Of a DNA stretch of 34,807 nucleotides, positions 1 to 34,807 are shown piece after piece. The stretch is from the IMG/VR virus record IMGVR_UViG_2526164649_000022; one strand, written 5' to 3'. Within the stretch, counting starts at the first letter, position 1. Each line of letters starts with the position of its first letter. The stretch is from a virus. Its lineage: Duplodnaviria > Heunggongvirae > Uroviricota > Caudoviricetes. The notes beneath the pieces are model-generated. The model worked only from the letters and a program-made list of their open reading frames with translations, ran no database searches and had not been told where the DNA came from. Made by a program: the position numbers and the translations under genes.

Positions 1-738
1 TCACTTCGGGTAAGGCTGAATCCTGAATAGCTTAGTATTTAGTCGCTTTCTTGCGCGCTTGTTCAGGAACCTGATGTAACGATATTGATTAAATTTGTGT
101 ACCACGGCCCGCTCCTTATTCGCTCGTAAATATTCGCCGCGCTTCCCTCCACGATTAATCGCATTCATCGTTATCTCGTGATACCACTCACCGTCCAGTT
201 CGTAGAATATGCTTTCATGGCTGCCAATAAAATCAAAATTTGACGCCTGATACACAACACCTGCACACCCGCAACGTTCGTCTGCAAAGGACTGAACCCA
301 CTCCACTGACGGATACAGTAACCTGATGGTTTTCAGCGCGTAGCTGATGGCCCGTGATTCAGAGTTGCGGGGCATGTCGTCGTGTAGCCACATGCGGTTC
401 AGTTCCATATAGCCCCGGTTATCCGTTTCAAGCACAACGCGACGCCCTGAGTTGGGGTTAAGGGCATATCCCCACTGAAGAACACCAACCAGATCACGTC
501 CACTGAATACGCCCAGATGCAACCAGGAGTTATTCACAAAACGGCGGGAATAATGCTTTGTCTGAATGATTGTGCGGGCCAGCCAGCAGGATATGGTTTC
601 AACGCGCAGCTCCCTTGAACCATAGCCGACAATCCGGCCTTCATACTCAATAACGCAGGGTTTTGTCAGAATGCGTGATTTCTTCTCTTTTCCCACAATA
701 CAGCTCCGTGGGATGCTCCCGGGCACTCGATATGACAA
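1..738 (-). CDS. mom: Mom-like DNA modification (anti-restriction) protein; stop codon at window positions 1-3; start uncertain because the reading frame overlaps com
   Basis: 245-aa ORF immediately downstream of, and overlapping, a recognisable com zinc-finger gene, as in the Mu com-mom operon at the phage right end. Confidence 0.7.
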
Positions 739-832
739 TGTAACGTTTACAGCGAGGACATTTGATTTCTATATGCTTAAAACCTCCTTTAAACAGCAAT
801 TTATTGCAATTTTTACAACGAACAGAGTCCAT
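647..832 (-). CDS. com: Com zinc-finger translational activator of mom
   Basis: Internal Met of the 81-aa track ORF gives a 61-aa product [13 protein letters not shown]...CPRCKR with a CxxC...CxxC zinc finger closely matching recalled Mu Com; overlaps mom. Confidence 0.8.
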
Positions 833-892
833 AATTTCCCCCAGTGTAATAACAGGATATAGCTGCCCGGAGGGCTGGGGGTATTTAATCAC

Positions 893-957
893 ACTTGATG
901 CAAACCGACGATCGATATGATGCTATCGATCGTCATAAACTATACAAACTGATTATT
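893..957 (-). promoter_or_regulatory. Putative com-mom promoter/operator region with a Dam-site inverted repeat
   Basis: Perfect 10-bp inverted repeat ACGATCGATA/TATCGATCGT (908-917 and 924-933) carrying two GATC sites, about 75-100 bp upstream of the com ATG; Mu Pmom is known to be Dam/OxyR regulated. Confidence 0.4.
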
Positions 958-1059
958 TAATCGCCTGGTAGACTGGCCCCCTGAATCTCCAGACAACCAG
1001 TATCACTTATTTAAGTGATAGTCTTAATACTAGTTTTTAGACTAGTCATTGGAGAACAG

Positions 1060-1425
1060 ATGATTGATGTCTTAGGGCCGGAGAAACGCAGACGGCGTAC
1101 CACACAGGAAAAGATCGCAATTGTTCAGCAGAGCTTTGAACCGGGGATGACGGTCTCCCTCGTTGCCCGGCAACATGGTGTAGCAGCCAGCCAGTTATTT
1201 CTCTGGCGTAAGCAATACCAGGAAGGAAGTCTTACTGCTGTGGCCGCCGGAGAACAGGTTGTTCCTGCCTCTGAACTTGCTGCCGCCATGAAGCAGATTA
1301 AAGAACTCCAGCGCCTGCTCGGCAAGAAAACGATGGAAAATGAACTCCTCAAAGAAGCCGTTGAATATGGACGGGCAAAAAAGTGGATAGCGCACGCGCC
1401 CTTATTGCCCGGGGATGGGGAGTAA
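1060..1425 (+). CDS. insC: IS2 transposase OrfA (InsC)
   Basis: [40 protein letters not shown] matches recalled InsC; the track ORF start at 1015 is an upstream extension. Confidence 0.9.
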
Positions 1426-2288
1426 GCTTAGTCAGCCGTTGTCTCCGGGTGTCGCGTGCGCAGTTGCACGTCATTCTCAGACGAACCGATGACTGGATGG
1501 ATGGCCGCCGCAGTCGTCACACTGATGATACGGATGTGCTTCTCCGTATACACCATGTTATCGGAGAGCTGCCCACGTATGGTTATCGTCGGGTATGGGC
1601 GCTGCTTCGCAGACAGGCAGAACTTGATGGTATGCCTGCGATCAATGCCAAACGTGTTTACCGGATCATGCGCCAGAATGCGCTGTTGCTTGAGCGAAAA
1701 CCTGCTGTACCGCCATCGAAACGGGCACATACAGGCAGAGTAGCCGTGAAAGAAAGCAATCAGCGATGGTGCTCTGACGGGTTCGAGTTCTGCTGTGATA
1801 ACGGAGAGAGACTGCGTGTCACGTTCGCGCTGGACTGCTGTGATCGTGAGGCACTGCACTGGGCGGTGACTACCGGCGGCTTCAACAGTGAAACAGTACA
1901 GGACGTCATGCTGGGAGCGGTGGAACGCCGCTTCGGCAACGATCTTCCGTCGTCTCCAGTGGAGTGGCTGACGGATAATGGTTCATGCTACCGGGCTAAT
2001 GAAACACGCCAGTTCGCCCGGATGTTGGGACTTGAACCGAAGAACACGGCGGTGCGGAGTCCGGAGAGTAACGGAATAGCAGAGAGCTTCGTGAAAACGA
2101 TAAAGCGTGACTACATCAGTATCATGCCCAAACCAGACGGGTTAACGGCAGCAAAGAACCTTGCAGAGGCGTTCGAGCATTATAACGAATGGCATCCGCA
2201 TAGTGCGCTGGGTTATCGCTCGCCACGGGAATATCTGCGGCAGCGGGCTTGTAATGGGTTAAGTGATAACAGATGTCTGGAAATATAG
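1383..2288 (+). CDS. insD: IS2 transposase OrfB (InsD), DDE integrase domain
   Basis: 301-aa ORF overlapping insC in the arrangement typical of IS3-family OrfA/OrfB. Confidence 0.9.
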
Positions 2289-2919
2289 GGGCAAATCCAC
2301 CTGGTCTGAACGCTCTCACCTCGTCCAGTGTGGGCAACAGAGAAAGTTGTTCTTTCATCTCCCGCTGACAGCGATAAATCTCATCGTTGCGCTCAACAAT
2401 GGCCTGTATCATCGCTGTGGCCAGTTCCTCAAGTTCCTGCGTCGTCAGCTGCACCTGCTGATTATCCGCATCACTCCACGTCATATTTGTTTGTGCCGCG
2501 ACAGATTTTGCCAGCATGACTACCGGGGACAGGCGGCCCAGTGAGTCGGGGCCAGCATTCCAGATACGACCGTTCCATTCAAACGTGAACGGCTTCGCCT
2601 CCTGTTCTGTGCGCCATGCTTCAATTTCCTGACGTCTGGCCTCTCTGGCCGCTTCCAGCATTTCTGGTGTCACAGTGAATGGGGCTATCTCACCCCATTT
2701 GCCACTTTGCAGTTCCTGCCAGATTCGCTGACCCGTCGGTGCGACATCATCAGCGGTGGCTGTGTAGGGGACTGCCTGGTCCCTGTCGTCAAAAAAAACG
2801 TCACAGTCTACTGCGCCACTTTCGGTATAACGGGGATTAATGATTTTTTTAATTTCCACGGTGCATTCCTCACGATGTGCGAATAAAAAGCCCGGGCATT
2901 GCGCCAGAGACATGAGCAT
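2122..2919 (-). CDS. Phage tail-module protein (putative second tail-fibre assembly/chaperone-like); phage-derived part is 2300-2919; C-terminus replaced by read-through into IS2
   Basis: Position directly downstream of a tail-fibre gene; removing IS2 and one duplication copy restores ...RAFRPGD followed by TAA. A GTG start at 2859 with a GAGGA Shine-Dalgarno is plausible instead of the ATG at 2919. Confidence 0.5.
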
Positions 2920-3223
2920 CCGGCACCCCGGACAGGGCGCAATATGACCCCGGTAATGAATGCTCTGAACATCCCGTAATGAAAAATTGTGGGGATGCTA
3001 TATACGTTCCGGTGGGAGTACTGGGCACTGAAATCCCCACCGGTCCCAGTCGTGAGCCTCTGTATGACTGCCCCCTGACAAGTCTGATGACTTTATCACC
3101 GTCAGCTTCTCCCTGGTACGCAGCAATAATCAGCCCGCCAATGTCAGGGTCTCCCCATCTGTTGCGGACAGAGCTCGCCACGATTCTGTAAATAATATCT
3201 TCTGTGGTTATATTTATTTTCAC
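2870..3223 (-). CDS. Hypothetical small protein between tail fibre and assembly-like gene
   Basis: 117-aa ORF whose GTG start overlaps the stop of the upstream fibre gene (GTGA); no recognisable domain. Confidence 0.3.
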   Translation of the reverse strand: MKINITTEDIIYRIVASSVRNRWGDPDIGGLIIAAYQGEADGDKVIRLVRGQSYRGSRLGPVGISVPSTPTGTYIASPQFFITGCSEHSLPGSYCALSGVPDAHVSGAMPGLFIRTS

Positions 3224-4272
3224 CCAGTCAGTCTGGATATGGGCCAGTAGCAGTAGCGGGTGTGATAAATGGGGCCGTTAATGCCGTAAAAAGTAAGGGA
3301 TTTGGCTCTGTACCGCGGTTCTGTTGTCTCAGGGCGTGCATCAGTCCACCGGATGCTGAGCCCCCCTTCAAACCGTGTGTCGGGTATGATGATGCCGTAG
3401 GGGCCAGCAACGGAATATTCAACTGGCAGCGCATTCCTTACCCAGGCCAGGAAATCACTCTTAGTGTCAAAACGGATAACATCTTCAGGCAGAAAAGCAC
3501 ACCCAAAGCCGAATGCGCCGGGTATCGCCAGACGGCCTTTTGTCCGGTCGTAAATGTCGCTCTGTGCTTCCATCGTGGCCGCACTTTTCAGCCCCAGATT
3601 ATCCCGGGACTTCTGTTGTGCCTTTTCGCCTGCTGCTGCGATTTCAGACAGATGGTTAGCCGTTTTCAGAGTGCCGGTCAGCGCAGCATCAATGTCATTT
3701 TTGGCCTGCTCTGCTGCGCGGGCATAACCTGCGGCTGCCTGTGCACGCTGACCGGATAAGACGGCGTTTTTCCCTGTGCTTTTCACGTCTTCCGCTGTGG
3801 CCTTTCTGTTCTCAGCTGTGACGCTTGCATCCTGTCGGGCTTTCTCCGCAAAACGTTGTGCATCATCACGGGCCGTTGCGGCTGCCGTCACATCCTGCGC
3901 CGTCTGCCGTGCGTTTCCGGCTGCGCTCCCGGCACTCTGCTGCGCCTGTTGCGCCAGCTCTTCGAATTTCTTCAGGGATTCCGGACGCAGGTCAATATCA
4001 GTTGCGCCCAGAAAATCATTCAGCGAACCGTCCGTTGAATCTTCATAAACGCGGATGACACCGATTTCTGAAAGGCGCTGTGTGCTTTGTGTCAGGCGAA
4101 CGCTGTACACACCCGGCAGAACGGGGAAGTCATATTCCCCGTTCTGTGTGGTGACATGGCTGAAAACACTTTTCAGAATCCCTGCACGGTTGTGCATGGA
4201 GGTTAGTGTAATGGTTGCGCCGCCCAGCGGTTCTCCCGTGGGCGTTTTAATCACACCTTTAAGCTGCGGCAT
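3220..4272 (-). CDS. Tail fibre protein with lambda side-tail-fibre-like N-terminal domain
   Basis: N-terminus MPQLKGVIKTPTGEPLGGATITL...VYEDSTDGSLNDFL resembles the lambda Stf N-terminal domain, followed by an Ala/Gln-rich coiled region and a distinct C-terminal domain. Confidence 0.7.
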   Translation of the reverse strand: MPQLKGVIKTPTGEPLGGATITLTSMHNRAGILKSVFSHVTTQNGEYDFPVLPGVYSVRLTQSTQRLSEIGVIRVYEDSTDGSLNDFLGATDIDLRPESLKKFEELAQQAQQSAGSAAGNARQTAQDVTAAATARDDAQRFAEKARQDASVTAENRKATAEDVKSTGKNAVLSGQRAQAAAGYARAAEQAKNDIDAALTGTLKTANHLSEIAAAGEKAQQKSRDNLGLKSAATMEAQSDIYDRTKGRLAIPGAFGFGCAFLPEDVIRFDTKSDFLAWVRNALPVEYSVAGPYGIIIPDTRFEGGLSIRWTDARPETTEPRYRAKSLTFYGINGPIYHTRYCYWPISRLTG

Positions 4273-4804
4273 CGGGACGCTCCGGCCAGTTGATGGCGTT
4301 ATATGTGGCTTTATCTGTGATGGTGCTGAAATCCATCGCCTGCAGTGATTTCGCGTAAATACGGTACGCTTTCAGCTTTTCTTTATCTTCGTCGCTGATT
4401 AACCCCAGCAGCAGGTCTTCTTCCCATTCCCCTGTCCGGGCACTGACCTGAGCCAGAAGGGCATCACGCTCATCTTCCGCTTTGAGTCTGTAGTCAAAGA
4501 CAAATTCATCATTGCGGTAAAACCAGTAACCCGGCGCGGTAATGCGGCGGTTGGCGGTAATATCAGGAACTTCAATAACACTGGCGTTACGGGGTTCAAT
4601 GCCTGTCACATCCTTACCGACCCACACCACGCGCCCGTCTCCGGTGTAAACCATTTTTATGGTGTCACTGGCAAAGTTCTTCTGTTCTTCATACCAGTTT
4701 TTGCCGTCTTCCGAAAAAAGCCAGGTGACATCATACTGTTTTGTCAGCTGATATTGTTCCGCGGTTTTCGGATTACCTGCCGTAATATTTTTTAAATGCA
4801 ACAT
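4259..4804 (-). CDS. Tail fibre assembly protein (Tfa / Mu U-like)
   Basis: MLHLKNITAGNPKTAEQYQLTKQYDVTWLFSEDGKNWYEE is the conserved N-terminus of lambda Tfa / P2 G / Mu U chaperones. Confidence 0.8.
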   Translation of the reverse strand: MLHLKNITAGNPKTAEQYQLTKQYDVTWLFSEDGKNWYEEQKNFASDTIKMVYTGDGRVVWVGKDVTGIEPRNASVIEVPDITANRRITAPGYWFYRNDEFVFDYRLKAEDERDALLAQVSARTGEWEEDLLLGLISDEDKEKLKAYRIYAKSLQAMDFSTITDKATYNAINWPERPDAAA

Positions 4805-4806
4805 TG

Positions 4807-5907
4807 TTAAATACTCGCTACGTTATACCAGGTGCCATTAATCAGTTTTTGCAGCGGTCGGTAATACACACCGTTGACGTTATCCGCTGAGTTACGGCCG
4901 GTATCCGATATCGATATCCCTGACAACCCGTGTCCCGAAGGTGCGCGAAATGTCCATGAAACAGTGTTACTGCCGGGGCCGTAATACATTTCATAACCAT
5001 ACCGCACATCCTGCACGCCACCATTTCGCTGCTGGTAACGGGCATCAAAGTTTCCGTAGTCTGACGGTGTTACCCGTCCTGTAACGTTTACAGCTTTATT
5101 ACTCTGGATACTGCCACTCTGAAAACGCAACACATGCACGCTATTGGCATAAACATCCAGCAGGCCATCACCATTCTGTTTAAATCCGGTGTCATTATCA
5201 CCAAGAACAATTGAATTCCCCCCCAGGGCGTTCTGAACGCCGATACCCAGCGCACCATTGACCTGCGAACCACCGCCAACAGACACTTTATGCGACATGG
5301 ATATTTCACCCGTCCGCAAATTAATGGTGAACGGGCGCAGGGGACCAATATCGCCATTTTCCCCCTGACCTTCACTGGTGGGAATAAGGTGAAGGCACTC
5401 TTCCGAACGACGAAAAATCAGGCCAAAAGCTTCGTTGAAAATCCTCAGCGCATTAACACCACGGATTTTCAGCTCCCCTGTCATCGTGCCGCCTGATTGT
5501 TTTATGACTTTCAGTGCATCTGCAAAATCTGTTGCACTCTCTTTGCCGAGAATACCGCGCACAAAAGCACTGAGCGGCGTTAATGCCATTGTGTCTTTGC
5601 CGGTAAAATAAGGGAATGTATTATTCTGACCGGTTAATCCGGCAATAGCACCGGCTGAACCACTGTTCGTAATAAACAGCTTTTTCAGCGCCGTCATAAT
5701 CTGGTCGGTTGTGTTTTTATCCGGTTTGATATTTGCCTGCCGGAGTATTTCCAGTAATTCAGACTGAATAATATTAAACCAGTCCGGCCCCGGATACGTG
5801 GGCGGAATACCGTTCCCGCCTTCGGTGAAATAAAGCGTTGTTTTGCTTAATTCAGCTGCGACAGGTGGCATTACCGGCACACCCGTCGGGTTATCCACAT
5901 AAAACAT
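4807..5907 (-). CDS. Tail fibre protein (Mu S position)
   Basis: 366-aa Gly/Ser-rich ORF between baseplate genes and tfa; gene-order inference. Confidence 0.6.
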   Translation of the reverse strand: MFYVDNPTGVPVMPPVAAELSKTTLYFTEGGNGIPPTYPGPDWFNIIQSELLEILRQANIKPDKNTTDQIMTALKKLFITNSGSAGAIAGLTGQNNTFPYFTGKDTMALTPLSAFVRGILGKESATDFADALKVIKQSGGTMTGELKIRGVNALRIFNEAFGLIFRRSEECLHLIPTSEGQGENGDIGPLRPFTINLRTGEISMSHKVSVGGGSQVNGALGIGVQNALGGNSIVLGDNDTGFKQNGDGLLDVYANSVHVLRFQSGSIQSNKAVNVTGRVTPSDYGNFDARYQQRNGGVQDVRYGYEMYYGPGSNTVSWTFRAPSGHGLSGISISDTGRNSADNVNGVYYRPLQKLINGTWYNVASI

Positions 5908-5910
5908 AAA

Positions 5911-6495
5911 TTATTCTCCGGTGTAATAATATTCATATTCCGTGCCCGCCAGCCGGTAATGCTTCAGCAGGCATTCCAGCTCACGGGGGCGTTCGCTGAT
6001 TAATGGTGTCATGACGCCATCAATACAGGTAAACCGCCCGGCATCTTTACCCGGGACGTTCACTTTCAGCATCCAGCGATACCGCGCCGGATGCAGCGGA
6101 TACATGCAGTCGCGCAGACAGTGGTGCGGCAGAACGGCTGTCACCTTAATGGTGAAGCCCAGCGCCGCTGCTGCGGCTTCAGTCTGCCAGGTTGCCAGCC
6201 CGCCCCTGCGACGGTATTTCTCCACCACGGCACGGCGGCGGGCTTCCCTGGTGGTGGGGGCAATTCCGCATTCCGGCAGCGCCAGATACTGCTCCCACTC
6301 CGGCAGCAGCCGGAGCGTGGTTTCCGGGCGCATCTCCACATGCAGACGCGAGGCGTCGTATTCAGTGCGGTTTAAACGTTCTGCAAGCGCCCTTAAAAAG
6401 CGGTTTAAATCCGCGTCGTTATCACGCGGCCATGCCTTACCCCGTGGCATGACCTGTTGCAGTGCGGCCAGCCATTCCGTCACGCTGTGAGCCAT
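5911..6495 (-). CDS. Baseplate/tail protein (Mu gp48-like)
   Basis: 194-aa ORF at the gp48 position between the baseplate J-like gene and the fibre gene. Confidence 0.55.
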   Translation of the reverse strand: MAHSVTEWLAALQQVMPRGKAWPRDNDADLNRFLRALAERLNRTEYDASRLHVEMRPETTLRLLPEWEQYLALPECGIAPTTREARRRAVVEKYRRRGGLATWQTEAAAAALGFTIKVTAVLPHHCLRDCMYPLHPARYRWMLKVNVPGKDAGRFTCIDGVMTPLISERPRELECLLKHYRLAGTEYEYYYTGE

Positions 6496-7556
6496 GTCAC
6501 CTCCCCGATGGTGATAAGCTCATCCACATCACTGGTGGTGTCCTCCCCGATGTTAAGGAAGTAATCCGTGATGCCGGACGTCATACCGATGGCCGTGCGC
6601 AGCGAGGACACCGGCAGCGTCTGACCGGGTGCCAGTGTCTTCTGTAACGCGGTCAGGTTTGCCCGGACGGCGCTCCTGTTCGCCAAGCTGTCCGGTGTCA
6701 GACGGATGGATATGCTGACTTTCTTCAGCCTGACCTGTACCGGCCAGACCTCAATGCCGCCCGGTTTACCCACCATGACGCCCGTGGCCGGGTGTTTGTG
6801 GCAGAACAGATACTGCTCCATTGTCTTCAGGTCTTCGCGGGTTGGCACGATGTTTTCCCGGTCATCATAAAGCCATGCCAGCCCGACCGTGCCGGGGCCG
6901 TGCCATGCATCCCACGCCCACGCGCGGCTGACGCCCGGCACTTCACGCGCCCATATCACGTAGTCATGCAACGCGCCGCCTGTCGGTGGATTGCGGCGCA
7001 CATACAGCAGACGGTCCAGCAGCGCTGCGATGGATTCAGTGTCTGCGCCACCGGTGATGCCACCTTCAGCCACCGCGCCTGTGCTGGCCGTTCCGGGCAG
7101 CGGGGACAGCAGGGTGAGTACGGCACCGGCAGCAAGATTGCCCGCCACACCGGCTTCTTCAGCCTGCACGATGACGGTGACCTCGCCGTCCTGCACCTCG
7201 CCGGACGTGAGTACCTGATACACCTGGTTCGTGTCGGACTGCATCCGGGTTTCTGCCGGAAGGGGGGACTGACTGGTGAAGGTCACCCGCCCGCTGGCAA
7301 AGGTGGCCTGCTTGCGGATAACCCCTTCATACTTTGCTGTTTTGATAATGGTTTCATCATCAGACGTGGTGGACGGGATTATCTGGTCCTTAATCCAGCT
7401 CTGATGGTCGTATAAATCCCGGACCTGACTGCTGAATGACACGTTCAGCGCCTGCTCAACACTGACAGGCGGCAGCTTTTGCAGGCCGAGTTCATACGCA
7501 ATATCTTTTTCGCCGTCGGCAATCAGTTTGCCCAGCGTGGGGATTTCATACGGCAT
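6480..7556 (-). CDS. Baseplate J-like protein (Mu gp47-like)
   Basis: 358-aa ORF, size and order match baseplate J family in Mu-like tails. Confidence 0.65.
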   Translation of the reverse strand: MPYEIPTLGKLIADGEKDIAYELGLQKLPPVSVEQALNVSFSSQVRDLYDHQSWIKDQIIPSTTSDDETIIKTAKYEGVIRKQATFASGRVTFTSQSPLPAETRMQSDTNQVYQVLTSGEVQDGEVTVIVQAEEAGVAGNLAAGAVLTLLSPLPGTASTGAVAEGGITGGADTESIAALLDRLLYVRRNPPTGGALHDYVIWAREVPGVSRAWAWDAWHGPGTVGLAWLYDDRENIVPTREDLKTMEQYLFCHKHPATGVMVGKPGGIEVWPVQVRLKKVSISIRLTPDSLANRSAVRANLTALQKTLAPGQTLPVSSLRTAIGMTSGITDYFLNIGEDTTSDVDELITIGEVTWLTA

Positions 7557-7998
7557 TAATGGTGGCCTCCCATCGACGGGTGATTTCGATTCTGAGTGTG
7601 GTTTTGTCCGGGCGGGTTAACACCACCAGAAAGGCAATACGGTCAGGAATGATGATGCTGGCCGTGACGGTGGCGTTACGGGCGTAACCGGCACGCAGAA
7701 GCGGCTGCATGGACAGCCGCGCGTAATCTTCCACGCGCAGGCGGACATCTTCCGTCAGCTTTTCACGCTCAAGCAGCCACAGGCGGGAACCCCACGAAAA
7801 ATCGCTGTACGTGTCGCCCGGCCAGCCGCGCGGGTCGCCGGAGCCGTCAGGAATGACATCATCGTCATCAGCGCGGGCATCGGTGAAAAGGCAGATAAGA
7901 ACCTGAGTGACCAGCCCCTCATCCCGTGAGAGGCCGTTATGGGTGACGGTGATGTCACCTCGTGAGAGCATGTTATTCCAGCGGATTTCTGTCGTCAT
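7546..7998 (-). CDS. Baseplate protein (Mu gp46-like)
   Basis: 150-aa ORF translationally coupled within the baseplate operon. Confidence 0.55.
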   Translation of the reverse strand: MTTEIRWNNMLSRGDITVTHNGLSRDEGLVTQVLICLFTDARADDDDVIPDGSGDPRGWPGDTYSDFSWGSRLWLLEREKLTEDVRLRVEDYARLSMQPLLRAGYARNATVTASIIIPDRIAFLVVLTRPDKTTLRIEITRRWEATINAV

Positions 7999-8531
7999 AC
8001 GGGCGGTGATGTATTCTCATTGTCGCCGTCCTTATGAATGTGTTCGCTGAATGATTTACCCTTGATTCTGACATCTTCAGTGAATTCACAGGGACCGACG
8101 AATTTCATTTGTTTACCGATAATATTCAGCAGTTCGTCGGCAGTGAGATTTACCGTTTTCCCTGAAAAGTCTAATTGTTCTCCTGTGATTTCAATGACGC
8201 CGTTTTCCTTCAGGGTGATGTGTGATTTGCCGTCCCGGTGATACACCCTGACATCGCCGGGGGACAGTCCTTTCGGGCGACATCGCTTGTCTTCCACCGC
8301 GATGGCAACCAGCCCGTCACGCCGTCCGCCAACGGCCAGCACAATGGCTTCAGAACCTTCCGGCGGAACGGACGTAAACCCGTAGTTCTGGAAGCGTTCC
8401 ACGTCGTCATCGGTGGCATCTGCCAGCGTCTGAATTTGCAGGTTCTGCCGTGCCAGACCGTCAGACACCAGGCGGACAACAGCGCGGTCAACCATCAGTC
8501 GCAGGCGGCGAGCAATTGCGTTTAATCCCAT
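7995..8531 (-). CDS. Baseplate assembly protein V / spike (Mu gp45-like)
   Basis: 178-aa ORF at the gpV position; gene-order inference. Confidence 0.6.
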   Translation of the reverse strand: MGLNAIARRLRLMVDRAVVRLVSDGLARQNLQIQTLADATDDDVERFQNYGFTSVPPEGSEAIVLAVGGRRDGLVAIAVEDKRCRPKGLSPGDVRVYHRDGKSHITLKENGVIEITGEQLDFSGKTVNLTADELLNIIGKQMKFVGPCEFTEDVRIKGKSFSEHIHKDGDNENTSPPV

Positions 8532-9591
8532 GTGGCCACCGCCTTTGTTTTTTCGTCTTCGCTTTCATTTCCGGCATGTCCAGTGATTCAGGCGGAACCA
8601 GCGCCAGAACCGTCATCCTCCCCTGTGCGCCATCCGTCCATGTCACCCCGGATATCAGCCAGGTGGTTTTCAGGTTCTGAATGCTGTCGTCGATATCGAC
8701 AAGGCGGTTGGTCTGCCACAGCGGGCCGCTGTCGCCCTGTTCGCGCCAGCCTGCCACCGTGATTTCCGTCGTGCGGGACTCTCCCAGCATCCGGGCTTTG
8801 TACCATTCCCCGCGCATGCTGGCCCCGCCCACGGTCAGGCTGTCTTCATTGACCAGAATGCGCGGGCGGTAACGGTTAATTTCCGGGTCTTCGGTGATGT
8901 ACTGGCGACCGCCCACCATCGGGGCAGGCTGGCTGTCCCACAGTTTGCCACCGGCACTGGTGGTGCCCTTGATGATGTACTGGCTGTTACGCTCCCGCCA
9001 GCTGAAGCGCCCACGGGCGGCGAGGATATTTTTTCCCAGCACCAGTGACACGCCCGCGCGAACGGAAGAGGCGCGGGTGATAATCAGGTTACCCGCGCCG
9101 TCAGACGTCAGCAGAACGCCGCGCTGTTTTGCCAGCCGGTCGAGCAGTTCAAAGCCCGTTTCACCCTGTTCCAGAACGACAGACGCAAATGCCTCCCCGG
9201 TCGGGGTTTCCGTGATGACGGTTATCCCGAACGGGCGGCAGACATCAGCCGCCACCTGTTCAAGCCGCACGCCTTTCCATTTCCCGGACGAATGCACCAC
9301 AGAGCAGTCCACCAGGTCGCCGGTTTTATCGCGCCCCATGACGCGAATCTCCAAGTTTTCAGCGTCATAGCCGGGAATAAAATCATCGATATACCCCGTC
9401 AGCACGGTATCCGCGCCCAGCCTGACCGTGCAGGGTTGCCCCTCACGAATCACGCGCGGTGCCGCCGCTGACCAGCGGGTTGTCACACTGAGTTCAAACT
9501 CACCGGCAATCGCCTTCAGGGAACGGCTGACGGACATTTCCGTCCAGCCTTCCCACAGTTTGCCGTCAACGGTAAGAATCACGGATTCCAT
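8488..9591 (-). CDS. Tail/baseplate hub protein (Mu P, gp44-like)
   Basis: 367-aa ORF between N-like and V-like genes. Confidence 0.6.
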   Translation of the reverse strand: MESVILTVDGKLWEGWTEMSVSRSLKAIAGEFELSVTTRWSAAAPRVIREGQPCTVRLGADTVLTGYIDDFIPGYDAENLEIRVMGRDKTGDLVDCSVVHSSGKWKGVRLEQVAADVCRPFGITVITETPTGEAFASVVLEQGETGFELLDRLAKQRGVLLTSDGAGNLIITRASSVRAGVSLVLGKNILAARGRFSWRERNSQYIIKGTTSAGGKLWDSQPAPMVGGRQYITEDPEINRYRPRILVNEDSLTVGGASMRGEWYKARMLGESRTTEITVAGWREQGDSGPLWQTNRLVDIDDSIQNLKTTWLISGVTWTDGAQGRMTVLALVPPESLDMPEMKAKTKKQRRWPHGIKRNCSPPATDG

Positions 9592-10865
9592 CAGTCGGTG
9601 ATCTCCACAGGTTGCGTCGGCAGGATGAATGACGGATGACGCAGGCGGTTACGCTGCACGATTTCATCCCGTCGGCGTGTGTCACCATGCTCGCGCCATG
9701 CCAGCAATGCGGCAGAGGTGGTTGTGGTCAGCGTCACCTGCCGGGTTTCCGGCAGACGGGCGGCACGCTCGCGGGCATCCGTAATCACGGCCTGCCGTAA
9801 ATCGCGCAGCGTTCGCCACAATGTCCGCTGGTTGTTTTCCACCGCCGCCACCGCCTGCTCATGCAGTTCAGCCGCCAGCGTGTCACCGGCAGATAACGCC
9901 GCATCACGGGTATCGAACGTCATCGAGGCCACGGCACTGGCCTGTCCCAGCAGGGCTCCCAGCACAACCACCTGGCGGAAGTCGTCAATGTTCTTTTGCA
10001 GGCTGTCAGATACCGGCTGATAATCCGGTGACAGCCCGATGGCAAAGCCGGGGTTGCCGTCTGCCACGCTGCCGGGCTTCACGGTGATATCTTCCGGCAG
10101 TGCGCCGGTGGCAATCTGCCTGGCACGTTCTCCGGCCCACTGGTTGCGTAATGTCGTGTAAACCGCCAGTGCTTCGGGTGGTTCCGTCACAAGGCCCGCA
10201 ATATCTTCCACCCGTGCTGACAGCTCACTGACCAGACGCCCCGGTGTGGCAATGAGGGTTCCGGCCATCGCCTTAAAATGCTTCAGCCTGTCCATCCACT
10301 GATTCAGTGCTGCCGGTAACGTGGGCAGGTTAGCCACAAGGTTTTCCATATCGGCCAGAAAACTGTCGGCCATGTCACCCAGCCCGTCGAGTGCGCCGAA
10401 CCAGTCGCCATCGTCAATGGCGGCTTTCACCGCATCAATGCCTGTCAGCACTTCCTGCTGCGTGTTATCCGCCGCAGACGGGAACAGGCGCTCGCCTGCC
10501 TCAAACACTTCAAAGGTGACATACGCAATGCCGTCTTCCTCCGTGCAGAGGCGATGGGTGACCTTGCCAACCTGTACGGTCTGTATCCCGAACCACGGGT
10601 GGACAAGCTCGCCGGGGCCGGGGGTATTGAGCGCATCTAAAAGGGCGTTTAAATCATCCCGGAAGTTTTTACCTGGCAGCTTTGCGTTAATCTGCTGTTG
10701 CCCCGGAACGGCCCCGTTATCATCCGTCCAGGCGGTTTCACGCCGGGGATAAGCACGGGGAATGGCACGACGACCACCGGTGCCCTCCGTATCCACCAGA
10801 AAGAAGGGGACGCCACGAAACGAGGCGTCGCGCAGCCCGTCCCATTTACCGTTGCTCGTTGTCAT
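9591..10865 (-). CDS. DNA circulation protein N-like (Mu gp43-like)
   Basis: 424-aa ORF immediately downstream of the tape measure gene with overlapping start/stop. Confidence 0.6.
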   Translation of the reverse strand: MTTSNGKWDGLRDASFRGVPFFLVDTEGTGGRRAIPRAYPRRETAWTDDNGAVPGQQQINAKLPGKNFRDDLNALLDALNTPGPGELVHPWFGIQTVQVGKVTHRLCTEEDGIAYVTFEVFEAGERLFPSAADNTQQEVLTGIDAVKAAIDDGDWFGALDGLGDMADSFLADMENLVANLPTLPAALNQWMDRLKHFKAMAGTLIATPGRLVSELSARVEDIAGLVTEPPEALAVYTTLRNQWAGERARQIATGALPEDITVKPGSVADGNPGFAIGLSPDYQPVSDSLQKNIDDFRQVVVLGALLGQASAVASMTFDTRDAALSAGDTLAAELHEQAVAAVENNQRTLWRTLRDLRQAVITDARERAARLPETRQVTLTTTTSAALLAWREHGDTRRRDEIVQRNRLRHPSFILPTQPVEITD

Positions 10866-12685
10866 TAACCCTGCTCCACGCTGGTGACGCCAGCCTGCGC
10901 ACTGAGTCTGACGCCGGGTTGATCCACTCTGACGCTTTTCACGCGGGCATCACCTTCCACCACCACACGGATTTCCCCCTGCAATTGTTGCGGAAGGAAA
11001 GGATAATTCTGTGTGGGTTGCATACCTGCCCACGGTCGCGGGTCGGCAATGTTCTTGTCACCCAGCGAATTAAACCAGTCCGTTACCTTACGCCAGACGG
11101 ACTCGAGCGCTTTCTGGTTATCCTGGCTTTGTTGAGCGAACTCGCGCTCCCACGGGCTGGCGCTGGCATCACCGGCAACGAATTTTGTAAGGCTGTCAAC
11201 CTCACCTGGTAGGGCATATTGCGTGGTCAGAAAATCGTAAAACTCCAGAGCACCGGCAATGATGCCAGCGCCTTTACCTGCCTTTCCTCCACAGTTACCC
11301 GAACCTCGTGGATTGCGTGGGTTACGGGGATTGCGCGATGAATCCGGCGCATCCGGCAGACCGCCGGTATTACCCTTCAGCCCGCCACTGCCCATATTGA
11401 CCACATAAACCGGCATCACGCCGGAACCAAAAACATCCGTAATGCTGCCGGGTATCCCTTTGCCTTTCCCTTTGGGATTCATGATGTCGTGGATGGTTTT
11501 ACCGAACCTGTACGTCTTTCTGATGGCGATAATGCCGCCCAGCGCCGCCATATATTTACCGACCTGCAACCAGTTCTGGACAGTGTTCTGGTCCACGCTG
11601 TTAATGGCATCCGCCAGATCCTGAACGGGCTTTGCCAGTTGCCCTTCAGCGAAACGTTGCCATTCGTTATTCAGCGACTGCATCGCGGCATTAAAGCCTT
11701 CGGCATTGGTCTGTGCGGCCTTTTGCGTGGAACCCTGTTCAGCCATGCCGTAAATCATTTTCTCCAGCAATTGCCGGTTCTCCGGGCTGAGTAACGCCTT
11801 AATCCCCTGCATCCCGGTCTGATCAAACACATCCTGAAGTTTCAGCGGGTCGTATTTAGCCCGTTTGAGGATTTCCATCATCAGTTCATAGGGCTTTTTA
11901 ATGTCTTTTGTGCCTTTGACAAAAACGTCAACCCCGTTTTTTTTCAGGAACTCAATGTTCTTTTTGTCCGACAGGGAGGCATACATGGCCTGAATACTGG
12001 TCACTGTCTCATCAATGCTGCCTTTGTTTTTGGCAAACACCTGAGCAAATGCCCCCATCTGCGCAATGGCTTCCGGTCCCTGATCCTGAATGATGGAAAA
12101 CAGTTTCGGGGCCGCGCGGGCAACATCAGCAACGCTGACAGAACCCACCGCGAACTGTGCATACAACCTGTCCATTGTGTTGCTGACCGCATCAGCGCCC
12201 CGGACACCTTTTTCCCAGAACTGCGCCATCATCCCGGCTGCCACCTGTCCGTCAACACCAAACGCCTGCATAAACAGCCCCATGTTGCGCAGGTTGTCCA
12301 CCACATACTGATAATCACCGGTTTTTCCCAGCAGGGCATCAACCCCTTCACCGAGGGCTGAGGCATCAATACGGATATCCTTCTGACTGGAAACGTCCCG
12401 GATCGCGTTCTTCAGCGTGTTGACCTGCTCTGCGTTTAATTTGGCATTGGTTCCCATACGCCGCATCTGAGCATCAAAATCAGCCACGCCTTTTACCGTC
12501 ATGCTGCCACCAAGCTCGGCAATCATCGCCGTGTAGCGGTTGCCAAGCGCATCCAGACTGCGCCCAGCGGCGTCGGTTGTGGCTTTGACCAGGCGCATGG
12601 CTTTCTGGTTATTCCGGGCGAACTGCGACATATTCGCGCCATACTGCCGGGCTTTGGCGGTCAGGTTCCCGGCAAGGTTGATCAT
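10865..12685 (-). CDS. Tail tape measure protein, apparently intact, start MINLAGNLTAK at 12685
   Basis: About 606 aa, Ala/Gly/Gln-rich with Gly-rich C-terminal segment; the track ORF (to 12847) is extended by read-through from the IS600 end. Confidence 0.75.
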   Translation of the reverse strand: MINLAGNLTAKARQYGANMSQFARNNQKAMRLVKATTDAAGRSLDALGNRYTAMIAELGGSMTVKGVADFDAQMRRMGTNAKLNAEQVNTLKNAIRDVSSQKDIRIDASALGEGVDALLGKTGDYQYVVDNLRNMGLFMQAFGVDGQVAAGMMAQFWEKGVRGADAVSNTMDRLYAQFAVGSVSVADVARAAPKLFSIIQDQGPEAIAQMGAFAQVFAKNKGSIDETVTSIQAMYASLSDKKNIEFLKKNGVDVFVKGTKDIKKPYELMMEILKRAKYDPLKLQDVFDQTGMQGIKALLSPENRQLLEKMIYGMAEQGSTQKAAQTNAEGFNAAMQSLNNEWQRFAEGQLAKPVQDLADAINSVDQNTVQNWLQVGKYMAALGGIIAIRKTYRFGKTIHDIMNPKGKGKGIPGSITDVFGSGVMPVYVVNMGSGGLKGNTGGLPDAPDSSRNPRNPRNPRGSGNCGGKAGKGAGIIAGALEFYDFLTTQYALPGEVDSLTKFVAGDASASPWEREFAQQSQDNQKALESVWRKVTDWFNSLGDKNIADPRPWAGMQPTQNYPFLPQQLQGEIRVVVEGDARVKSVRVDQPGVRLSAQAGVTSVEQG

Positions 12686-12752
12686 GATTTCCGTGCTGAG
12701 ACGGCTACCTGAGGTGTACTGGCAATAGCGGACACTACCATTTGTTCTTTTT

Positions 12753-13571
12753 TTAAGCAGCCATCTGATGATATTTTTCCCTGAAGGCTGCCGGGGAGAT
12801 ATTCCCCAGACGAGAGTGACGACGCTGACGATTGTAGAAAATCTCAATGTATTCCCGTATTACTGAGATGGCTTCATCCCGGTTATTAAAACGATAGTGG
12901 CTCAGGCTCTCATTTTTCAGCGTTCCCCAGAAGCTTTCCATCGGAGCGTTGTCGTAACAGTTACCTTTACGCGACATTGATGTTTTCAGACCAGACTGCT
13001 CCTGTATGACCCGGTAATCGTATGCGCAGTACTGTGAACCTCGATCAGAGTGGTGGATTAGCCCGGCAGGTGGGCGCTGGCTCCTGAGCGCCATAAACAG
13101 GGCTTTACCTGTCAGCTCTTTTGTCATGCGCTCTCCCATGGCGTAGCCGACAATTTCACACGTATAAACATCTTTGATGCCAGCGAGGTACAACCATCCC
13201 TCCTGTGTGGCAACATACGTCAGGTCCGCCACCCAGACCTGATTTGGTGCTGTAGGAGCGAACGTCTGGTTCAGCAGATTTGGCGCAACTGGCAGATTGT
13301 GGTTCGGGTTCGTAGTCGCTCTGAACTTGCGTTTCTGCTTACAGCGTAGCCTTAGCTCCTTACGAAGACGTGCCAGTCGGTCACGACCAACGATGATGCC
13401 ATTCTCTGCCAGCTCCGTCTGGAGCCGCCGGGTTCCATATGTTTCGCGAGTGCGGATATGTGCCACCTTAATCTCCAGTTTTAGCCGCTCATCACTTTGT
13501 TTTCTGTCTGAGGGTTCATGCTGTACCCAGTTGTAATAACCGCTCCTGGATACACCAAATACCTGACACAT
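12753..13571 (-). CDS. IS600 transposase OrfB (DDE integrase domain)
   Basis: 272-aa ORF with IS3-family integrase features, downstream of OrfA. Confidence 0.9.
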   Translation of the reverse strand: MCQVFGVSRSGYYNWVQHEPSDRKQSDERLKLEIKVAHIRTRETYGTRRLQTELAENGIIVGRDRLARLRKELRLRCKQKRKFRATTNPNHNLPVAPNLLNQTFAPTAPNQVWVADLTYVATQEGWLYLAGIKDVYTCEIVGYAMGERMTKELTGKALFMALRSQRPPAGLIHHSDRGSQYCAYDYRVIQEQSGLKTSMSRKGNCYDNAPMESFWGTLKNESLSHYRFNNRDEAISVIREYIEIFYNRQRRHSRLGNISPAAFREKYHQMAA

Positions 13572-13606
13572 CGCTTCAATGGGAAATTGTTGTCGCCATT
13601 GTTCGA

Positions 13607-13909
13607 TTAACGCGTATTTTTCAGCGACTCCTGTGCAAAATACGCTGTTGCTTTTTTTAATATATCTCGCTCAAGGCGAGCTTCATTTAACGCCTTACGC
13701 AGTTGCAGAATTTCAGATTCCAGTTCAGCCACCGTGCGGGAACCAGGAGTACCGAGCCCTTTTCTGGCGGCGGTAACCCATTGTCCTAAAGTGCCTTCAG
13801 GAAGGGATAATCGGGAAGCGCCTTCACTGATCGAAAGTTGATTTTCAAGAACCGTTCTGACAGCTTCGGCTTTGAACTCTTTAGAGTAACGTTGGGTTTT
13901 TCTGCTCAT
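13607..13909 (-). CDS. IS600 transposase OrfA (HTH/leucine zipper)
   Basis: 100-aa ORF MSRKTQRYSKEFKAEAVRTVLENQLSISEGA..., typical IS3-family OrfA. Confidence 0.9.
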   Translation of the reverse strand: MSRKTQRYSKEFKAEAVRTVLENQLSISEGASRLSLPEGTLGQWVTAARKGLGTPGSRTVAELESEILQLRKALNEARLERDILKKATAYFAQESLKNTR

Positions 13910-13965
13910 TATTAGCTCCTTCTGATGCCATTCTATTTCAGGAAGGAGTGTCCGTTAAACTCAGG

Positions 13966-14181
13966 CTACCTCAACCTGTTGCCATACTGTTTCTCCAGTT
14001 GCTTTATCAGGCGGAACAACTGCCGCAGGGGCAGTTGTTCCAGGTACTGAATGCTGAATCGCGAAGACAGGTTAACCAGCAGGTTCATCAGTGCCGCCGC
14101 CAGCGGCATCAGTTCGCCCCCGCGTTGCCACCTCCTCAAGCATGTCATCCAGCACAGCCGCTTTCGTGCTGATAAGCTCAA
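13966..14181 (-). CDS. Frameshift extension frame of the tail assembly chaperone (G-T-like); last two codons and stop lie in the IS600 terminus
   Basis: ORF overlapping the 3' end of the chaperone gene in another frame, with a G5 run (C5 on plus strand, 14117-14121) at the overlap. Confidence 0.45.
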   Translation of the reverse strand: MSLSARKRLCWMTCLRRWQRGGELMPLAAALMNLLVNLSSRFSIQYLEQLPLRQLFRLIKQLEKQYGNRLR

Positions 14182-14467
14182 GGTCTGCCGGGTGGAGCAT
14201 TCGCAGCTGTTTCATGTCCAGCGGGCCGGGGATATTACCGATTGACGCAACCTGACGGCGCATCATCTCCAGTCCCATCAGCACCTCAGAACAGTAGGCC
14301 ACCGCCTTTCCGTTCCCGCCCATGACGACGCGTTCTGCGGCCAGTTGCGCATCAATCACATCACTGGCGGTCAGTTCGCGCAGTTTCACGGTTTTATGCA
14401 GGGTTTCATCTGCCGTGCCTTTGCCGGTCAGAAGCCCGTGTTTCAGTTCAAATTCCATTGCGGCCAT
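14072..14467 (-). CDS. Tail assembly chaperone (Mu gp41-like)
   Basis: 131-aa ORF between tail tube and tape measure, the conserved chaperone position. Confidence 0.6.
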   Translation of the reverse strand: MAAMEFELKHGLLTGKGTADETLHKTVKLRELTASDVIDAQLAAERVVMGGNGKAVAYCSEVLMGLEMMRRQVASIGNIPGPLDMKQLRMLHPADLELISTKAAVLDDMLEEVATRGRTDAAGGGTDEPAG

Positions 14468-14468
14468 G

Positions 14469-14825
14469 TCACACCTTCACGCATTTTTCACCGATAAAGT
14501 TGGCACTGATGGTGCCGGAATCCTCGTCCAGCTCTGCCGGGTTATCCGTGGCGGAACCCGTCATCATGTAGTTCAGGCCGTTGTCGCCGTAGAACATCAC
14601 CGTGACATCTTCCCAGCTGCTGATTTCAATCACGTCCATATCCGCTGCCGCCGCAATGGTTACCTTGATGGACGGCGAGGCCATCTTGCTGGAGATACCC
14701 CAGACCTTGCCGCCGCCCATATGCTGGGTGCGGCTGAAGCCGCCCGGATTCAGCGTGGATTTCCCCTCGGTTTTAATTTCGCGGCCATTCACGCGAATGG
14801 TCGCCATGCCAAGAATTTTTGCCAT
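14469..14825 (-). CDS. Tail tube protein (Mu M-like)
   Basis: 118-aa ORF immediately downstream of the sheath gene. Confidence 0.65.
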   Translation of the reverse strand: MAKILGMATIRVNGREIKTEGKSTLNPGGFSRTQHMGGGKVWGISSKMASPSIKVTIAAAADMDVIEISSWEDVTVMFYGDNGLNYMMTGSATDNPAELDEDSGTISANFIGEKCVKV

Positions 14826-14834
14826 GTGGCCCCC

Positions 14835-16310
14835 TTAAAGCTTGAACTGAATCAGGCCTGCCAGCACACGCAACTGGTTCACCAGATTCGGGTGGCAGAT
14901 AAAGTTCAGGCGGTTTTTATCGCTGCTGTCGCGTGTCACCTGAAGCGTGTCCCTGTAATCGCTGAAGTTTTCCACAAGGCCCGCCGGGAGAAGTTCGGTC
15001 TGGCAGATATCCAGCAGCTCTGCAGTGCACAGCTTCGGCGTCATCACCGGCTGCCCCGCATCCAGCGAGTCCAGCACGTCATCATCCGCCAGCTTGTGGC
15101 GCGGATAACGGTTCGAGAAACGGTTTTTAATGATGTAACGGATACGGCCCAGCGTGGCGGGTGACTGCACATCAAGATACGACACATCCGCATCACCGTA
15201 CTGGTTAACCCAGTACATGGTGATTTCACGCTCGATGCAGACGTTATCCCCGGCGTCCACCATGTGCGTGGCAATGCCGTCATGCAGCAGCAGGTTACGT
15301 TCCGGCATATCCCAGCGAACATTACGCGCAGGCGGCAGAATGCCGGTCAGGACCAGCGTCTGAAGCGGACGCGCCGGGTCAATGGCAAGGTGATACGCTG
15401 CCGTTGCGCCGTATGACGCGGCCCACATCCACGCCGGATGCGGCGACAGGTTGGTGCCGATGCAGCTAATCAGCCAGTCATTGCGGGTTTCACCAAACGT
15501 GCCGGTTTCCCCGTGCGTGCCACGAAACGCCGTCCACAGCTGCGCTTCCATCATTTTGAGCGGCCCCCAGCGGTTCAGCAGTTCATCACGCAGGGTGTTC
15601 AGGCTTTTCGTGTCGGTGAACGGGGCGATGATATCGGTAAACCACTCCGGGCCGATGGCCGCAACGGCGTCTGCCATTTCCGGTGTCCCGGTGCCGCCGG
15701 TAAACGCGGTTGCGGTCACCTTCACACCTGCCGGGAAGGCTTCACCGGTGTGGTAGTTCAGGCGAACGTCGGCACCGTTGCCGGTGACGCCGTGCCAGTT
15801 CACGGTCAGCTCCACGGTATCCGTGGCATCATCCTTCACCGCAGCGGCCACCTGCGTGGCAGGCTTTTTCGTCACCGCATCAGCAATGGCTTTTGCAATG
15901 TTTTCCTTCGTATCCCCGGCGCTCACGCTCACCTGAACGGACACACCGTTAATCAGCAGTGCCACCGTTCCGGCTTCGGTCGCTGTACCCAGCACGGTCA
16001 GCGTGGCTTTTGCGGCAGCGCCTTCAGGAGCGGCAACCGGCATCGCCCAAGTTTCCGTGTACGTGTTGGCACGACGCAGCATTTTGAGCATTTCAGCCAG
16101 CATCGACCCTTTGCCATAAAGCTGGTCTGCCTGGCTGTCACTGGTGATACGGGTCAGTGACAGGGCGTCTGCGCTGCCGGACGATACCGCATGGCCCATG
16201 ACCAGAATTTTTCGGCTTTGCGCGGATGCACCCTCCAGTGCCTGTGAATTGTCGATATCGATCCAGACAAGCGGGACGCGGATATCATCAGGAATGGAAC
16301 CCAGCGACAT
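14835..16310 (-). CDS. Tail sheath protein (Mu L-like)
   Basis: 491-aa ORF, size and position of contractile tail sheath. Confidence 0.8.
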   Translation of the reverse strand: MSLGSIPDDIRVPLVWIDIDNSQALEGASAQSRKILVMGHAVSSGSADALSLTRITSDSQADQLYGKGSMLAEMLKMLRRANTYTETWAMPVAAPEGAAAKATLTVLGTATEAGTVALLINGVSVQVSVSAGDTKENIAKAIADAVTKKPATQVAAAVKDDATDTVELTVNWHGVTGNGADVRLNYHTGEAFPAGVKVTATAFTGGTGTPEMADAVAAIGPEWFTDIIAPFTDTKSLNTLRDELLNRWGPLKMMEAQLWTAFRGTHGETGTFGETRNDWLISCIGTNLSPHPAWMWAASYGATAAYHLAIDPARPLQTLVLTGILPPARNVRWDMPERNLLLHDGIATHMVDAGDNVCIEREITMYWVNQYGDADVSYLDVQSPATLGRIRYIIKNRFSNRYPRHKLADDDVLDSLDAGQPVMTPKLCTAELLDICQTELLPAGLVENFSDYRDTLQVTRDSSDKNRLNFICHPNLVNQLRVLAGLIQFKL

Positions 16311-16510
16311 TATTTTTTCCCTCTGGTTTTGTTGTTATTTTTCGGAAGTGTGGTTATTTCCACATCTCCCTCGGCTTCACGGCGCAGCCAGTAAGCGCAG
16401 ACGTTGAGACGTTCCCCTTCCGGGGATAAATGTGCGCCATCCGGTTTACGGACACGGACGTTTTCCCGCGCTGGCTTAATCAGTTTCTGTTCCATCGTCA
16501 CCCCGTACAT
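16310..16510 (-). CDS. Small phage protein (Mu gp38-like)
   Basis: 66-aa ORF coupled to the sheath gene start. Confidence 0.45.
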   Translation of the reverse strand: MYGVTMEQKLIKPARENVRVRKPDGAHLSPEGERLNVCAYWLRREAEGDVEITTLPKNNNKTRGKK

Positions 16511-17087
16511 GGATCACGTCGTTAATTTCAGTGTGTTCGCCGCTGCGCAGTGTCGCCCCGAGGCGCAGGAAATCCGGGAGCGCGGCGAGATCAATCTCTT
16601 CATCCAGCCGGAATTCCTGCTCCCACGTCACCGCCCACATGGTGACACCCAGCCCGTCGAGGCTGACGGAGTAAATGTTGTCTGCCCGCACATCAGCAGC
16701 CATGCGTTCAGCCCCCATGCCCGCTGTGGCATCCGACGACAGCAGGCGTTTGATCACCTTTCCGGCCAGCACTTCACAGCGCACGTCGCGGGAATACCCC
16801 CACGAATCCGTCGCCATGATGTAAGCCACCCAGGTGACCAGACCGGACAGCCCGCCGCGCGGGTTGATATCCCGGACACGCAGGGCCGCGACACGGATAC
16901 AGCCGGTGCGACCGGACAGATAGCGTTTCACTTCATCCGGGCTGTTGAACTGGCCGATGTGACGCTCCACCACGTCAGCCCGGTCAGGGGTGTCCCCCTG
17001 AAGGGCCGTCTGCAGCCAGGCCACAATGTGCTCTGCGGCCGCAACGGTGCTCCCCGGTGTGCGCAGTTCAGGGCGTTGTTCTGTCAT
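16476..17087 (-). CDS. Virion/tail-completion protein (Mu gp37-like)
   Basis: 203-aa ORF in the head-tail joining block; gene-order inference. Confidence 0.5.
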   Translation of the reverse strand: MTEQRPELRTPGSTVAAAEHIVAWLQTALQGDTPDRADVVERHIGQFNSPDEVKRYLSGRTGCIRVAALRVRDINPRGGLSGLVTWVAYIMATDSWGYSRDVRCEVLAGKVIKRLLSSDATAGMGAERMAADVRADNIYSVSLDGLGVTMWAVTWEQEFRLDEEIDLAALPDFLRLGATLRSGEHTEINDVIHVRGDDGTETD

Positions 17088-17629
17088 GGCAGAACCTCCT
17101 TCCAGAAATGACTGATAACCTGTTGCAGCTCCTGCTGGCTGGCAGAAGACAGCCCCAGAAATTCACGTTGCGGAATGTTCATCATGCGGTGATGTGCGCC
17201 GACGGTCTGCCAGACCGGATATTTCAGCGCCCGCCCGAAACACTGCGAGATAAGCCGTTTGTGGGCGCTGACCGGCACGCTGCCGGAAAAGCCGTCATTC
17301 ATGATGCGGGCATAATCCAGCGGTGAACCGATACGCACCACGCGGTTTTCCACGATGTACTGGATACTCTCCAGCAGATGGCCTTCACCGCGCAGCAGAC
17401 TCTGGTTGCCGTGGCGGGTCTTTTTGTACCCGTCAGACCAGTCCGGCCAGCGTTCGCCACCCGGACTGGTTTTCTCATCGATGATGCGGCGGCGGGTCTG
17501 TGATTCCACCACCGCACCGATGCTTTCCAGCAGCTCTGACTGCAATGAACCCTCTGCCAGCTTTTCAACGGCGCGGCGGATATCCTCCAGACGCTGGTCA
17601 CCGCTGACCTGTACAGAAATCCCCATCAC
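17084..17629 (-). CDS. Virion morphogenesis protein (Mu gp36-like)
   Basis: 181-aa ORF with overlapping start/stop in the head-tail joining block. Confidence 0.5.
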   Translation of the reverse strand: MMGISVQVSGDQRLEDIRRAVEKLAEGSLQSELLESIGAVVESQTRRRIIDEKTSPGGERWPDWSDGYKKTRHGNQSLLRGEGHLLESIQYIVENRVVRIGSPLDYARIMNDGFSGSVPVSAHKRLISQCFGRALKYPVWQTVGAHHRMMNIPQREFLGLSSASQQELQQVISHFWKEVLP

Positions 17630-18063
17630 AGCACCCCTTTCAGGTTGTTACGGGTGAACAGCCGGGCATTGGCACCCACCACAATAATTTTCCCGTTGTC
17701 GGTTTCTGCCGGGGTGGCATACGTCGGCAGGCCCAGGTCACGGGTGCCGTTCGCCATTTCACGCAGGGTTTTAATGGCGTCGTCGTAGCGTTTCTGGATC
17801 AGCTCCGTGATTTGATTGTCACGCTCTGATAACCAGTAAAACGCCAGCGATACCGCCACGCGTTGCAGCGGGCGCGGGATTTCCGTCACCCCCAGCGGCA
17901 GCTGGTAGCGGCGGGACAGAAACGAATCAATTTCCGCTTCCGCATCACTGATGGCCTGACGGATTTTGTCTTCATCCAGCCCGTTGGTTTCCCGGTTAAT
18001 CGCCATGTTCCAGACAAGATTGCCGTCCGCGCGTAACAGATCTTCCTGCGTGATGTATCCCAT
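17626..18063 (-). CDS. Head-tail joining protein (Mu gp35/36-like)
   Basis: 145-aa ORF with overlapping stop/start codons on both sides. Confidence 0.5.
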   Translation of the reverse strand: MGYITQEDLLRADGNLVWNMAINRETNGLDEDKIRQAISDAEAEIDSFLSRRYQLPLGVTEIPRPLQRVAVSLAFYWLSERDNQITELIQKRYDDAIKTLREMANGTRDLGLPTYATPAETDNGKIIVVGANARLFTRNNLKGVL

Positions 18064-18374
18064 CAGCCTTTCTCCGCTTCCCGGACAATCAGATTCGGCT
18101 CTGCCATCAGGCGGGTGGCAACCGCAGCGCTCACCGCCACATCCTCACCGATATGTGACCAGAAACGGCCACAGCGCCAGAACCCGTTTTCAGACACGGC
18201 CCTGACGTTCAGCCGGACAGGGGCGTCACCCTGTACAGCAACCGGGTCTTCAGCCGGACGTGGTTCATTCGCCTGACCGTCAGCCACAATAACGTCTGCC
18301 AGCGGTGCCGGGTTTTCCTGTGCAGCGCTGTTCTTTGCGGCTTTCGCGCCTTTGGTTTCTGCTTTTTCACTCAT
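18063..18374 (-). CDS. Hypothetical phage protein downstream of major capsid gene
   Basis: 103-aa ORF with Ala/Pro-rich N-terminus; preceded by a structured intergenic region. Confidence 0.45.
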   Translation of the reverse strand: MSEKAETKGAKAAKNSAAQENPAPLADVIVADGQANEPRPAEDPVAVQGDAPVRLNVRAVSENGFWRCGRFWSHIGEDVAVSAAVATRLMAEPNLIVREAEKG

Positions 18375-18445
18375 GACTCTGCCTTTTAAAAGGCAGTTAA
18401 AAGGGCATTCACAGCACCTTTTAACTGCGGTTTACGGATGACGGG

Positions 18446-19351
18446 TTATGCCGGGGGGGTGATGTACGGGCTGTCCACGATCTCCACATCCTTGTACCAG
18501 ATGTTGGAATCGCCGCCGTTAACCAGCATGGCGTCAATAATGAGCTTCGCGTCCGCACGGTTTTTCGGCCCCACCACAAGGGTGGTCGGGCGGATGCCCA
18601 GCGGCTCACCGTTGGTGCCCTTCATGCCCCGCAGCAACTCATTGGCTTTTTTGTAGTTCTCCACCGTCAGTGCTGCACGGGAACCGACGGCGGTCTGCCA
18701 GAAGCCGAAGCCCGCATTACAGCGACCGTCCACGCCGTACAGGAACTCGTGGTTCTTGAAGGTGTGCTCGCTGTTCAGATCGTCCAGGGCTTCAAACTTA
18801 AAGGCGCGTCGCGTCTGCCAGATGATGGGTTTCAGCACCTGCGACTCATCAATCAGGAACCACGGTTCGCCCTTGTCTGATGCCGGGGTGCCGACAACGT
18901 TGCTGTACGTACCGTCACCCAGCGGGTGGTCTTCATCAAAGAAGTTCTGGCCGTCAAAGCACAGGGTGTTAAAACCGGCACACAACAGGGCGTAACACAG
19001 CTTGTCCGGGAACACAGCAGTCATACGGCCATAGCGTTCGGCGGTAATGCTGTACTGACCAATCTGGTCATCTTCAATGTGTTCACGCTTAACGCGAATG
19101 GAACTTTCCCAGAGTTTGTTGGTGATGGTGTAACCATAACCGTCCAGCGTTGCCAGCTGACGCTCACCGACCCATTCTTTGATGTCCGGTAAATCTTTCA
19201 TCCAGCCGTAAGTGTTGGAGGCGGACGAACTCGGCACCTCAGAAGCAATACGATTCCACTGCGGTTCGACACCACTCAGTCCACGGGTAAAGGCGGCGCT
19301 CAGGCAGGTGGTCAGTGCATGAAGGATTTCAGAACTGATAGTCTGTGACAT
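18446..19351 (-). CDS. Major capsid protein (Mu T-like)
   Basis: 301-aa ORF directly downstream of the protease/scaffold gene. Confidence 0.8.
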   Translation of the reverse strand: MSQTISSEILHALTTCLSAAFTRGLSGVEPQWNRIASEVPSSSASNTYGWMKDLPDIKEWVGERQLATLDGYGYTITNKLWESSIRVKREHIEDDQIGQYSITAERYGRMTAVFPDKLCYALLCAGFNTLCFDGQNFFDEDHPLGDGTYSNVVGTPASDKGEPWFLIDESQVLKPIIWQTRRAFKFEALDDLNSEHTFKNHEFLYGVDGRCNAGFGFWQTAVGSRAALTVENYKKANELLRGMKGTNGEPLGIRPTTLVVGPKNRADAKLIIDAMLVNGGDSNIWYKDVEIVDSPYITPPA

Positions 19352-19358
19352 GTGTTAC

Positions 19359-20315
19359 TTACTCCTGTTTCGGTTTAGCGGCGAGGAACTCTTCCCCGGT
19401 AATACCCATGCTGCGACACATCGCCAGTTCGGCATCGGTCAGTGTCTGCGCGGGTTTATCCTTGCCCTGGCTGGGCTTGTCGTTGTTAACCAGCGGCTGT
19501 GCACCTTTGGTGTACTCCGCAAACTGTTTGCGGCCTTCTTCCGTGCGGCAGGTGGCAAGGAACATGTCACGGTTTGCCGGGGCGACTTTTCCGGCCCCGA
19601 TGGCCGCATCCACAAGCGCCTCGGCTTCCTTCTCTTCCAGTTGCTGAAGGCGTTTTTCTGCGGTTTCGGCACGGTTCAGTGCCAGATTGTGGGTTTCCAC
19701 CGGCACAAACTTCGTCAGGTCAGGTGTCTGTGCGCGGTTCAGCGCCACCTGTTCGTTCTCCTGAAGTTGTTTAATGGCGGCCACGGTATCGTCCACCGTG
19801 GCGGATTCAGCCAGCCCAAGCAGGCCGGTGATTTGCACAGGTACTGTCATCGGGTTTTTCTCCGTATTCAGTGCAGGAAAATCCAGGTTAGGTTTGTTGG
19901 TCAGCCCGACGCTGGACAGGCGCGTCACCGCACCGTCTGCGTCATGGAAAAACGCCGGGCTGTAATAGCGGTAGCGGCGCTCGCTCAGCATCCACCGGGC
20001 GGACTCACTCCAGACAACACGCCCTTCAATGGTGCCGCTGTCCGTCACCCGCAGTGCTTCCACCCAGCCATACGCCGGAGCCTCTTCACCCCGCGGGCCT
20101 TTAATTTCGGTGGCATGTTCAATGTCCACCGGAATGTTGATGTCGGACGAACGGGCAACCACCTCATGTGGATTGCGGTTCATCCACGTCCGGCCATCGC
20201 GCCCGGTGAACTCACCCGCAGGAACGAGTTCAAGCCATTCCGGCAGTTGAGCGGGTGTCAGCTCAGGGATGGGTTCTGGCAGGGAAAAACACAGCGCCAG
20301 CAGTTCCGGTTGCAT
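19359..20315 (-). CDS. Head maturation protease / scaffold (Mu I/Z-like)
   Basis: 318-aa ORF with coiled-coil C-terminal half, immediately upstream of capsid gene. Confidence 0.7.
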   Translation of the reverse strand: MQPELLALCFSLPEPIPELTPAQLPEWLELVPAGEFTGRDGRTWMNRNPHEVVARSSDINIPVDIEHATEIKGPRGEEAPAYGWVEALRVTDSGTIEGRVVWSESARWMLSERRYRYYSPAFFHDADGAVTRLSSVGLTNKPNLDFPALNTEKNPMTVPVQITGLLGLAESATVDDTVAAIKQLQENEQVALNRAQTPDLTKFVPVETHNLALNRAETAEKRLQQLEEKEAEALVDAAIGAGKVAPANRDMFLATCRTEEGRKQFAEYTKGAQPLVNNDKPSQGKDKPAQTLTDAELAMCRSMGITGEEFLAAKPKQE

Positions 20316-20364
20316 GTCAGTCTCCGTCGTCTGGGGTTACCGACGGTCAGTATGCGGAAGGCAG

Positions 20365-20390
20365 AAAAAAAGCCGGATTTACCGGCTTCA
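20365..20390 (-). terminator. Putative intrinsic terminator between F-like and I-like genes
   Basis: Minus strand reads AAGCCGG-TAAAT-CCGGCTT followed by a T run; identical 26-bp element recurs at 27916-27941. Confidence 0.5.
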
Positions 20391-20529
20391 CTGAAAACGG
20401 GGAAATACCCCCTTCAAAACCCCTTCAAAAACGCCACGGACGCTTCAAAAAAGCCAGGGTGTACATTCATGCCATCAGAATAAAAAACGCGTTTCTGATG
20501 CGTTTCAGGGGCATTTACGGCGGGGAGGG

Positions 20530-21294
20530 TTATTCACTGTTAAAACGGGCCTGTCTGGCCGCCAGCTGGCGCGCCAGCTCCTGCTCACGGTTTATGCCGG
20601 GATTGTAGTTCCAGCCCGGATCAATCCCTTCCGGCACCTCTTCCTCTTCGCCCGTACGTTTGTTCACCCAGCGGACAGTTCTGATTTCCGGCGCTTCGGT
20701 GTGAATGGTGCCCTGTGCCGCCAGTTGCGCATACTCACCACGGCTGACCTGACGGATGGTGCATTTGCAGCCCCAGCCGTTAGGGGCAAAATGCGTCTGC
20801 CAGAACGGATGCTCTACCGGCAGACACAGACGCGCCCATTTCACATGCTCCACCCGGTGCTCACGGGATGGCCCCAGCTCGTACATCAGATACGGCATGG
20901 CCTGCTTTGTCCGCTGAATGCGTTCCCACTGGCCCGCCGCGCGGGCGGTGCGCATGTTGGTATCAAAAATCGTGCGGAGGCGGCGGTCGCTGCCCAGTTG
21001 CACGGTGCGGGTTTCACCCGTCAGCGGATCATCCATCTCCTGTACGCCCCACCATCCGCGTTTTATCAGCAACGGTTGCAGCATCTCCTGGAACTCGCTG
21101 AACGTCTGCCCGCTTTGCAGGGCGTCTTCCACAAGGGCTTTCACATCCGACAACAAATCCAGTTGCAGCATTCTGGCCACGGGGAAGCTGTACCGGTGCT
21201 CTTCCCGCCACACATCCCGGTAATCAAAACCGGGACGCAGCTTCTTCGCCTTCAGCCACGCCAGCGCCTCTTTCGGGATGAGGGTTTCACGCAT
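20530..21294 (-). CDS. Head morphogenesis protein (Mu F-like)
   Basis: Downstream of portal; likely start MRETLIPKEALAWLK at 21294 rather than 21351, which would overlap the portal gene by 65 nt. Confidence 0.65.
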   Translation of the reverse strand: MRETLIPKEALAWLKAKKLRPGFDYRDVWREEHRYSFPVARMLQLDLLSDVKALVEDALQSGQTFSEFQEMLQPLLIKRGWWGVQEMDDPLTGETRTVQLGSDRRLRTIFDTNMRTARAAGQWERIQRTKQAMPYLMYELGPSREHRVEHVKWARLCLPVEHPFWQTHFAPNGWGCKCTIRQVSRGEYAQLAAQGTIHTEAPEIRTVRWVNKRTGEEEEVPEGIDPGWNYNPGINREQELARQLAARQARFNSE

Positions 21295-22858
21295 GAGCAG
21301 TGTCTCCCAGCGCACGCGCCTTAAAGCACACCTCCGCCAGTTGCAGGGCAAAGTCGTCCGCGTTCAGCGTTTCCTGAAGCTCAGGCAGGCGTTTCAGAAA
21401 GTCATCAAAACTGTCGCACTCCTGCGCCAGTGTCAGCACCGGGTTCGTGAACGCCTCGCCGGTTTTCTGCCAGTCACGCAGGGCATCATCCACCATCTGT
21501 GCCAGTTCGTCGGGGTGTTCCCTGTTCAGGGCGACGCGCTCGCGGTTCATCGCCATATCACCCGGCATCCCGGCAGACACCGGATGCAGAACATCAGCCC
21601 CTTCGTCTGGCTCAGCCAGGCCGAACCGGTCCCGCAGCGCCGACTCCTGAACCCGCATCCCCCGGTCAATCAGCGCCACCAGAGCATCTGTCAGCGCCTT
21701 CAGATCTTCGGCTTCACTGATACGCAGAACAACACGGGGGTAGTGCGCCTGTGGCCCGTAGTTGGCCTCGATGTAGGGCCGCACCAGATATTCATTCAGC
21801 GTGTTAGCCAGCTGCCGCGCGTCCCAGCGCACAATGTCCATGCGCACCTGATTGTGCACGTCCGCCTGTGAACGCGAACTGCCGTTATCCGTGGTCATGG
21901 TCTGCCCCAGCACAGCCTTACTGATTTGCGCATCACACCATTCCGCCATTTCACGGAACAGTGCGCCGCCGTTATTCCGGCTGGCGGTTTCCTGCATCTC
22001 CAGTTGCATGGACTGCGGAATGGCACACCCGGCATCCGAGGCAATGGAGGCAATCGCATCAATCAGTACGCGGATTTGCTCCTCCGTGGCGTTGGGACCG
22101 TATTTCCCCACCGTGACCGGAATGCCGAATTTTTCCGCGAATGCCCACCAGTCACGCACGGTAAAGGATTTCAGCATGTACATTACCGCCACCAGACGGG
22201 CCAGACCGTTACGCAGCGGCAGACCGGATTTCAGGCGCGGCTGGTGAACAATGAATTTTCCCGGTGTCAGTGGTACACCATCCACCGGTTCATCATCCGT
22301 CAGCAGGCGGAACTGGCGCAGTGTGGGCTTTTCGGCTTTCAGAAAACGGGGATCAACCCACTCATAATCACGGGGCACCCAGTGATTGTTACGGGTGTTC
22401 CACAGAATTTCACAGACCGCCACGCCTTTTCCCAGCCCGTCGAGCAGATCAAACATCAGCTCGGGGATTTGCGGGGCTTCCATCAGCGCACGGATGGCGT
22501 CCGCCAGCTGCACGTCAGCATCGTCATCACTGGCCGCCACCACCACCGGTTCGATACCCGCCACCGTCAGCTTGCGGGTGCGCAGTACCGAGGCGTAATG
22601 CAAATCGCGTTCTTCCATCTCTTCAGCAAGGATAAAAAAATCACGCGTGATACCGTCGGCGGCATTGCGCAGAATACCGGCCAGTCTGCCGGGATTCAGC
22701 CCGGAGGCGATGCTGATGCCCGGAGAGGCCGGACGCACACCCGCCTGACGCGGACGGGCCTGTACTTCATCGAGCCTCTCTTTTTTCAGCGTGTCTTCCT
22801 CACCGGTTGCCGGGTTCAGCAGACGGCGAACGGCCCCGGCCAGTTGTTTCAGGTTCAC
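21287..22858 (-). CDS. Portal protein (Mu H-like)
   Basis: 523-aa ORF directly downstream of the large terminase gene. Confidence 0.8.
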   Translation of the reverse strand: MNLKQLAGAVRRLLNPATGEEDTLKKERLDEVQARPRQAGVRPASPGISIASGLNPGRLAGILRNAADGITRDFFILAEEMEERDLHYASVLRTRKLTVAGIEPVVVAASDDDADVQLADAIRALMEAPQIPELMFDLLDGLGKGVAVCEILWNTRNNHWVPRDYEWVDPRFLKAEKPTLRQFRLLTDDEPVDGVPLTPGKFIVHQPRLKSGLPLRNGLARLVAVMYMLKSFTVRDWWAFAEKFGIPVTVGKYGPNATEEQIRVLIDAIASIASDAGCAIPQSMQLEMQETASRNNGGALFREMAEWCDAQISKAVLGQTMTTDNGSSRSQADVHNQVRMDIVRWDARQLANTLNEYLVRPYIEANYGPQAHYPRVVLRISEAEDLKALTDALVALIDRGMRVQESALRDRFGLAEPDEGADVLHPVSAGMPGDMAMNRERVALNREHPDELAQMVDDALRDWQKTGEAFTNPVLTLAQECDSFDDFLKRLPELQETLNADDFALQLAEVCFKARALGDTAHA

Positions 22859-24390
22859 AGTAAACCTCCCTCATTTTTCAGGCCACGCGTCAGCTTCATC
22901 TGGCGGCGTGCGTTGCGCTCTTCCGGTTTCGCCGGGCGGTTCAGGCGGTGCAGCTCGTAACGGTGGCAGTCATCTTTACTGGCAAGGAAGCCCAGGAAAA
23001 TAGCCACAGCGGCGTCGCCGTGACGCTTGCGGCCATCGCTGCCTTTAGTACGGGCATCGTCAATACCGGGAACGCCACGCAGTAACTGAATGGCCCCGAG
23101 GTCATTGATCACGTCTTCATGCTTCGGAAGGATCAGCTCATCATCTTCAAACGCCGCACGGAAACGGGGCATGTTTTCGCGGTAGAACGCCACGGACAGC
23201 ATCACCTGTTCCACCTCGTCGCCGTATCGTTCTGCCGCCTGTTCTGCCAGATACTGACCATTACCCCGCGCATCCATTTTGATACCGTCACGACGGGGCA
23301 GACGATCGCAAAGCCAGAACAGCACCTGCTCCTGCTGTTTAAACGGCACATTGGCAAGCTCAACCAGAAACGGCACCTCGCGGGTGGTGTCGTCGTTCAC
23401 CGTCACCGGGGCCAGCACGGTCAGGTCACCCGAACGCGCAAAGTCTTCCCCCAGACAGTGGCGCAGATTCTTCGGGAGTTTTTCCAGCTCGGGGCGCACC
23501 ACCGTTTCCAGCCATTCCCGGATATCTGCCCGGCGCTGACTTTCCGTCAGTGCGTTAAATTCCGGTGTGCCGGTAAAGCGCAAGACTTTCCCGGTGCCAC
23601 GGGCCGCACGTTCACGCAGTGAGCGGGGGATATACGTGCCGCCGCCGTTTTTCGGGACGCAGTAATATTCCTCCAGCGCATCTTCGCGGGTGGCGGTATT
23701 TCGCAGCAGGCCTTCTTTCCATTCGGCCTCGGCTTCCGGTGACCACACCATGCCGCGCACCTGACAGATACGCCGGTACAGCCCGTCATTGCAGGCATCA
23801 TCCAGCGTGATGGTGTGAATACGGTAATCTTTTTTGCCTGCGCGGCTTTCCTGAATCAGCTGGTTAAACGGGTTGTCCACGCCGTCATGGGTGGAGATAA
23901 GGCGAACCTTACCGCCCCACGTGGTCAGTGGTGTGACCGCTTTGAGTACCTCATCCAGCTTTTCATGAAACGCCGCTTCGTCGATGGTGACATTCCCCTG
24001 CATCCCGCGAATGTTGCCCGGATTACTGGACAGCGCCTTGACCTTAAATCCGCTGGCGAAGTACACGACGAACGTCAGAATGTCCTTGTCTTCGTCGGTG
24101 ATCACTTCCTCGCGGATTTCTTCCGCGGCTGCATTAAACGCTTTTGCCCACATCGCCACGGCGTCGATAAATTCGCGGGCCATCTCCTTATTCGAACCGA
24201 TGTAAAAGTGATCGCACCCGCCGTTTTCCTTCTTCAGTGATGCGGTCAGTGCCGCATCTGCCGCTTCCGCCCAGGTTAAACCGGTACGGCGGGATTTTTC
24301 GGCGATTTTCAGTTTTGAATCATCCGCCACCCAGCGTTTCTGATACGGCAGCAGAACATCGGATTCACTGAATGCGTTCATCTGTGTCAT
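22855..24390 (-). CDS. Terminase large subunit
   Basis: 511-aa ORF between small-terminase-like and portal genes with overlapping start/stop codons. Confidence 0.8.
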   Translation of the reverse strand: MTQMNAFSESDVLLPYQKRWVADDSKLKIAEKSRRTGLTWAEAADAALTASLKKENGGCDHFYIGSNKEMAREFIDAVAMWAKAFNAAAEEIREEVITDEDKDILTFVVYFASGFKVKALSSNPGNIRGMQGNVTIDEAAFHEKLDEVLKAVTPLTTWGGKVRLISTHDGVDNPFNQLIQESRAGKKDYRIHTITLDDACNDGLYRRICQVRGMVWSPEAEAEWKEGLLRNTATREDALEEYYCVPKNGGGTYIPRSLRERAARGTGKVLRFTGTPEFNALTESQRRADIREWLETVVRPELEKLPKNLRHCLGEDFARSGDLTVLAPVTVNDDTTREVPFLVELANVPFKQQEQVLFWLCDRLPRRDGIKMDARGNGQYLAEQAAERYGDEVEQVMLSVAFYRENMPRFRAAFEDDELILPKHEDVINDLGAIQLLRGVPGIDDARTKGSDGRKRHGDAAVAIFLGFLASKDDCHRYELHRLNRPAKPEERNARRQMKLTRGLKNEGGLL

Positions 24391-24968
24391 ACACTAATCC
24401 CCAGAATTTCACGTTTGATGGTGTCAGCCGCACCGCCTGACAGACCGCCCGCTCTGACCAGCTCTTCGGTTTTCTCTGCCATTTCCTGCGCAAACGCATC
24501 GCGGATTGCTTTTTCGCGTTTATGGCTGGTCATGGCTGCCGCTTCCAGACGCTGGGCAACCAACGCCAGTTGCCCCAGCGCCTTCGGTGCAACAGGTTTG
24601 TCGTCTTCTGTCATCGACATGGACGTTTCAAAGGCCAGCGTTTTTACAAACTCCATCAGCAGCCTGCCGACATCTAACGTCGGCGCGGAACCCAGCTTTG
24701 CCGCCCAGACTTCGGCCATTTCGCGGGAGGCGCGGATTTTTGCCCCGACTTTTTCCATGCGGCTGGCATAGCGGTTTAAGCCCGTCCGGCTTAACTGCAT
24801 CTCCCCCGGCAGGTTATGTTCGTCAATCAGGGCATTGATGGCTTCGCGGATTTCTTCCTGCGTGTGCCGCTTTTCCCGCAGCATCTGGTGTAACTGCTCA
24901 CGGATGCTGTCCGGGAGTAAATCCACTTTGGAAAGACGGCCACGGGTGGGGCGTTGTTCATTTTCCAT
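24387..24968 (-). CDS. Terminase small subunit-like protein (Mu gp27-like)
   Basis: 193-aa ORF immediately upstream of and overlapping the large terminase. Confidence 0.6.
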   Translation of the reverse strand: MENEQRPTRGRLSKVDLLPDSIREQLHQMLREKRHTQEEIREAINALIDEHNLPGEMQLSRTGLNRYASRMEKVGAKIRASREMAEVWAAKLGSAPTLDVGRLLMEFVKTLAFETSMSMTEDDKPVAPKALGQLALVAQRLEAAAMTSHKREKAIRDAFAQEMAEKTEELVRAGGLSGGAADTIKREILGISV

Positions 24969-25245
24969 CTTCTGTCCTCTGTGTTTTCAGACCGGCGTAT
25001 ATTTCTTCACGAACGGACTGAATATCCTTACCCAGCAGCTTCCACAGCCGCGCATATGCCGGTGATGAACGCAGGGCACGTTTCACGGGGGTATCCGGTG
25101 CATCCGGGTTCCAGGGCTTTCCGGTCTGTTGTTCGTATGTACGGACAATGGCGTTTTGCTCGATATCTGCCAGCACAAGGCAGTACGCCAGCTGCCGCAC
25201 GACGGCCCGTTCTCCACGACTTAACGGCTTCAGTTTTCGGGCCAT
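24958..25245 (-). CDS. Hypothetical phage protein upstream of terminase
   Basis: 95-aa ORF coupled to the small terminase gene. Confidence 0.45.
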   Translation of the reverse strand: MARKLKPLSRGERAVVRQLAYCLVLADIEQNAIVRTYEQQTGKPWNPDAPDTPVKRALRSSPAYARLWKLLGKDIQSVREEIYAGLKTQRTEDGK

Positions 25246-25247
25246 GT

Positions 25248-25541
25248 TCAGTCCCTCGCACGGGATTTTTTAACGCCCGGCACACCGGACAGGCCGTTTG
25301 CCACATCCTCGCCGCTGCCGGTGATTTCAGCCACGTAACAGCCGCCCACATCAGACAGACGAACCAGCCCCTGCTCGCGCAGCCATGCAAGCTGGGTGCG
25401 CACCACATCACGGGATACCTTATGACCGTAGGCCTGAAGGCAGGTCTGCAACACGGATTCATTCGCGCTGTCGCCACAGTCCAGCAGGGAACGCAGCAAC
25501 ACCAGACGACGGTCTTCAGTGAGGATCTCTTTCATCGCCAT
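25248..25541 (-). CDS. Hypothetical phage protein, possible winged-helix DNA-binding
   Basis: 97-aa ORF; helix-turn-helix-like stretch around VVRTQLAWLREQGLV is a weak inference. Confidence 0.4.
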   Translation of the reverse strand: MAMKEILTEDRRLVLLRSLLDCGDSANESVLQTCLQAYGHKVSRDVVRTQLAWLREQGLVRLSDVGGCYVAEITGSGEDVANGLSGVPGVKKSRARD

Positions 25542-25845
25542 TAATTTTTTCCTTTAATTCGTTCTCTAATAACAAATCGCTGATGCGGGATACCTGGCGG
25601 ATGGATGGCCCCAGCTCTTTGATTTCACCCCGCAGGTTGCTGATATCCAGTTGCAGGCGGTGAAATTCATTGCGGTCGGGTAGCTGATTCACCAGGCCTT
25701 CCATCACCGACACGCGGGAACGCAGCGAATCAAACTCTTCGCGTTTGACGTAAGTCTTCGCCAGAATCAACTGGAGAAAGTTAATCCCCGTCATCAGCAA
25801 TGCCCACAGAATGGGCCAGTTGGCTCTGATCACTTCCCAGGACAC
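25516..25845 (-). CDS. Membrane-anchored coiled-coil protein (possible spanin-like lysis accessory)
   Basis: 109-aa ORF with N-terminal hydrophobic segment followed by predicted coiled coil. Confidence 0.4.
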   Translation of the reverse strand: MSWEVIRANWPILWALLMTGINFLQLILAKTYVKREEFDSLRSRVSVMEGLVNQLPDRNEFHRLQLDISNLRGEIKELGPSIRQVSRISDLLLENELKEKINGDERDPH

Positions 25846-26057
25846 GTTTTCCTCCTGCGCTCCCGCGCCTGCTGACAGTCAATACAGGTCACCACATCAG
25901 GCAGTGCCGCAAGGCGCTGTGCCGGAATAACGTTCCCGCAGTCATTGCAGAAGCCCCGACTGTGGGGTGCTTCTTTTATCCGCATCAGCCAGGCGTTAAC
26001 GACGTCCTGACGTTCGTTTAAAACCACTTCACTGATGCGGTCGGTTTCATCGGTCAT
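25830..26057 (-). CDS. TraR/DksA-family C4 zinc-finger protein
   Basis: CNDCGNVIPAQRLAALPDVVTCIDCQ: CxxC-(17)-CxxC spacing typical of phage TraR-like proteins. Confidence 0.6.
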   Translation of the reverse strand: MTDETDRISEVVLNERQDVVNAWLMRIKEAPHSRGFCNDCGNVIPAQRLAALPDVVTCIDCQQARERRRKTCPGK

Positions 26058-26662
26058 TTCGGCCCCGCTGATATTTTGTGACAGCTCGATTTGCTGTAAC
26101 GGGCAAAGCCGTCAAGGGTTCTTACCCCGAGATAGCCCAGCGCCGGGGTAAACAACATCAGCGTGATATCCCAGTCCGGTGACGGCATATGCAGCGTGAT
26201 ACCGTTCGCACCGGCAACCGCACCGGCAATCTGGCCACAGGAGAGCAACAGCACATAGGCCAGACTGCTGTAACAGGACAGACGGGCCAGCAACGGGCGC
26301 GTCTGGCGCACATAGCTGTCCGTGGCGTTGTCACCGTTGCGGATGGTTTCCTGTTGTTCGTGGTGAGCGGCCTGCTGGTCAGCCAGCACCAGCTTCTGCC
26401 GCTCCACCTCCAGCTGTTGCAGCTGGACTTTCAGGGTTTCCAGCTGCACCAGTTGCTCCGGTGACAGCATCACCAGTTTTTGTTCCAGAATGCGTTGCTG
26501 TTCAGCCACCGGCAGGCTTTCCCGGACGCTTTCCACCATACCGGCCACCGAGTCAGCGGCGGCAGATGTGCTGCCACCAAACCAGCGCCCGACGGAACGA
26601 ATCAGCCCCGGCCCGGCTTTCAGCAGAACGGAGGCGATGCCTGAAAGGGTTAACGGGTCCAT
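26054..26662 (-). CDS. Hypothetical membrane protein with coiled coil and C-terminal transmembrane segments
   Basis: 202-aa ORF with Gln/Leu-rich heptad region and hydrophobic C-terminal stretch. Confidence 0.4.
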   Translation of the reverse strand: MDPLTLSGIASVLLKAGPGLIRSVGRWFGGSTSAAADSVAGMVESVRESLPVAEQQRILEQKLVMLSPEQLVQLETLKVQLQQLEVERQKLVLADQQAAHHEQQETIRNGDNATDSYVRQTRPLLARLSCYSSLAYVLLLSCGQIAGAVAGANGITLHMPSPDWDITLMLFTPALGYLGVRTLDGFARYSKSSCHKISAGPK

Positions 26663-27060
26663 GAATCCCCCTTATGAAAACGGCGCTGATGTTTATAAAG
26701 TGCCGCACAAAAGATACCGCCCAGCCAGAACGCCAGCTGATAAGGCTCCTTCAGATAAAGAAGGCCGAATGTCAGCATGAAAAAACCAACGGCCCAGACC
26801 ACCCATGACCACACGACAATTCGAAGGGAGGCGGCCCGGAAACGCCTTTTGGGTTGCAGGCGATAAGGTACGTTGCCCAGCTGGAAACTGTGAATCAGGC
26901 AGAGTGTCGCGCCGTATGCCAGCACCATGACCGCAAACGCCCGCCATCCGGCAAAACAGCTCGCCAGAAAAAGTACTGCCGACAGCCCCAGAAACGACCA
27001 CTGGCACAACATAAAGCGGGAGTAAATAACGCGAACAAAAAGACTATTCATTCTGTGCAT
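26650..27060 (-). CDS. Multi-pass membrane protein (holin-like candidate)
   Basis: At least three hydrophobic segments; internal Met start (MHRMNSLF...) at 27060 preferred over the track start at 27156. Confidence 0.4.
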   Translation of the reverse strand: MHRMNSLFVRVIYSRFMLCQWSFLGLSAVLFLASCFAGWRAFAVMVLAYGATLCLIHSFQLGNVPYRLQPKRRFRAASLRIVVWSWVVWAVGFFMLTFGLLYLKEPYQLAFWLGGIFCAALYKHQRRFHKGDSWTR

Positions 27061-27271
27061 TGAGTTTTTCCTTGTACTTCTGGCACTGCCAGAAAATGTC
27101 CCGTGTATCCACGGTGTTCCAGCCACGCATGTAGTAGCTGGCGTGTGTGCCGTCATGGCCGGTATAGTCCAGCGGTTTCGGAGGCGGACCTCCGGCCATA
27201 CGGTGCAGAACCTCCTGACGCAGGCGGTCGCGTCGCCCGGCTTTCAGTGAGGCATCCCAGCCTTTGCCCAT
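27044..27271 (-). CDS. Hypothetical small protein downstream of endolysin
   Basis: 75-aa ORF starting 2 nt after the endolysin stop; no recognisable domain. Confidence 0.3.
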   Translation of the reverse strand: MGKGWDASLKAGRRDRLRQEVLHRMAGGPPPKPLDYTGHDGTHASYYMRGWNTVDTRDIFWQCQKYKEKLNAQNE

Positions 27272-27272
27272 A

Positions 27273-27860
27273 TCACCCCCGCGTGGCGGACGGCGCGTTG
27301 TCGATGATTTCCAGACAGGCGTCGGTCAGTTCTTCCATGCGGTTAAACCATCCGTTCAGGTATTTGCCCTGGGCGGGTTTTGATTTGATGATGTCGGCAT
27401 AAAAGCGGGAACGACGGACAATACAGCGGGTCAGCAACCAGTCCGGGTTAGACAGGTTCACGGCCCTGCGGGTACGCGGGCCGATGATGCCGTCAGCATC
27501 CACATCAGCGGCTTCCTGCAAAATTCTGATGGCTTTTTTAACGCCATGCTGAACCGCCGCATCGAACACAAACAGCGCTACACCATCAGGCCACTGCTCA
27601 CACCCGGCTGGCAGCCAGTAATCGCGCCAGTAAATCTGCGCAGCCTGTTCGCGGGTCAAATCTTTGATGCGGGTATCCGGTTTGCCGTCTCCGTTGACGT
27701 CGGTTTTGCCGTCAATCACACCGTCGCGGCGGTCAGAAATGCCGTATCTGGTTTCGCCGCCACGGTCAGTGGGGTCATTGACATAGACGCCTTCGATATC
27801 GGGACGCAGAATAAAATTCAGCGCATACTCAAAGGCCGGGGAGAATTTTTGATTTTCCAT
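27273..27860 (-). CDS. Endolysin (glycoside hydrolase family 108-like with peptidoglycan-binding domain)
   Basis: 195-aa ORF, first gene after the Mor-family activator and terminator; family call from recalled motif architecture. Confidence 0.65.
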   Translation of the reverse strand: MENQKFSPAFEYALNFILRPDIEGVYVNDPTDRGGETRYGISDRRDGVIDGKTDVNGDGKPDTRIKDLTREQAAQIYWRDYWLPAGCEQWPDGVALFVFDAAVQHGVKKAIRILQEAADVDADGIIGPRTRRAVNLSNPDWLLTRCIVRRSRFYADIIKSKPAQGKYLNGWFNRMEELTDACLEIIDNAPSATRG

Positions 27861-27915
27861 AAAAGCACCTGTGAAGCAGATTTAAACGTGGTCTGCTTCA
27901 TGGTGCCGGAGGCAT

Positions 27916-27941
27916 AAAAAAAGCCGGATTTACCGGCTTCA
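27916..27941 (-). terminator. Putative intrinsic terminator after the Mor-family gene (end of early/middle operon), upstream of endolysin
   Basis: 7-bp stem AAGCCGG/CCGGCTT, 5-nt loop, T7 tract on the minus strand; identical to the element at 20365-20390. Confidence 0.5.
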
Positions 27942-27945
27942 TTGA

Positions 27946-28395
27946 TTAAGGACGTCGTGGCGGACGACGAACGGGGTGAGGCAGGTTCGGGGAGTGGTAA
28001 AACAAATCCGGCTGGTATTTATTACACTCCAGACGCCGCATCCGCTTGATGGCCTTGTAGACGGTTTTATACGTCACCCCGTAACGCTGAACCAGTTCAG
28101 GAATATTATGGCCGTTAAAATCACGCCAGATACGCATATCCCGGACAAGATTCTCCAGAATATTCCCCCTCGGAACATAAACCTGCATCCCGCCGATATA
28201 GCGACAAATCGCCACAACCAGCTCAAGGGAATGGGCAGGGTCTGCGCCAATCCGGGCCAGCTCTTTACGCAGCAGTGCGTTCAGTTCAGAAAGTAACGCC
28301 GGATAAGCCGTGTTTTCCTGGTAATCGTTAAGGTATTCCAGAACGCTGTCGTCCCGGAAGTCTTCGAATAAATCCTGCTCTTTCATCTGTTTCAT
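27946..28395 (-). CDS. mor: Mor/C-family transcriptional activator of middle/late genes
   Basis: 149-aa ORF directly downstream of GemA-like gene with C-terminal helix-turn-helix region (ELVQRYGVTYKTVYKAIKRMRR), as in Mu Mor/C. Confidence 0.7.
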   Translation of the reverse strand: MKQMKEQDLFEDFRDDSVLEYLNDYQENTAYPALLSELNALLRKELARIGADPAHSLELVVAICRYIGGMQVYVPRGNILENLVRDMRIWRDFNGHNIPELVQRYGVTYKTVYKAIKRMRRLECNKYQPDLFYHSPNLPHPVRRPPRRP

Positions 28396-28943
28396 ACAGC
28401 AATTCTCCCGCTGTTTCGTGCGCGGGCATACGCACTGGTCAGTGCATCATAGCCGCGCAGCTCCTGCCCGGTTTCGCTCACAGGTAAAGGCACACCATGT
28501 CGGGCAAAGGCTTCACGGATGCAGCGCATATGCCACTGTTTGAGCGTTTCGAGCACAACCTGCAACGATTCCCCGTGACACCAGGCCAGCGTGGAAACAC
28601 CCTGACCGCCATTACGTCTGGCTGTCAGGCGTTCAACGTATTTGTCCAGCGCAGCGTCGCTGATATCGGAGACGAAACCATCAAGGAACATCTGCTGCCA
28701 GATTTTATAAATCTTCTCGCGCGGTGTGACATGCCCCTTAAAGCGACGGCGGGGATGTTTTTTCTGCTTCTTAAAACCGCGCTCTTTCATGGCATCGAGC
28801 ACACGTTCCAGTTGTGCAACGGAAAGCTCGCGGCAACTGGTTTTGCCCGTGCACTGCACCAGAAAGGTGCGGTAAGTGTCATCGTCGAGTTGCAGGTCAC
28901 GACGGGCAACATGAATTAATTTAATCAGGGATGTGCAGCTCAT
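28392..28943 (-). CDS. gemA: GemA-like protein (Mu gp16-like)
   Basis: 183-aa ORF immediately upstream of the Mor-family gene, matching Mu gemA-mor order. Confidence 0.55.
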   Translation of the reverse strand: MSCTSLIKLIHVARRDLQLDDDTYRTFLVQCTGKTSCRELSVAQLERVLDAMKERGFKKQKKHPRRRFKGHVTPREKIYKIWQQMFLDGFVSDISDAALDKYVERLTARRNGGQGVSTLAWCHGESLQVVLETLKQWHMRCIREAFARHGVPLPVSETGQELRGYDALTSAYARARNSGRIAV

Positions 28944-29081
28944 TATGTCCCCCCGGATTTAAAATTAATTCGGTGTTGAATAGCTCTTTACTCATTCGAT
29001 GTAGCACATCGAGGGCGGCAACTGCCGCTACTTTATCCTGGCTGGCAATGATTTTTCGTAATTCCTCAATAATCCAGGCTG
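28921..29081 (-). pseudogene. 3' fragment of an early-region gene truncated by IS1
   Basis: The reading frame ending at 28921 continues upstream only into IS1 sequence; the phage-derived part is about 53 codons. Confidence 0.35.
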
Positions 29082-29136
29082 GGTAATGCTGCCAACTTAC
29101 TGATTTAGTGTATGATGGTGATTTTAAGGTGCTTGC

Positions 29137-29412
29137 GTGGCTTCCATTTCCATCAGATGTCCTTCCTGCTCCGCTACTGAAGGCGTGGTGCGTAACGGCA
29201 AAAGCACTGCCGGACATCAGCGCTATCTCTGCTCTCATTGCCGTAAAACATGGCAACTACAGTTCACTTACACCGCCTCTCAGCCCGGTACGCACCAGAA
29301 AATCATTGATATGGCCATGAATGGCGTCGGATGTCGCGCCAGTGCACGCATTATGGGCGTTGGCCTCAACACGGTTTTACGTCACTTAAAAAACTCAGGC
29401 CGCAGTCGGTAA
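29137..29412 (+). CDS. insA: IS1 InsA
   Basis: 91-aa [42 protein letters not shown]... matches recalled InsA. Confidence 0.9.
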
Positions 29413-29834
29413 CCTCGCGCATACAACCGGGCAGTGATGTGATTGTCTGCGCTGAAATGGACGAACATTGGGGCTACGTCGGTGCTAAATCACGTCAGCG
29501 CTGGCTGTTTTACGCGTATGACAGGATACGGAGGACGGTTGTGGCGCACGTCTTCGGTGAACGCACTCTGGCCACACTGGAGCGTCTTCTGAGCCTGCTG
29601 TCGGCCTTTGAGGTCGTGGTATGGATGACGGATGGCTGGCCGCTGTATGAATCACGCCTGAAGGGAAAGCTGCACGTTATCAGCAAGCGTTACACTCAGC
29701 GCATTGAGCGACATAATCTGAATCTGAGACAACATCTGGCAAGGCTGGGACGGAAGTCACTGTCGTTCTCAAAATCGGTGGAGCTGCATGACAAGGTCAT
29801 CGGGCATTATCTGAACATAAAACACTATCAGTAA
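29331..29834 (+). CDS. insB: IS1 InsB reading frame (expressed as InsAB' by -1 frameshift)
   Basis: ORF overlapping the insA 3' end and ending ...[15 protein letters not shown], as in IS1. Confidence 0.85.
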
Positions 29835-29880
29835 GTTGGAGTCATTACCCGGATTTTGACGTTCATTGTCAGCGTTCCTT

Positions 29881-30159
29881 TCAGTGGCATGTTTTTTCAA
29901 CAGCCATTTCAGTGACACGGCCACCGGTGATGACACTATCGTTTTTCAAAATCTCGATAGCTTCATGGGCTGACTCATTAATTATTTTCTGGCTTTTATT
30001 AAGCACCAGTAACGCCACCATGCCAGCAAGTGTACCCTCATCACCGTCCAGTTCCGCACTACCGTCCACCGCAATGCTGGTGCGCAAATTCAGTCCTTTA
30101 ATTCCAGATACTGTATTTTTAATTTCAATAATTACTTTTGCCATTTTGTTATTCCTCAC
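29881..30159 (-). CDS. Hypothetical early-region protein
   Basis: 92-aa ORF between IS1 and the B gene; no recognisable domain. Confidence 0.4.
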   Translation of the reverse strand: MRNNKMAKVIIEIKNTVSGIKGLNLRTSIAVDGSAELDGDEGTLAGMVALLVLNKSQKIINESAHEAIEILKNDSVITGGRVTEMAVEKTCH

Positions 30160-30176
30160 AAATAAATAAGCCGTTA

Positions 30177-30404
30177 TTAACGCCAGATAATCTGGCAGCC
30201 ATTAAGGCGGGCCGTCCATACTGAACGGGCAACCCCTGATTTATGCTCCATAATCCTGACAGCGTTTCTGACCAGCTCCGGTGGTGGGCAGGTGATTTCA
30301 AGTACCGGACGCGCCACGCCGAGATATGATTCATTTACGTGACTCCCGTGCGCCTGTAACCAGTTCTGCGCATCCGTTGCCATTTTTATATTTCGTGACA
30401 TCAT
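30177..30404 (-). CDS. Hypothetical small early protein at the position of Mu kil
   Basis: 75-aa ORF immediately downstream of B; positional inference only. Confidence 0.35.
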
Positions 30405-30419
30405 GGTTTATGTCCTTTA

Positions 30420-31370
30420 CTACCAGTTCAGTAACCTGGGGTTGCTGTAAGCCTCCTTAAAAGCCGCTTTAATGTGACTTTTATTCAGGGATGTGCCTGC
30501 ACCTTTTGCCGCCAGCCACGCATGATTCAGTGTGTGAGTTAATACACGCAATTCCCCGGGCTTTTCGGCTACCCTCATCAGCAGGTCCAGCTCATCTTCC
30601 TGTGTTACTCCCCATGCTTTGGCTACAGCCATCACATCGGTCTTTTTTACTTTGCGCAGTTGTTTTGTCATGGCAAAACGGCTGAACAGACGGGCCAGTT
30701 CATCAGTCCCACGACGGGTGGCATCCGCCATCTGTTTCGGGTTGCCAATTAAAACCATCCCCACGCCAGTGGCATCCTGAATGGCGCGTAATTGCTCCAG
30801 ACCATCCACACTTAAGTGATCAGCTTCATCAATAATCAGAAGGGGGTTAACACGGCCACTGGTTTCTTTACCACCACCCAGTTTTCTGCGAATGGCGCGG
30901 GTTATATTCCCCTTATTTCTTCCCGGATTATTAATTTCCAGCGCATATGCTATTTCAAGGAGGCATTCCGTTACGCTCGAATGTGCCGGAGCAAGAGTCA
31001 CCATCCAGGCATTAGCTGTCCTGCGACAATATTCCCGGGCAGCAAAGGTTTTTCCGACACCCGGTACGCCAACAACGACACTGATAATCCCGAGTGAGCG
31101 CACTGTTTTAAACAGCTCATGCAAATCACAAAATGTCTGGGTCTTCACAACACCAGGGGTACCTGACAAGTTCTGTCCCTTCTGCCAGACCTGATACCAT
31201 TTCTGTAATTTGTCATGCATACCTTCGACATTACCGTTGTACTCTCCTTTACGCAGAGCCGAGAGTGTTGCCGGAGACATTCCGGCTTCATCAGCAATAT
31301 CTTCCTGAGACTTGTCGCCCTCGTTAATCAAAGCGTTAATAGTGTTGAAAACATCATCAATATCAGTCAT
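30420..31370 (-). CDS. B: Mu B-like AAA+ ATPase (transposition target-DNA activator)
   Basis: 316-aa ORF with Walker A GVPGVGKT, immediately downstream of the transposase gene. Confidence 0.85.
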   Translation of the reverse strand: MTDIDDVFNTINALINEGDKSQEDIADEAGMSPATLSALRKGEYNGNVEGMHDKLQKWYQVWQKGQNLSGTPGVVKTQTFCDLHELFKTVRSLGIISVVVGVPGVGKTFAAREYCRRTANAWMVTLAPAHSSVTECLLEIAYALEINNPGRNKGNITRAIRRKLGGGKETSGRVNPLLIIDEADHLSVDGLEQLRAIQDATGVGMVLIGNPKQMADATRRGTDELARLFSRFAMTKQLRKVKKTDVMAVAKAWGVTQEDELDLLMRVAEKPGELRVLTHTLNHAWLAAKGAGTSLNKSHIKAAFKEAYSNPRLLNW

Positions 31371-31445
31371 AGTATTTCCTCGGTTATTTCAAATCAGCTT
31401 TGTTTCCTTTATTTAACAGTCCGTTCCCGCGGACTGTTTTTTTAT

Positions 31446-33273
31446 TCAGGCCAGCGGATCATCTTCTTCCTGCATGGCAAAAAGTTTTTGCATCCCCAGC
31501 CGGAAATCGCGTTCAAATTCTTCGTCATGCTCTTCTTCATATTCCGGTTGCTGAACTGCCACCACATTACCAACCGGGCGATAAACATTACTCAGCCAGG
31601 GTTCAGCCTGTTTGTGTTCCAGAATCTGAATACCTTCATCTTCAGCATCACGAATTTTTTCCTCAGCGCGTTTGCGCATTCCTTTAATACGCTGCTGTTG
31701 TTTGTGATATTCAGCACTGACAGCAAAGGCTGCGCGTTTATTGCCGTTCCATATCGCCTCACAGATAAAGCTGCCGTCCTTGCGACGTACCGTAATTCGC
31801 TCGGCGTCATGAATGTCATAACTGATAAGCACTTTGCGACCGTGTTCGTCACGCAACTCCGGCGCGTAGTAAATATTGTTCAGCCACTGAATTTCGCAGC
31901 GTCTTACCGGTCGTTCCACCATTGGGCGGAACATGTCGCGCAGCTCAAGATCACTCAGCCACTCAATTTCGGTGTCTTCTTCTGCCAGGCGTTTTTTCTG
32001 AACTCTGTCGGGCTGTAATGCCGTCCGTTCGGTTTCATCGGCAGCTCAGAATGCGGGCGGTTGTTGTACCATTCCACGCCTTCACGAATAGCCTCAATAA
32101 GCTCCGCCCACGATGGCAGCTCGCGCATTGCCGCTTTCTGGCGGTCGTTCAGAGGCTTGTCCTGTTGCAGGGCGTTAAACGCTGAACGCAGATCACGGTT
32201 AAGTACACGCAACGATTCCCGGTCAGCACCCTTGCCAAAATAGGTGCGATACCTCCTGGCTATACGCATCGGCAGTGTCCGGTTCAGGCGTTCAATAATG
32301 CCGCGTCCCTGTGGATTACCGGCAATACCGGTAGGGTGTTTAATCCCCAGGCGTGGCAGAATACCCACGACCTCTTTGTCCAGCATGTCAGCCGTTTCAC
32401 CGGAACCGTTATCCGAGTAATACAGGAACGGTTTTCCGTGGTTGCGAATGCCGTGCTGTATCGCACCGGCAACGGCGAACACGTTTTCGGCAAGGTCAAG
32501 ACTCCAGCCAACAACAAACCGTGTTCCACCATCGATCACAAACGTGACTTCCGGTGAGAATGGACGCCCGTGGATCGGATGCGCACATTTCAGCTTCATA
32601 CCGTGACCGTCACCAATCCAGACATAATTCACCGGCATAGCTGTCCAGTCGCGGCGGGTGAATCCTTCAAGCTGACGGTATTCACTGCCGGTAACGCGCC
32701 CTTTTTGTTTCACCACTTCCGGCAGTTTTTTCATGGCATACCGGACAACATCATAGGAAGGCATCACCTCCAGCATGTACGGTTCGTCCGCATGGCGACG
32801 CTGCCATTCTGCGACAAAATCCTCGTAGGCTTCTGACATGGGTCTGCCGTTCACCTGGCGATACTGCGCCAGAAATTCAGGCAGCCAGCTGATTTCTTCC
32901 GGTTTTATTTCGTCGCGTTTTCCCGGTGCCAGTAACAGCAGCCGTTCGGCGGCGTTCTGCGACTGGTTGTATTTCAGAACCCACTGGTAAAGTGGATCGC
33001 GGCTGATAGTACGATTAGCGCCACGTTTTGCATTGGCGTTAACTGCGGCCTGTTGCAGGCGCTCCGGCAGCTCACCTTTACGGGCTTTTTCAACAAGAAA
33101 GTTAATGGCTTTCAGTCGCCCGAGGTTACCGGCGCTTTCCAGCTTCAGCACTTCCACCACCAGCGCAGCTCTTGCTTCAGATACCCAGCGCTGGTTTTCG
33201 GTCAGCGCATTCAGGCGTTCTTCCATCAGTTGTGGAGAACCGCGATATGCTTCGATTGCCTGGACAGCGTCAG
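31446..33273 (-). pseudogene. A: Mu A-like DDE transposase, central and C-terminal parts, frameshifted in a T6 run (31992-31997) and severed from its N-terminus by IS600
   Basis: ORFs 31955-33322 and 31446-31934 align to consecutive MuA regions in different frames (...VWIGDGHG... catalytic core; ...NNIYY...DGSFICEA domain III). Confidence 0.8.
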
Positions 33274-33337
33274 TGAGGTAGCCTGAGTTTAACGGACACT
33301 CCTTCCTGAAATAGAATGGCATCAGAAGGAGCTAATA

Positions 33338-33640
33338 ATGAGCAGAAAAACCCAACGTTACTCTAAAGAGTTCAAAGCCGAAGCTGTCAGAACGGTTCTT
33401 GAAAATCAACTTTCGATCAGTGAAGGCGCTTCCCGATTATTCCTTCCTGAAGGCACTTTAGGACAATGGGTTACCGCCGCCAGAAAAGGGCTCGGTACTC
33501 CTGGTTCCCGCACGGTGGCTGAACTGGAATCTGAAATTCTGCAACTGCGTAAGGCGTTAAATGAAGCTCGCCTTGAGCGAGATATATTAAAAAAAGCAAC
33601 AGCGTATTTTGCACAGGAGTCGCTGAAAAATACGCGTTAA
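33338..33640 (+). CDS. IS600 OrfA (copy 2; one Ser-to-Phe difference from copy 1)
   Basis: 100-aa ORF identical to copy 1 except SRLSLPEG to SRLFLPEG. Confidence 0.85.
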   Translation: MSRKTQRYSKEFKAEAVRTVLENQLSISEGASRLFLPEGTLGQWVTAARKGLGTPGSRTVAELESEILQLRKALNEARLERDILKKATAYFAQESLKNTR

Positions 33641-33675
33641 TCGAACAATGGCGACAACAATTTCCCATTGAAGCG

Positions 33676-34493
33676 ATGTGTCAGGTATTTGGTGTATCCA
33701 GGAGCGGTTATTACAACTGGGTACAGCATGAACCCTCAGACAGAAAACAAAGTGATGAGCGGCTAAAACTGGAGATTAAGGTGGCACATATCCGCACTCG
33801 CGAAACATATGGAACCCGGCGGCTCCAGACGGAGCTGGCAGAGAATGGCATCATCGTTGGTCGTGACCGACTGGCACGTCTTCGTAAGGAGCTAAGGCTA
33901 CGCTGTAAGCAGAAACGCAAGTTCAGAGCGACTACGAACCCGAACCACAATCTGCCAGTTGCGCCAAATCTGCTGAACCAGACGTTCGCTCCTACAGCAC
34001 CAAATCAGGTCTGGGTGGCGGACCTGACGTATGTTGCCACACAGGAGGGATGGTTGTACCTCGCTGGCATCAAAGATGTTTATACGTGCGAAATTGTCGG
34101 CTACGCCATGGGAGAGCGCATGACAAAAGAGCTGACAGGTAAAGCCCTGTTTATGGCGCTCAGGAGCCAGCGCCACCTGCCGGGCTAATCCACCACTCTG
34201 ATCGAGGTTCACAGTACTGCGCATACGATTACCGGGTCATACAGGAGCAGTCTGGTCTGAAAACATCAATGTCGCGTAAAGGTAACTGTTACGACAACGC
34301 TCCGATGGAAAGCTTCTGGGGAACGCTGAAAAATGAGAGCCTGAGCCACTATCGTTTTAATAACCGGGATGAAGCCATCTCAGTAATACGGGAATACATT
34401 GAGATTTTCTACAATCGTCAGCGTCGTCACTCTCGTCTGGGGAATATCTCCCCGGCAGCCTTCAGGGAAAAATATCATCAGATGGCTGCTTAA
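33676..34493 (+). pseudogene. IS600 OrfB (copy 2), frameshifted by a 1-bp deletion
   Basis: Copy 1 reads AGCGCCCACCTGCC, copy 2 AGCGCCACCTGCC (about 34171-34176); ORF splits into 33676-34188 and 34269-34493. Confidence 0.8.
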
Positions 34494-34536
34494 AAAAAGA
34501 ACAAATGGTAGTATCCGCTATTGCCAGTACACCTCA

Positions 34537-34807
34537 CAGGATTGCGTGTTTTTCTGGTAACAGCTTTCACTTCAGAAACATTGTTCTCTGTAGCCACCAG
34601 CTGTTCCACATAGCGTTCACGCAGTGCCTTTCGTGTTATTTCAGGCAGACAATCAATGTGGTACTCAATGGCTTTTGTGCCTTCCCGACGGCGACTAACG
34701 TCACCAAGATCACGAGAAAAACGCTGTAACGCCTGTCGGATGCCTTTTGTGGTGGCTGGCATTCCTGGTACGCCGAGCAGGTCATTTACGGTAACGTACG
34801 ACTGCAT
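34537..34807 (-). pseudogene. A: N-terminal 90 codons of the Mu A-like transposase gene, separated from the rest by IS600 copy 2
   Basis: ...GTKAIEYHIDCLPEITRKALRERY resembles the recalled MuA N-terminus (...GGKAIEYNANSLPVEAKAAL...); in frame with the 31955-33273 segment once IS600 and one duplication copy are removed; ATG at 34805-34807. Confidence 0.75.

What the first reader, a model, noticed from the sequence alone, without database searches (positions are those of the whole stretch)
1..892. com-mom anti-restriction module retained intact in a decaying prophage
While the transposase is doubly inactivated and three other IS elements have invaded, com (61 aa, zinc finger intact) and mom (245-aa open frame with stop at the window edge) remain uninterrupted. 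Mom-type DNA modification protects DNA from restriction, so retention might reflect selection or simply recent decay.
Basis: inference. Interest (0 to 1): 0.4.

Follow-up and report, generated by a model that had tools for sequence, protein, structure and literature searches.

The report
Intact com-mom genes, decaying Shigella prophage
The window starts with an intact copy of the well-known phage Mu com-mom DNA-modification (anti-restriction) genes at the right end of a recently decayed Mu-like prophage of Shigella flexneri, and their survival looks like chance and recency, not selection, so the finding is correct but ordinary.

Summary
On the minus strand, com (647..832, 61 aa, four zinc cysteines) overlaps mom. 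Mom is 95% identical to phage Mu Mom and its crystal structure 8BV8, and every residue shown to matter for activity is present. The Com-binding hairpin, the translation-inhibition hairpin and a GATC-bearing inverted repeat upstream are also conserved.

The window is a Shigella flexneri prophage, 100% identical to AKMV01000036.1. It is 98-99.8% identical to an uninterrupted Mu-like prophage in E. coli VL40. Relative to VL40 it carries IS2, two IS600, IS1 with a deletion, and several frameshifts, yet about 35 of 41 compared genes remain intact. With about 8 lesions in 30 kb, a 0.9-kb cassette escapes about 78% of the time.

Long-term dN/dS of mom is 0.06. The only two S. flexneri-specific changes, R144C and T163I, are both nonsynonymous. 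They sit at naturally variable positions, and the pattern matches the prophage-wide recent ratio of 12 N : 6 S. So there is no sign of selection for retention, and recent neutral decay is favoured. The module looks coding-competent but is probably silent. Known gene family; low interest.

The parts
1..696 (-). mom coding sequence: 231 aa, GTG start at 696..694, TGA stop at 3..1. It encodes a GNAT-fold, Gly-tRNA(Gly)-dependent adenine N6 modifying enzyme.
   Evidence: It is 95% identical in protein to Mu Mom. It matches PDB 8BV8 'Methylcarbamoylase mom' at E 1e-151, full length and ungapped. Pfam PF25680 scores 249.9 bits. All residues reported as essential or important are present.
697..738 (-). 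Open frame upstream of the GUG start. GTG at 726..724 corresponds to the start of the 241-aa form of Mom. TTG at 738..736 is merely the first start codon of the maximal 245-aa ORF.
   Evidence: Removal of the first 10 residues of the 241-aa form is tolerated (PMC13219725).
647..832 (-). com coding sequence: 61 aa, a zinc-ribbon translational activator of mom. Its 3' end overlaps mom by 50 nt (647..696).
   Evidence: It is 72% identical to Mu Com and keeps all four zinc cysteines. Pfam PF10122 scores 30.5 bits. It is 100% identical to Com of the intact VL40 prophage.
713..726 (-). Predicted Com-binding hairpin in the mRNA: a 4-bp stem and the 6-nt loop CCGGGA, carrying the CC(N)2-3GAG recognition motif.
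   Evidence: The same two-hairpin fold is predicted for the window and for Mu. The block GAGCATCCCACGGAG is invariant against Mu. The motif comes from PMC6483171.
692..712 (-). Predicted translation-inhibition structure (TIS): the stem CCCAC(GG)/(U)UGUGGG sequesters the mom GUG start codon.
   Evidence: predict the same hairpin, at the same place, in Mu and in the window. The role of the TIS is taken from the literature.
833..906 (-). com leader and promoter-proximal region. The block TGTGATTAAATACCCCCAGCCCTCCGGGC...GTTATTACAC is conserved within this prophage lineage. It is diverged from Mu Pmom and 10 nt shorter.
   Evidence: Alignments. The sigma-70 consensus scan found no match, which fits an activator-dependent promoter. 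The exact -10 element and transcription start were not assignable.
907..934 (.). Perfect 11-nt inverted repeat GACGATCGATA-N6-TATCGATCGTC holding two GATC (Dam) sites. It is homologous to the first two of the three GATC sites of the Mu mom upstream (OxyR/Dam) region.
   Evidence: repeat I2. It is conserved in all lineage members and in Mu. The third Mu GATC is absent here.
935..968 (-). Upstream limit of the conserved com-mom cassette (about 941, at TTTGTATAG). Beyond it lie the last codons and stop of the DUF4376 tail-fibre-assembly gene.
   Evidence: Lineage members with different upstream genes become alignable only from about window 941.
969..2299 (+). IS2 (1331 bp) with a 5-bp target duplication CCTGG (964..968 and 2300..2304). 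It lies 136 bp upstream of the com ATG and is transcribed away from com. It replaces the last codon of the DUF4376 gene with a read-through tail.
   Evidence: IS2 is absent from the same site in S. flexneri CP100042.1 and others. The name IS2 rests on my recall of its terminal sequence; the ORFs are IS3-family (rve, HTH_Tnp_1).
209..267 (-). The two S. flexneri-specific substitutions in mom. Position 267 is CGT>TGT, R144C (R154C in 241-aa numbering). Position 209 is ACA>ATA, T163I (T173I).
   Evidence: These are the only differences from VL40 in 969 nt and are unique among 12 copies of this lineage. Both columns vary in 117 homologues: position 144 is R70/G24/C11/K10, and position 163 is T57 plus many others including I and V.
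27946..28395 (-). The only Mor/C-family activator gene of the prophage, a Mor orthologue. It is intact and a candidate trans-activator of late genes.
   Evidence: It is 61% identical to Mu Mor and 32% to Mu C. It is 100% identical to the VL40 copy. No C or Gin homologue was found anywhere in the window.

Best explanation
Window 1..941 (minus strand) is the right-end com-mom cassette of a Mu-like transposable prophage of Shigella flexneri.

**How the module works (established for phage Mu; inferred here from conservation).**
1. An activator-dependent promoter upstream of com is guarded by a GATC-containing inverted repeat. In Mu this is the Dam/OxyR switch.
2. The bicistronic mRNA is translated into Com, a Cys4 zinc-ribbon protein.
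3. Com binds a small hairpin carrying CC-N2-3-GAG and opens the adjacent stem that hides the mom GUG start.
4. Mom, a dimeric GNAT-fold enzyme, transfers glycine from Gly-tRNA(Gly) to N6 of adenine in double-stranded DNA.
5. The adduct rearranges to N6-carbamoylmethyl-adenine, which blocks many restriction enzymes.

**Status in this genome.** The cassette is intact in coding sequence and in cis elements. That is because the prophage began to decay only recently and the 0.9-kb cassette has simply not been hit yet, not because the host selects for it.

**Likely expression.** It is most likely transcriptionally silent.
- Its expression belongs to the late lytic programme.
- The early operon that would have to deliver the Mor-type activator is interrupted by IS600, a frameshift, and IS1 with a deletion.
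- The element cannot replicate because transposase A is dead.
For: **Shown here.**
- *Identity of the genes:*.
- *Catalytic residues:* W38, H48, Y49, R101, S114, D139, R141, Y149 and W171 are all present (231-aa numbering; add 10 for the numbering in PMC13219725).
- *RNA elements:* the two-hairpin architecture and the Com motif are conserved.
- *Upstream element:* the GATC inverted repeat is conserved across the lineage and in Mu.
- *IS2 position:* IS2 sits about 25 bp outside the conserved cassette, faces away from com, and is absent in other S. flexneri strains.
- *Recency:* identity to the uninterrupted VL40 prophage, which sits at a different chromosomal site, is 99.8% over 1..969 and 98-99.8% elsewhere. 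The right-end (attR) sequence is identical.
- *Not exceptional:* 35 of 41 compared genes are undisrupted. P(no hit in 941 of 30183 nt, given 8 lesions) = 0.78.
- *No purifying-selection signal in the S. flexneri branch:* mom shows 2 N: 0 S. That has P = 0.03 under the long-term omega of 0.06 and P = 0.59 under neutrality.
- *Prophage-wide pattern:* recent window-specific changes are 12 N: 6 S, against 52 N: 132 S in older mosaic blocks (Fisher P = 0.002).

**From the literature.**
- Mechanism of Mom: PMC13219725.
- Com/TIS translational control: PMC6483171.
- Silencing and cytotoxicity of mom: PMC3378877.
- Cryptic Mu-like remnants are common in S. flexneri: PMC4406740.
Against: - All seven S. 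flexneri loci examined carry an identical, intact com-mom despite differing decay elsewhere. This could hint at retention. However, they were retrieved by exact Mom sequence, so the sample is biased.
- The same 2:1 N:S ratio is seen in the intact VL40 lineage (11:7). It may therefore reflect the youth of the polymorphisms and not relaxed constraint specifically.
- Silence is inferred, not shown. The activator and promoter of com-mom in this C-less lineage are unknown. The Mor orthologue and gemA are intact, with 133 nt of native upstream sequence, so expression from an internal promoter is not excluded.
Confidence: 0.8

Rival explanations
1. Host selection (domestication). S. flexneri keeps com-mom because occasional Mom expression benefits the cell, for example by protecting its own or outgoing DNA from restriction, or as an epigenetic mark. 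On this view the cassette is preserved while the rest of the prophage rots.
For: The cassette and all its cis elements are uninterrupted. All S. flexneri loci examined have the identical sequence while differing elsewhere. Decayed copies in S. dysenteriae also keep com and mom.
Against: - Those loci were ascertained through the exact Mom or Com protein.
- Escape by chance has a probability of about 0.78, and 85% of the other compared genes are also intact.
- Both lineage-specific changes in mom are nonsynonymous, the opposite of what purifying selection predicts.
- Mom is cytotoxic and multiply silenced outside late lytic growth (PMC3378877).
Confidence: 0.07
2. A cryptic pseudogene. The frame is open, but the enzyme is already dead because R144C alters the loop between the essential residues D139/R141 and Y149, and/or because T163I sits just before the HTH-like insertion.
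For: - Both changes are derived, unique to S. flexneri, and nonsynonymous.
- R144 lies three residues after R141 (= R151), whose alanine mutant is inactive.
- R and T are the majority residues at the two positions.
Against: - Position 144 is naturally R, G, C or K. Cys occurs in 11 diverse full-length homologues at 50-79% identity.
- Position 163 is highly variable, and Ile, Val and Leu all occur there.
- Every residue reported as important, and every invariant column, is unchanged.
- Neither position is reported as tested in the main text of PMC13219725 or PMC7261163. The supplementary files were not held.
Confidence: 0.1

Closest known systems
Phage Mu com-mom operon (Mu_52/Mu_53 of AF083977), and the same genes in D108 and SfMu
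   Same: - The gene order and the com/mom overlap are the same.
- Mom is 95% identical and Com 72% identical, with the same four zinc cysteines.
- The Com-target hairpin, the TIS with the GUG start, and two of the upstream GATC sites are present.
- The position is the same, at the extreme right end next to attR.
   Different: - There is no gin and no invertible G segment upstream. A DUF4376 tail-fibre-assembly gene abuts the cassette instead.
- The promoter-proximal 70 nt are diverged and 10 nt shorter, and the third GATC is missing.
- The prophage has no C activator, only a Mor orthologue.
- Com is one residue shorter.
Uninterrupted Mu-like prophage of E. coli VL40 (NZ_CM177011.1, 3661478..3695810), and its relatives in E. 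coli FDAARGOS_943, S. dysenteriae Sd197 and others
   Same: It belongs to the same prophage lineage. Com is identical, Mom differs at 2 residues, and the right-end (attR) sequence is identical. The overall gene order is the same, and the upstream region is the same.
   Different: VL40 has none of the four IS copies, the deletion or the frameshifts called here against it, and it sits at another chromosomal site (cusS/vgr). The S. flexneri copy lies next to a truncated UbiD-family gene near mutS.
Cryptic SfMu-like prophage remnants of S. flexneri (Jakhetia and Verma 2015, PMC4406740)
   Same: These are defective Mu-like elements that are widespread in S. flexneri serotypes.
   Different: The window's element is not SfMu. 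Its com-mom is only about 88% identical in DNA to SfMu, and it lacks gin and C. That paper's gin-mom PCR would not have detected it.

Membership tests
Mom (Pfam PF25680; GNAT-fold Gly-tRNA(Gly)-dependent adenine N6 aminoacyltransferase) | Full-length sequence match to the family profile and to the solved Mu Mom structure | tested here: met
   PF25680 scores 249.9 bits against a cutoff of 27.1, covering the whole profile. The match to 8BV8 is E 1e-151 over residues 1-231, ungapped. Identity to Mu Mom is 95%.
Mom (Pfam PF25680; GNAT-fold Gly-tRNA(Gly)-dependent adenine N6 aminoacyltransferase) | Essential or important residues: R111, S124 and R151, plus W48, H58, Y59, D149, Y159 and W181 (241-aa numbering) | tested here: met
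   All are present at the equivalent positions 101, 114, 141, 38, 48, 49, 139, 149 and 171. The residue list comes from PMC13219725 and PMC7261163.
Mom (Pfam PF25680; GNAT-fold Gly-tRNA(Gly)-dependent adenine N6 aminoacyltransferase) | HTH-like insertion (about residues 175-209), which is required for activity | tested here: met
   The alignment to 8BV8 is ungapped through this segment, with 3 conservative differences.
Mom (Pfam PF25680; GNAT-fold Gly-tRNA(Gly)-dependent adenine N6 aminoacyltransferase) | Formation of N6-carbamoylmethyl-adenine in DNA, giving restriction protection | not testable with these tools
   This needs expression of the allele and LC-MS or restriction assays.
Com (Pfam PF10122 Zn_ribbon_Com; translational activator of mom) | Profile match and the Cys4 zinc ribbon | tested here: met
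   The profile scores 30.5 bits against a cutoff of 22.9. C6, C9, C25 and C28 align with Mu C6, C9, C26 and C29.
Com (Pfam PF10122 Zn_ribbon_Com; translational activator of mom) | Encoded immediately upstream of and overlapping mom, with a cognate RNA target (a hairpin carrying CC(N)2-3GAG) next to a stem that sequesters the mom start codon | tested here: met
   The overlap is 50 nt. The motif is present, and an identical two-hairpin fold is predicted for the window and for Mu. The fold z-scores are weak, so this rests on homology, not on thermodynamics.
Com (Pfam PF10122 Zn_ribbon_Com; translational activator of mom) | Binding to mom mRNA and activation of its translation | not testable with these tools
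   This needs EMSA or reporter assays.
Mu-type Pmom transcriptional control (C activator plus Dam/OxyR) | A cluster of three GATC sites forming the OxyR/Dam switch upstream of the promoter | tested here: inconclusive
   Two of the three GATC sites are present, inside a perfect 11-nt inverted repeat that is conserved with Mu. The third is absent. OxyR binding was not tested.
Mu-type Pmom transcriptional control (C activator plus Dam/OxyR) | A phage-encoded C protein and its binding site at -28 to -57 | tested here: not met
   There is no C orthologue. The only Mor/C-family gene is 61% identical to Mor and 32% to C. The promoter-proximal sequence does not align with the Mu C site. No Pm-like Mor site lies upstream of com.
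Mu-like transposable prophage (defective) | Mu-type gene order (A, B ... gemA, mor, lysis, head, tail, com, mom), a conserved right end, and insertion at different sites in different hosts | tested here: met
   The annotated VL40 relative and the window are collinear. The right-end (attR) sequence is identical with different flanks in three genomes. Defectiveness is shown by the IS insertions, frameshifts and deletion.

The most novel reading that the evidence does not exclude
In this gin-less and C-less Mu-like lineage, com-mom may be a self-contained cassette. Its conserved left boundary is at about window 941, and it is found behind different upstream genes. Its promoter may answer to something other than the Mu C protein. 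If so, expression could be uncoupled from the broken lytic cascade. S. flexneri could then occasionally 'momylate' its own DNA from a domesticated prophage remnant, with the derived C144/I163 allele tuned for that role.
Probability: 0.05. Interest if true: 0.55.

Novelty: already known. Interest (0 to 1): 0.14.

Why it matters
It matters little beyond annotation. The genes are textbook Mu com-mom, and this exact protein is already deposited as 'phage Mu Mom-like protein [Shigella flexneri]'. The case is a clean example of why an intact gene in a decaying prophage should not be read as evidence of selection without a null model.

Two modest points could be useful.
- The S. flexneri allele offers natural variants (R154C and T173I in 241-aa numbering) next to the active-site loop of a newly understood enzyme class.
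- This prophage lineage shows that com-mom can exist without gin and without the C activator, so its transcriptional control there is unknown.

Tried and rejected
- **Are R144C and T163I inactivating hits?** I asked this first. I rejected it as the leading view, because both columns vary naturally and Cys and Ile occur in diverse homologues.
- **Did IS2 remove gin or truncate the promoter?** Rejected. A clean 5-bp target duplication shows a simple insertion. Relatives without IS2 have the DUF4376 gene directly upstream, and the insertion lies outside the conserved cassette.
- **Is there a C or Mor binding site upstream of com?** The Pm-like site GAAGCCGGTAAATCCGGCTTTTTT occurs only upstream of the lysozyme and protease genes. 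I could not assign a -10 element or transcription start for com.
- **NCBIfam scan:** no hits for Mom, Com or Mor.
- **Rfam scan of the whole window:** nothing.
- **Unbiased sample of prophage right ends:** I scanned genome contigs for the 26-nt terminal sequence. It returned only two loci. Both carry the inverted copy of the 26-mer in a context that differs from attR, and I read them as left ends of a related remnant followed by IS1. They were therefore uninformative about mom.
- **Mutant data for the two positions:** the supplementary mutagenesis data of PMC13219725 are not held.
- **ORF size check:** the exact 241-aa and 245-aa versions of the protein are not in the protein collection; only the 231-aa form is.

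Full report
**1. Observation**

The first 892 bases carry two overlapping minus-strand genes.
- The long frame is open from TTG at 738 down to a TGA at 3..1, exactly at the window edge.
- The short gene runs 832..647 and encodes 61 aa.

A BLASTN search of the phage collection hits only the com-mom region of Mu, D108, SfMu and close relatives. Identity is about 87-88% over window 822..1.

Against the annotated Mu genome:
- Mom is 95% identical in protein from the annotated GTG start.
- Com is 72% identical and keeps all four zinc-binding cysteines.
- Pfam confirms both families, with Mom at 249.9 bits and Zn_ribbon_Com at 30.5 bits.
- The solved Mu Mom structure 8BV8 aligns full length without gaps.

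The start homologous to the Mu GUG, which lies in the stem of the translation-inhibition structure (PMC6483171), is GTG 696..694 and gives 231 aa. The 241-aa form used by Silva et al. starts at GTG 726..724; Mu has ATG there. Removing those ten residues is tolerated (PMC13219725).

**2. Where the window comes from, and the state of the prophage**

The exact 231-aa Mom is deposited as 'phage Mu Mom-like protein [Shigella flexneri]'. It is found on S. flexneri contigs next to a truncated UbiD-family gene near mutS. Contig AKMV01000036.1 is 100% identical to window 1..10696.

An uninterrupted relative sits in E. coli VL40 between cusS and a vgr gene. The right-end (attR) sequence is identical in S. 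flexneri, VL40 and FDAARGOS_943 with different flanks, so these are independent transpositions of one phage lineage.

Lesions relative to VL40:

| Lesion | Window position | Effect |
|---|---|---|
| IS600 | 33274..34536 | interrupts transposase A |
| 1-nt deletion | ~31997 | frameshift in transposase A |
| IS1, no target duplication | 29082..29849 | adjacent loss of about 3 kb of the early region, including gam |
| IS600 | 12712..13973 | sits at the start of the tape-measure gene |
| 4-nt deletion | ~3233 | splits the second tail-fibre gene |
| 1-nt deletion | ~8553 | alters the C-terminus of baseplate P |
| 1-nt deletion | ~25544 | alters the C-terminus of the DUF2730 gene |
| IS2, CCTGG duplication | 969..2299 | replaces the last codon of the DUF4376 tail-fibre-assembly gene |

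**3. Is the module intact in more than its reading frames?**

*Coding.* The residues shown by mutagenesis to be essential or important are R111, S124, R151, W48, H58, Y59, D149, Y159 and W181 in 241-aa numbering. All are present. So is every invariant column of a 118-sequence family alignment. The only departure at a column that is at least 80% conserved is Y58W, which the intact VL40 prophage shares.

*RNA.* The block GAGCATCCCACGGAG and the GUG region are invariant against Mu. In a 44-nt context both sequences fold into the same two hairpins:
- a 4-bp hairpin whose 6-nt loop carries the Com recognition motif CC(N)2-3GAG;
- abutting it, the stem that pairs CCCAC with GUGGG and hides the start codon.

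The shuffle z-scores are weak. This inference therefore rests on homology to the experimentally probed Mu structure, not on thermodynamics.

*DNA.* Upstream of com, a perfect 11-nt inverted repeat with two GATC sites (907..934) is conserved in all lineage members and in Mu. There it corresponds to the first two of the three GATC sites of the mom upstream region, which I identify from my own knowledge of Mu with the Dam/OxyR sites. The next 70 nt are conserved within the lineage but not with Mu.

Lineage members that have different genes upstream become alignable only from about window 941. The cassette boundary therefore lies there, and IS2 (junction 968/969) is about 25 bp outside it. IS2 is oriented away from com and is absent at this site in other S. 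flexneri strains.

**4. Selection or recency?**

Long-term constraint on mom is strong. The Nei-Gojobori dN/dS against Mu is 0.06, with dS 0.45. That describes the gene's history as a phage gene.

Since the split from the VL40-type ancestor, the 969 nt have acquired exactly two changes. Both are nonsynonymous in mom: R144C at window 267 and T163I at window 209. Both are unique to S. flexneri among 12 copies of the lineage.
- Under omega 0.06, two nonsynonymous out of two has P = 0.03.
- Under neutrality, P = 0.59.

I polarised all differences across 41 genes using VL40 and FDAARGOS_943.

| Class of change | Nonsynonymous : synonymous |
|---|---|
| Window-specific, in recently shared genes | 12 : 6 |
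| VL40-specific, in recently shared genes | 11 : 7 |
| Window-specific, in older mosaic blocks | 52 : 132 |

The recent window-specific ratio is indistinguishable from neutral (P = 0.27). It differs from the older mosaic blocks (Fisher P = 0.002). So mom behaves like the rest of the element and shows no excess of constraint.

Intactness is also unexceptional.
- About 35 of 41 compared genes are undisrupted.
- With 8 lesions spread over 30,183 non-IS bases, a 941-nt target is missed with probability 0.78.

Decay is ongoing and strain-specific.
- IS2 is polymorphic among strains.
- The baseplate P frameshift is absent from two other strains.
- Other strains have different tail-fibre lesions.

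All seven S. flexneri loci have identical com-mom. They were retrieved through the exact Mom protein, however, so this cannot be counted as evidence of retention.

**5. Are the two substitutions inactivating?**

R144 (R154 in 241-aa numbering) lies in the loop D-E-R-C-G-R-A-G between D149/R151 and Y159. By my reading, which is inference, it is the fourth position of the GNAT R/Q-x-x-G-x-G/A motif.

In 117 homologues:
- Position 144 is R in 70, G in 24, C in 11 and K in 10. The Cys-bearing proteins are diverse and full length.
- Position 163 is T in 57 and otherwise R, E, K, D, V, P or S, with Ile in two.

Neither position is reported as tested in the main text of the papers I read. I therefore consider the protein probably active, with about 10% for the alternative.

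**6. Mechanism and likely expression**

The mechanism of Mom is now established for Mu. Glycine is transferred from Gly-tRNA(Gly) to N6 of adenine in dsDNA, followed by an on-base rearrangement to N6-carbamoylmethyl-adenine (PMC13219725). Com acts as an RNA-binding translational activator (PMC6483171). Transcription is silenced by several host factors because Mom is cytotoxic (PMC3378877).

In this lineage the transcriptional input differs from Mu.
- There is no gin and no C.
- The single Mor/C-family protein is a Mor orthologue, 61% identical to Mor and 32% to C.
- Near-exact copies of the Mu middle-promoter region, which I take to be the Mor site (GAAGCCGGTAAATCCGGC plus a T7 run), lie directly upstream of the lysozyme and protease genes. 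None lies upstream of com.

So the activator of com-mom here is unknown.

In S. flexneri the early operon that precedes gemA-mor is broken three times and transposase A is dead. I therefore infer that the cassette is silent. That step is inference.

**7. Verdict**

They belong to a thoroughly known family, and the exact protein is already in the databases. Cryptic Mu-like remnants in S. flexneri have been reported before (PMC4406740). Retention is best explained by recent, ongoing, essentially neutral decay.

Interest is low. The residual novel reading, a domesticated and independently expressed Mom, has about 5% probability.

Noticed in passing
window 27917-27940 and 20366-20389 (minus strand); compare L022 1176-1200 (Mu Pm): Two exact copies of GAAGCCGGTAAATCCGGCTTTTTT lie directly upstream of the lysozyme and head-protease genes. 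They are nearly identical to a sequence in the annotated phage Mu middle-promoter region, which I take to be the Mor-binding site. This lineage has a Mor orthologue but no C protein and no middle operon. It appears to run its late genes from Mor-type promoters, as a two-tier cascade instead of Mu's three tiers.
   Followed up: partly
window 2300-5907 (minus strand); L003 36123-39741: There is no gin invertase and no invertible G segment. Instead two tail-fibre plus assembly-protein pairs sit in tandem in the same orientation. In the window the second fibre gene is split by a 4-nt deletion (~3233). The same 350-aa truncated product is called in S. dysenteriae copies of the lineage.
   Followed up: partly
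window 832-844 and 875-887: A 13-nt, 85% complementary inverted repeat pairs the conserved upstream block TAAATACCCCCAG with the com Shine-Dalgarno and start region CTGGGGGAAATTA. If it were present on read-through transcripts it could mask com translation. Conservation in relatives is only partial (the C5/G5 core).
   Followed up: partly
window 1 and 34807: The window is cut exactly at gene boundaries: the mom stop codon at one end and the first base of the transposase A start codon at the other. The prophage ends (attR, about 115 bp beyond mom, and ner, c and attL beyond A) therefore lie outside it.
   Followed up: yes
window 12712-13973 and 33274-34536: The two IS600 copies are 99.7% identical and in opposite orientation, 19 kb apart. 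They are a ready substrate for inversion of the intervening prophage segment.
   Followed up: no
window 28947-29081: The 133 nt between gemA and IS1 match neither VL40 nor FDAARGOS_943. The early region of the S. flexneri element was therefore a different mosaic allele, and the size of the IS1-associated deletion (about 3 kb in VL40 coordinates) is only approximate.
   Followed up: partly
L004 10811-11308 (outside the window, beyond mom): In S. flexneri the prophage right end abuts a truncated UbiD-family decarboxylase gene (C-terminal domain only), followed by an EcdD/BsdD-like gene. The original transposition probably inactivated that host gene.
   Followed up: no
L027 5569-5594 and L028 2072-2097: The 26-nt right-end terminal sequence occurs inverted in S. 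flexneri SFBU1023 and E. coli ECMA0423, in a context that differs from attR. I read it as the left end of a related Mu-like remnant. An IS1 follows about 180 bp later, and no further similarity to the VL40 prophage locus, the S. flexneri locus L004 or the window was found. The exact right-end sequence itself was not found in SFBU1023, the only S. flexneri genome this scan returned, so the window's prophage end may not be universal in the species.
   Followed up: partly
RefSeq annotations under hits H16-H45: RefSeq names Com a 'DNA-binding transcriptional regulator', although the experimental literature describes it as an RNA-binding translational activator. Mom is named variously as 'protein mom', 'hypothetical protein', 'adenine methylcarbamoylation protein' or 'tRNA(Gly)-dependent adenine aminoacyltransferase'.
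   Followed up: no

Follow-up and report, generated by a model that had tools for sequence, protein, structure and literature searches.

A complete IS2 element occupies positions 969..2299 of the window (here the whole 34,807-nt stretch of viral DNA analysed, IMG/VR record IMGVR_UViG_2526164649_000022). Very probably it represents a simple copy-out-paste-in insertion at a CCAGG sequence in the very last part (3′) of a DUF4376 chaperone gene, in a defective Mu-like prophage of Shigella flexneri, and belongs to an IS-driven decay of that prophage. IS expansion and prophage decay are typical of Shigella, and the IS2 event is real but ordinary, one instance of this process. In the proposed mechanism a single copy-out-paste-in event of IS2 (IS3 family) would have placed the element in the CCAGG of the prophage chaperone gene, and the insertion would then have been passed down within a small S. 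flexneri lineage.

The sequence CCTGG (CCAGG on the gene strand) is present at positions 964–968 and again at positions 2300–2304. The element enclosed by the two copies spans positions 969..2299 exactly (1,331 bp), and these are the boundaries given in a preliminary description of this DNA. CCTGG is single in the IS-free alleles of strains FDAARGOS_943 and VL40; the repeat is thus a 5-bp target duplication, as is characteristic of IS2 in the IS3 family. The element displays a 99.8% identity over 1,331/1,331 bp to many copies annotated as "IS3-like element IS2 family transposase", above the 95% nucleotide identity used for assignment to IS2. Its terminal inverted repeats are imperfect, 42 bp at the left (IRL, positions 969..1010, the recipient end) and 41 bp at the right (IRR, positions 2259..2299, the donor end), with about 41 positions aligned and one gap. 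The inverted-repeat alignment shows that IRL begins with 5′-TAGACTGG and that IRR finishes with ...GCAAATCCA-3′; the IRR terminus reads ...AATCCA, with the final CA-3′ described for the donor end (PMC3299598, PMC9330008).

IS2 lies on the plus strand, with its transposase genes opposite to the prophage genes. These genes read away from com-mom, so that IRL faces com-mom and IRR adjoins the chaperone gene. The open reading frame orfA (positions 1060..1425) encodes 121 aa with a helix-turn-helix motif (Pfam HTH_Tnp_1), and orfB (positions 1383..2288) encodes the DDE/rve catalytic domain (Pfam rve, rve_3, HTH_21). The sequence A-AAA-AAG at positions 1377..1383, which sits in the orfA frame, is the programmed −1 frameshift site joining orfA to orfB, and TGAT at positions 1016–1019 forms the extended −10 of the inward-reading promoter P_IRL. 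The published anatomy of IS2, i.e. its ends, P_IRL and the A6G window (PMC3299598), agrees with the features found here. With its open reading frames and ends intact, the element is complete and apparently transposition-competent. In its left end the present copy belongs to a minority type: over a 241-bp junction query that has the IS2 left end as its right-hand 122 bp, ≥99% identity was obtained for 308 of 7,226 matching records. The published OrfA docking site is TAAATAA (IRL residues 40–46), whereas the present copy has TATTTAA and differs at residues 42–43.

When IS2 and one CCTGG are removed, the reconstructed junction shows one mismatch in 190 bp relative to an IS-free prophage in E. coli FDAARGOS_943. 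In that genome the two flanks abut with a 5–6 bp overlap and, in a window-wide BLAST comparison, are collinear with the sister prophage. The best IS-free matches are 98.8% and 98.1% identical across the entire 800-bp reconstructed query, and an uninterrupted DUF4376-com-mom arrangement is found in 17 E. coli genomes. The protein restored by removal of IS2 ends ...RAFRPGD followed by TAA, as in the FDAARGOS_943 sister prophage. The preliminary description had proposed a simple insertion with duplication of CCTGG, had expected the reconstructed junction to match an IS-free homologue and had predicted this protein ending; the 5-bp repeat and the empty-site alleles bear out all three. It had placed IS2 four codons before the stop; the distance is in fact four nucleotides (C GAT).

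The interrupted gene is encoded on the minus strand, with its native part at positions 2300..2859. A probable GTG start at position 2859 is located 10 nt past the stop codon of an Stf-like fibre gene (phage_tail_N) and follows a GAGGAA Shine-Dalgarno sequence; the chaperone gene is thus directly downstream of the fibre gene and on the same strand. The protein matches Pfam PF14301 (DUF4376) at residues 90–199 of 208 (3e-17, 63.4 bits, gathering cut-off 25), and phrog_1141 matches the 188-aa form end to end; homologues are 187–191 aa long. Experiments have established a fibre-chaperone function for DUF4376 proteins whose genes follow fibre genes (PMC7289586, PMC10579305, PMC7882524), and it is only in distant homologues that the cognate fibre has been shown to need the chaperone in order to fold or be active (PMC7289586, PMC7882524). 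The protein had been described earlier as tail assembly or Tfa-like; the presumed role, as a fibre chaperone, is retained, but the family is DUF4376, with no match to Pfam Caudo_TAP (PF02413) and DUF4376 as the only match at E ≤ 0.01. Fold searches with the DUF4376 protein against solved chaperones gave no specific match. A separate, intact Caudo_TAP protein of 181 aa is encoded at positions 4259..4804, for the first fibre cassette.

The insertion has cut off the last nucleotides of the chaperone gene, C + GAT (Asp) + the TAA stop, which now lie orphaned at positions 957..963 of the minus strand, as seen directly in the sequence. The fused reading frame retains residues through Gly207, where GGC has become GGT (a synonymous change), so that only the terminal Asp208 is lost and 58 IS2-encoded residues are gained; the long C-terminal tail noted in the preliminary description is therefore present. 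The fused open reading frame (positions 2122..2859, minus strand) is 245 aa long from the probable GTG at 2859, or 265 aa from an ATG at position 2919, and in the 245-aa form consists of native residues 1–187 followed by 58 residues from the IS2 antisense strand, with the stop at positions 2122–2124. An exact protein look-up found neither the 265-aa nor the 245-aa sequence on record; a 263-aa version starting at Met3 does have an entry, SUI70287.1, "prophage tail protein [Shigella flexneri]".

An AlphaFold2 model of the fused protein has a core with pLDDT of about 90, and values below 50 at positions 190–245; the 58-aa tail derived from IS2 is thus predicted to be disordered. Such a tail would be at best neutral for the chaperone. 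The suggestion that the altered C-terminus may impair the protein is plausible, as 58 aa exceeds the natural length variation, but an impairment would be of little consequence, because a frameshift already disrupts the gene of the client fibre and several further lesions are present in the prophage. The Stf-like tail-fibre gene (positions 2870..4272, minus strand), the presumed client of the chaperone, is a pseudogene: a 4-bp deletion near position 3227 leaves 350 aa and a 117-aa out-of-frame remainder, compared with 468 aa in the intact gene. In addition, the tape-measure gene has an IS600 at its start, and an IS600 and a frameshift are both found in the gene for the MuA transposase. (An end of the MuA gene at position 32959 was considered and ruled out; the gene goes on at lower identity and is broken by IS600.) The Mu-like prophage is defective, i.e. 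cryptic, on account of these fibre, tape-measure and MuA lesions, and the IS2 insertion is therefore now probably without consequence for the phage.

A different order of events has been considered, in which loss of chaperone function through the 58-aa extension was the primary and decisive lesion for the phage, the fibre then becoming dispensable and its gene frameshifted afterwards. The family C-terminus is fixed in length, with an overhang of only −1 to +3 residues among 118 full-length homologues, and the DUF4376 domain extends to residue 199 of 208. The helical body of DUF4376 chaperones has also been proposed to mediate trimerisation (PMC10579305), with which a bulky tail could interfere. 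However, the last 4–7 residues vary in sequence among homologues and a single native residue is lost, the added tail is predicted to be disordered and disordered tails are often tolerated, and A5 gp9, a DUF4376 chaperone, is not needed by its fibre in vitro (PMC10579305). The IS2 insertion and the fibre frameshift occur together in all four assemblies found (4/4). This order of events is considered improbable, and an insertion of little effect in a decaying prophage is the preferred reading.

On the other side of IS2 is the com-mom module. The com gene (positions 647..832, minus strand) encodes a 61-aa zinc-ribbon translational activator of mom (Pfam Zn_ribbon_Com) that is 100% identical to Com of the sister prophage. 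The mom gene (positions 1..696, minus strand; Pfam Mom, 3e-74, residues 1–231 of 235 matched) has its 3′ end beyond the window edge and starts at position 696, inside com, so that the two genes overlap. The com ATG is at position 832 and 136 bp (positions 833–968) separate it from IS2, in agreement with the earlier placement of IS2 against the com-mom upstream region at about this distance.

Within this interval a 124-bp block (positions 833..956, minus strand), contiguous with com, is intact. It fills the interval between the chaperone stop codon and com. Eight IS-free homologues, with overall identities of just 82%–99%, show almost no variation within it, and its conservation marks it as a putative Pmom-type regulatory block. 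The last chaperone codons are variable among relatives, and it is there, just outside the block, that IS2 landed. The block contains a palindrome, GACGATCGATA-N6-TATCGATCGTC, at positions 907..934 (direct sequence), with two Dam GATC sites (at 910 and 928). The two CGATCG (PvuI) sites of the palindrome are 18 bp apart (CGATCG-N12-CGATCG), align with those of Mu, where PvuI fragments of Pmom are 60, 18 and 182 bp (PMC3378877), and are invariant in 8/8 relatives. IS2 lies 37 bp upstream of the distal CGATCG. A box, ATACCCCC, at positions 877–884 resembles ATAACCCC of the Mu late promoters (oligonucleotides in PMC4461284); this C-box motif is not enriched in the window, with 7 occurrences found and 4.4 ± 2.1 expected. 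An alignment with relatives shows no conserved −10/−35 upstream of com.

The preliminary description also raised the possibility that IS2 supplies or disrupts promoter elements for com-mom. This receives no support: the 124-bp block is intact and no outward promoter is detectable in IRL. The com-facing end, IRL, carries only inward-reading promoter elements, and the outward-directed −35 hexamer of IS2 is located in IRR (PMC9330008, PMC3299598). In the present copy this hexamer (TGGAAA, positions 2278–2283) points away from com-mom, and there is no −10 for it in the flank. Promoter scans of the IS2 junctions gave hits at chance level, with no outward promoter detectable from IRL toward com above chance. 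Two candidates were rejected: a hybrid promoter hit at positions 2310..2282 (minus strand) reads into IS2 and is not above chance expectation, and a hybrid at the IRL junction, with 8 of 12 positions matching (GGGCCA in IRL, a 16-nt spacer, and AATAAT at positions 957–952), is below threshold and of a kind that occurs at chance frequency. No minus-strand terminator is predicted within positions 640–2500.

These data bear on a second alternative, that IS2 changes com-mom regulation by loss of a distal element, by a hybrid IRL promoter or by insulation from read-through, with possible selection of the change on account of the cytotoxicity of mom expression; the distal element could be a Fis site or DNA curvature. 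It has proximity in its favour, IS2 being just 37 bp from the distal CGATCG and 136 bp from the com ATG. In Mu, Fis protects positions −133 to −115 and −107 to −84 (PMC3378877), and an alignment with Mu puts IS2 at about −125; by analogy a distal element, if there is any here, could have been displaced. The weak 8/12 minus-strand match at the IRL junction and the lack of an intrinsic terminator between the tail operon and com in the IS-free arrangement also point this way. On the other hand, the conserved block starts at the stop codon and is wholly downstream of IS2, and directly upstream of the block the relatives have coding DNA of variable sequence, which speaks against a conserved distal element. 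IRL has no known outward promoter element, and the 8/12 match is under the scan threshold and at chance frequency. Moreover, the early-region transposase gene is itself interrupted, and thus the cascade to the late activator is probably compromised too. An effect on regulation is considered quite unlikely, and Pmom cis-control appears to be essentially unchanged by IS2. At most, the insertion might add 1.3 kb of mostly untranslated sequence, which would lessen any read-through from the upstream late tail operon.

Expression of mom is cytotoxic. It is conceivable, though very unlikely, that IS2 has been kept in the S. flexneri lineage by altering cytotoxic com-mom expression, through a block to read-through or displacement of a distal silencer or architectural site. 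If true, this would be a naturally occurring case in which a toxin-like DNA-modification function of a cryptic prophage has been re-tuned by an IS.

The window displays 100% identity over 10,272 bp to S. flexneri 2850-71, and an NCTC S. flexneri chromosome is 99.98% identical; both IS2 junctions are included in each. Because both junctions recur in these two genomes, the insertion is not an assembly artefact. A repeat-induced misjoin at the element or its junction has next to no probability: IS2 is present in multiple copies in Shigella and E. coli (a median of 4 places per genome) and many DUF4376 proteins from draft Shigella genomes are "partial" and at contig ends, but independent assemblies, among them a 4.8-Mb NCTC contig, agree exactly at both junctions, and a perfect 5-bp duplication with an exact empty-site match is unexpected from a misjoin. 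At least four assemblies carry the IS2 insertion, and four contigs have the marker fibre allele. The junction is found in none of 5,426 complete E. coli genomes. Its exact sequence has zero matches in JGI metagenome contigs and zero in the GTDB species representatives, a set with one genome per species that says nothing on Shigella. The hundreds of "partial" Shigella DUF4376 proteins from short contigs were rejected as a sign of widespread insertion, because their clusters bring together different truncation points and several paralogous loci of prophages.

The IS2 insertion matters little past annotation. SUI70287.1, annotated as a prophage tail protein (263/265 aa), is an IS2 read-through artefact of the 188-aa DUF4376 chaperone, and the cryptic status should go into the annotation of the prophage. 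The exact IS2 site could mark the lineage of a small group of S. flexneri strains. The 124-bp com-mom control block has been mapped by conservation in a Mu-like prophage family without gin, and this map could guide studies of mom regulation outside Mu.

Several known systems may be compared with this locus. Like the DUF4376 chaperones of Alteromonas phage V22 (gp27) and A5 (gp9) and the Campylobacter CJIE1 gene downstream of the H-fibre, the interrupted protein has a C-terminal DUF4376 domain, a length of about 190 aa and a gene immediately after a tail-fibre gene. It is distant from these in sequence, its role here being presumed by homology, and differs from them in having the 58-aa IS2-derived extension and a client fibre that is a pseudogene. 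With lambda Tfa, Mu U and P2 G (Pfam Caudo_TAP) it shares the place after a fibre gene and a presumed chaperone function, but not the Caudo_TAP match.

In the Mu com-mom region, as here, com and mom overlap and are preceded by a palindromic CGATCG pair with a spacing of 18 bp, and a gene for a Mor/C-family activator is encoded in the prophage. There are three GATC sites in Mu Pmom and two here, which would form a putative OxyR/Dam switch. Unlike Mu Pmom, the present region has no T6 run and no recognisable Mu −35/−10, and a counterpart of the Mu C-binding site is not identifiable with confidence (the candidate box is not enriched). The upstream neighbour of com is gin in Mu, whereas here it is the fibre-chaperone gene.

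In activations by IS2 fusion promoters (e.g. ampC, Jaurin and Normark 1983; PMC9330008), an IS2 end is likewise close upstream of a poorly expressed gene. In those cases IRR gives an outward −35 that is 16–18 bp from a resident −10. Here, in contrast, the end facing com-mom is IRL, at a distance of 136 bp from the ATG, and the −35 of IRR is directed away from these genes. Lastly, the element itself has the 1,331-bp length, 42/41-bp IRL and IRR, TA versus CA termini, 5-bp target duplication, orfA/orfB organization with the A6G −1 frameshift, and P_IRL position of the IS2 of Escherichia coli and Shigella (IS3 family, IS2 group), and the present copy is the same in all essentials.

A 1,331-bp element occupies positions 969..2299, between com and the last tail gene, and is bordered on both sides by CCTGG (964-968 and 2300-2304). 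Its left end begins TAGACTGGCCCCC and its right end closes with GGGGCAAATCCA; an end-to-end alignment shows imperfect inverted repeats of about 41 bp. The plus strand carries orfA, encoding a 121-aa HTH_Tnp_1 protein, and orfB, a 301-aa reading frame with an rve domain (Pfam), and an A-AAA-AAG heptamer in the orfA frame (1377-1383) marks their overlap. Published IS2 anatomy includes a 42-bp left inverted repeat (IRL), a 41-bp right inverted repeat (IRR), an A6G frameshift window and the P_IRL extended -10 TGAT at residues 48-51 (PMC3299598), the last corresponding to 1016-1019 here. Inverted repeats, frameshift heptamer and P_IRL TGAT all agree with this description, and many copies annotated as "IS3-like element IS2 family transposase" are 99.8% identical to it over the full length. 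This is IS2 in textbook form.

IRL residues 39-48 (1007..1016) read TTATTTAAGT, as against TTAAATAAGT in the published docking region of the OrfA repressor, a change from TAAATAA to TATTTAA. This copy appears to be a minority IS2 variant: with a 241-bp junction query, in which the IS2 left end makes up the right-hand 122 bp, identity of at least 99% was reached by only 308 of the 7,226 E. coli records that matched.

The empty site was rebuilt in silico by removing 969..2304, and an 800-bp query was taken across the joint. The uninterrupted DUF4376 gene, com and mom are found in one piece in 17 complete E. coli genomes, and the top two IS-free matches to the query are FDAARGOS_943 (98.8% identity) and VL40 (98.1%). 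The restored junction shows 1 mismatch to FDAARGOS_943 in 190 positions, and both proteins finish ...RAFRPGD, followed by TAA. In a window-wide BLAST the IS2 flanks adjoin in the FDAARGOS_943 (sister) prophage with an overlap of 5-6 bp, the expected signature of a target duplication. The preliminary description, which proposed a simple IS2 insertion with CCTGG duplication and boundaries at 969 and 2299, is thus correct in its observation. Neither outcome that it named as refuting, a rebuilt junction unlike any IS-free homologue or other IS2 boundaries, was observed. Its placing of IS2 four codons before the stop is revised: the empty allele ends CCA GGC GAT TAA and IS2 sits after CCAGG, a distance of 4 nucleotides.

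The insertion is real and is inherited within a small S. flexneri lineage, since both junctions are present in S. flexneri assemblies and the fused protein has been deposited. The product of the adjacent frameshifted tail-fibre gene served as a lineage marker and is present on four NCBI contigs. Both junctions occur at the loci of S. flexneri 2850-71 (GCA_000268085.1) and of an S. flexneri chromosome from NCTC (GCA_900457175.1), which show 100% and 99.98% identity, respectively, to 1..10272 of the window. The fused protein is deposited from three contigs as "prophage tail protein [Shigella flexneri]" (SUI70287.1, SUI71203.1), at 263 aa because the gene caller began at Met3. The IS2/prophage junction is absent from the complete E. 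coli genomes in the collection (among 7,226 matching records, none covers 80% or more of the junction query), and was not found in species-representative genomes or in JGI metagenome contigs.

The interrupted gene (native part 2300..2859, minus strand) had been called tail assembly-like. This agrees with the function of its DUF4376 chaperone homologues but not with family, which in Pfam is a different one from that of lambda Tfa and Mu U. The Pfam search placed the protein in DUF4376 (63 bits over residues 90-199 of a 208-aa form) and gave no Caudo_TAP match to it; the first fibre cassette has its own 181-aa Caudo_TAP protein (4259..4804). For DUF4376 proteins encoded directly after a fibre gene, experiments have demonstrated a chaperone role in Alteromonas phage V22 (PMC7289586) and in the Campylobacter CJIE1 prophage (PMC7882524); the homologue from A5 binds its fibre, yet is dispensable in vitro (PMC10579305).

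The chaperone start is probably the GTG at 2859, rather than 2919. This GTG is preceded by GAGGAA, lies 10 nt past the upstream fibre stop and gives a 188-aa product. Because the 188-aa version matches phrog_1141 end to end and homologue lengths cluster at 187-191 aa, the 208-aa RefSeq annotation in E. coli genomes probably has an over-extended start codon. The 208-aa form would overlap the fibre gene by 50 bp.

The insertion keeps Gly207 (GGC to GGT), and the terminal Asp is the sole native residue lost. The IS2-encoded C-terminal tail that had been noted is present and consists of 58 residues, gained from antisense reading of the IS2 right end up to a stop at 2122-2124. The best 120 homologues, two truncated entries excepted, have C-termini that lie within -1 to +3 residues of the native end; judged by this comparison, the +57 extension is far outside natural variation. 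The final 4-7 residues differ in sequence among homologues. AlphaFold2, run with 49 homologues, models the 245-aa fusion with a confident core at residues 1-187 (pLDDT ~90), and with a pLDDT below 50 for the IS2-encoded residues 190-245.

Directly upstream is the presumed client of the chaperone, an Stf-like tail-fibre gene with a phage_tail_N domain (2870..4272, minus strand). Relative to the sister prophage it has a 4-bp deletion near 3227, which yields a 350-aa open reading frame and an out-of-frame 117-aa remainder in place of 468 aa. Deposited S. flexneri proteins include the 350-aa product. The protein-level consequence of IS2 is real, though probably moot.

Gene-by-gene comparison with the intact sister prophage gave an inventory of decay. 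The window's prophage is Mu-like and lies on the minus strand, with mom (1..696) and com (647..832), two cassettes of tail-fibre and chaperone genes, genes for baseplate, tail, head and terminase, and those for a GH108 lysin, a Mor/C-family activator, MuB and MuA; the activator, com and mom are intact. One IS600 (12710..13973, minus strand) sits in the tape-measure gene at codon 2-3, and a second, inverted copy (33274..34536, plus strand) lies inside the MuA transposase gene; the two are 1,264 bp and 99.7% identical to each other. Matches of MuA to the window fall in two different frames (q80-513 and q507-695; ~31950..32020, minus strand), which implies a frameshift near 32000 besides the IS600 interruption. 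The N-terminal 71 residues of MuA beyond IS600 show only 51% identity to the sister prophage. The window lacks about 2.8 kb of the latter, comprising Gam, DUF5420 and several hypothetical genes, and has ~0.76 kb of unrelated sequence (29089..29852) in its place; either mosaic replacement or deletion might account for this.

Shigella genomes have undergone a well-known IS expansion, and IS2 plus multiple IS600 in one prophage fit this pattern. Nothing here departs from known biology, and one useful output is a set of annotation corrections. A comparison of the backbone (4800..12700) with 50,697 sequenced phage records gave no close relative; Klebsiella phage Kp4866-3 came nearest, with 65.7% identity across 57% of the query. 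E. coli chromosomes do contain near-identical prophages. In S. flexneri the neighbours of the mom end (L011/L012 10387..12535) are a UbiD_C fragment, EcdD/BsdD and a GntP permease, and in E. coli FDAARGOS_943 (L002 1..1344) the prophage is between glcA and a truncated sslE. Differing host neighbours would be expected of a transposable Mu-like phage, since its integration is almost random.

As to com-mom expression, IS2 might still act by lowering read-through out of the late tail operon, which would have to cross the ~1.15 kb of untranslated IS2 antisense RNA past the end of the fused open reading frame. A scan of 640-2500 gave no minus-strand terminator.

Disruption of com-mom upstream elements, which the preliminary description considered, finds no support in conservation. 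An alignment from the last chaperone codons to com took in the window sequence as restored, phage Mu and eight E. coli prophages that lack the IS and have an overall identity of 82-99%. Among the prophages hardly any position varies in the 124 bp between the TAA stop and the com ATG, and the last ~five chaperone codons, the CCAGG target included, are variable; IS2 is therefore just outside the conserved block, which is intact and contiguous with com.

Supply of promoter elements to com-mom by IS2 has no support. In IRL lie P_IRL and the minicircle junction promoter's -10, both directed into IS2, and the outward -35 behind fusion promoters such as ampC resides in IRR (PMC3299598, PMC9330008). 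Unlike the ampC case, com-mom faces IRL; IRR faces the chaperone gene, pointing away from com-mom. No -10 accompanies the IRR -35 (TGGAAA, 2278-2283), as flank hexamers at 16-18 bp match TATAAT at just 0-2 of 6 positions. A consensus promoter scan of 640-2500 gave one promoter-like site against 1.7 expected, on the minus strand and reading into IS2, and the sole match of a relaxed scan at the IRL junction is an 8/12 hybrid. The regulatory speculation is thus unsupported by conservation, IS-end orientation and promoter scans.

A further useful output is a conservation-defined com-mom control block for this Mu-like prophage family. No conserved -10/-35 pair is found in the aligned com upstream region of the window, the eight prophages and Mu. 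A ATACCCCC box at 877-884 resembles ATAACCCC of Mu late promoters and is not enriched above chance. The block contains a palindrome, GACGATCGATA-N6-TATCGATCGTC (907-934), a perfect 11-bp inverted repeat that holds two Dam GATC sites inside CGATCG sites 18 bp apart and is kept in 8/8 relatives.

The family has two tandem fibre-plus-chaperone cassettes (2300..5907, minus strand), a 366-aa fibre with a Caudo_TAP chaperone and the Stf-like fibre with the DUF4376 chaperone, and com-mom directly after; Mu has a gin invertase and an invertible G segment, whereas this family has neither. In the area that corresponds to the control block, Mu has its Dam/OxyR sites, the C site, Fis sites that extend to -133 and a poor -35/-10 pair (PMC3378877, PMC4461284). 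Taking TAAGAT as the Mu -10 and assuming +1 to be ~7 nt downstream (our own estimate), the Mu GATC sites are at about -88, -70 and -57 and, with the CGATCG pairs aligned, the IS2 end is at ~ -125 in Mu coordinates. The Mu com-mom promoter (Pmom) shares the CGATCG pair 18 bp apart, and PvuI cutting of a Pmom fragment gives an 18-bp middle piece (PMC3378877). The third GATC of Mu is CATC in this prophage family and so, by analogy with Mu, the Dam/OxyR switch may work here with two sites.

Follow-up and report, generated by a model that had tools for sequence, protein, structure and literature searches.

The mom promoter of phage Mu is a textbook example of gene control by DNA adenine methylation, and its OxyR operator is reportedly to be credited to Bolker and Kahmann (1989), Sun and Hattman (1996) and Hattman and Sun (1997). 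A Mu-like prophage of Escherichia coli, analysed here as a single stretch of 34,807 nucleotides (the window), carries an inverted repeat with two GATC sites upstream of com and mom, which raises the question of whether this prophage possesses a methylation-sensitive operator of the Mu type and, if so, how two sites set in a palindrome relate to the arrangement in Mu. In Mu itself, according to the passages of the literature that deal with this promoter, 'region I' of mom is a Dam-methylation-sensitive OxyR operator (PMC3378877, PMC7549136), transcription from Pmom is governed by Dam and OxyR with the activator C also needed (PMC3378877), and three GATC sites are found within about 43 bp (PMC7549136, citing Sun and Hattman 1996). 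The comparisons below suggest that the repeat is probably the core of a diverged and unannotated Dam-methylation-sensitive OxyR operator of the type found at Mu Pmom and agn43.

The com-mom locus and the surrounding prophage

The window represents a Mu-like transposable prophage in minus-strand orientation, and encodes a MuB homologue (30420-31370), GemA (28392-28943) and a GH108 endolysin. Over its first 968 nucleotides it matches the E. coli VL40 chromosome at 99.8% identity, and the annotation there names the neighbouring gene products as Mom, a protein of the Com family and a tail fibre assembly protein with DUF4376. Pfam matches identify both genes of the locus and place the repeat upstream of com-mom, as had originally been predicted. 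The com gene (647-832, minus strand; Zn_ribbon_Com) encodes a zinc-ribbon translational activator of mom that is 71% identical to Mu Com, and mom (1-738, minus strand; Pfam Mom, E = 2.7e-74) encodes a DNA adenine modification enzyme that is 94% identical to Mu Mom. The coordinates of mom are those of the longest ORF, the RefSeq start in the 99.8%-identical copy corresponding to position 696. RefSeq (VL40, L002) now labels Mom as a 'tRNA(Gly)-dependent adenine aminoacyltransferase', in agreement with a 2026 paper (PMC13219725), and labels Com as a 'DNA-binding transcriptional regulator', whereas in the literature it is a translational activator.

The com-mom regulatory region spans 124 bp (833-956), its upstream limit being the stop codon of the tail fibre assembly gene. 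This DUF4376 gene has been severed by an IS2 element (969-2299, plus strand), with its last codons and stop on one side (957-968, minus strand; stop codon 957-959) and the gene body on the other (2305-2919). The insertion of IS2 duplicated 5 bp of target, CCTGG (964-968 and 2300-2304), and removing the element in silico restores a 208-aa DUF4376 protein that terminates at the 957-959 codon. The insertion sits within the last three codons of the gene, which now extends some 60 codons into IS2 (ORF 2122-2919), and the IS2 junction found no match among the complete E. coli genomes in the collection. A second insertion sequence, of the IS3 family and also on the plus strand (HTH_Tnp_1, 33338-33640; HTH_21/rve, 33676-34188), appears to split the MuA-like transposase into a Mu DNA-binding domain (34490-34807) and an rve-like part (31955-33322), both on the minus strand. 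With these two insertions, this copy of the prophage is probably defective. Because the end of IS2 lies 25 bp beyond the ATAG box that bounds the element described below, the putative operator itself is intact. Unlike in Mu, no gin gene or G segment is found between the tail fibre genes and com, so that the upstream neighbour is the tail fibre assembly gene here and gin in Mu.

A perfect palindrome with two GATC sites

The plus strand around the repeat reads ccGACGATCGATAtgatgcTATCGATCGTCat. The original prediction described a perfect 10-bp inverted repeat with a 6-bp spacer, and both arms, ACGATCGATA (908-917) and TATCGATCGT (924-933), can be read directly from the sequence; one further base pairs in each arm, and the repeat finder accordingly reports arms of 11 nt, GACGATCGATA (907-917) and TATCGATCGTC (924-934), that are 100% complementary and separated by 6 nt. 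Relative to the com ATG (832, minus strand), the complete repeat (907-934) is 75-102 bp upstream and its dyad axis, which separates positions 920 and 921, is at -88.5. We take this repeat to be the central part of the putative operator. A site search also recovered the two Dam sites at the positions first noted, 928-931 and 910-913, corresponding to -99 and -81 from the com ATG.

By itself, a perfect 10-bp inverted repeat is not rare in DNA of this length. Windows simulated with a first-order Markov model contained a mean of 0.64 perfect repeats whose arms measured 10 bp or more and whose spacer did not exceed 10 bp, and 39.5% of them held at least one, while the real window has three such loci; taken alone, a repeat of 10 bp would not be significant. 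The other two loci are found at 4117-4148, within the tail fibre gene region, and at 14013-14045, in the intergenic gap 13909-14072, where the repeat is possibly a terminator. Moreover, the symmetry of the repeat upstream of com is partly automatic, because CGATCG and ATCGAT are palindromes themselves.

The GATC sites are more unusual in their context. Across the whole window, 47 GATC sites are observed against 123 +/- 11 expected from shuffled sequences, every one of the 100 shuffles having more. The depletion in the prophage is about 2.6-fold, and the 7.6 kb between 1945 and 9599, occupied by tail genes, has no site at all. The hexamer CGATCG occurs only three times in the 34.8 kb, and two of these occurrences are in the repeat, 18 bp apart. 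The depletion of GATC, the pairing of CGATCG and the conservation among relatives together indicate that the element is non-random, and a chance origin is ruled out by that conservation in combination with the homology to Mu and agn43.

Homology to the operators of Mu mom and agn43

In blastn comparisons with phage genomes, only the com-mom overlap (640-822, 79% identity) aligned, with matches in Mu, D108, SfMu and Yersinia Mu-like phages. At the DNA level, identity to Mu (L001) is mosaic: mom reaches 83-97%, com about 70% and the promoter region 45-52%, a pattern which suggests that modules have been exchanged, the junction lying close to where com and mom overlap.

A global alignment of the two promoter regions nevertheless reveals two islands of identity within the diverged stretch (window, GTATAGTTTATGACGATCGATAGCATCATATCGATCGTCGGTTTGCATCAAG; Mu, ATATAGAAAACGACGATCGAATCAATTAAATCGATCGGTAATACAGATCGATT). 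Both GATC sites of the window find their homologues in this alignment, the site at 928-931 with the distal GATC1 of Mu (-109 from the com ATG) and the site at 910-913 with the middle GATC2 (-91), and the spacing between the two is 18 bp in both phages. That the pair should align inside a region of such low identity counts in favour of an operator shared with Mu. The third, promoter-proximal GATC of Mu (-78) is aligned with a degenerate site, CATC (900 to 897, minus strand), 13 bp past the middle GATC, where agn43 also carries a GATC. In both phages the operator is situated upstream of com-mom, with homologous genes downstream, and consists of the ATAG box followed by ACGATCGA and ATCGATCG, with an ATAACC-like activator box after it. 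The flanks of the operator, in contrast, are only about 50% identical, and the leader of the window is about 10 bp shorter than that of Mu and is without the T6 run of the latter.

The Mu GATC cluster thus maps to the same place as the pair in the window, and the reading as an operator upstream of com-mom survives the comparison. The original prediction had also allowed that two sites in a palindrome might set this geometry apart from that of Mu, and here the outcome is divided. The palindrome is not a point of difference, as the GATC1-GATC2 pair of Mu is itself near-palindromic, with a dyad of 7/8 per arm as compared to the perfect 11/11 per arm in the window; the genuine departure is the loss of the third GATC, which leaves two sites here versus three in Mu and counts against the operator reading.

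In E. coli K-12, the region that regulates agn43 (flu), AATAATAGAATAAAACGATCAATATCTATTTTATCGATCGTTTATATCGATCGATAAGC, is similarly organized. When this region is aligned with Mu, the window and two further prophage copies from E. coli, the skeleton ATAG-N7/8-ACGATC...ATCGATCG is invariant, as is ATC at the third site when Mu, agn43 and three sequences of the window's class are aligned, and this common skeleton again counts for an operator. The whole of the operator can be aligned with agn43, including the ATAG box, ACGATC, ATCGATCG and the AATAACC stretch, and in both cases the GATCs are positioned at the edges of OxyR-like half-sites. The differences are that agn43 has three GATCs, 19 and 13 bp apart, and that its operator, per the literature, is at or downstream of the transcription start and undergoes heritable ON/OFF switching. 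In the passages of PMC2909390 that concern agn43, a single OxyR repressor site is described, at which methylation of GATC abolishes the binding of OxyR, and the relevant portions of the literature describe the operators of both Mu Pmom and agn43 as experimentally characterised and controlled by Dam and OxyR. Homology to these two operators supports the reading of the repeat as a methylation-sensitive operator.

The sequence upstream of agn43 (L146, 480-600) aligns with Mu past the GATC cluster, with AATAACC opposite the C box of Mu, and agn43 is itself located in the cryptic prophage CP4-44. There are hints, from sequence, that the agn43 and Mu Pmom regulatory regions may share ancestry.

A further parallel, by description rather than by sequence, is provided by the gtr genes of Salmonella and P22. 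According to PMC2909390, half-site A and half-site C, with B between them, are flanked by GATC pairs (-110/-97 and -46/-33), and the implied distance of about 32 bp from start to start of the half-sites is regarded by those authors as consistent with reduced OxyR. The gtr regions share with the window the placement of GATCs at the boundaries of 15-bp OxyR half-sites and a spacing suited to reduced OxyR, but differ in having three half-sites and four GATCs in two pairs, and in that OxyR is both activator and repressor.

OxyR-like half-sites on either side of the palindrome centre

Half-sites were scored against the OxyR dimer consensus ATAGnTnnnAnCTAT, as quoted in PMC2909390. The distal OxyR-like half-site, ATAGTTTATGACGAT (929-943, minus strand), matches at 8/10 positions, and its 3' end, GAT, belongs to the GATC at 928-931. 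The corresponding half-sites score 7/10 in Mu and 8/10 in agn43 (the latter by hand count), and a distal site better than that of Mu counts towards an OxyR operator. The promoter-proximal half-site, ATCGTCGGTTTGCAT (898-912, minus strand), overlaps the GATC at 910-913 with its first three bases, ATC, and reaches only 5/10, versus 7/10 in Mu and 8/10 in agn43 (window and agn43 by hand count), which counts against it.

The geometry of the half-sites speaks more favourably. From start to start they are 31 bp apart in the window, 31 bp in Mu and 32 bp in agn43, a spacing like that of gtr, and the midpoint between them coincides with the centre of the palindrome (920|921); both the spacing and the common axis argue for the operator reading. 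Each arm of the palindrome is composed of six inner half-site bases and five bases of the inter-dimer spacer, with a GATC straddling each boundary. The inner arm bases (CGATA / TATCG), which would fall in the inter-dimer spacer, are as conserved as the half-sites, and this is a feature that a simple OxyR model fails to explain.

Scans for the dimer (15 bp) and tetramer (37 bp) motifs of OxyR, allowing gaps of 6-8 bp, were uninformative. The best 37-bp tetramer match is 12/20 in the window and 13/20 in Mu, and an AT-rich region of 140 bp yields similar scores by chance; in the register of Mu and agn43, the motif is matched at 9/20 in the window (hand count), a further point against. Because consensus scores of 12-13/20 do not discriminate, the argument for an operator is one of homology. 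The register of OxyR contacts put forward for the window is a putative one.

Conservation and distribution of the putative operator

With the Mom protein as query, 62 loci were recovered from IMG/VR, and Com could be located in 51 sequences. These fall into three groups, namely the window class (Com at least 93% identical, with two GATCs at about -98/-80), the Mu class (-109/-91/-78) and several other variants. Among 17 distinct upstream sequences of the window class, ACGATCGATA-N6-TATCGATCGT is retained in all 17, and the third position is likewise CATC, with no GATC, in 17/17. The arms vary at 1/22 positions in this set, as compared to 46/102 for the remaining intergenic positions (Fisher p = 1.4e-4), a difference that indicates purifying selection on the arms and that, in a GATC-depleted genome, counts for the operator. 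The conservation extends over a block of about 41-45 bp, the size of an OxyR footprint (906-946; 7/41 positions vary versus 40/83 elsewhere, p = 5.6e-4), and takes in the ATAG box outside the palindrome (946-940). The 58-bp operator is present in 49 of 5426 complete E. coli genomes and annotated in none, and so constitutes a conserved, unannotated module in about 1% of these genomes, a natural form with two sites versus three.

In the case of a more diverged locus, L049 (Mom 80%, Com 59% identical), there are again two GATCs, here within GATCGATA-N6-TATCGATC, and the third site has been lost by a different change (CGATT), a good proximal half-site being kept. Since the window class has CATC and L049 has GATT, the third GATC has been lost at least twice. 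The GATC1-GATC2 dyad is largely preserved across 17 distinct cores with an 18-bp spacing, although these are kin by descent and represent few independent events. One double change that keeps the dyad falls at the innermost arm pair (7,14), which reads A-T in window-class cores and T-A in those of the Mu class.

Beyond these close relatives, a scan of one genome per species yielded 80 Mom loci. Triplets of GATC sites spaced (18,13), (19,13) or (31,13) were found before com-mom in seven Enterobacterales genomes, 40-115 bp upstream of com/mom, in an Enterobacteriaceae MAG, Symbiopectobacterium, Edwardsiella, Apirhabdus and Pantoea. At com-mom of Desulfovibrio, Azospirillum, Rhodospirillaceae, Sphingomonas, Pseudomonas and others, there were no GATC clusters, or only scattered sites. 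This distribution fits an element that would depend on the enterobacterial Dam/OxyR pair, and together with the E. coli host it counts for the operator reading. Related com-mom loci therefore bear out the GATC cluster, in Enterobacterales, but not the perfect palindrome, which is confined to the window class, with an 8-bp form in L049.

Six Mom loci (L044-L047, L068 and L071; 76-80% identical) are without a recognisable com. At these loci a GATC triplet, with spacings of 31 and 13, is found directly upstream of mom, leaving hardly any space for a separate promoter.

The promoter and its putative activator

Downstream of the operator, a second conserved block, TTAAATACCCCCAGCCCTCCGGG (866-888, minus strand), is a putative binding site for a late activator. 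The block holds ATACCCCCAG at 875-884, which is one mismatch from ATAACCCCAG, the box of the Mu late promoter P_I, and which is similar to the ATAACC boxes found in Plys, P_P and Pmom (Mu late promoter sequences from PMC4461284, Table 1). Searches of the whole window for further copies of this box found none that was significant, and no shared late-promoter motif was established. A scan of 640-1100 for sigma-70 promoters found no site, and the missing consensus is as would be expected if, as seems likely, the promoter is activator-dependent. Two candidate -10 hexamers, TATATC and TATTAC, were considered and rejected, being either unconserved in the class or placed such that the leader would be too short.

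The only activator of the Mor/C family in the window is encoded at 27946-28395 (minus strand), and shares 61% identity with Mu Mor and 32% with Mu C. Whereas Mu has the activator C, this phage has the Mor-like activator only, with no C orthologue, and it is the Mor/C-family protein that is presumed to activate the com-mom promoter. The empty sigma-70 scan of 640-1100 and the lack of a C orthologue in the phage count against the proposed operator. The activator gene is followed by a terminator-like hairpin and then directly by the endolysin gene (27273-27860).

A proposed model for the control of com-mom

E. coli has both dam and oxyR, and a mechanism similar to that of Mu can be envisaged. The Dam methylase of the host would methylate the adenines in both GATCs, each of which lies at the inner edge of an OxyR-like half-site (929-943 and 898-912) in an arrangement symmetric about the centre of the palindrome, the 31-bp start-to-start spacing being the extended spacing that reduced OxyR would use. 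When the sites are methylated, the OxyR tetramer would be kept off, and without OxyR a weak com-mom promoter could be induced late in lytic growth by the Mor/C-family activator of the phage, probably by way of the conserved box at 866-888. Unmethylated sites, as in a dam-deficient host or on under-methylated DNA, would let OxyR bind 906-946 and repress transcription of the toxic mom function.

It is by homology to Mu and agn43, where the operators have been shown experimentally, that we infer OxyR binding and methylation sensitivity, and the contact register and the identities of the activator and promoter are likewise putative. The kind of switch would be essentially a known one, with modest variations in the two GATCs, the perfect dyad and the weak proximal half-site.

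Alternative explanations

Some of the features that sit awkwardly with OxyR would be accommodated if the palindrome were the operator of another dimeric DNA-binding protein, of phage or host origin, that reads the 11-bp arms in a lineage where OxyR control has been lost, and whose action might or might not be affected by GATC methylation. The repeat is perfectly symmetric (11-6-11), the invariant inner bases of the arms fall outside the OxyR-like half-sites, the dyad has been kept by the double change at pair (7,14), A-T versus T-A, and the proximal OxyR half-site is degraded with the loss of GATC3. However, the OxyR sites of Mu and agn43 possess the same GATC1-GATC2 dyad, at 7/8 per arm, and because it is common to both, the dyad is best regarded as a property of OxyR operators themselves. 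In addition, the ATAG box, which lies beyond the palindrome, is also conserved, and no candidate protein was found, leaving a different dimeric regulator as an unlikely explanation.

An RNA hairpin on the minus-strand transcript, which would end or pause transcription of the tail genes before com-mom, is very unlikely. A 71-nt stretch does fold, with a 12-bp stem and a minimum free energy of -19.3 kcal/mol (z = -3.0 versus shuffles), the repeat is suitably placed 23 nt downstream of the tail fibre assembly stop (957), and complementarity is kept across lineages. Nevertheless, an intrinsic (rho-independent) terminator at the repeat can be rejected, as the stem is followed by no U tract, the tail GGUUUGCAUC having only three U, and the terminator scan is empty at this position. 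Neither does any Rfam family match in a scan of 1-2400 at E <= 1. The same element, a known site of protein binding, is found downstream of gin in Mu and within a leader in agn43, and conservation applies to the sequence itself, with invariant GATC cores, beyond what mere pairing would require.

Two close GATCs in a GATC-depleted genome might also be taken for a site of the SeqA type, or for another site sensing hemimethylation, that couples com-mom to replication, as the intensive replication of Mu in lytic growth generates hemimethylated DNA on which such a site could act. This is extremely unlikely, there being no specific support for it, and homology to OxyR operators explains the same features as well as the ATAG box, for which SeqA would have no need. 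Equally far-fetched is a functionless relic in a defective prophage, since the damage done by IS2 in the tail fibre assembly gene and by the IS3-family element in the MuA-like transposase concerns this copy, while the element is under purifying selection in the 17 distinct relatives, is found in 49 E. coli genomes, and is intact here, with the same sequence as in VL40, a relative free of the IS insertions.

A natural two-site variant

A Dam/OxyR operator of the Mu and agn43 type would make the window sequence a natural experiment on the number of GATCs and the half-site contacts that OxyR needs to tell methylated from unmethylated DNA. The variant could also be used to probe whether the GATC1-GATC2 dyad is itself recognised, and whether the mom gene of a prophage switches epigenetically in the manner of agn43. 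For annotation, the operator points to where a toxic gene for DNA hypermodification is regulated; in other respects the finding is confirmatory.

It is distinctly unlikely that the symmetric operator with two GATCs is functionally distinct from that of Mu, being either read by a regulator other than OxyR or a minimal bistable Dam/OxyR switch. If it were, the two losses of GATC3 (CATC and GATT), with GATCGATA-N6-TATCGATC kept, would represent selection for a minimal geometry. In the case of a bistable switch, a resident prophage would express Mom in a heritable subpopulation, and the resulting phase-variable hypermodification of DNA would provide the host with a form of anti-restriction or self-marking.

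Other repeats in and around the regulatory region

Two further repeats are found in and around the com-mom regulatory region. A 9-bp direct repeat, GATTAAATA (minus strand), occurs at 882-890 and 954-962, 72 bp apart, and flanks the operator, the copy at 954-962 overlapping the stop codon of the tail fibre assembly gene and the copy at 882-890 opening the block that contains the activator box. There is also a 13-nt inverted repeat, 85% complementary, between 832-844 and 875-887, by which the ribosome-binding region of com (GGGGG) could pair with the upstream box CCCCC, if transcripts begin upstream of that box.

Follow-up and report, generated by a model that had tools for sequence, protein, structure and literature searches.

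A co-oriented two-fibre cassette probably replaces the invertible G segment and gin in a Mu-like prophage in which the second fibre module is broken

Bacteriophage Mu is a textbook case of host-range switching by DNA inversion. The locus described here raised the question of whether a Mu relative can encode two fibre specificities in a fixed arrangement, and whether both of them are still intact. The window (the whole stretch of DNA analyzed, 34,807 nucleotides, IMG/VR record IMGVR_UViG_2526164649_000022) is a Mu-like, transposable and contractile-tailed prophage, probably from a Shigella flexneri-type genome, and the fibre locus is its host-recognition end. The open reading frames of the initial annotation were all recovered at their positions on the minus strand. 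The locus is placed by the following features:

1..738, minus strand: mom (PF25680 Mom, E 2.7e-74), right end of the Mu-like prophage
647..892, minus strand: com ORF (PF10122, E 4.2e-7)
5911..6495, minus strand: gp48-type baseplate wedge protein (PF10076, E 3.4e-30), predicted docking partner of fibre 1
14835-16310: contractile-tail sheath gene

The real com start is probably internal to the ORF, because the annotated Com homologues have 61 aa (L001 and L003, two related prophages considered below). The gene order is gp48, fibre 1, Tfa, fibre 2, DUF4376 gene, IS2, and com, with all fibre and chaperone genes on the minus strand. Promoter and terminator scans inside the cassette gave background levels only.

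The initial annotation had reported neither a gin-like invertase nor an inverted S'/U' gene pair in this region, and both statements held. A tblastn search with Gin detected no gin in the whole window (best E 0.49), and the same query recovered Mu gin at 99.5% identity as a positive control. None of the scanned ORFs had a resolvase domain, and gixL had no match at up to three mismatches. Between positions 600 and 6600, the ends of an IS2 element were the only substantial pair of inverted repeats. No inverted S'/U' pair was present, all fibre genes being co-oriented. In E24377A (L016) and Mu (L014), the same slot is filled by S-U-U'-S'-gin, i.e., by the G segment and its recombinase. In the window, a static two-fibre block fills the slot between gp48 and com, in agreement with the proposal that gin and the G segment were replaced.

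The host-range regions of Mu, D108, and SfMu likewise extend from gp48 to com-mom. Their S is homologous to fibre 1 at both ends and their U to the fibre 1 chaperone, and two fibre specificities are encoded in both systems. In contrast to the window, these phages have gin, gix sites, and an inverted gene pair. The second specificity of the window differs from that of Mu in being an unrelated fibre type with another anchor and another chaperone family, encoded in the same orientation.

An insertion element that was absent from the initial annotation sits between the fibre block and com:

969..2299, plus strand: IS2 (IS3 family), 99.7% identity to annotated IS2, with HTH_Tnp_1 and rve domains
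1015-1425 and 1383-2288: overlapping IS2 transposase ORFs
978-1009 and 2260-2291: IS2 terminal inverted repeat
964..968: target-site duplication CCTGG (5 bp), left copy
2300..2304: target-site duplication CCTGG (5 bp), right copy

Sequence identity, two overlapping ORFs, terminal inverted repeats, and a 5-bp duplication together identify the element as IS2. Deletion of gin by IS2 was considered and rejected, because the target duplication is intact and IS2-free relatives also have no gin. The prophage additionally harbours IS600.

The gp48-proximal part of the block was analyzed as a possible counterpart of the Mu S/U module:

4807..5907, minus strand: fibre 1, a shortened mosaic Mu S homologue (PDB 5YVQ/9KI1, E 8.8e-35)
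4259..4804, minus strand: Tfa, a Mu U/lambda Tfa-type chaperone for fibre 1 (Caudo_TAP PF02413, E 7.9e-27)

These matches support the earlier naming of the two genes as a Mu-type fibre and a Tfa. Alignment to S (5YVQ/9KI1) paired residues 1 to 82 of fibre 1 with S 1 to 82 and residues 130 to 365 with S 258 to 503. Fibre 1 thus has no counterpart of S residues ~83 to 257, which in Mu span the G-segment boundary (S codon ~170). Both hallmarks of the Mu module are present, namely, an S-type N-terminus of the gp48-docking kind together with a gp48 homologue, and a Caudo_TAP gene directly downstream of the fibre gene. Mu S docks on a loop of gp48, with one site per wedge (PMC11915804). Fibre 1 is predicted to dock on gp48 via its conserved N-terminus, which matches the docking segment of S. 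The end of the Tfa gene overlaps the start of the fibre 2 gene by 14 nt.

The second module starts with a fibre gene that is split in the window:

3220..4272, minus strand: truncated fibre 2, 350 aa (PF08400, E 2e-29; matches to 7KJK and 9E7M)
3224..3227, minus strand: frameshift site, with a single CTGG versus CTGGCTGG in intact alleles (4-bp deletion; alignment and sequence)
2870..3223, minus strand: last 117 codons of the fibre 2 gene, shifted out of frame, identical to residues 352 to 468 of the L001 protein

The 4-bp deletion at 3224-3227 creates a TGA stop at 3222-3220. Relatives carry the 350-aa and 117-aa parts as one gene of 467 or 468 aa. Alignment to these intact alleles ruled out that the 117-aa ORF, listed as unknown in the initial annotation, is an independent gene; it encodes the C-terminal end of fibre 2 behind the frameshift. 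The 350-aa allele was also found, together with IS2, in independent Shigella assemblies and is therefore not a sequencing error. The deletion is recent and of the slippage type, and it cuts fibre 2 at residue 350.

It is highly improbable that the gene is not a pseudogene but functionally split, into two polypeptides or with recoding where stop and start overlap (GTGA). The GTG of the downstream ORF does overlap the TGA stop, and the allele is shared by several assemblies, both in favour of such an arrangement. Against it, the gene is continuous in all other lineages, with a product of 467 to 490 aa, the lesion is the plain loss of one tandem CTGG repeat unit, and no Shine-Dalgarno sequence precedes the GTG. 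Moreover, no substitution separates the downstream part from L001, a sign that the event is very recent and that the arrangement has not been maintained. The gene for fibre 2 is separately broken in several Shigella/EIEC-type genomes. Maintenance of the prophage, at least, therefore does not require fibre 2.

The last gene of the block had been described as an assembly-like gene at 2300-2919. Its product belongs to a family that includes fibre chaperones, and both its ends had to be revised:

2305..2859, minus strand: DUF4376 gene, predicted tail-fibre chaperone for fibre 2 (PF14301, E 5.7e-17)

The likely start is the GTG at 2859, with GAGGA ahead of it at 2871-2867. IS2 interrupts the gene two codons short of its natural stop, and the ORF now runs into IS2 to position 2122. 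The translation with IS2 excised ends in AFRPGD followed by the stop, matching L001. The long ORF 2122-2919 was rejected as the real chaperone gene since the homologues span 187 to 192 aa and its tail is IS2 sequence. In all loci examined, the DUF4376 gene lies directly downstream of a fibre gene. DUF4376 proteins have been shown experimentally to be fibre chaperones in V22, A5, and CJIE1 (PMC7289586, PMC10579305, PMC7882524); only V22 gp27 and the CJIE1 gene have been shown to be necessary for their fibre to fold or to be active (PMC7289586, PMC7882524). Alteromonas V22 gp27, A5 gp9, and the downstream gene of CJIE1 are likewise PF14301 proteins of ~190 aa encoded right after a fibre gene; they differ in that their client fibre belongs to another family than fibre 2. 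The DUF4376 protein would be expected to cap and trimerise the tip of fibre 2. The possibility that it is a diverged Tfa was rejected after a negative profile-profile comparison to Caudo_TAP (hhalign probability 0.3%). Foldseek gave no match at E <= 0.001 for a weak single-sequence AlphaFold model (pLDDT 64).

Hence the window copy encodes only fibre 1 intact, and its fibre 2 module has been freshly inactivated. With two IS elements and one frameshift, the prophage is decaying.

Synteny comparison with relatives revealed that the static layout recurs without gin. The order fibre, Tfa, StfN-type fibre, and DUF4376 gene was also found in other E. coli and Shigella Mu-like prophages at several insertion sites. 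The prophage L001 (98.3% identical) has the same layout without IS2 or gin. In a divergent lineage, the same layout with an identical fibre 2 occupies five different chromosomal sites, which indicates recent transposition. The same four-gene cassette is present in phiP27 (L54-L57), in Actinobacillus phage pPE4 (gp67-gp70), and in lambdoid prophages. The layout is therefore a recurrent cassette and not a unique mosaic. The locus had been put forward as the likely site of an undescribed function; this view was not sustained, because annotated copies of the four-gene cassette exist in many genomes as well as in phiP27, and DUF4376 chaperones are known. In phiP27 and pPE4, the order fibre, Caudo_TAP, PF08400 fibre, and DUF4376 is identical to that of the window. 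PhiP27 is a Stx2e phage with Mu-type baseplate genes, and its L56 covers 99% of fibre 2 in an alignment with 36% identity. Both phages differ from the transposable window prophage in being integrase phages, and their fibre 2 anchor is of a lambdoid-like subtype B, ~42% identical to subtype A of the window. No description of a static two-fibre layout in Mu-like phages was found in the literature, with incomplete search coverage, and no functional study of phiP27 L54-L57 or pPE4 gp67-gp70 was found.

The initial annotation had proposed modular recombination with two statically encoded specificities. The static, co-oriented, and mosaic character was confirmed, but not both specificities are intact in this copy, as the 4-bp deletion shortens fibre 2 and IS2 sits near the end of its chaperone gene. 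Within fibre 1, residues 1 to 134 follow the Mu-like backbone and residues ~140 to 301 are phiP27-like. The part from residue ~275 to 366 is, together with Tfa, fibre 2, and DUF4376, 94 to 96% identical to the non-Mu prophage L002. Comparison of the window with L003, a prophage of another Mu-like lineage, yielded a dS of 0.24 and an omega of 0.13 for the fibre 2 anchor. The dS values of the backbone were 0.20 (gp47), 0.19 (gp48), 0.23 (fibre 1 N-terminus), and 0.29 (mom). For the fibre 2 tip, dS was 1.2 to 1.8 and omega 0.33 to 0.36; for DUF4376, dS was 1.24 and omega 0.15. This pattern shows that the fibre 2 anchor co-diverged with the phage backbone under purifying selection and that tip and chaperone were swapped in.

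These values bear on the possibility that fibre 2 and DUF4376 are passengers acquired from a lambdoid prophage via fibre/Tfa homology, working only in siphophages and having no role in the Mu-like virion. On siphophage tails, the StfN collar wraps the junction of tube and distal tail protein. This junction would be covered here, since the prophage encodes a sheath (14835-16310); the binding site known for lambda StfN is buried under the sheath in a myovirus. An identical gene pair follows stf-tfa in lambdoid prophages, the cassette is also present in a prophage with unrelated tail genes, and the repeated inactivation of fibre 2 in Shigella/EIEC genomes, including the window, fits dead cargo as well. 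However, between two Mu-like lineages the anchor shows backbone-level synonymous divergence with its low omega, and the exchanged tip and chaperone are still under purifying selection, which is unexpected for dead cargo. In addition, the anchor of the Mu-like lineages is a subtype of its own that shares only ~40% identity with the lambdoid anchors, and recent transposition has carried phages with an intact cassette to at least five sites. The passenger explanation is thus considered unlikely, and fibre 2, when intact, is inferred to be incorporated into the Mu-type particle.

The lambda Stf-like N-terminus attributed to the 3220-4272 product in the initial annotation was corroborated by the matches to PF08400 (E 2e-29) and 9E7M (E 2e-9). 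Residues 3 to 186 of fibre 2 also match XM1 gp40 (7KJK, E 6.5e-10). The anchor superposes on StfN of Ur-lambda (TM 0.84, rmsd 1.8 Å, Foldseek) and also on the XM1 neck protein gp40. A monomer model of the intact homologue generated with AlphaFold at moderate confidence (pLDDT 65) predicted a beta-sandwich (residues 3 to 75), a long helix (98 to 225), and a C-domain (260 to 465), i.e., a fibre-type architecture. The truncated product keeps the Ig-like collar/anchor (residues ~1 to 95), the coiled coil (~98 to 225), and the first part of the C-terminal domain. For the C-terminal domain, no Pfam or PDB match and no solved relative was found, and structurally it resembles only predicted fibres of lytic coliphages. 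A gp37-like tip matured by a Caudo_TAP Tfa is absent; the tip is unmatched, and the gene downstream is DUF4376. Intact fibre 2 would be a 468-aa trimer with an Ig-like collar, a coiled coil of ~125 residues, and a C-terminal receptor-binding domain.

Two characterized fibres offer models for attachment. Ur-lambda Stf, an accessory fibre that speeds adsorption, resembles fibre 2 in its N-terminal collar domain, which is homologous (37% identity, TM 0.84), and in the alanine-rich helical shaft behind it. In lambda, whose tail is non-contractile, Stf assembles into a dodecameric collar at the gpV/gpM junction, whereas the tail of the window prophage is contractile; the tip of lambda Stf is T4 gp37-like with a Caudo_TAP chaperone, whereas fibre 2 has an unrelated tip and DUF4376. 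The collar spike gp40 of the Vibrio myophage XM1, a simple-baseplate myovirus, has the same Ig-like N-domain, through which it binds the neck; ~100 residues of coiled coil lead from there to a C-terminus that binds the receptor. Unlike fibre 2, gp40 has 839 aa and a tailspike-like C-terminus, and neck attachment was demonstrated for gp40 only. Fibre 1 would occupy the six gp48 sites, so that another attachment site is most likely for fibre 2; the analogy to gp40 makes the neck our best guess. The neck proteins of the window had no sequence similarity to any XM1 chain. The anchor subtype of the window is also found, at 98% identity, in the prophage L017, whose neck and baseplate genes are unrelated, and the window and the L002-type prophage showed no similarity that would indicate a common neck.

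That the block can move among unrelated baseplates and necks would be explained if fibre 2 branched off the baseplate fibre, its collar binding fibre 1 or Tfa as in LtfA/LtfB of the T5-like phage DT57C. The docking site would then travel inside the cassette, and the block shared at 94 to 96% with the unrelated L002 does span fibre 1 tip, Tfa, fibre 2, and DUF4376 together. Yet the window and L003 share 92% identity in the anchor, compared with 34% in Tfa and 56% in the fibre 1 tip; the anchor thus fails to covary with these partners, and in both solved cases StfN-type domains bind protein rings of the tail or neck and not fibres. The chance that such a branched arrangement is correct is therefore small.

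The reading preferred here, that a fixed four-gene late-operon cassette replaces the G segment and gin, displays two fibres, and is broken in its second module in this copy, is likely. Relatives with an intact cassette would produce the two fibres side by side and have both receptor specificities simultaneously, rather than switching between them by inversion. The more specific proposal that simultaneous two-fibre display replaced G inversion in a Mu-like clade, with the second set anchored at the neck via a lineage-specific variant of the StfN/gp40 collar, is tentative and rather doubtful. If it were true, the StfN/gp40 domain would be a general adaptor for stacked-ring junctions that moves fibre-plus-chaperone cassettes between non-contractile and contractile tails.

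The "unknown" ORF of the window is thus a pseudogene fragment and not a new function. The comparison with relatives shows that a sizeable group of E. coli and Shigella Mu relatives carries a fixed two-fibre design instead of inversion. It also raises the structural question of where a lambda Stf-type collar domain attaches on a contractile tail. With an anchor conserved along with the backbone and an exchangeable tip and chaperone, the second module represents a defined and portable fibre-plus-chaperone unit that may be useful for host-range engineering.

Inspection of the interval between the baseplate gene gp48 and com/mom revealed that every phage gene in it is carried by the minus strand. 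The features and the family scan results are as follows.

Features from gp48 to mom
5911-6495, minus strand: gp48 baseplate gene
4807-5907, minus strand: fibre 1; weak gp37-trimer match only
4259-4804, minus strand: Tfa; Caudo_TAP, E 7.9e-27
3220-4272, minus strand: fibre 2, 350-aa part; PF08400 'prophage tail fibre N-terminal', E 2e-29
2870-3223, minus strand: fibre 2, 117-codon part; no family
2122-2919, minus strand: DUF4376 ORF; E 5.7e-17
1015-2288, plus strand: two transposase ORFs
647-892, minus strand: com
1-738, minus strand: mom

The co-oriented layout with a lambda Stf-like second fibre, as given in the initial annotation, was largely correct; the IS2 copy at 969-2299 had been overlooked and the transposase ORFs were not mentioned. 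This copy is 99.7% identical to annotated IS2 and is the source of both transposase ORFs. Its terminal inverted repeats are present, and a 5-bp direct duplication, CCTGG, flanks it at 964-968 and 2300-2304. These features indicate a simple insertion and rule out IS2 as a deletion junction. The com ORF starts 76 bp downstream of IS2 (893-968 lying between), and a GATC-containing stretch is located at about 905-935, just short of IS2 on the com side. By analogy with Mu, the Dam/OxyR-sensitive region that regulates mom would correspond to this stretch, and the insertion might change com-mom control.

The reported lack of gin and of an inverted S'/U' pair was confirmed. A Gin query that recovers Mu gin at 99.5% identity gave no significant match in the window (best E 0.49), no gix-like site was present in the window, and the IS2 ends were the only substantial inverted repeat found. 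In Mu and in Mu-type prophages, e.g., that of E24377A, the same locus contains S and U, the oppositely oriented U' and S', and a recombinase. Fibre 1 aligns to Mu S at residues 1-82 and 130-365 (= S 258-503) and therefore, unlike Mu S, lacks the stretch holding the G-segment boundary (codon ~170 in S). The fibre layout is static rather than inversion based.

The proposal that two fibre specificities are encoded in this static manner held for the layout; the second specificity is not intact in the window, owing to a frameshift and IS2. Among complete genomes, those of E. coli FDAARGOS_943 and VL40 are closest (98.3% identity over 2300-6000); in place of the two fibre 2 ORFs, their annotation has one 'prophage tail fiber N-terminal domain-containing protein' of 468 aa. 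Alignment with the intact allele revealed that one CTGG of the CTGGCTGG repeat is missing from the window. The surviving copy is located at 3224-3227, and the 4-bp deletion generates a TGA at 3222-3220. This comparison shows that the 350-aa and 117-aa ORFs are parts of a single gene and that the 117-aa ORF, previously listed as unknown, is a pseudogene fragment corresponding to the out-of-frame end of fibre 2. The 117 codons 3' of the frameshift do not differ from those of the intact allele, which marks the lesion as recent. Independent Shigella assemblies contain the 350-aa allele followed by IS2, and it also occurs as a 23-member cluster (P0035); a read error is therefore excluded as the source of the frameshift.

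The gene described as assembly-like at 2300-2919 belongs to a family with experimentally supported fibre chaperones, and its boundaries required revision. DUF4376 homologues are almost uniformly 187-192 aa long, which matches a predicted start at GTG 2859, preceded by GAGGA at 2871-2867, and does not match ATG 2919. In silico excision of IS2 restored the C-terminus ...AFRPGD*, as in the near-identical intact prophage L001; IS2 thus lies two codons ahead of the DUF4376 stop, and the ORF gains an IS-derived tail. The DUF4376 protein gp27 is required for a functional V22 fibre (PMC7289586), and models of A5 gp9 and V22 gp27 depict trimeric caps that are similar to the intramolecular chaperones found in the T5 fibre and K1F tailspike (PMC10579305). 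Function of the Campylobacter CJIE1 H-fibre requires the gene directly downstream (PMC7882524). No relationship between DUF4376 and Caudo_TAP was detected (hhalign probability 0.3%).

An IS600 copy (99.5% identity) was located inside the tail gene block at ~12.7-14.0 kb (about 12700-13985), between a 660-aa ORF (10865-12847; no Pfam match), which is probably the tape measure, and a gp41-like gene (14072-14467). The frameshift, IS2, and IS600 together indicate that the prophage is decaying and that fibre 1 with Tfa is the sole set encoded intact. Fibre 2 has been inactivated independently in other Shigella/EIEC-type genomes. In E. coli JNE21-009 (L015, 7106-7444), fibre 2 is truncated and directly adjoins com, with DUF4376 deleted. 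In O121 201805972 and VL7S7, IS2 lies inside the StfN fibre gene.

The cassette of fibre, Caudo_TAP gene, PF08400 fibre, and DUF4376 gene was found in L001 without IS2 and without gin. The same gene order recurs in a divergent Mu-like lineage, where an identical 470-aa fibre 2 is positioned beside com-mom at five different chromosomal sites; this implies that viable phages transposed recently. It is also present in a Shigella/EIEC prophage whose head, neck, and baseplate genes are unrelated and which shares window positions 2351-5085 at 94-96% identity. The cassette corresponds to L54-L57 in phage phiP27 and to gp67-70 in Actinobacillus phage pPE4, and in lambdoid prophages it follows J-lom-stf-tfa. 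Contiguous mom-com-DUF4376 was detected in 17 of 5426 complete E. coli genomes (near-identity search mode, at least 80% coverage), with diverged or decayed versions in further E. coli genomes outside this count. The cassette is a widespread, already annotated arrangement; for this reason, and because the 'unknown' ORF is a pseudogene fragment, the region is no longer a likely site of an undescribed function, as had been suggested.

Lambdoid prophages (L012/L013, 1876-7564) carry tandem PF08400 fibres, a 1023-aa fibre with Tfa followed by a 474-aa fibre with DUF4376. These differ in anchor subtype, which raises the question of mixed collars on one tail. The downstream region of the non-Mu, cassette-sharing prophage L002 (1938-5766) contains an ipaH effector gene, an IS110 pseudogene, and a pinE invertase pseudogene. 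In L002, a lytic-transglycosylase gene, probably of the tape-measure region, is broken by IS66.

An AlphaFold model of P0001, an intact fibre 2 homologue (pLDDT 65), revealed a beta-sandwich (3-75), a long helix (98-225), and an alpha/beta C-terminal domain (260-465; pLDDT ~80). The N-domain matches Ur-lambda StfN (TM 0.84, rmsd 1.8 A) and XM1 gp40. Structure and sequence comparison identified solved relatives for the N-domain only; for the C-terminal part, the sole matches were predicted fibres of lytic coliphages. The Ur-lambda collar at the gpV/gpM junction is built from twelve StfN domains (PMC12617516), and in myophage XM1 this domain joins six gp40 trimers to the neck, touching head-completion and tail-terminator proteins (PMC10457771). 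In Mu, the S N-terminus fills six gp48 docking loops (PMC11915804), and fibre 1 keeps this gp48-docking N-terminus. With these loops taken by an S-type N-terminus, and by analogy with gp40 binding in XM1, the neck is favoured as the site of fibre 2. Sequence comparison of the neck proteins of the window with the XM1 neck proteins revealed no similarity. The fibre 2 anchor, its N-terminal domain, is also carried by the L002/L017 prophage, in which neck and baseplate are unrelated; because that prophage is itself degraded, its case speaks neither for nor against a neck site. The protein in the tail-terminator position (17084-17629) matches PF05069 (P2 gpS-like) and no solved chain, Mu gp37 included, and a 203-aa ORF directly upstream of the sheath gene (16476-17087) has no family; the neck thus differs from that of Mu. 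The gp36-like neighbour (17626-18063) of the 17084-17629 gene matches Mu gpJ.

Fibre 1 is a three-part mosaic. Residues 1-134 track the Mu-like backbone (90% identity to the divergent lineage L003), the DNA for residues ~140-301 is 87% identical to phiP27 L54, and that for ~275-366 plus Tfa is 87-96% identical to pPE4 and the L002-type prophage. Selection was analyzed between the window and L003, one pair of lineages. Fibre 2 residues 1-115 are ~92% identical (dS 0.24, omega 0.13), indistinguishable from the backbone (dS of gp47, 0.20; gp48, 0.19; fibre 1 N-terminus, 0.23; mom, 0.29). The remainder of fibre 2 has a dS of 1.2-1.8 and an omega of 0.33-0.36, DUF4376 has a dS of 1.24 and an omega of 0.15, and Tfa protein identity is only 34%. 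The anchors of the Mu-like lineages constitute a subtype of their own: identity is 89-98% among them and ~40% against the phiP27/lambdoid and lambda subtypes. Judged from these sequence comparisons, both anchors were inherited vertically, whereas the tip and chaperone attached to each were exchanged horizontally, and all are under purifying selection; this pattern points to two working fibres in Mu-like phages.

Follow-up and report, generated by a model that had tools for sequence, protein, structure and literature searches.

IS600 belongs to the IS3 family of insertion sequences and was first described in Shigella sonnei. It is one of five insertion sequences that have expanded in all Shigella, and it is a major source of Shigella pseudogenes (PMC7373316). 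The closest described counterpart of the tail genes considered here is that of phage Mu, in which gp41, a chaperone of the Gp41_Mu family encoded between the tube and tape-measure protein (TMP) genes, has an extension in the +1/-2 frame whose end adjoins the TMP start. The Mu pair of gp41 and its extension is the functional analogue of gpG/gpGT of phage lambda. Xu, Hendrix and Duda (2004), cited in both PMC5009743 and PMC2628397, reported a -2 frameshift at the corresponding site in Mu.

We examined the same arrangement in a 34,807-nucleotide stretch of DNA from a Caudoviricetes virus (IMG/VR record IMGVR_UViG_2526164649_000022; hereafter the window), in which a copy of IS600 separates the chaperone from the TMP gene. 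Judged from the sequence, this is very probably a simple insertional knock-out, with IS600 lying in the overlap of the chaperone extension and the TMP gene of a Mu-like Shigella flexneri prophage.

Tail chaperone and its extension frame

The genes concerned lie on the minus strand in the order sheath (14835-16310), tube (14469-14825), chaperone, insertion, TMP, DNA-circularisation (Mu N-like) and baseplate genes. The chaperone ORF (14072-14467, minus strand, 131 aa), placed as in Mu between the tail tube and tape-measure genes, is assigned to the Mu gp41 family of tail assembly chaperones (Pfam Gp41_Mu, 4.1e-37; phrog_508, 2.4e-39). It contains a putative -2 frameshift site, CGG GGG CGA, at 14114-14122 on the minus strand. 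A scan of IMG/VR with the chaperone protein yielded 35 loci, and the slip motif CGGGGGCGA was invariant in all of them, including a group with chaperones only 65% identical; a scan of genome contigs with the same protein gave no match. The identical CGG GGG CGA is found in gp41 of phage Mu and in Shewanella phage MuM16-2, while Vibrio phage martha carries AGG GGG CGA at the slip site, one base off.

The extension ORF (13966-14181, 71 aa) is in the +1/-2 frame relative to the chaperone, and the part that would be used after the shift runs from the slip site to the stop (13966-14122, minus strand). Translation of nine IMG/VR loci, drawn from the close group as well as the 65%-identity group, showed this frame to be open in each, and the protein it encodes is conserved from one group to the other. 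In addition, residues 12-69 of the 71 match phrog_38797 (8e-42). Since the frame is open, the protein conserved, the slip motif invariant and the family match strong, the extension is real coding sequence, and its identification as a genuine Mu-type chaperone extension with a putative -2 frameshift is well founded. The initial annotation, which had described a tail-chaperone frameshift ORF, is thus supported by the family assignment, by the relative frame and by a slip motif held in common with Mu.

The end of this frame has been altered by the element. In the window it reads ...QYGNRLR-TAG, compared with ...QYGNR-TAG in a reconstruction of the uninterrupted sequence, and the last 8 nt of the ORF, including the TAG at 13966-13968, derive from the left inverted repeat (IRL) of IS600. 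The phrog_38797 match stops at residue 69, two residues short of the end, so that the family profile does not cover the final LR. The claim that IS600 had struck the stop codon of this ORF was accordingly borne out, and the frameshifted chaperone product would gain two C-terminal residues (LR). The locus departs from Mu in one respect: in Mu, 19 nt separate the end of the extension from the TMP ATG, whereas here the extension and TMP genes overlap by 14 nt, so that a single insertion hits both. It illustrates both a Mu-type -2 frameshift extension overlapping a TMP start and how so tight a stop/start overlap lets one insertion alter two genes.

The IS600 copy and its target site

A reading of the interval 12400-14500 identified a complete copy of IS600 (copy 1) of 1264 bp at 12710-13973 on the minus strand, sharing its direction of transcription with the tail genes and the other phage genes around it. 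Along its full length (1264/1264 nt) the block has 99.8% identity to sequences annotated in E. coli genomes as 'IS3-like element IS600 family transposase'. The left end (IRL, TGAGGTAGCC...) is at 13973 and the right end (IRR, TGAGGTGTAC...) at 12710; read on the plus strand, the element opens with TGAGGTGTAC at 12710 and closes with ...GGCTACCTCA at 13973. Its terminal inverted repeats are imperfect and start with TGAGG, and its junctions are GGT followed by TGAGGTAGCC and CACCTCA followed by GGTAGCCGT. It encodes orfA (13607-13909, minus strand, 100 aa; HTH_Tnp_1, 1.5e-20), which carries an A7G slip motif at 13651-13658, and an intact orfB (12753-13571, minus strand, 272 aa; rve integrase core, 8.8e-26) in the -1 frame relative to orfA. 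In its nucleotide identity, its orfA/orfB frames with A7G, its TGAGG ends and its 3-bp duplication the element agrees with IS600 as a member of the IS3 family, and we found no difference in the element itself; the insertion site alone is particular. Neither the element nor its mechanism offers anything new.

The trinucleotide ACC is present on both sides of the element, at 12707-12709 beside IRR and at 13974-13976 beside IRL. Its minus-strand form, GGT, makes up the duplicated and the original codon 4, respectively, of the TMP gene, and the copy at 13974-13976 also supplies the extension frame with the last bases of AGG and the T of the old TAG. The initial annotation had called for the pre-insertion sequence to be reconstructed and compared with uninterrupted prophages. 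Removal of copy 1 and one ACC gave a 1634-nt query, which matched E. coli VL40 (NZ_CM177011.1) as one ungapped alignment over 1634/1634 nt at 99.6% identity; copy 1 is absent from this otherwise near-identical site. The rebuilt site was also matched in 45 other E. coli genomes at 90-99% identity. Since an uninterrupted empty site exists in VL40, the ACC repeat is a true 3-bp target-site duplication, and the IS600 copy with its ACC duplication was correctly recognized from the outset.

The target is the 14-nt stop/start overlap ATGGCAACAGGTAG of the extension ORF and the TMP gene. IS600 transposed into this overlap, duplicating GGT (ACC on the plus strand), and copy 1 now sits between codon 4, the triplet that was duplicated, and codon 5 of the TMP gene.

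The start of the tape-measure gene

The TMP ORF of the window matches phrog_973, 'tail length tape measure protein' (3e-135), and its homologues are annotated as TMP both in E. coli and in Mu-like phages of Vibrio and Shewanella; a Pfam search of the ORF gave no match. The initial annotation took the TMP gene to start at the ATG at 12685, 24 bp from the element, and to be intact. On that account IS600 would be an intergenic insertion that clips the stop of the extension and has transcriptional separation of the TMP gene as its sole effect. In its favor, the ATG at 12685 does open an uninterrupted frame of 606 codons, and a protein of precisely these 606 aa (WP_000609001.1) is called in NCBI records of S. 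flexneri. However, the comparison with homologues makes it extremely improbable.

Uninterrupted relatives start elsewhere. The PGAP annotation of these genomes gives a TMP of 618 aa (616 in STEC388) that starts MATG[SN]RLSTEIMINLAG, and among the matches listed 109 of 120 homologous proteins have the MATG start, 106 of them with [SN]RLSTEIMINLAG; the rest are mostly partial. This start is the ATG equivalent to 13985-13983 of the window, which in the reconstruction lies 33 nt upstream of the ATG at 12685, within GGAGAAACAGTATGGCAACAGGTAGCC, and overlaps the last 14 nt of the extension ORF. It is preceded at a distance of 7 nt by a GGAG ribosome-binding site (13993-13996, minus strand), and both ATG and GGAG are invariant in 24/24 unique close DNA sequences. 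The ATG at 12685, 24 nt from IS600, is codon 12 of this longer gene and is itself variable: among the same 24 sequences it is ATG in 21, CTG in 2 (Leu; L005 and L006) and CAG in one (Gln; L004). Two 607-aa forms beginning MINLAG are present in the database. The one that was looked up (P0046) begins 3 nt from a contig end, and it was ruled out as support for the inner start on that ground.

From the extension stop to the inner ATG there are 19 nt, which would be a spacer if the gene began at 12685 but which likewise prove to be coding. In the comparison that included L004, L005 and L006, the differences between the two ATGs were synonymous ones at third positions. Third-codon positions account for 6 of the 7 variable sites in codons 5-11 among the 24 sequences, a pattern like that of the undisputed TMP coding region downstream (21/31), which shows that this stretch is coding. 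Profile evidence agrees, as phrog_23801 aligns to the 606-aa ORF only from profile position 12 and so begins 11 positions before it. An exhaustive HMMER search of 50%-identity representatives recovered distant homologues of 28-56% identity whose alignments open at residues 2-6 of their own sequence and residues 4-9 of the query. Their N-termini follow M-x-x-L-x-T-x-[IV]-[IVL]-x-[ND]-L-x-G-N-L, with I, V or L at the position of Met12 in the window. In Vibrio phage martha 12B12 and Shewanella phage MuM16-2 the annotated TMP begins 2 residues into the long form. The Mu TMP, gp42, is too diverged from the one studied here for tblastn, and its N-terminus, MTGKRLKASVIIDLNGNL, is the only recognizable part, with the same motif and a residue of the I/V/L class at the codon-12 position. 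By this sequence comparison the true TMP start is the upstream MATG, not 12685. Because the homologues start 33 nt further upstream, and hence upstream of 12710, the insertion falls inside the TMP coding sequence; a start so placed is what the initial annotation had itself named as refuting its reading.

The 606-aa call itself is tied to the element. We retrieved three of the four contigs that carry WP_000609001.1 (S. flexneri AKMV01, UGYT01 and QWTC01), and all three loci carry the IS junction. Two have the chaperone, IS600 and the 606-aa ORF with junctions identical to those in the window, and the third breaks inside IS600 with an identical right junction; a 7.8-kb stretch of AKMV01000036 is 100% identical to the window. 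One IMG/VR prophage contig likewise carries the identical IS600/TMP junction, while no sequence spanning it was found among 5426 complete E. coli RefSeq genomes. The 606-aa call is best read as a gene-caller fallback, and the case shows how picking the first ATG after an insertion leads to a false call of an intact gene. WP_000609001.1, now named 'phage tail protein', should be corrected to a 5'-truncated remnant of a 617/618-aa TMP and flagged as disrupted.

Measured against the native start, the TMP gene is not intact, as its start and ribosome-binding site (13985-13996) are no longer joined to the body, which begins at 12709. What remains upstream is a stranded 5' stub (13971-13985, minus strand) that reads ATG GCA ACA GGT (13985-13974) and then TGA, the first three bases of IS600 (13973-13971), and so encodes MATG-stop. 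The decapitated body (10865-12709, minus strand) consists of the duplicated codon 4, codons 5-617 and the stop in an open frame, without a start or ribosome-binding site of its own. In all, the ribosome-binding site and codons 1-4 are parted from the remaining 613 codons by 1267 bp. The frame of the body runs back into IS600 as far as a TTG at 12847, and within this interval neither ATG nor GTG occurs in frame ahead of codon 12 (12685-12683), which is therefore the first in-frame ATG and has only a weak GGA four bases upstream. Since codon 12 has a poor Shine-Dalgarno sequence and lacks translational coupling, TMP synthesis would be abolished or strongly reduced.

Expression across the insertion and state of the prophage

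We also considered what transcription of the tail operon may remain. It had been proposed that the downstream tail genes would depend on read-through or on an outward-facing IS promoter; the first part is reasonable, but the second found no support. A consensus scan of 12500-14600 gave a single promoter-like site on the gene strand, a sigma-70-like TTAACG-17-TAGAAT (13930-13958, minus strand; consensus match only) inside IRL and upstream of orfA, which is presumably IS600's own predicted promoter. The same scan detected no outward-facing promoter at the IRR end, the end facing the TMP gene, where the initial annotation had suggested promoter prediction. By eye, TTGCCA in IRR lacks a usable -10 at 16-18 nt in the flank. 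Because IS600 has the orientation of the operon and no intrinsic terminator was predicted on the minus strand within 12500-14600, transcription from the late promoter or the IS promoter can probably read through the element. The untranslated 1.8-kb TMP message would in turn favor Rho-dependent polarity on the downstream baseplate genes, and such polarity is possible.

Read-through transcripts might still allow a TMP 11 residues shorter to form and keep some function. If initiation at codon 12 were efficient enough, the lesion would be leaky and the tail module functional with a TMP that lacks residues 1-11. The shared orientation and the lack of a predicted terminator are consistent with this, as is the preservation of the TMP body and most head and tail genes, which are full-length and 97-100% identical to those of VL40. 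However, codon 12 has a weak Shine-Dalgarno sequence and is no longer coupled to an upstream ORF. The 11 N-terminal residues that such a product would miss include the L-x-T-x-I motif, which is conserved down to 28% identity. Moreover, with the tail fibre frameshifted, an IS2-like insertion present and the transposase doubly broken, no viable phage is expected, and we regard a functional tail module as very unlikely.

A further possibility concerns the choice of site. The target contains AGGTAGCC, which equals nt 3-10 of the IS600 left end, and targeting of sequences that mimic the element's own ends has been described for some IS3-family elements. This similarity was noted post hoc, and 1.9% of random 50-nt windows equal it. 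Combined with the predicted IS600 promoter, it could be built into a scenario in which the element chose an end-mimicking site and its promoter drives constitutive low-level transcription of the tail module in a repressed prophage, with translation from codon 12; we consider this scenario highly unlikely. A simple knock-out of the TMP gene remains our reading.

The question of expression is largely moot, because the transposase and tail-fibre genes of the prophage are also broken. A second IS600 copy (33274-34536, plus strand, 1263 bp) is inverted relative to copy 1, from which it also differs at three substituted positions and in a 1-bp deletion that cuts orfB short. It lies between codons 90 and 91 of a MuA-like transposase gene that is also frameshifted near 32000. 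It is flanked by its own CAG duplication (33271-33273 and 34537-34539), and its empty site was matched as well. An inversion between the two inverted copies was ruled out, as each retains its own matching duplication. Comparison with VL40 further revealed a 1.33-kb IS2-like insertion (~970-2299) at the end of a DUF4376 gene of the tail-fibre region and, near 3226-3232, a tail-fibre gene broken into two frames. We infer that the prophage can neither make tails nor transpose, and that the insertion in the TMP gene is one step in the IS-driven prophage decay typical of Shigella.

The closest relative is the sister prophage of E. coli VL40 (NZ_CM177011.1, 3.66-3.70 Mb), which is 98-99.8% identical at the nucleotide level over nearly the whole window and shares its gene order from mom to the transposase gene. 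It differs in lacking both IS600 copies, the IS2-like insertion and the frameshifts in the tail-fibre and transposase genes, and in having another 3.2-kb segment in the early region. Megablast of the rebuilt empty site against the phage collection gave no match. No sequenced phage isolate is close to the prophage; at the protein level, those that come nearest are Vibrio phage martha and Shewanella phage MuM16-2 (50-54%). A search of the literature turned up no relevant account of an IS600 insertion in this TMP gene.

Taken as a whole, the insertion is ordinary IS-driven pseudogenisation of a structural gene in an already-defective prophage. The decay of Shigella genomes and prophages through IS600 is well documented, and this is one more case of it. 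The pattern resembles the pseudogenisation described for Shigella by Hawkey et al. 2020 (PMC7373316), in that an expanded insertion sequence has inactivated a dispensable gene in several isolates. It differs in that the target here is a prophage structural gene rather than a metabolic one, with no evident functional or adaptive consequence.

The two IS600 copies

Two inverted IS600 copies (12710-13973 and 33274-34536) enclose 19.3 kb of the prophage. We considered an inversion between them and ruled it out, since each copy retains its own matching 3-bp duplication. In the second copy, orfB has lost 1 bp from a CCC run; in the S. flexneri assembly UGYT01, it is instead the IS600 copy at the tape-measure site that has a split orfB, which suggests gene conversion or a recurrent indel.

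The reconstructed target of the first copy (13974-13981 joined to 12700-12709, that is, with the element and one ACC removed) includes AGGTAGCC, the same sequence as nt 3-10 at the left end of IS600. An equally good match to an IS end occurred in only 1.9% of random 50-nt windows, but this likeness was spotted post hoc. The target of the second copy has no comparable likeness to an IS600 end.

Disrupted and divergent genes

The MuA-like transposase gene (31449-34807) is broken twice. One break is the second IS600 copy, which lies between codons 90 and 91; its empty site gives a one-piece match to VL40, an E. coli sister prophage free of the IS insertions. The other, at about position 32000, is a change of frame around residue 510-516.

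Comparison with VL40 also showed that the sister prophage lacks a 1.33-kb IS2-like element present at 970-2299 (orfA, 1015-1425; orfB, 1383-2288; HTH_Tnp_1 and rve domains). The insertion site is the 3′ end of a DUF4376 gene of the tail-fibre region, and the ORF of this gene (2122-2919) now continues into the element. The tail-fibre gene (2870-4272) is a single 468-aa ORF in VL40 but occupies two frames in the window (350 aa and 117 aa), with the change near 3226-3232, and is probably a frameshift pseudogene.

The gp44-like baseplate hub gene (8488-9591) encodes 367 aa in the window and in S. flexneri AKMV01, and 356 aa in VL40 and UGYT01. The two forms diverge at the C-terminal end, past residue 350, probably as a result of a small indel. 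In the early region, VL40 lacks a counterpart of the 0.9-kb segment at 28947-29849 and has in its place a different 3.2-kb segment with Gam and several small ORFs; this difference may represent a mosaic replacement or a deletion.

A terminator-like repeat

A 42-nt repeat, 90% identical between its two copies (20353-20394 and 27904-27945), is terminator-like on the minus strand, where a GC hairpin is followed by T7. One copy precedes the protease (Mu I-like) gene and the other the lysozyme gene, each by approximately 40 nt. The repeat may mark operon boundaries, because its two positions correspond to those occupied in Mu by the late promoters PI and Plys.

Follow-up and report, generated by a model that had tools for sequence, protein, structure and literature searches.

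IS600, an element of the IS3 family, was first described in Shigella sonnei and is abundant across the Shigella species and EIEC. It is one of the five IS that have expanded in every Shigella species (Hawkey et al., 2020, PMC7373316), and in this genus IS elements are drivers of inversions (Seferbekova et al., 2021, PMC8072062). Cryptic remnants of Mu-like prophages are frequent in S. flexneri as well (Jakhetia and Verma, 2015, PMC4406740). The window analysed here, the whole stretch of 34,807 nucleotides, is 100% identical to AKMV01000036.1 from the draft assembly of Shigella flexneri 2850-71 and holds two inverted copies of IS600 within a Mu-like prophage. As described for IS-driven decay in Shigella (PMC7373316, PMC8072062), IS1, IS2 and IS600 are found in one locus with inactivated genes, there are IS-adjacent deletions (in this strain and in a sister strain), and the inverted IS are potential endpoints of an inversion. 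However, no inversion is seen here and the target is a prophage rather than a metabolic gene. IS2, two IS600, IS1 and a deletion together make up a locus of the sort that IS expansion typically leaves in degraded Shigella genomes.

The prophage and the interrupted genes

The prophage carries MuA and MuB, Mor, head and contractile-tail genes of the Mu type and Com/Mom, and on this gene content it is Mu-like. These genes were called from Pfam annotation of the identical AKMV contig and of sister strains, from a domain scan and from the RefSeq annotation of an uninterrupted relative (L001). The set is the same as that of the cryptic SfMu-related prophages of S. flexneri (MuA, MuB, Kil, GemA, Mor, gp27, the Mu portal, F, protease, gpT, sheath, tube, gp41, the DNA circularisation protein, gp44-48, Com and Mom), which are likewise remnants, in serotype 3a and related strains (PMC4406740). 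At the DNA level, no close full-length relative was found in the phage collection, where the best record accounted for 17% of the 24.8-kb query (window 10000-34807).

Copy 1 is inserted after codon 4 of the tape-measure gene, the intact homologue of which in L001 encodes 618 aa, and copy 2 is inserted within codon 91 of the MuA-like transposase gene (Table 1). Either insertion alone is a knock-out of an essential phage gene. An additional frameshift in the MuA gene, caused by a 1-nt shortfall at about 31991, lies in a homopolymer and is seen in this draft assembly only, so it may be a sequencing error. The prophage also has an IS1 with a 3.1-kb deletion of the early region and an IS2 near the tail-fibre genes and, with the MuA and tape-measure genes split, it is not an intact inducible genome. 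The prophage is defective, disabled by IS600, IS1 and IS2, which is ordinary Shigella genome decay of a kind already known. The DNA between the two IS600 copies had been described as head, packaging, lysis and early genes. This is correct, except that the tail genes had been left out: the segment holds the genes for the tail chaperone, tube and sheath together with those for the head, portal, terminase and lysis, Mor and the early genes, and it further holds IS1 (among the early genes), MuB and most of MuA.

Table 1. Coordinates of the two IS600 copies, their target duplications and the prophage genes that they interrupt (window positions)
Feature	Position	Strand	Remarks
Tape-measure gene from codon 5 on	10865-12709	-	copy 1 lies between it and the start codon
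Target duplication ACC, outer side of copy 1	12707-12709		empty-site comparison
IS600 copy 1	12710-13973	-	1264 bp, apparently intact; IRR at 12710 (outer), IRL at 13973 (inner)
orfB of copy 1	12753-13571	-	272-aa ATG ORF, complete rve/DDE domain
orfA of copy 1	13607-13909	-	100 aa, HTH_Tnp_1
A7G slippery motif of copy 1	13651-13658	-	IS nt 316-323
Target duplication ACC, inner side of copy 1	13974-13976		codon 4 (GGT) of tape-measure gene
Tape-measure gene, first four codons	13974-13985	-	ATG GCA ACA GGT
Bracketed segment	13974-33273	-	19,300 bp, native orientation
MuA-like transposase gene, remainder	31446-33273	-	T run at about 31991 short by 1 nt
Target duplication CAG, inner side of copy 2	33271-33273		empty-site comparison
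IS600 copy 2	33274-34536	+	1263 bp, defective; IRL at 33274 (inner), IRR at 34536 (outer)
orfA of copy 2	33338-33640	+	S35F (T at 33441)
A7G slippery motif of copy 2	33589-33596	+	
orfB fragment 1 of copy 2	33676-34188	+	170 aa; cut short by loss of one C (CCC to CC) at about 34173
orfB fragment 2 of copy 2	34269-34493	+	74 aa, rve_2/rve_3; frame differs from fragment 1
G to A in IRR of copy 2	34513	+	24 nt from right end, within conserved IRL/IRR block CGGACAC
Target duplication CAG, outer side of copy 2	34537-34539		empty-site comparison
MuA-like transposase gene, 5' part	34537-34807	-	codons 1-90 plus 1 nt; HTH_Tnp_Mu_1

An apparently intact and a decayed copy of IS600

We assigned elements to IS600 at a nucleotide identity of at least 95% over the full length (about 1264 bp), with RefSeq-annotated copies as the reference. 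Across nt 1-1264 the element shares 99.8% identity with copies carrying the RefSeq annotation 'IS3-like element IS600 family transposase', and its domains are HTH_Tnp_1, HTH_21 and rve. In addition, the features annotated 'IS600 ORF2' on pCP301 match a 71-nt stretch of orfB except for the 1-bp deletion. The terminal inverted repeats are imperfect, with TG...CA ends (TGAGGTAGCC... / ...GTACACCTCA), and IRL and IRR have in common the terminal TGAGGT and an internal CGGACAC block. Both copies have an A7G slippery motif at IS nt 316-323, with the orfB frame open from nt 304. The motif is a predicted site of -1 programmed frameshifting that would yield an OrfAB fusion, and RefSeq annotates a 'programmed frameshift' in IS600 copies that are 99.8% identical.

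The repeat finder returned two pairs of inverted arms (12710-13073/34173-34536 and 13073-13973/33274-34174) lying 19,300 nt apart, which are a single 1264/1263-bp repeat divided by a 1-bp indel. The two copies are thus mutually inverted, with 19,300 bp between them and with both IRR ends pointing outward. The original prediction had placed inverted IS600 copies at 12710-13973 (minus) and 33274-34536 (plus), and the global alignment arrives at these same boundaries to the base. A repeat of 1.26 kb with 99.7% identity cannot have arisen by chance.

A full pairwise alignment of the copies, which had been proposed as a check, gives this 99.7% identity with only four differences. These are C/T at IS nt 168 (window 13806/33441), which changes OrfA S35 to F in copy 2; T/C at nt 816 (13158/34089), which is synonymous in a Cys codon; the loss of one C at nt 900 in copy 2 (13074/about 34173), which turns CCC into CC and shifts the orfB frame; and G/A at nt 1241 (12733/34513), which alters the right terminal repeat (IRR) of copy 2. 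Two of the four, the 1-bp deletion in orfB and the Ser-to-Phe change in orfA, had been noticed before, both correctly.

Copy 1 follows the plan of IS600, and its synonymous T816, an allele that is also found in IS600 copies elsewhere, is its sole difference from the majority of five other IS600 copies. Its OrfAB of 385 aa is equal in length to the RefSeq-annotated IS600 transposases, and the rve domain extends over profile positions 2-102 of 102, with the motifs D229 (WVAD), D289 (HSDRG) and E325 (NAPMES). With nothing else notable about it, copy 1 looks functional.

Copy 2 is the same element decayed by S35F, the orfB frameshift and the IRR substitution: T168, the deletion at nt 900 and A1241 are all missing from the five other IS600 copies. 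Its rve domain ends at profile position 64 of 102, so that the DDE domain is incomplete: OrfAB stops at 283 of 385 aa, without D289 and E325, the second D and the E of the triad. Copy 2 would therefore be unable to make an active DDE transposase, in line with the earlier view of it as non-autonomous, and it would be mobile only if another IS600 copy supplied OrfAB. That copy 2 would need transposase in trans had been foreseen; what had not been considered is that its altered IRR may also impair it as a substrate for transposition. We infer the inactivity of copy 2, any effects of S35F and of the IRR change, and the activity of copy 1 from the sequence.

Two separate insertions in native order

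Among uninterrupted relatives, the nearest that we found (L001) is a prophage of E. coli VL40 with 98-99.8% identity. Each triplet, ACC and CAG, occurs there just once at its site, the flanks are collinear and the gene order is identical. Other loci are empty at site 1, the insertion site of copy 1 (L020, L039, L044 and L048), or at site 2, that of copy 2 (L026 and L025). A 3-bp duplication taken alone would match by chance with a probability of 1/64 each, and the empty-site comparison confirms both, as expected of IS600 and the IS3 family: ACC and CAG are each single in the empty sites of L001. Since VL40 has single triplets and the same gene order, the insertions are independent and there has been no net inversion. 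The claim that each copy has its own duplication, and that the insertions were independent, thus survives the comparison on which it depended, in which the flanks prove to be true duplications. Copy 1's target has 8 nt (AGGTAGCC) in common with IRL nt 3-10, as do 3.5% of shuffles. This likeness is only suggestive, a weak hint that the target may resemble the IS end. No likeness to the IS600 ends was found for the copy 2 target in the shuffle comparison.

It could be argued that the duplicate IS, or the variants that distinguish the copies, are an artefact of a collapsed or mis-polished repeat, as the assembly to which the window corresponds is a draft with two homopolymer indels of its own. 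However, strain 71-2783, which was sequenced independently, repeats both copies, their flanks and all four variants, and its genome was determined with PacBio, Illumina and optical mapping (PMC5754485). Moreover, the insertion at site 2 is common to at least four assemblies, and the three copy 2 mutations recur there in four independent assemblies. We therefore give an artefact practically no credence.

An inverted IS pair of which one copy is functional and the other defective is also found in the composite transposons Tn5 and Tn10, and the two copies with the DNA that they enclose might have arrived, or be able to move, as a unit. The likeness of an intact and a defective copy in inverted order is superficial, however. 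Here the outer triplets differ (ACC versus CAG), so that there is no single duplication around the unit, and IRR forms the outer end of each copy. The DNA in between belongs to this site, being collinear with the flanking prophage genes in the uninterrupted relative, and for each IS the two flanks are the halves of one interrupted gene. The chemistry is of the copy-out/paste-in type of IS3, and there is no sign of movement as a unit. Given the duplication pattern and the collinearity with L001, we reject a composite-transposon origin as very improbable.

A single event of intramolecular replicative transposition both adds a copy in inverted orientation and flips the DNA between the copies. The second copy could have been made from the first in this way, which would account for inverted copies around a segment. 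Yet the segment is not inverted relative to L001, direct 3-bp duplications on both sides of each IS are not expected from such an event, and copy 2 has three private mutations that are not in copy 1. Collinearity with L001 and the duplication pattern lead us to dismiss this origin too, as one with very little probability.

The notion that the IS600 copies are separate simple insertions is supported by these comparisons. Two IS600 elements transposed separately into a Mu-like prophage of S. flexneri, each leaving its own 3-bp duplication; copy 2 has gained three private mutations, while copy 1 stayed apparently functional. We hold with high confidence that the locus consists of two separate IS600 insertions in native order, with copy 1 apparently functional and copy 2 defective, and none of the data examined speaks against it.

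Recombination between the copies

The longest perfect block between the copies is 647 bp, so that the pair would be a valid substrate for homologous recombination by RecA, as had been proposed, and has the potential for inversion. An inversion would rearrange the late operon, as also proposed, but the functional change would be small, since the genes are hit and the prophage is already dead. That no recombination has occurred in this sequence had been concluded from the duplications, and it holds in the sense that there is no net inversion: the segment is collinear with L001, and the variants specific to each copy, at both ends of the IS, remain with their own flanks.

We searched public assemblies by exact-protein look-ups on the MuA-IS chimeric ORF, the DNA-circularisation protein, MuB and the large terminase. 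The inverted form was not found in any of the three contiguous assemblies that hold both copies, AKMV01000036.1, CP024470.1 (one locus spanning both) and UGYT01000001.1, all of which have the native order. Contigs from short reads are uninformative on this point, because an inversion keeps all four flank-IS junctions and such contigs end there. A switch of the Gin/Hin type is not indicated, as no resolvase or invertase domain was found among the Pfam-annotated genes of the identical and near-identical contigs, and the repeats are full IS elements rather than short crossover sites of the Gin/Hin type.

The relatives bear traces of exchange that consist of a conversion-like patch and an IS1-adjacent deletion, not of an inversion. 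The deletion is seen in one sister strain, which has lost copy 1 through it. The patch is seen in UGYT01000001.1, where the IS at site 1 shows the copy 2 deletion of 1 bp between ends that are still of the site-1 type (C168 and G1241); of the five differences from the window over 20.9 kb, two lie in this IS, in a stretch of 85 bp. The patch looks like gene conversion. It is not the outcome of a double inversion, because site 2 retains the deletion and the exchange is non-reciprocal.

It is possible to go further and suppose that the copies had already recombined in the lineage of the window, by an even number of inversions or by gene conversion. The position of the copy 2 deletion between site-1 end alleles in UGYT01000001.1 and the clustering of differences there are what such exchange would leave behind, and T816, being present in other IS600 copies, is an allele that copy 1 could have copied from elsewhere. 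The deletion allele is absent from 5,779 IS600-like places in 5,426 complete E. coli genomes and from 1,544 IS600-like places on 729 plasmids of E. coli and Shigella, and this absence from about 7,300 places makes independent recurrence unlikely. However, the three copy 2 mutations of the window (nt 168-1241) are all at site 2 with matching duplications, the pattern of copy variants in 71-2783 is exactly that of the window, and a polishing error is possible in the PacBio assembly of UGYT, which has many IS600 copies. Earlier recombination in this lineage therefore appears unlikely to us.

The same orfB deletion is present at at least five loci, site 1 of UGYT among them, and on different IS600 haplotypes. 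That the position is a mutational hot spot is improbable, as there is no exact match to the deletion allele in the E. coli genomes or plasmids. Perhaps the deletion is no private decay mutation of copy 2 but marks a defective IS600 allele that is spreading among the chromosomal copies of Shigella, a suggestion that we make tentatively. Such an allele could spread through ectopic gene conversion, or by transposing with an enzyme provided in trans.

Implications

The locus provides a base-level record of how a Mu-like prophage of S. flexneri was disabled by IS600, IS1 and IS2, with little import beyond annotation. The two verified IS600 insertion sites are usable as lineage markers, with the insertion at site 1 common to at least five assemblies, not counting an 86-bp stub of copy 1 in UGYQ. 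An inversion at the inverted pair, a potential endpoint, would affect nothing but dead phage genes. The conversion-like patch in the sister strain would be a small natural case of non-reciprocal exchange between IS copies. If the deletion allele is indeed spreading, the inverted pair would have exchanged sequence by conversion without crossing over, and the truncated OrfAB, which keeps the DNA-binding part and the first D, could act as an inhibitor of transposition.

Results

A repeat finder reports one long inverted repeat in the window, with the two IS600 copies as its arms and a spacer of 19,300 nt, and in a global alignment with 60-nt flanks the similarity of the arms begins and ends exactly at the copy boundaries (see the table). 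The alignment gives 1264 bp for copy 1, 1263 bp for copy 2 and four differing positions; the original prediction had correctly named the Ser-to-Phe change and the 1-bp deletion in copy 2, but listed only these two. From end to end copy 1 matches many elements at 99.8% identity; RefSeq annotates these as "IS3-like element IS600 family transposase" and marks a programmed frameshift. The ends are TG...CA with imperfect terminal repeats, and a predicted -1 fusion in copy 1 would yield a 385-aa OrfAB with D229, D289 and E325, an anatomy that fits the IS3 family.

Features of the prophage and of IS600 (window or IS600 coordinates, nt)
Feature	Coordinates	Strand	Description
Copy 1 (site 1)	window 12710-13973	minus	after codon 4 (ATG GCA ACA GGT, then IS) of the 618-aa tail tape-measure gene
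Copy 2 (site 2)	window 33274-34536	plus	within codon 91 of the 698-aa MuA-like transposase gene
Target of copy 1	window 13974-13985 / 12700-12709		empty site ACAGGTAGCC
Overlapping ORF	window 13966-14181	minus	other frame than tail chaperone gene
IS1	window about 29082-29849		early region
IS2	window about 970-2300	plus	121-aa and 301-aa ORFs; 99% identical to RefSeq-annotated IS2
42-nt direct repeat	window 20353-20394		one of two copies (see text)
42-nt direct repeat	window 27904-27945		one of two copies (see text)
T runs	window 25544 and 31991		T6; T7 in three sister assemblies
orfA	IS600		100 aa; HTH_Tnp_1
Slippery run A7G	IS600 316-323
orfB	IS600, frame open from 304		HTH_21 and complete rve domain
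Difference, copy 1/copy 2	IS600 168		C/T; OrfA S35F in copy 2
Difference, copy 1/copy 2	IS600 816		T/C; synonymous, TGT/TGC Cys
Difference, copy 1/copy 2	IS600 900		C/-; 1-bp deletion in copy 2
Difference, copy 1/copy 2	IS600 1241		G/A

Both copies were set beside five further IS600 copies taken from E. coli genomes. Among them all, only copy 2 has T168, the deletion at 900 and A1241, and the T816 of copy 1 is the unusual state. Because the deletion trims a CCC run directly upstream of the HSDRG motif, OrfAB of copy 2 stops at residue 283 and lacks both the second D and the E; its Pfam rve match reaches only profile position 64 of 102. OrfA S35 falls inside the HTH_Tnp_1 match; going by helix-turn-helix motifs in general, a bulky Phe at this place would probably be harmful. 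A1241, 24 nt from the right end, lies within a CGGACAC block common to the left and right terminal inverted repeats (IRL and IRR) and could reduce transposase binding at that end. The activities of both copies, like the effects of S35F and A1241, are what we infer from sequence.

The uninterrupted, closely related Mu-like prophage of E. coli VL40 (L001) aligns with the window on either side of both copies, and at each copy the two alignments have the duplicated triplet in common. Read on the plus strand, this triplet is ACC on both sides of copy 1 and CAG on both sides of copy 2, and the empty sites GACGGCT-ACC-TGTTGCC and CAGCGT-CAG-GATTGCG occur once each in L001, bearing out the claim that each copy has its own duplication. 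L001 and the window agree in gene order and orientation along their whole alignment. Since copy 1 interrupts the tape-measure gene and copy 2 the MuA-like gene, splitting the HTH_Tnp_Mu_1 domain from the remainder of the transposase, both insertions are knock-outs. The bracketed 19.3 kb holds the genes for tail chaperone (Gp41_Mu), tube, sheath, head, portal, terminase, lysis, Mor, early functions, MuB and most of MuA; the predicted head, packaging, lysis and early genes are present, and tail chaperone, tube and sheath genes come in addition.

A composite transposon can be discounted as the origin, since the outer flanks differ (ACC versus CAG) and the DNA between the copies is original to this site. 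Intramolecular replicative transposition can be discounted too: the segment is uninverted, and a separate direct duplication flanks each IS. Nor is an artefact of assembly likely, given that independent assemblies reproduce the structure.

At the target of copy 1, the empty site shares 8 nt (AGGTAGCC) with IRL nt 3-10. This match overlaps the duplicated triplet and is equalled in 3.5% of shuffles, so that an inverted repeat-like target is only suggested. The overlapping ORF, which shares the tail chaperone gene's 3' half and reaches the start of the tape-measure gene, may extend the chaperone by a frameshift; IS600 alters its end only from ...GNR* to ...GNRLR*.

Over the compared part of the contig the window is 100.000% identical to AKMV01000036.1 (AKMV), which belongs to assembly GCA_000268085.1, given as S. 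flexneri 2850-71 in PMC6397287. The serotype 3a strain S. flexneri 71-2783 (CP024470.1; PMC5754485) is identical to window 12855-34388 save two homopolymer indels, a stretch spanning both copies and all four variant positions. Site 2 is occupied in AKMV, CP024470, UGYT01000001 (UGYT) and UGYQ01000001 (UGYQ), where every copy carries T168, the deletion at 900 and A1241, and empty in L001 and two other relatives (L025, L026). Site 1 is occupied in AKMV, CP024470, UGYT, J17B (CP100042; PMC10732043) and J1713, with identical flanks in the three compared (AKMV, UGYT, J17B), and empty in L001, L020, L039, L044 and L048.

The window has undergone no net crossover: the duplications of each copy match, and variants 168 and 1241, near the ends, are still beside the flanks they belong to. 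Native order is found in all three contiguous assemblies holding both copies; the prediction that no recombination has yet occurred stands in this sense. The longest perfect block between the copies, 647 bp (nt 169-815), is ample for RecA, and any frequency at which the 19.3-kb segment would invert is one we infer. A crossover inside the IS leaves all four flank-IS junctions unchanged, which makes short reads blind to inversion forms.

The site-1 copy of UGYT (L016 6894-8156) reads C168, C816, deletion at 900 and G1241, that is, the central alleles of copy 2 between site-1 ends. UGYT and the window differ at five positions over 20.9 kb, two of them within 85 bp inside this IS600. A polishing error is an alternative, but the best reading is a non-reciprocal conversion patch, with copy 2 or another deletion-bearing copy as the putative donor. 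The orfB deletion allele had no exact match in 5,779 IS600-like places in 5,426 complete E. coli genomes, nor in 1,544 places on 729 E. coli and Shigella plasmids; it occurs at at least three other chromosomal loci in different IS600 haplotypes (L034, L037 and L032/L033/L038). At L033, L037 and L038 the element lacks matching target duplications, which suggests recombinant copies.

The prophage in the window is damaged further by an IS1, an IS2 and a shortened T run. UGYT carries the same IS1 flanked by an extra 3.1 kb of early-region DNA (gam and neighbours); therefore the window and strain 71-2783 carry an IS1-adjacent deletion, at the left junction of the element. In UGYQ, 16.3 kb corresponding to window 12796-29080, from the IS1 end to inside copy 1, is lost (junction at L018 8289-8291), leaving an 86-bp IRR stub of copy 1 and removing all head, sheath, tube and chaperone genes.

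The IS2, absent from L001, sits between com and a DUF4376 gene, a few codons before the DUF4376 stop, with tail-fibre genes and com/mom adjacent. The 1-nt T-run shortfalls are unique to the window's draft assembly and may be sequencing errors; that at 31991 frameshifts the MuA-like gene. The 42-nt repeats, 90% identical, contain GCCGG-N5-CCGGC; read along the minus (coding) strand, the hairpin is followed by a T7 run and so resembles an intrinsic terminator. The Mor and lysis genes flank one of the repeats and the F and protease genes the other, and they may be terminator and late-promoter junctions of Mu-type late operons. Outside the window (L007 7814-8764, L011 20980-21275), the prophage interrupts a UbiD-family decarboxylase gene downstream of rpoS, separating UbiD_N and UbiD from UbiD_C. 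The VL40 relative lies between a vgr gene and cusS, a difference in host site expected of a transposable phage.

Discussion

Five IS, IS600 among them, have expanded in every Shigella species (PMC7373316), IS elements are behind the high rate at which Shigella genomes rearrange (PMC8072062), and S. flexneri commonly carries cryptic remnants of Mu-like prophages (PMC4406740). The inverted IS600 pair, correctly described in the original prediction, is a known kind of event in genomes already sequenced and annotated. The locus does rearrange, and the routes observed are probable conversion and IS1-adjacent deletion.

Follow-up and report, generated by a model that had tools for sequence, protein, structure and literature searches.

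A Mu-like prophage with a probable Mu-type programmed −2 frameshift cassette in its tail assembly chaperone gene

Results

The window analysed in this study, that is, the whole 34,807-nt stretch of DNA in the IMG/VR record IMGVR_UViG_2526164649_000022, consists of an entire Mu-like prophage on the minus strand, with genes for the transposase (start at 34807), MuB, terminase, portal, protease, capsid, tail, baseplate and mom (1..738). In its contractile-tail module, the tail sheath gene (14835..16310, minus strand; Pfam Phage_sheath_1, Phage_sheath_1C and Phage_sheath_domII) is followed by the tail tube gene (14469..14825, minus strand; Pfam Tail_tube, E = 4e-38), by a gene for a protein of 131 aa directly downstream of it (14072..14467, minus strand) and by the start of the tape-measure gene (ATG at 13985). 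The same order of sheath, tube, chaperone and tape-measure genes is present in intact homologues and in Mu. The 131-aa protein matched the Pfam family Gp41_Mu (PF23746) over the full profile, positions 1–107 (E = 4.1e-37), and PHROG 508, ‘tail assembly chaperone’ (E = 8e-37); a weaker match was to Phage_TAC_7 (E = 5e-07), the family that covers E of phage P2. A tblastn comparison with Mu gave 46.7% identity (E = 5e-16). An earlier reading of the window, made from its letters and open reading frames (ORFs) and called here the sequence-only reading, had taken this ORF for a Mu-like tail assembly chaperone, and the family match and the position between the tube and tape-measure genes bear this out. 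By analogy, the product of 14072..14467 may be regarded as the counterpart of lambda G.

A second ORF, 71 aa as listed, overlaps the 3′ part of the chaperone gene on the same strand (13966..14181). The two starts are 286 nt apart (14467−14181 = 286 = 3×95+1), which places the second ORF at +1, or equivalently −2, relative to the chaperone frame, exactly as first described. The ORF itself stands, but its two ends have to be read differently: the TTG ‘start’ at 14181 is meaningless for a frameshift product, whose −2-frame part would begin at 14115, and at the other end, 13966, the last two codons and the stop are not native to the phage.

These non-native codons, TTG AGG TAG (Leu-Arg-stop, 13966..13974, minus strand), were brought by an insertion of IS600, an IS3-family element of 1264 bp (12710..13973, minus strand; Pfam HTH_Tnp_1, rve and HTH_21), with orfA at 13909..13607 and a 272-aa orfB at 13571..12753, both on the minus strand. 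It shares 99.5% identity with sequences annotated ‘IS3-like element IS600 family transposase’, and the 3-bp target duplication GGT is present on either side of it (13976..13974 and 12709..12707). Its junctions were read against an intact E. coli homologue (L003), which is 99.7% identical across the region and lacks IS600. For the intact FDAARGOS_943 prophage, which has no IS600 here, the 99.7% identity extends over 926 nt, from the end of the sheath gene through the tube and chaperone genes and the extension to the tape-measure start. In this homologue, the frame ends with …KQLEKQYGNR followed by TAG (AGG TAG), and the tape-measure ATG lies 11 nt upstream of that stop, so overlapping the end of the extension. 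In the window, IS600 sits two codons before the native stop, and the last base of the target-site duplication together with the IS600 terminus turns …GNR-stop into …GNRLR-stop. The same …GNRLR-stop end was seen in one other IMG/VR contig (IMGVR_UViG_2529293240_000020). The tape-measure gene has been cut in two by the insertion: its orphaned start, ATG GCA ACA GGT (13974..13985, minus strand), runs into a TGA from the IS600 end and encodes MATG followed by a stop, while the body of the gene (10865..12709, minus strand; homologues annotated ‘phage tail tape measure protein’) is separated from its start codon. Immediately past IS600, the body has an internal ATG, Met-12 of the native protein, from which a tape-measure protein may still be made.

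A second IS600 copy of about 1263 bp lies in the opposite orientation at approximately 33274..34536, with the target duplication CTG, and interrupts the MuA-like transposase gene (ATG at 34807, minus strand). Its orfB ORF (33676..34188, plus strand) encodes 170 aa rather than the 272 aa of the first copy, a difference that points to a frameshift mutation. Since the transposase and tape-measure genes are both disrupted, the prophage is very likely defective, and it is probably a decaying remnant. In the orfA/orfB overlap of the first copy, there is an A AAA AAA G run (13658..13651, minus strand), which we take to be the classic −1 programmed frameshift motif of the IS3 family; the window would thus carry programmed frameshift signals of two different kinds, separated by about 460 nt.

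Read on the minus strand in the chaperone frame, the sequence within the overlap is GCA ACG CGG GGG CGA ACT, with a run of five G's at 14121..14117, and the run and its ACG CGG GGG CGA ACT context are as the sequence-only reading had given them. That reading had pointed to the G-run as the signal; the run is indeed part of it, but the full signal is the octamer GG GGG CGA (14114..14121, minus strand), which includes the CGA codon and is the same as the site of Mu. In the 0 frame, the octamer is read as C GG/GGG/CGA, corresponding to Arg116-Gly117-Arg118 (codons 116–118 of 131), the P-site codon being GGG and the A-site codon CGA. The octamer, GGGGGCGA, was found once in the window, at 14114..14121 on the minus strand. 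Shuffled windows contained 1.7 matches on average, so a single match is unsurprising, and the significance of the octamer comes from its frame, position and conservation. In 177 kb from 28 representative loci, searched on both strands, it occurred 30 times, and 28 of these occurrences were the chaperone site.

The comparative set was drawn from IMG/VR, GenBank phages and RefSeq E. coli; a search of genome contigs with the single protein found no relatives. It comprised 111 relatives (100 IMG/VR loci and 11 GenBank/RefSeq loci), which formed 28 clusters at <85% identity, the lowest identity to the window protein being 45%. Conservation of the G-run in homologous phages, on which the sequence-only reading had staked its proposal, was found at every one of these loci: [C/A]GG GGG CGA was present and in frame in 111/111. 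Among the best 80 IMG/VR relatives (100% to 45% identity), all 80 had the site in frame, 77 with CGG and three with AGG, and it was also present in 20/20 Mu-type IMG/VR relatives. In an alignment of nine chaperones, from phages of E. coli, Klebsiella, Shigella, Shewanella, Vibrio, Alteromonadaceae and Pasteurella and from Mu, Arg-Gly-Arg was invariant near the C-terminus and was encoded by [C/A]GG GGG CGA in all nine. Given Arg-Gly-Arg, local codon usage (GGG, 14% of Gly codons; CGA, 9% of Arg codons; CGG plus AGG, 19% of Arg codons) gives these exact codons a probability of about 1e-3 per lineage. The rule that NGG GGG CGA stands in frame near the 3′ end of a Gp41_Mu gene thus held in all 111 loci, and the signal itself was established in this analysis together with its frame, position and conservation.

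The native −2-frame extension is 47 codons long (13975..14115, minus strand; ELMPLAAALMNLLVNLSSRFSIQYLEQLPLRQLFRLIKQLEKQYGNR) and matched PHROG 38797 (E = 1e-31). By analogy, it may correspond to the lambda ‘T’ segment. In each of the 28 clusters, the −2 frame runs for 44–51 codons without a stop and closes no more than about 20 nt from the tape-measure start; in the window, IS600 has lengthened the native 47 codons to 49. Beyond Arg-Gly-Arg, the 0-frame tail is 1–13 aa long and is unrelated between lineages. Codon-position nucleotide diversity, computed on 49 unique enterobacterial sequences, was 0.269, 0.170 and 0.446 at 0-frame positions 1, 2 and 3 upstream of the site, and 0.188, 0.084 and 0.298 at −2-frame positions 1, 2 and 3 in the extension-only region. 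The most variable codon position changes from that of the chaperone frame to that of the −2 frame exactly at the site, and the −2-frame pattern is present even within the overlap. Such a change of phase would be expected where purifying selection acts on the −2 frame rather than on the 0-frame tail.

At high divergence, pairwise identity barely discriminated between the extension frame and the other frames (0.23 vs 0.22 and 0.21), so that the codon-position test above and a profile test were needed. A profile built from non-enterobacterial extension peptides scored 41.8 bits (E = 7.5e-12) against the window-type extension, while the best of 2000 shuffles reached 7.8 bits. The profile of non-Mu extensions scored 5.3 bits against the Mu extension, which is within the shuffle range; what the Mu and window extensions have in common is their length, their position and a short LPL(R/S)R(L/F) motif. 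The overlap and extension, proposed earlier as features that should be conserved, are therefore kept in length in the 28 clusters and in protein sequence outside the Mu clade.

Two other features of the 3′ end were observed in individual lineages. One locus (IMGVR_UViG_2718217984_000001) is the sole complete locus with a shortened −2 extension, of 32 aa, presumably caused by an indel; it may represent a decaying prophage or a sequencing error. In many marine relatives (L008, L009, L068, L071, L074, L079, L081–L083, L086, L087, L089–L091 and others), the 0-frame stop follows one codon after the slip site (CGA NCT TAA/TAG, the tail being P, S or A). In these relatives, a terminator lies one codon past the A site of a ribosome positioned on the slip site, and a one-codon tail implies that the short chaperone form needs nothing after Arg-Gly-Arg.

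Upstream of the octamer is a Shine-Dalgarno (SD)-like sequence, GAGGAGGTGG (14128..14137, minus strand), a candidate 5′ stimulator suggested by its predicted anti-SD duplex and by synonymous conservation. Its conserved core, GGAG (14135..14132), is part of GAGGAGG in the window; it precedes the octamer by 10 nt and the P-site GGG by 12 nt, and occupies positions −13..−10 when counted from the C of CGG. The duplex predicted with the 16S rRNA 3′ end has an energy of −13.0 kcal/mol and ranks in the top 0.2% of windows in the locus. Across the comparative set, the upstream SD-like match was better than 90% of control windows in 21 of the 28 clusters, and a GGAG, GAGG, AGGA or GGGGG core starting at −16..−12 from the C of CGG was present in 25 of the 28. 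In 48 unique enterobacterial chaperone sequences, four of 115 third-codon positions were invariant, and two of these (−13 and −10) complete GGAG; the codon ending at −13 varies in the amino acid that it encodes (Glu, Ser, Thr, Ala or Met), but its last base is always G. Glu codons in the SD-like stretch were GAG in 25 cases and GAA in one, compared with 114 GAG and 165 GAA elsewhere in the same 28 genes (Fisher p = 1e-8, with lineages that are not independent). A synonymous-resampling control in which the protein was kept gave a median P of 0.19, with P ≤0.05 in 1/28 clusters and ≤0.25 in 20/28; this control is suggestive and speaks for the SD-like element in aggregate only. No counterpart of the element was found in Mu or in any of 20 Mu-type relatives.

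Downstream of the site, the window can form a 7-bp GC hairpin starting 5 nt past CGA, with z = 0.04 versus dinucleotide shuffles, and no structure above shuffles was found in Mu (z = 0.47) or the Klebsiella lineage (z = 0.12). A downstream hairpin was rejected as a conserved stimulator because it folds no better than shuffled sequence. An Rfam scan of the window gave no family at threshold. Strong hairpins were observed within the extension coding region of several marine lineages of the Shewanella and Vibrio type (L008, L010, L081, L088 and L072), at about +23 to +55 nt past CGA (starts at about 23–36 nt; z = −1.3 to −4.4 vs shuffles). They differ in sequence and share a similar position (…A-M-S-S-R…), none is present in the window lineage or Mu, and their distance from the site is too great for canonical stimulators.

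Discussion

In this study, we found in a Mu-like prophage that the gene for the tail assembly chaperone ends in an arrangement that is very probably a Mu-type programmed −2 ribosomal frameshift cassette. The conservation of the site in frame and the switch of diversity to the −2 frame both support what the sequence-only reading had proposed, a programmed shift other than −1 at the G-run; a −1 slip would end after two codons (GGG GCG AAC TGA). Xu, Hendrix and Duda are said to have described the programmed −2 frameshift of Mu gp41 in 2004. The Mu site, GG GGG CGA, undergoes tandem −2 slippage, in which the A-site tRNA-Arg, with its ICG anticodon, finds better pairing after a move to the −2 frame than after one to the −1 frame (PMC3458567), and the efficiency of the shift is about 2.2% (PMC3498833). 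In the GenBank record of Mu, AF083977, the homologous gene has two annotated products: Mu_41, and Mu_56, a CDS in two segments that bears the note ‘verified −2 translational frameshift in PMID 15469818; tail assembly chaperone frameshift product’. The non-−1 shift that the earlier reading had attributed to Mu-like phages is therefore borne out for Mu, and a comparison with the annotated Mu gp41 site shows the same octamer in the same frame: Mu and SfMu read GAA CGG GGG CGA GTG in the chaperone frame, and the window reads ACG CGG GGG CGA ACT.

Mu and the window also agree in the Gp41_Mu family of the chaperone, in the order of tube, chaperone and tape-measure genes and in an extension of about 50 codons that continues in the −2 frame up to the tape-measure start. 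They differ in that the chaperone bodies are only about 47% identical and the extension peptides have no detectable homology past a short LPLxR motif. In the window lineage, a strong SD-like element, GAGGAGG, precedes the octamer by 10 nt, whereas Mu has none; the extension stop overlaps the tape-measure start in the native locus of the window lineage, whereas a 14-nt gap separates the two in Mu; and the 3′ end of the window has been altered by IS600.

On the model of Mu, from whose experiments we infer the slip itself, the majority of ribosomes would terminate at 14072 and produce the 131-aa short form, the putative analogue of lambda gpG. In a minority, the ribosome would slip backward by two bases on GG GGG CGA when GGG (14119..14117) occupies the P site and CGA (14116..14114), a rare codon decoded by inosine, occupies the A site; tRNA-Gly would re-pair with GGG and tRNA-Arg with GGC, and decoding would resume in the −2 frame at GAA (14115). 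The predicted fusion would consist of residues 1–118 plus the extension, giving about 165 aa in intact relatives (extension of 47 aa) and 167 aa here (extension of 49 aa), and the extension would end at the start of the tape-measure gene.

The same frame would be reached by a +1 shift, in which the P-site tRNA-Gly moves from GGG to GGC while the slow CGA codon waits in the A site, and the fusion would then lack one residue (…TRG-ELMPL…). Sites of +1 shifting typically have a slowly decoded codon such as CGA in the A site, and the two directions are inseparable by sequence alone. Nevertheless, the identical octamer of Mu was found by experiment to shift −2, and the comparative data most likely favour −2 over +1 in the window as well. 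The Arg codon before GGG is always NGG, with the four other Arg codons never seen in 111/111 loci, and the two G's that are invariant here are needed for −2 re-pairing and not for a +1 slip. Furthermore, SD stimulators act 9–14 nt upstream of −1 (backward) shifts and 3 nt upstream of +1 shifts (PMC5009743), and the conserved GGAG lies 10 nt from the octamer and 12 nt from the P-site codon, both within the range for backward shifts and not at 3 nt. We consider a +1 shift to be very improbable. The ‘+1/−2’ of the sequence-only reading is thus right as to the frame, and the invariant NGG and the SD-like spacing narrow its direction to −2.

A still smaller likelihood attaches to the view that no recoding takes place and that the overlapping ORF is open by chance or is a small gene in its own right, initiated for example at an ATG 5 nt after CGA with the G-run acting as the ribosome-binding site. 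The window does have an ATG in the −2 frame (…GAA CTG ATG CCG…), 7 nt past the G-run; PHROGs holds the extension as a stand-alone family of 58 aa of unknown function (phrog_38797); and the fusion product is absent from the RefSeq annotation. Against this, the Met position is occupied by Val, Thr, Lys, Gln or Leu in relatives, so that there is no conserved start, and initiation of the extension at the nearby ATG was rejected for that reason. In 28 clusters, the frame remains open with its length and end point conserved, with purifying selection in that frame from the octamer on, and independent initiation would leave the synonymous invariance of GGG and CGA unexplained. Least likely of all is slippage of RNA polymerase on the G5 run, by which some mRNAs would gain one G or lose two and yield the fusion by standard translation: the homopolymer run lies at the frame junction and such slippage is used by some bacterial and phage genes, but the known bacterial runs are of about nine A or T (PMC5009743), against which five G's are short, the invariant CGA and the upstream GGAG would not be required, and the case of Mu is described as ribosomal.

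Returning to the −2 ribosomal frameshift, we note that the GGAG upstream of the site may be a frameshift stimulator that has not been described before. No description of an SD-like element was found in the literature consulted on the Mu-type −2 system. Outside Mu, GGAG or GAGG 10–13 nt upstream could form a second conserved part of the cassette, whose pairing with the anti-SD would push the ribosome back; we put this forward tentatively, as a reading that falls a little short of probable. A parallel is dnaX of E. coli, which shifts −1 on A AAA AAG and likewise has an internal SD-like sequence, 10 nt upstream of its slip site. Unlike the window, with its predicted −2 shift, dnaX shifts −1 at about 50% efficiency, and it needs a 3′ stem-loop, whereas no significant 3′ structure was found in the window. 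If the proposal is correct, this would be the first SD-stimulated −2 frameshift, and the efficiency in the window lineage would be expected to be clearly above the roughly 2% of Mu, which lacks the element.

Two chaperone forms with a common N-terminus, the longer of which arises from an inefficient frameshift shortly upstream of the tape-measure gene, are also produced by lambda (gpG/gpGT) and P2 (E/E+E′). The lambda shift is −1, at the slip site G GGA AAG, and differs from the −2 shift proposed for the window; the slippery sequences are different, and no sequence homology to lambda G/T was detectable. Neither of the lambda-type forms is found in the virion, and both G and GT bind the tape-measure protein, with the extension recruiting the tube subunit (PMC5009743). 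By this analogy, the tape-measure protein of the Mu-like phage would be coated by both forms, and the −2-frame extension would recruit tail-tube subunits. In the window, the cassette itself is intact but probably a relic, its client tape-measure gene having been broken by IS600, and given this disruption the frameshift signal may no longer serve a function.

The RefSeq (PGAP) records of the E. coli homologues (H31–H60; L003–L005) carry ‘phage tail assembly protein’ only and no frameshift product, apart from an extra ‘hypothetical protein’ under the extension match in a few of them. The frameshift products of the Gp41_Mu family are thus a systematic annotation gap, and the main practical value of the present work is for annotation, as the NGG GGG CGA rule could be applied automatically.

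In summary, the frameshift cassette described here is a new instance of a known, Mu-type recoding system, real but ordinary, in a prophage that the IS600 insertions mark as a decaying remnant. The system has been known since 2004, and only the SD-like sequence may be new. Natural −2 cases are few, Mu being among them (PMC5009743), and the Gp41_Mu family offers many natural variants of one such rare event, a gain for the understanding of the mechanism that is modest. The upstream GGAG, which is absent from Mu, provides a testable hypothesis on how the efficiency of −2 frameshifting may be tuned in this family.

Follow-up and report, generated by a model that had tools for sequence, protein, structure and literature searches.

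The 214-bp gap at 20316-20529, between the F-like and I-like head genes of a Mu-like prophage, is in our view explained by a central strong gyrase site (SGS) coupled to a cassette of terminator, activator site and late promoter for the head genes. We hold this reading, which comes from sequence comparison, with somewhat better than even confidence. The gap is homologous to and colinear with the SGS of phage Mu, right arm included. Most likely it is a further example of an arrangement known from Mu, and no new kind of element.

The window, by which we mean the whole stretch of 34,807 nucleotides that was analysed, is a transposable prophage of the Mu-like kind, oriented along the minus strand. 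Of 5,426 complete E. coli genomes, 49 carry prophages that match it at 96-99.5% identity. Along the minus strand the order is portal gene (PF06074), F-like gene, the 214-bp gap, I-like protease/scaffold gene and major head protein T. The features that matter here are as follows.

17084-17629, minus strand: G-like virion morphogenesis gene (PF05069, E 6e-15; RefSeq annotation)
19359-20315, minus strand: I-like protease/scaffold gene, ATG at 20313-20315 (PF10123, E 6e-45)
20322-20325, minus strand: ribosome-binding site GGAG of the I-like gene (from sequence)
20343-20360, minus strand: predicted late-promoter core TTCCGCATACTGACCGTC, the Mu P_I equivalent, with -10 hexamer CATACT at 20349-20354 (alignment)
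20365-20390, minus strand: 26-mer TGAAGCCGGTAAATCCGGCTTTTTTT, an intrinsic-terminator-like hairpin with T7 (terminator scan, fold)
20375-20390, minus strand: probable Mor-family activator site TGAAGCCGGTAAATCC, the 5' part of the 26-mer (shared with the lysis-gene upstream region)
20392-20464, minus strand: predicted right arm of the SGS, phased T-tracts (five-lineage alignment with the Mu right arm; phasing)
20465-20468, minus strand: predicted 4-bp gyrase cleavage stagger GAAT in GGCAT^GAAT^GTACAC (alignment with the Mu cut site)
20469-20529, minus strand: predicted left arm of the gyrase site (inverted repeat, palindrome, AT-tract positions)
20530-21294, minus strand: F-like head morphogenesis gene (PF04233, E 3.6e-14; RefSeq annotation of a 99.5%-identical prophage)
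27916-27941, minus strand: second exact copy of the 26-nt hairpin with T7, directly after the activator gene and upstream of the lysozyme gene
27946-28395, minus strand: Mor-family activator gene, with a 149-aa product (PF08765, E 4e-30)

An earlier note on this DNA had called the gap the largest intergenic space of the late region, lying between F-like and I-like genes and free of any open reading frame of 60 or more amino acids. This description holds. The gap is the largest unannotated late-region space in the near-identical RefSeq prophage, and its flanking genes, both on the minus strand, belong to PF04233 (F-like) and PF10123 (I-like); the predicted gyrase site takes in, with its outer left arm, the 3' terminal bases of the F-like gene. 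A small-ORF search found nothing of 20 or more amino acids on the minus strand inside the gap. Two plus-strand ORFs that cross it (117 and 41 amino acids) match no Pfam family, and their frame is broken by 1-nt indels in relatives. We also looked for a conserved G-like ORF covering the repeats, and found none. It is true that Mu has gene G between F and I; here G is absent from the gap because the G-like gene has been relocated to 17084-17629, downstream of the head genes.

The kinship with Mu is evident from the layout as well as the sequence. In the Mu record the gap upstream of I contains, in order, the gyrase cut site at 17879/17880 (the central SGS), a predicted terminator and P_I, and the gap of the window likewise lies upstream of the I homologue. 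When the Mu region is searched with nhmmer against the 34.8-kb window, the single match is the gap, with colinear order and strand (E 0.036), and close relatives of the window give E-values from 0.0012 to 0.078. A direct Smith-Waterman alignment of the window gap to Mu reaches z 3.0 against 3.9 for its reverse-complement control, and so is not significant. As this pairwise alignment is no better than its control, the homology rests on nhmmer together with intermediate lineages, through which the gap is colinear with the SGS-P_I region of Mu. A search of the phage collection with the gap as query returned no significant match.

The first intermediate is TUM9757 (L003), a second E. coli prophage lineage with a Mu-type G-I gap. 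This gap is 69.9% identical to that of Mu over its full length (E 3e-11; nhmmer E 3e-32), and TUM9757 shares with the window 46 nt that are 93.5% identical (z 24). It carries TTTTTGAAGgttctGTGGCGTTTTTGAAGGGGTTTTGAAGGGGGTA in place of the Mu right arm, with a Mu-like C site and P_I further downstream. A third lineage, ECONIH5/CAVP776, matches the window in its F-gap-I layout, with an I gene that is ~70% identical; its arm, TTAAACGCGCCACAGCGTTTTTAAACGTGTTTTAAACGCGG, is intermediate in sequence. When five lineages are aligned, the repeats of the gap fall opposite the right arm of Mu.

Position is the second line of evidence. The central SGS of Mu (Pato, Howe and Higgins 1990; Oram et al. 2006; both as cited in PMC10052514) is needed for prompt replicative transposition and works best at the genome centre (PMC10052514, PMC11626157, PMC13284261, PMC6379681). 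The Mu site lies at 48.7% of the genome. In the intact relative NZ_CP065615, with ends taken from the end repeats, 48.3% of the prophage separates the gap from the repressor end; in the ECONIH5 prophage, with ends fixed by the split narX gene, the gap is ~49% along. It is thus near the centre of a transposable phage genome. In the window's own copy, IS insertions shift it to ~47%.

These insertions deserve a brief description of their own. Compared with the intact relative, the window has two IS600 insertions, in the tape-measure gene and the transposase gene (12710-13973, 33273-34537), and a third insertion of 1.3 kb with two ORFs at 970-2299, upstream of com. Given the insertions, and the IS600 in the transposase gene in particular, the prophage of the window is probably defective and its gyrase site slightly off centre. 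A segment of ~160 bp that the near-identical relative L002 has at 24968-25125, between a terminase small-subunit-like gene and the gene upstream, is missing from the window at 24965. The window also has a 71-bp gap at 18375-18445, after the major head gene, with a hairpin CAGTTAAAAGG..CCTTTTAACTG followed by a palindrome CCTTTTAAAAGG; this may be an attenuator or terminator.

The third line of evidence is helical phasing. The strongest AT/GC periodicity of the whole window at 10-11.2 bp, scored over 42-bp segments, falls at 20394-20435 (power 3.0; mean 0.44, sd 0.34). Periodicity also ranks first at the equivalent site in L002 and in the 40-kb ECONIH5 locus, where the repeats are different, and the right arm of Mu ranks second in 13 kb of Mu. 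Distances to the AT tracts, listed below, were counted from the 4-bp stagger set at 20468-20465. Aligning GGCATGAATGT with GGCATAAAATC of Mu (cut annotated at 17879/80) places the stagger within 2 nt of these positions, so that the register is within 2 nt of the GGCAT/Mu-cut alignment.

Window, right side: AT-tract centres at +18.5, +39, +50.5, +63 and +72.5, with two more at +89 and +100
Window, left side: AT tracts at -15, -25, -36, -47 and -64
Mu, right side, the side that was compared: tract centres at +19, +40, +52, +62 and +74.5
Published gyrase consensus: tracts at +20.5, +40, +51 and +62.5 on the right, and at -17.5, -37, -48 and -60 on the left

The tract centres of the window agree with those of Mu and of the Topo-seq consensus to about 2 nt, and with the consensus they do so in both arms. 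In the right arm they recur every 10-12 bp from +18.5 to +72.5, a phased bending signal of the kind to which the activity of the Mu SGS has been assigned (PMC10052514, PMC11626157, PMC13284261). In Mu, the phased AT/GC signals of the right arm wrap the C-terminal domain of GyrA and present the DNA segment to be transported (PMC10052514, PMC11626157, PMC13284261, PMC6379681). The E. coli gyrase motif obtained by Topo-seq is ~130 bp long, with AT/GC arms and a 10.75-bp period (Sutormin et al. 2019, PMC6379681), and its consensus arm, ...CCTTTAAGGGGGCCTTTTGG, resembles the repeats of the gap. From homology, position and phasing together we infer that gyrase binds here.

We also scanned for the consensus itself, using stand-ins built from the 133-nt consensus rather than the Topo-seq weight matrix; these fail on the Mu SGS, which served as positive control. 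By base identity the gap ties for the top of the window at 57/133, a maximum that a scrambled consensus equals. The near-identical L002 is outside the top six by this measure and the Mu SGS itself scores only 43-48, and the scan is useful for register only. A correlation of strong and weak bases (G+C vs A+T) peaks at the cut site of Mu, at the homologous site of L003 and at 20464 in the window, where the local best fit to the consensus pattern is at 20464-20465; the Mu SGS ranks 3rd in 5 kb, L003 3rd and the window gap 24th. Two other scans were discarded, a summed strong/weak match that is dominated by GC content and an arm-only template that was uninformative.

The three exact CTTCAAAA repeats of the earlier note are present at 20412-20419, 20423-20430 and 20443-20450, just as it placed them. 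The 34.8-kb window has three copies, all within 39 bp, where ~1.16 would be expected by chance in the whole window; elsewhere in it, including the other late-promoter regions, the repeats are absent. They extend to CCCCTTCAAAA in two cases, with a diverged third copy. Read along the minus strand, the right arm that includes them is TTTTTTGAAG..GTGGCGTTTTTGAAGGGG TTTTGAAGGGGG TATTTCCCCGTTTTC. The repeat unit differs by lineage (TTTTGAAGGGG, TTTTAAACGCG, TTTTTAAACCGG): it is TTTTGAAGGGG in the window and L003, TTTTAAACG(T/C)G in ECONIH5, and TTTTTAAACCGG and TATTTAACGG in Mu. All of these lineages keep the 11-bp T-tract/GC phasing. Across the five-lineage alignment the T-tracts, AA dinucleotides and 11-bp spacing are invariant and the sequence of the unit varies, and therefore the conserved feature is the phasing and not the 8-mer CTTCAAAA.

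Two smaller matters concern the same stretch. A mini-hairpin, GGGG..CCCC+GTTTT at 20399-20412, was considered as a conserved terminator; it has a weakened stem in 7 of 15 haplotypes of this lineage, and other lineages have a hairpin at the equivalent place. We also considered kinship between the gap repeats (TTCAAAA) and the transposase end sites, where the end repeats read TTCAAGATAA. The likeness is judged coincidental, because the match is only a 5-mer and has no counterpart in Mu.

Could the TTTTGAAGGGG repeats instead be sequence-specific sites for a protein other than gyrase, e.g. the late activator or a nucleoid protein, that regulates the I promoter or some DNA transaction? We think this unlikely, although several observations point that way. 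An exact 22-mer is common to at least four lineages with different flanks (L003/L043, L040/L050, L034 and L038), which could indicate sequence-specific recognition, the motif columns are conserved where the intervening spacers vary, and TGAAG is found both in the repeats and in the activator motif TGAAGCCGG. However, the other late-promoter regions of the window have no such repeats. ECONIH5 shares the activator motif and has an activator that is 65% identical, but TGAAG is missing from its repeats, TTTTAAACG; between lineages the repeats change, and neither the activator motif nor the activator protein does. In L003 they take the exact place of the right arm of Mu, and an intact Mu-like C site lies downstream of them. 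In two viral contigs, L040 and L050, they adjoin the I start codon, ending ~30 nt before it, which leaves no room for a downstream promoter and thus makes repeats and promoter separable. For all of these reasons the repeats are unlikely to be an activator array.

A further view is that TTTTGAAGGGG-TTTTGAAGGGGG is a portable module, exchanged among otherwise unrelated Mu-like phages and read sequence-specifically, either by some protein or by gyrase through a preferred, near-optimal wrapping sequence. This, too, strikes us as improbable. If true, the site would be a natural near-consensus 'super-SGS' with properties unlike those of Mu.

Several other occurrences of such repeats can be recorded here. 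The 22-mer in L040 (1867-2128) and L050 (3158-3419) lies before an I-like protease gene (PF10123) in a separate Mu-like lineage, without the hairpin cassette and with unrelated genes upstream. L038, a GC-rich viral contig of 41 kb, has the repeat 51% of the way along (1640-1920); the genes on either side of it, a Mu-type portal gene and an F-like gene, look convergent, which may reflect an odd arrangement or a misassembly. The IMG/VR contig 3300042691_026848 (L044, 12431-12796) has two clusters of five or six TTGAAGGGG-type repeats each; the adjacent ORFs show primase-like features in one case and a P-loop ATPase motif in the other. That contig is GC-rich and not Mu-like, and the clusters resemble replication-origin iterons that are probably unrelated to the gap repeats. 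A 22-mer scan of genome contigs gave 12 matches in unrelated organisms, which look like chance.

Downstream of the predicted gyrase site lies what is probably an activator site and a late promoter, the site being fused, to judge by the comparisons that follow, to a terminator in the lineage of the window. The 26-mer folds into a hairpin with an 8-bp stem, a 5-nt loop and T7 (-12.8 kcal/mol, z -3.4). Because it is invariant among 15 haplotypes (0/26 columns variable) it shows no covariation. Its second copy, at 27916-27941, occupies the position of Plys in Mu; in Mu a terminator is followed by a C-dependent promoter at both equivalent places (Plys after gene C, and P_I). The only motif common to the gap and the lysis-gene upstream region is TGAAGCCGGTAAATCC, and this is so in two lineages; TGAAGCCGGTWAATCC occurs only upstream of lys and of I, again in two lineages, as befits a site for a shared activator. 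In 40 kb of ECONIH5 the 16-mer TGAAGCCGGTTAATCC has exactly two copies, one upstream of lys and one upstream of I, and of these only the lys copy has the 3' arm of the hairpin and the T-run. As the I site of ECONIH5 has no hairpin, the shared element is the 16-mer, which aligns with the C-site region of Mu P_I.

The promoter itself looks like P_I, which the Mu record places at 17977-18043 (citing PMID 2522923). It lies upstream of I and has a -10 but no -35, and we found no full sigma-70(-like) promoter in 19800-21000. The -10 block CCnCAnACTGnC is invariant in five lineages, Mu included. From AATCC to the -10 there are 25 nt in the window, and 26 nt in ECONIH5 and in both Mu promoters, Plys and P_I; at this spacing the activator site would overlap the -35 region. 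Transcription is predicted to start near 20340-20343, which puts the dyad centre of the hairpin ~37 nt upstream; the difference from the -43.5 described for Mor and C speaks against our reading. The activators of the window and ECONIH5 lineages are 65% identical and become near-identical in the C-terminal part of the alignment, a part that overlaps the Pfam HTH matches at residues 94-121; that of the window is 32% identical to Mu C. Elsewhere in the prophage, the region upstream of the com/mom-like genes contains AAATACCCCC (877-890), which is similar to CATAAYCCC, the C half-site of Mu; the reverse complement of AAATACCCCC, GGGGGTATTT, is in the gap at 20403-20412. The mom-type promoter may thus use a site unlike that of the lys and I promoters.

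With a promoter so close, the phased T-tracts might simply be curved DNA, UP element-like or a target of H-NS or Fis, that tunes late transcription without any special role for gyrase. The repeats are indeed ~57 to 108 nt upstream of the predicted start, and it is they that give the window its strongest helical-phase periodicity. That said, no promoter is possible downstream of the repeats in L040/L050, and published Plys reporters carried only -52 or -60 to +8 (PMC2582627). The central position in three lineages and the matching phasing on either side of one point would be left unexplained, and we rate this account as quite unlikely.

The left arm is where the earlier note needs correction. 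It had placed a palindrome, AAACGCGTTT, at 20476-20485, which is 9 bases off (the actual position is 20485-20494), and proposed that it forms a minus-strand hairpin followed by a T-rich stretch, which a 10-nt palindrome without a loop cannot do. The arms of the actual inverted repeat are 8 nt long, CATCAGAA at 20473-20480 and TTCTGATG at 20493-20500; AAACGCGTTT sits in its loop region, and a T6 run is inside the loop and not after it. The inverted repeat folds weakly (-8.1 kcal/mol, z -1.7) and the terminator scan did not flag it. It is strongly conserved within the lineage (2/28 columns variable among 15 haplotypes) and absent from other lineages. The predicted cleavage core is variable within the lineage, at 8 of 18 columns, which counts against the gyrase reading.

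The left arm resembles the 3' end of Mu gene G (CATCAGAAAACGCGT), with a 14-nt match that overlaps the inverted repeat. Such a match, and the presence of a G-like gene elsewhere in the prophage, would fit a gap that is only the decaying remnant of a lost or moved gene G, with no function beyond the promoter. The gap is also slightly less conserved than its flanking genes (92-94% vs 95-96% identity). But a length of 213-214 bp is kept in 46 genomes, the variation among 15 haplotypes is restricted to spacers, and the phasing is kept in lineages whose I genes are at most 70% identical, all of which makes decay a very unlikely explanation.

That the gap encodes a small RNA, a structured leader or the processing site that the earlier note had also suggested, ending at the hairpin with T7, is highly improbable: there is a strong terminator at the 3' side and a weak Rfam match to sroD (20.4 bits), but that score is far under the family threshold of 50 bits (E 0.34), nowhere in the window does an Rfam family attain its gathering score, a sigma-70-like promoter was not found in 19800-21000, the gap folded as a whole shows only mild stability (z -2.05), and ECONIH5 has no hairpin at the gap site.

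We return, then, to a central gyrase site with a late-promoter cassette, and to how it may work. Host DNA gyrase would bind the gap and cleave near 20465-20468, with the three TTTTGAAG repeats serving as the phased T-tract/G-tract signals of the right arm. As in Mu, this arm would wrap the GyrA C-terminal domain and supply the transported DNA segment, and processive supercoiling from the middle of the prophage may help to pair the two ends for replicative transposition. The hairpin with T7 probably terminates the lysis-to-F transcript. The 5' half of the hairpin, TGAAGCCGGTAAATCC, is probably bound by the single Mor/C-family activator of the prophage. Like C at Mu P_I, this activator would switch on the promoter of the I-T head operon, which has the -10 CATACT and no -35. 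The suggestion of a regulatory array is thereby borne out in part. The gap is non-coding and apparently functional and contains a candidate late-activator site, but this site is the adjacent TGAAGCCGGTAAATCC, which is shared with the region upstream of lys, and not the CTTCAAAA repeats, which are not shared. The idea that a host factor binds here is probably right, DNA gyrase being the likely factor.

How closely does the site resemble its model? Like the Mu SGS it is found upstream of I in a non-coding gap, 48-49% along the genome, with colinear, homologous sequence and an extended right arm towards the late-gene side that has T-tracts ~11 bp apart. It differs in that gene G flanks the Mu site and not that of the window, in its right arm, a near-perfect 11-bp tandem repeat of TTTTGAAGGGG with one unit more than Mu, and in its cleavage core, GGCATGAATGTACAC in the window vs GGCATAAAATCAGCC in Mu. 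The cassette compares in a similar way with the C-activated promoters P_I and Plys of Mu (Margolin et al. 1989, PMID 2522923; PMC2582627). It has the same -10 region as P_I, CCGCAnACTGAC, no -35, an upstream activator site at a near-equal distance, an activator of the Mor/C family, and a terminator before the promoter at both the lys and I positions. Mu, however, has both Mor and C, whereas the window has one Mor/C-family gene; the site is TGAAGCCGGTWAATCC in the window and CATAAYCCC in Mu; and in the window lineage it is fused into a perfect terminator hairpin with T7.

The O157:H7 strain FRIK804 provided another prophage for comparison, which we take to be Sp18. It too has a non-coding gap with AT tracts upstream of I, and shares GTATTTAACGG with Mu, but it is without the TTTTGAAG repeats and its periodicity is weaker. 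Its gap was not detected by blastn with either the Mu gap or the window gap. According to PMC10052514, the Mu SGS can be replaced by the central site of a Mu-like, Sp18-type prophage from E. coli O157:H7. A point against our reading is that other gyrase sites tried in place of the Mu SGS failed to support Mu replication, with the exception of the Sakai prophage site (reviewed in PMC10052514).

The Mu SGS is the standard substrate for work on the gyrase mechanism and for cryo-EM. Natural right-arm variants that have equal phasing and different sequence could therefore be of use, as they could help to separate bendability from base identity. The cassette adds a candidate DNA motif for a Mor/C-family activator outside Mu. 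For the prophage family itself, which is found in ~1% of complete E. coli genomes (49/5,426), the reading favoured here would explain a conspicuous non-coding gap, and it would mean that the central gyrase site persists in lineages where gene G has left the locus.
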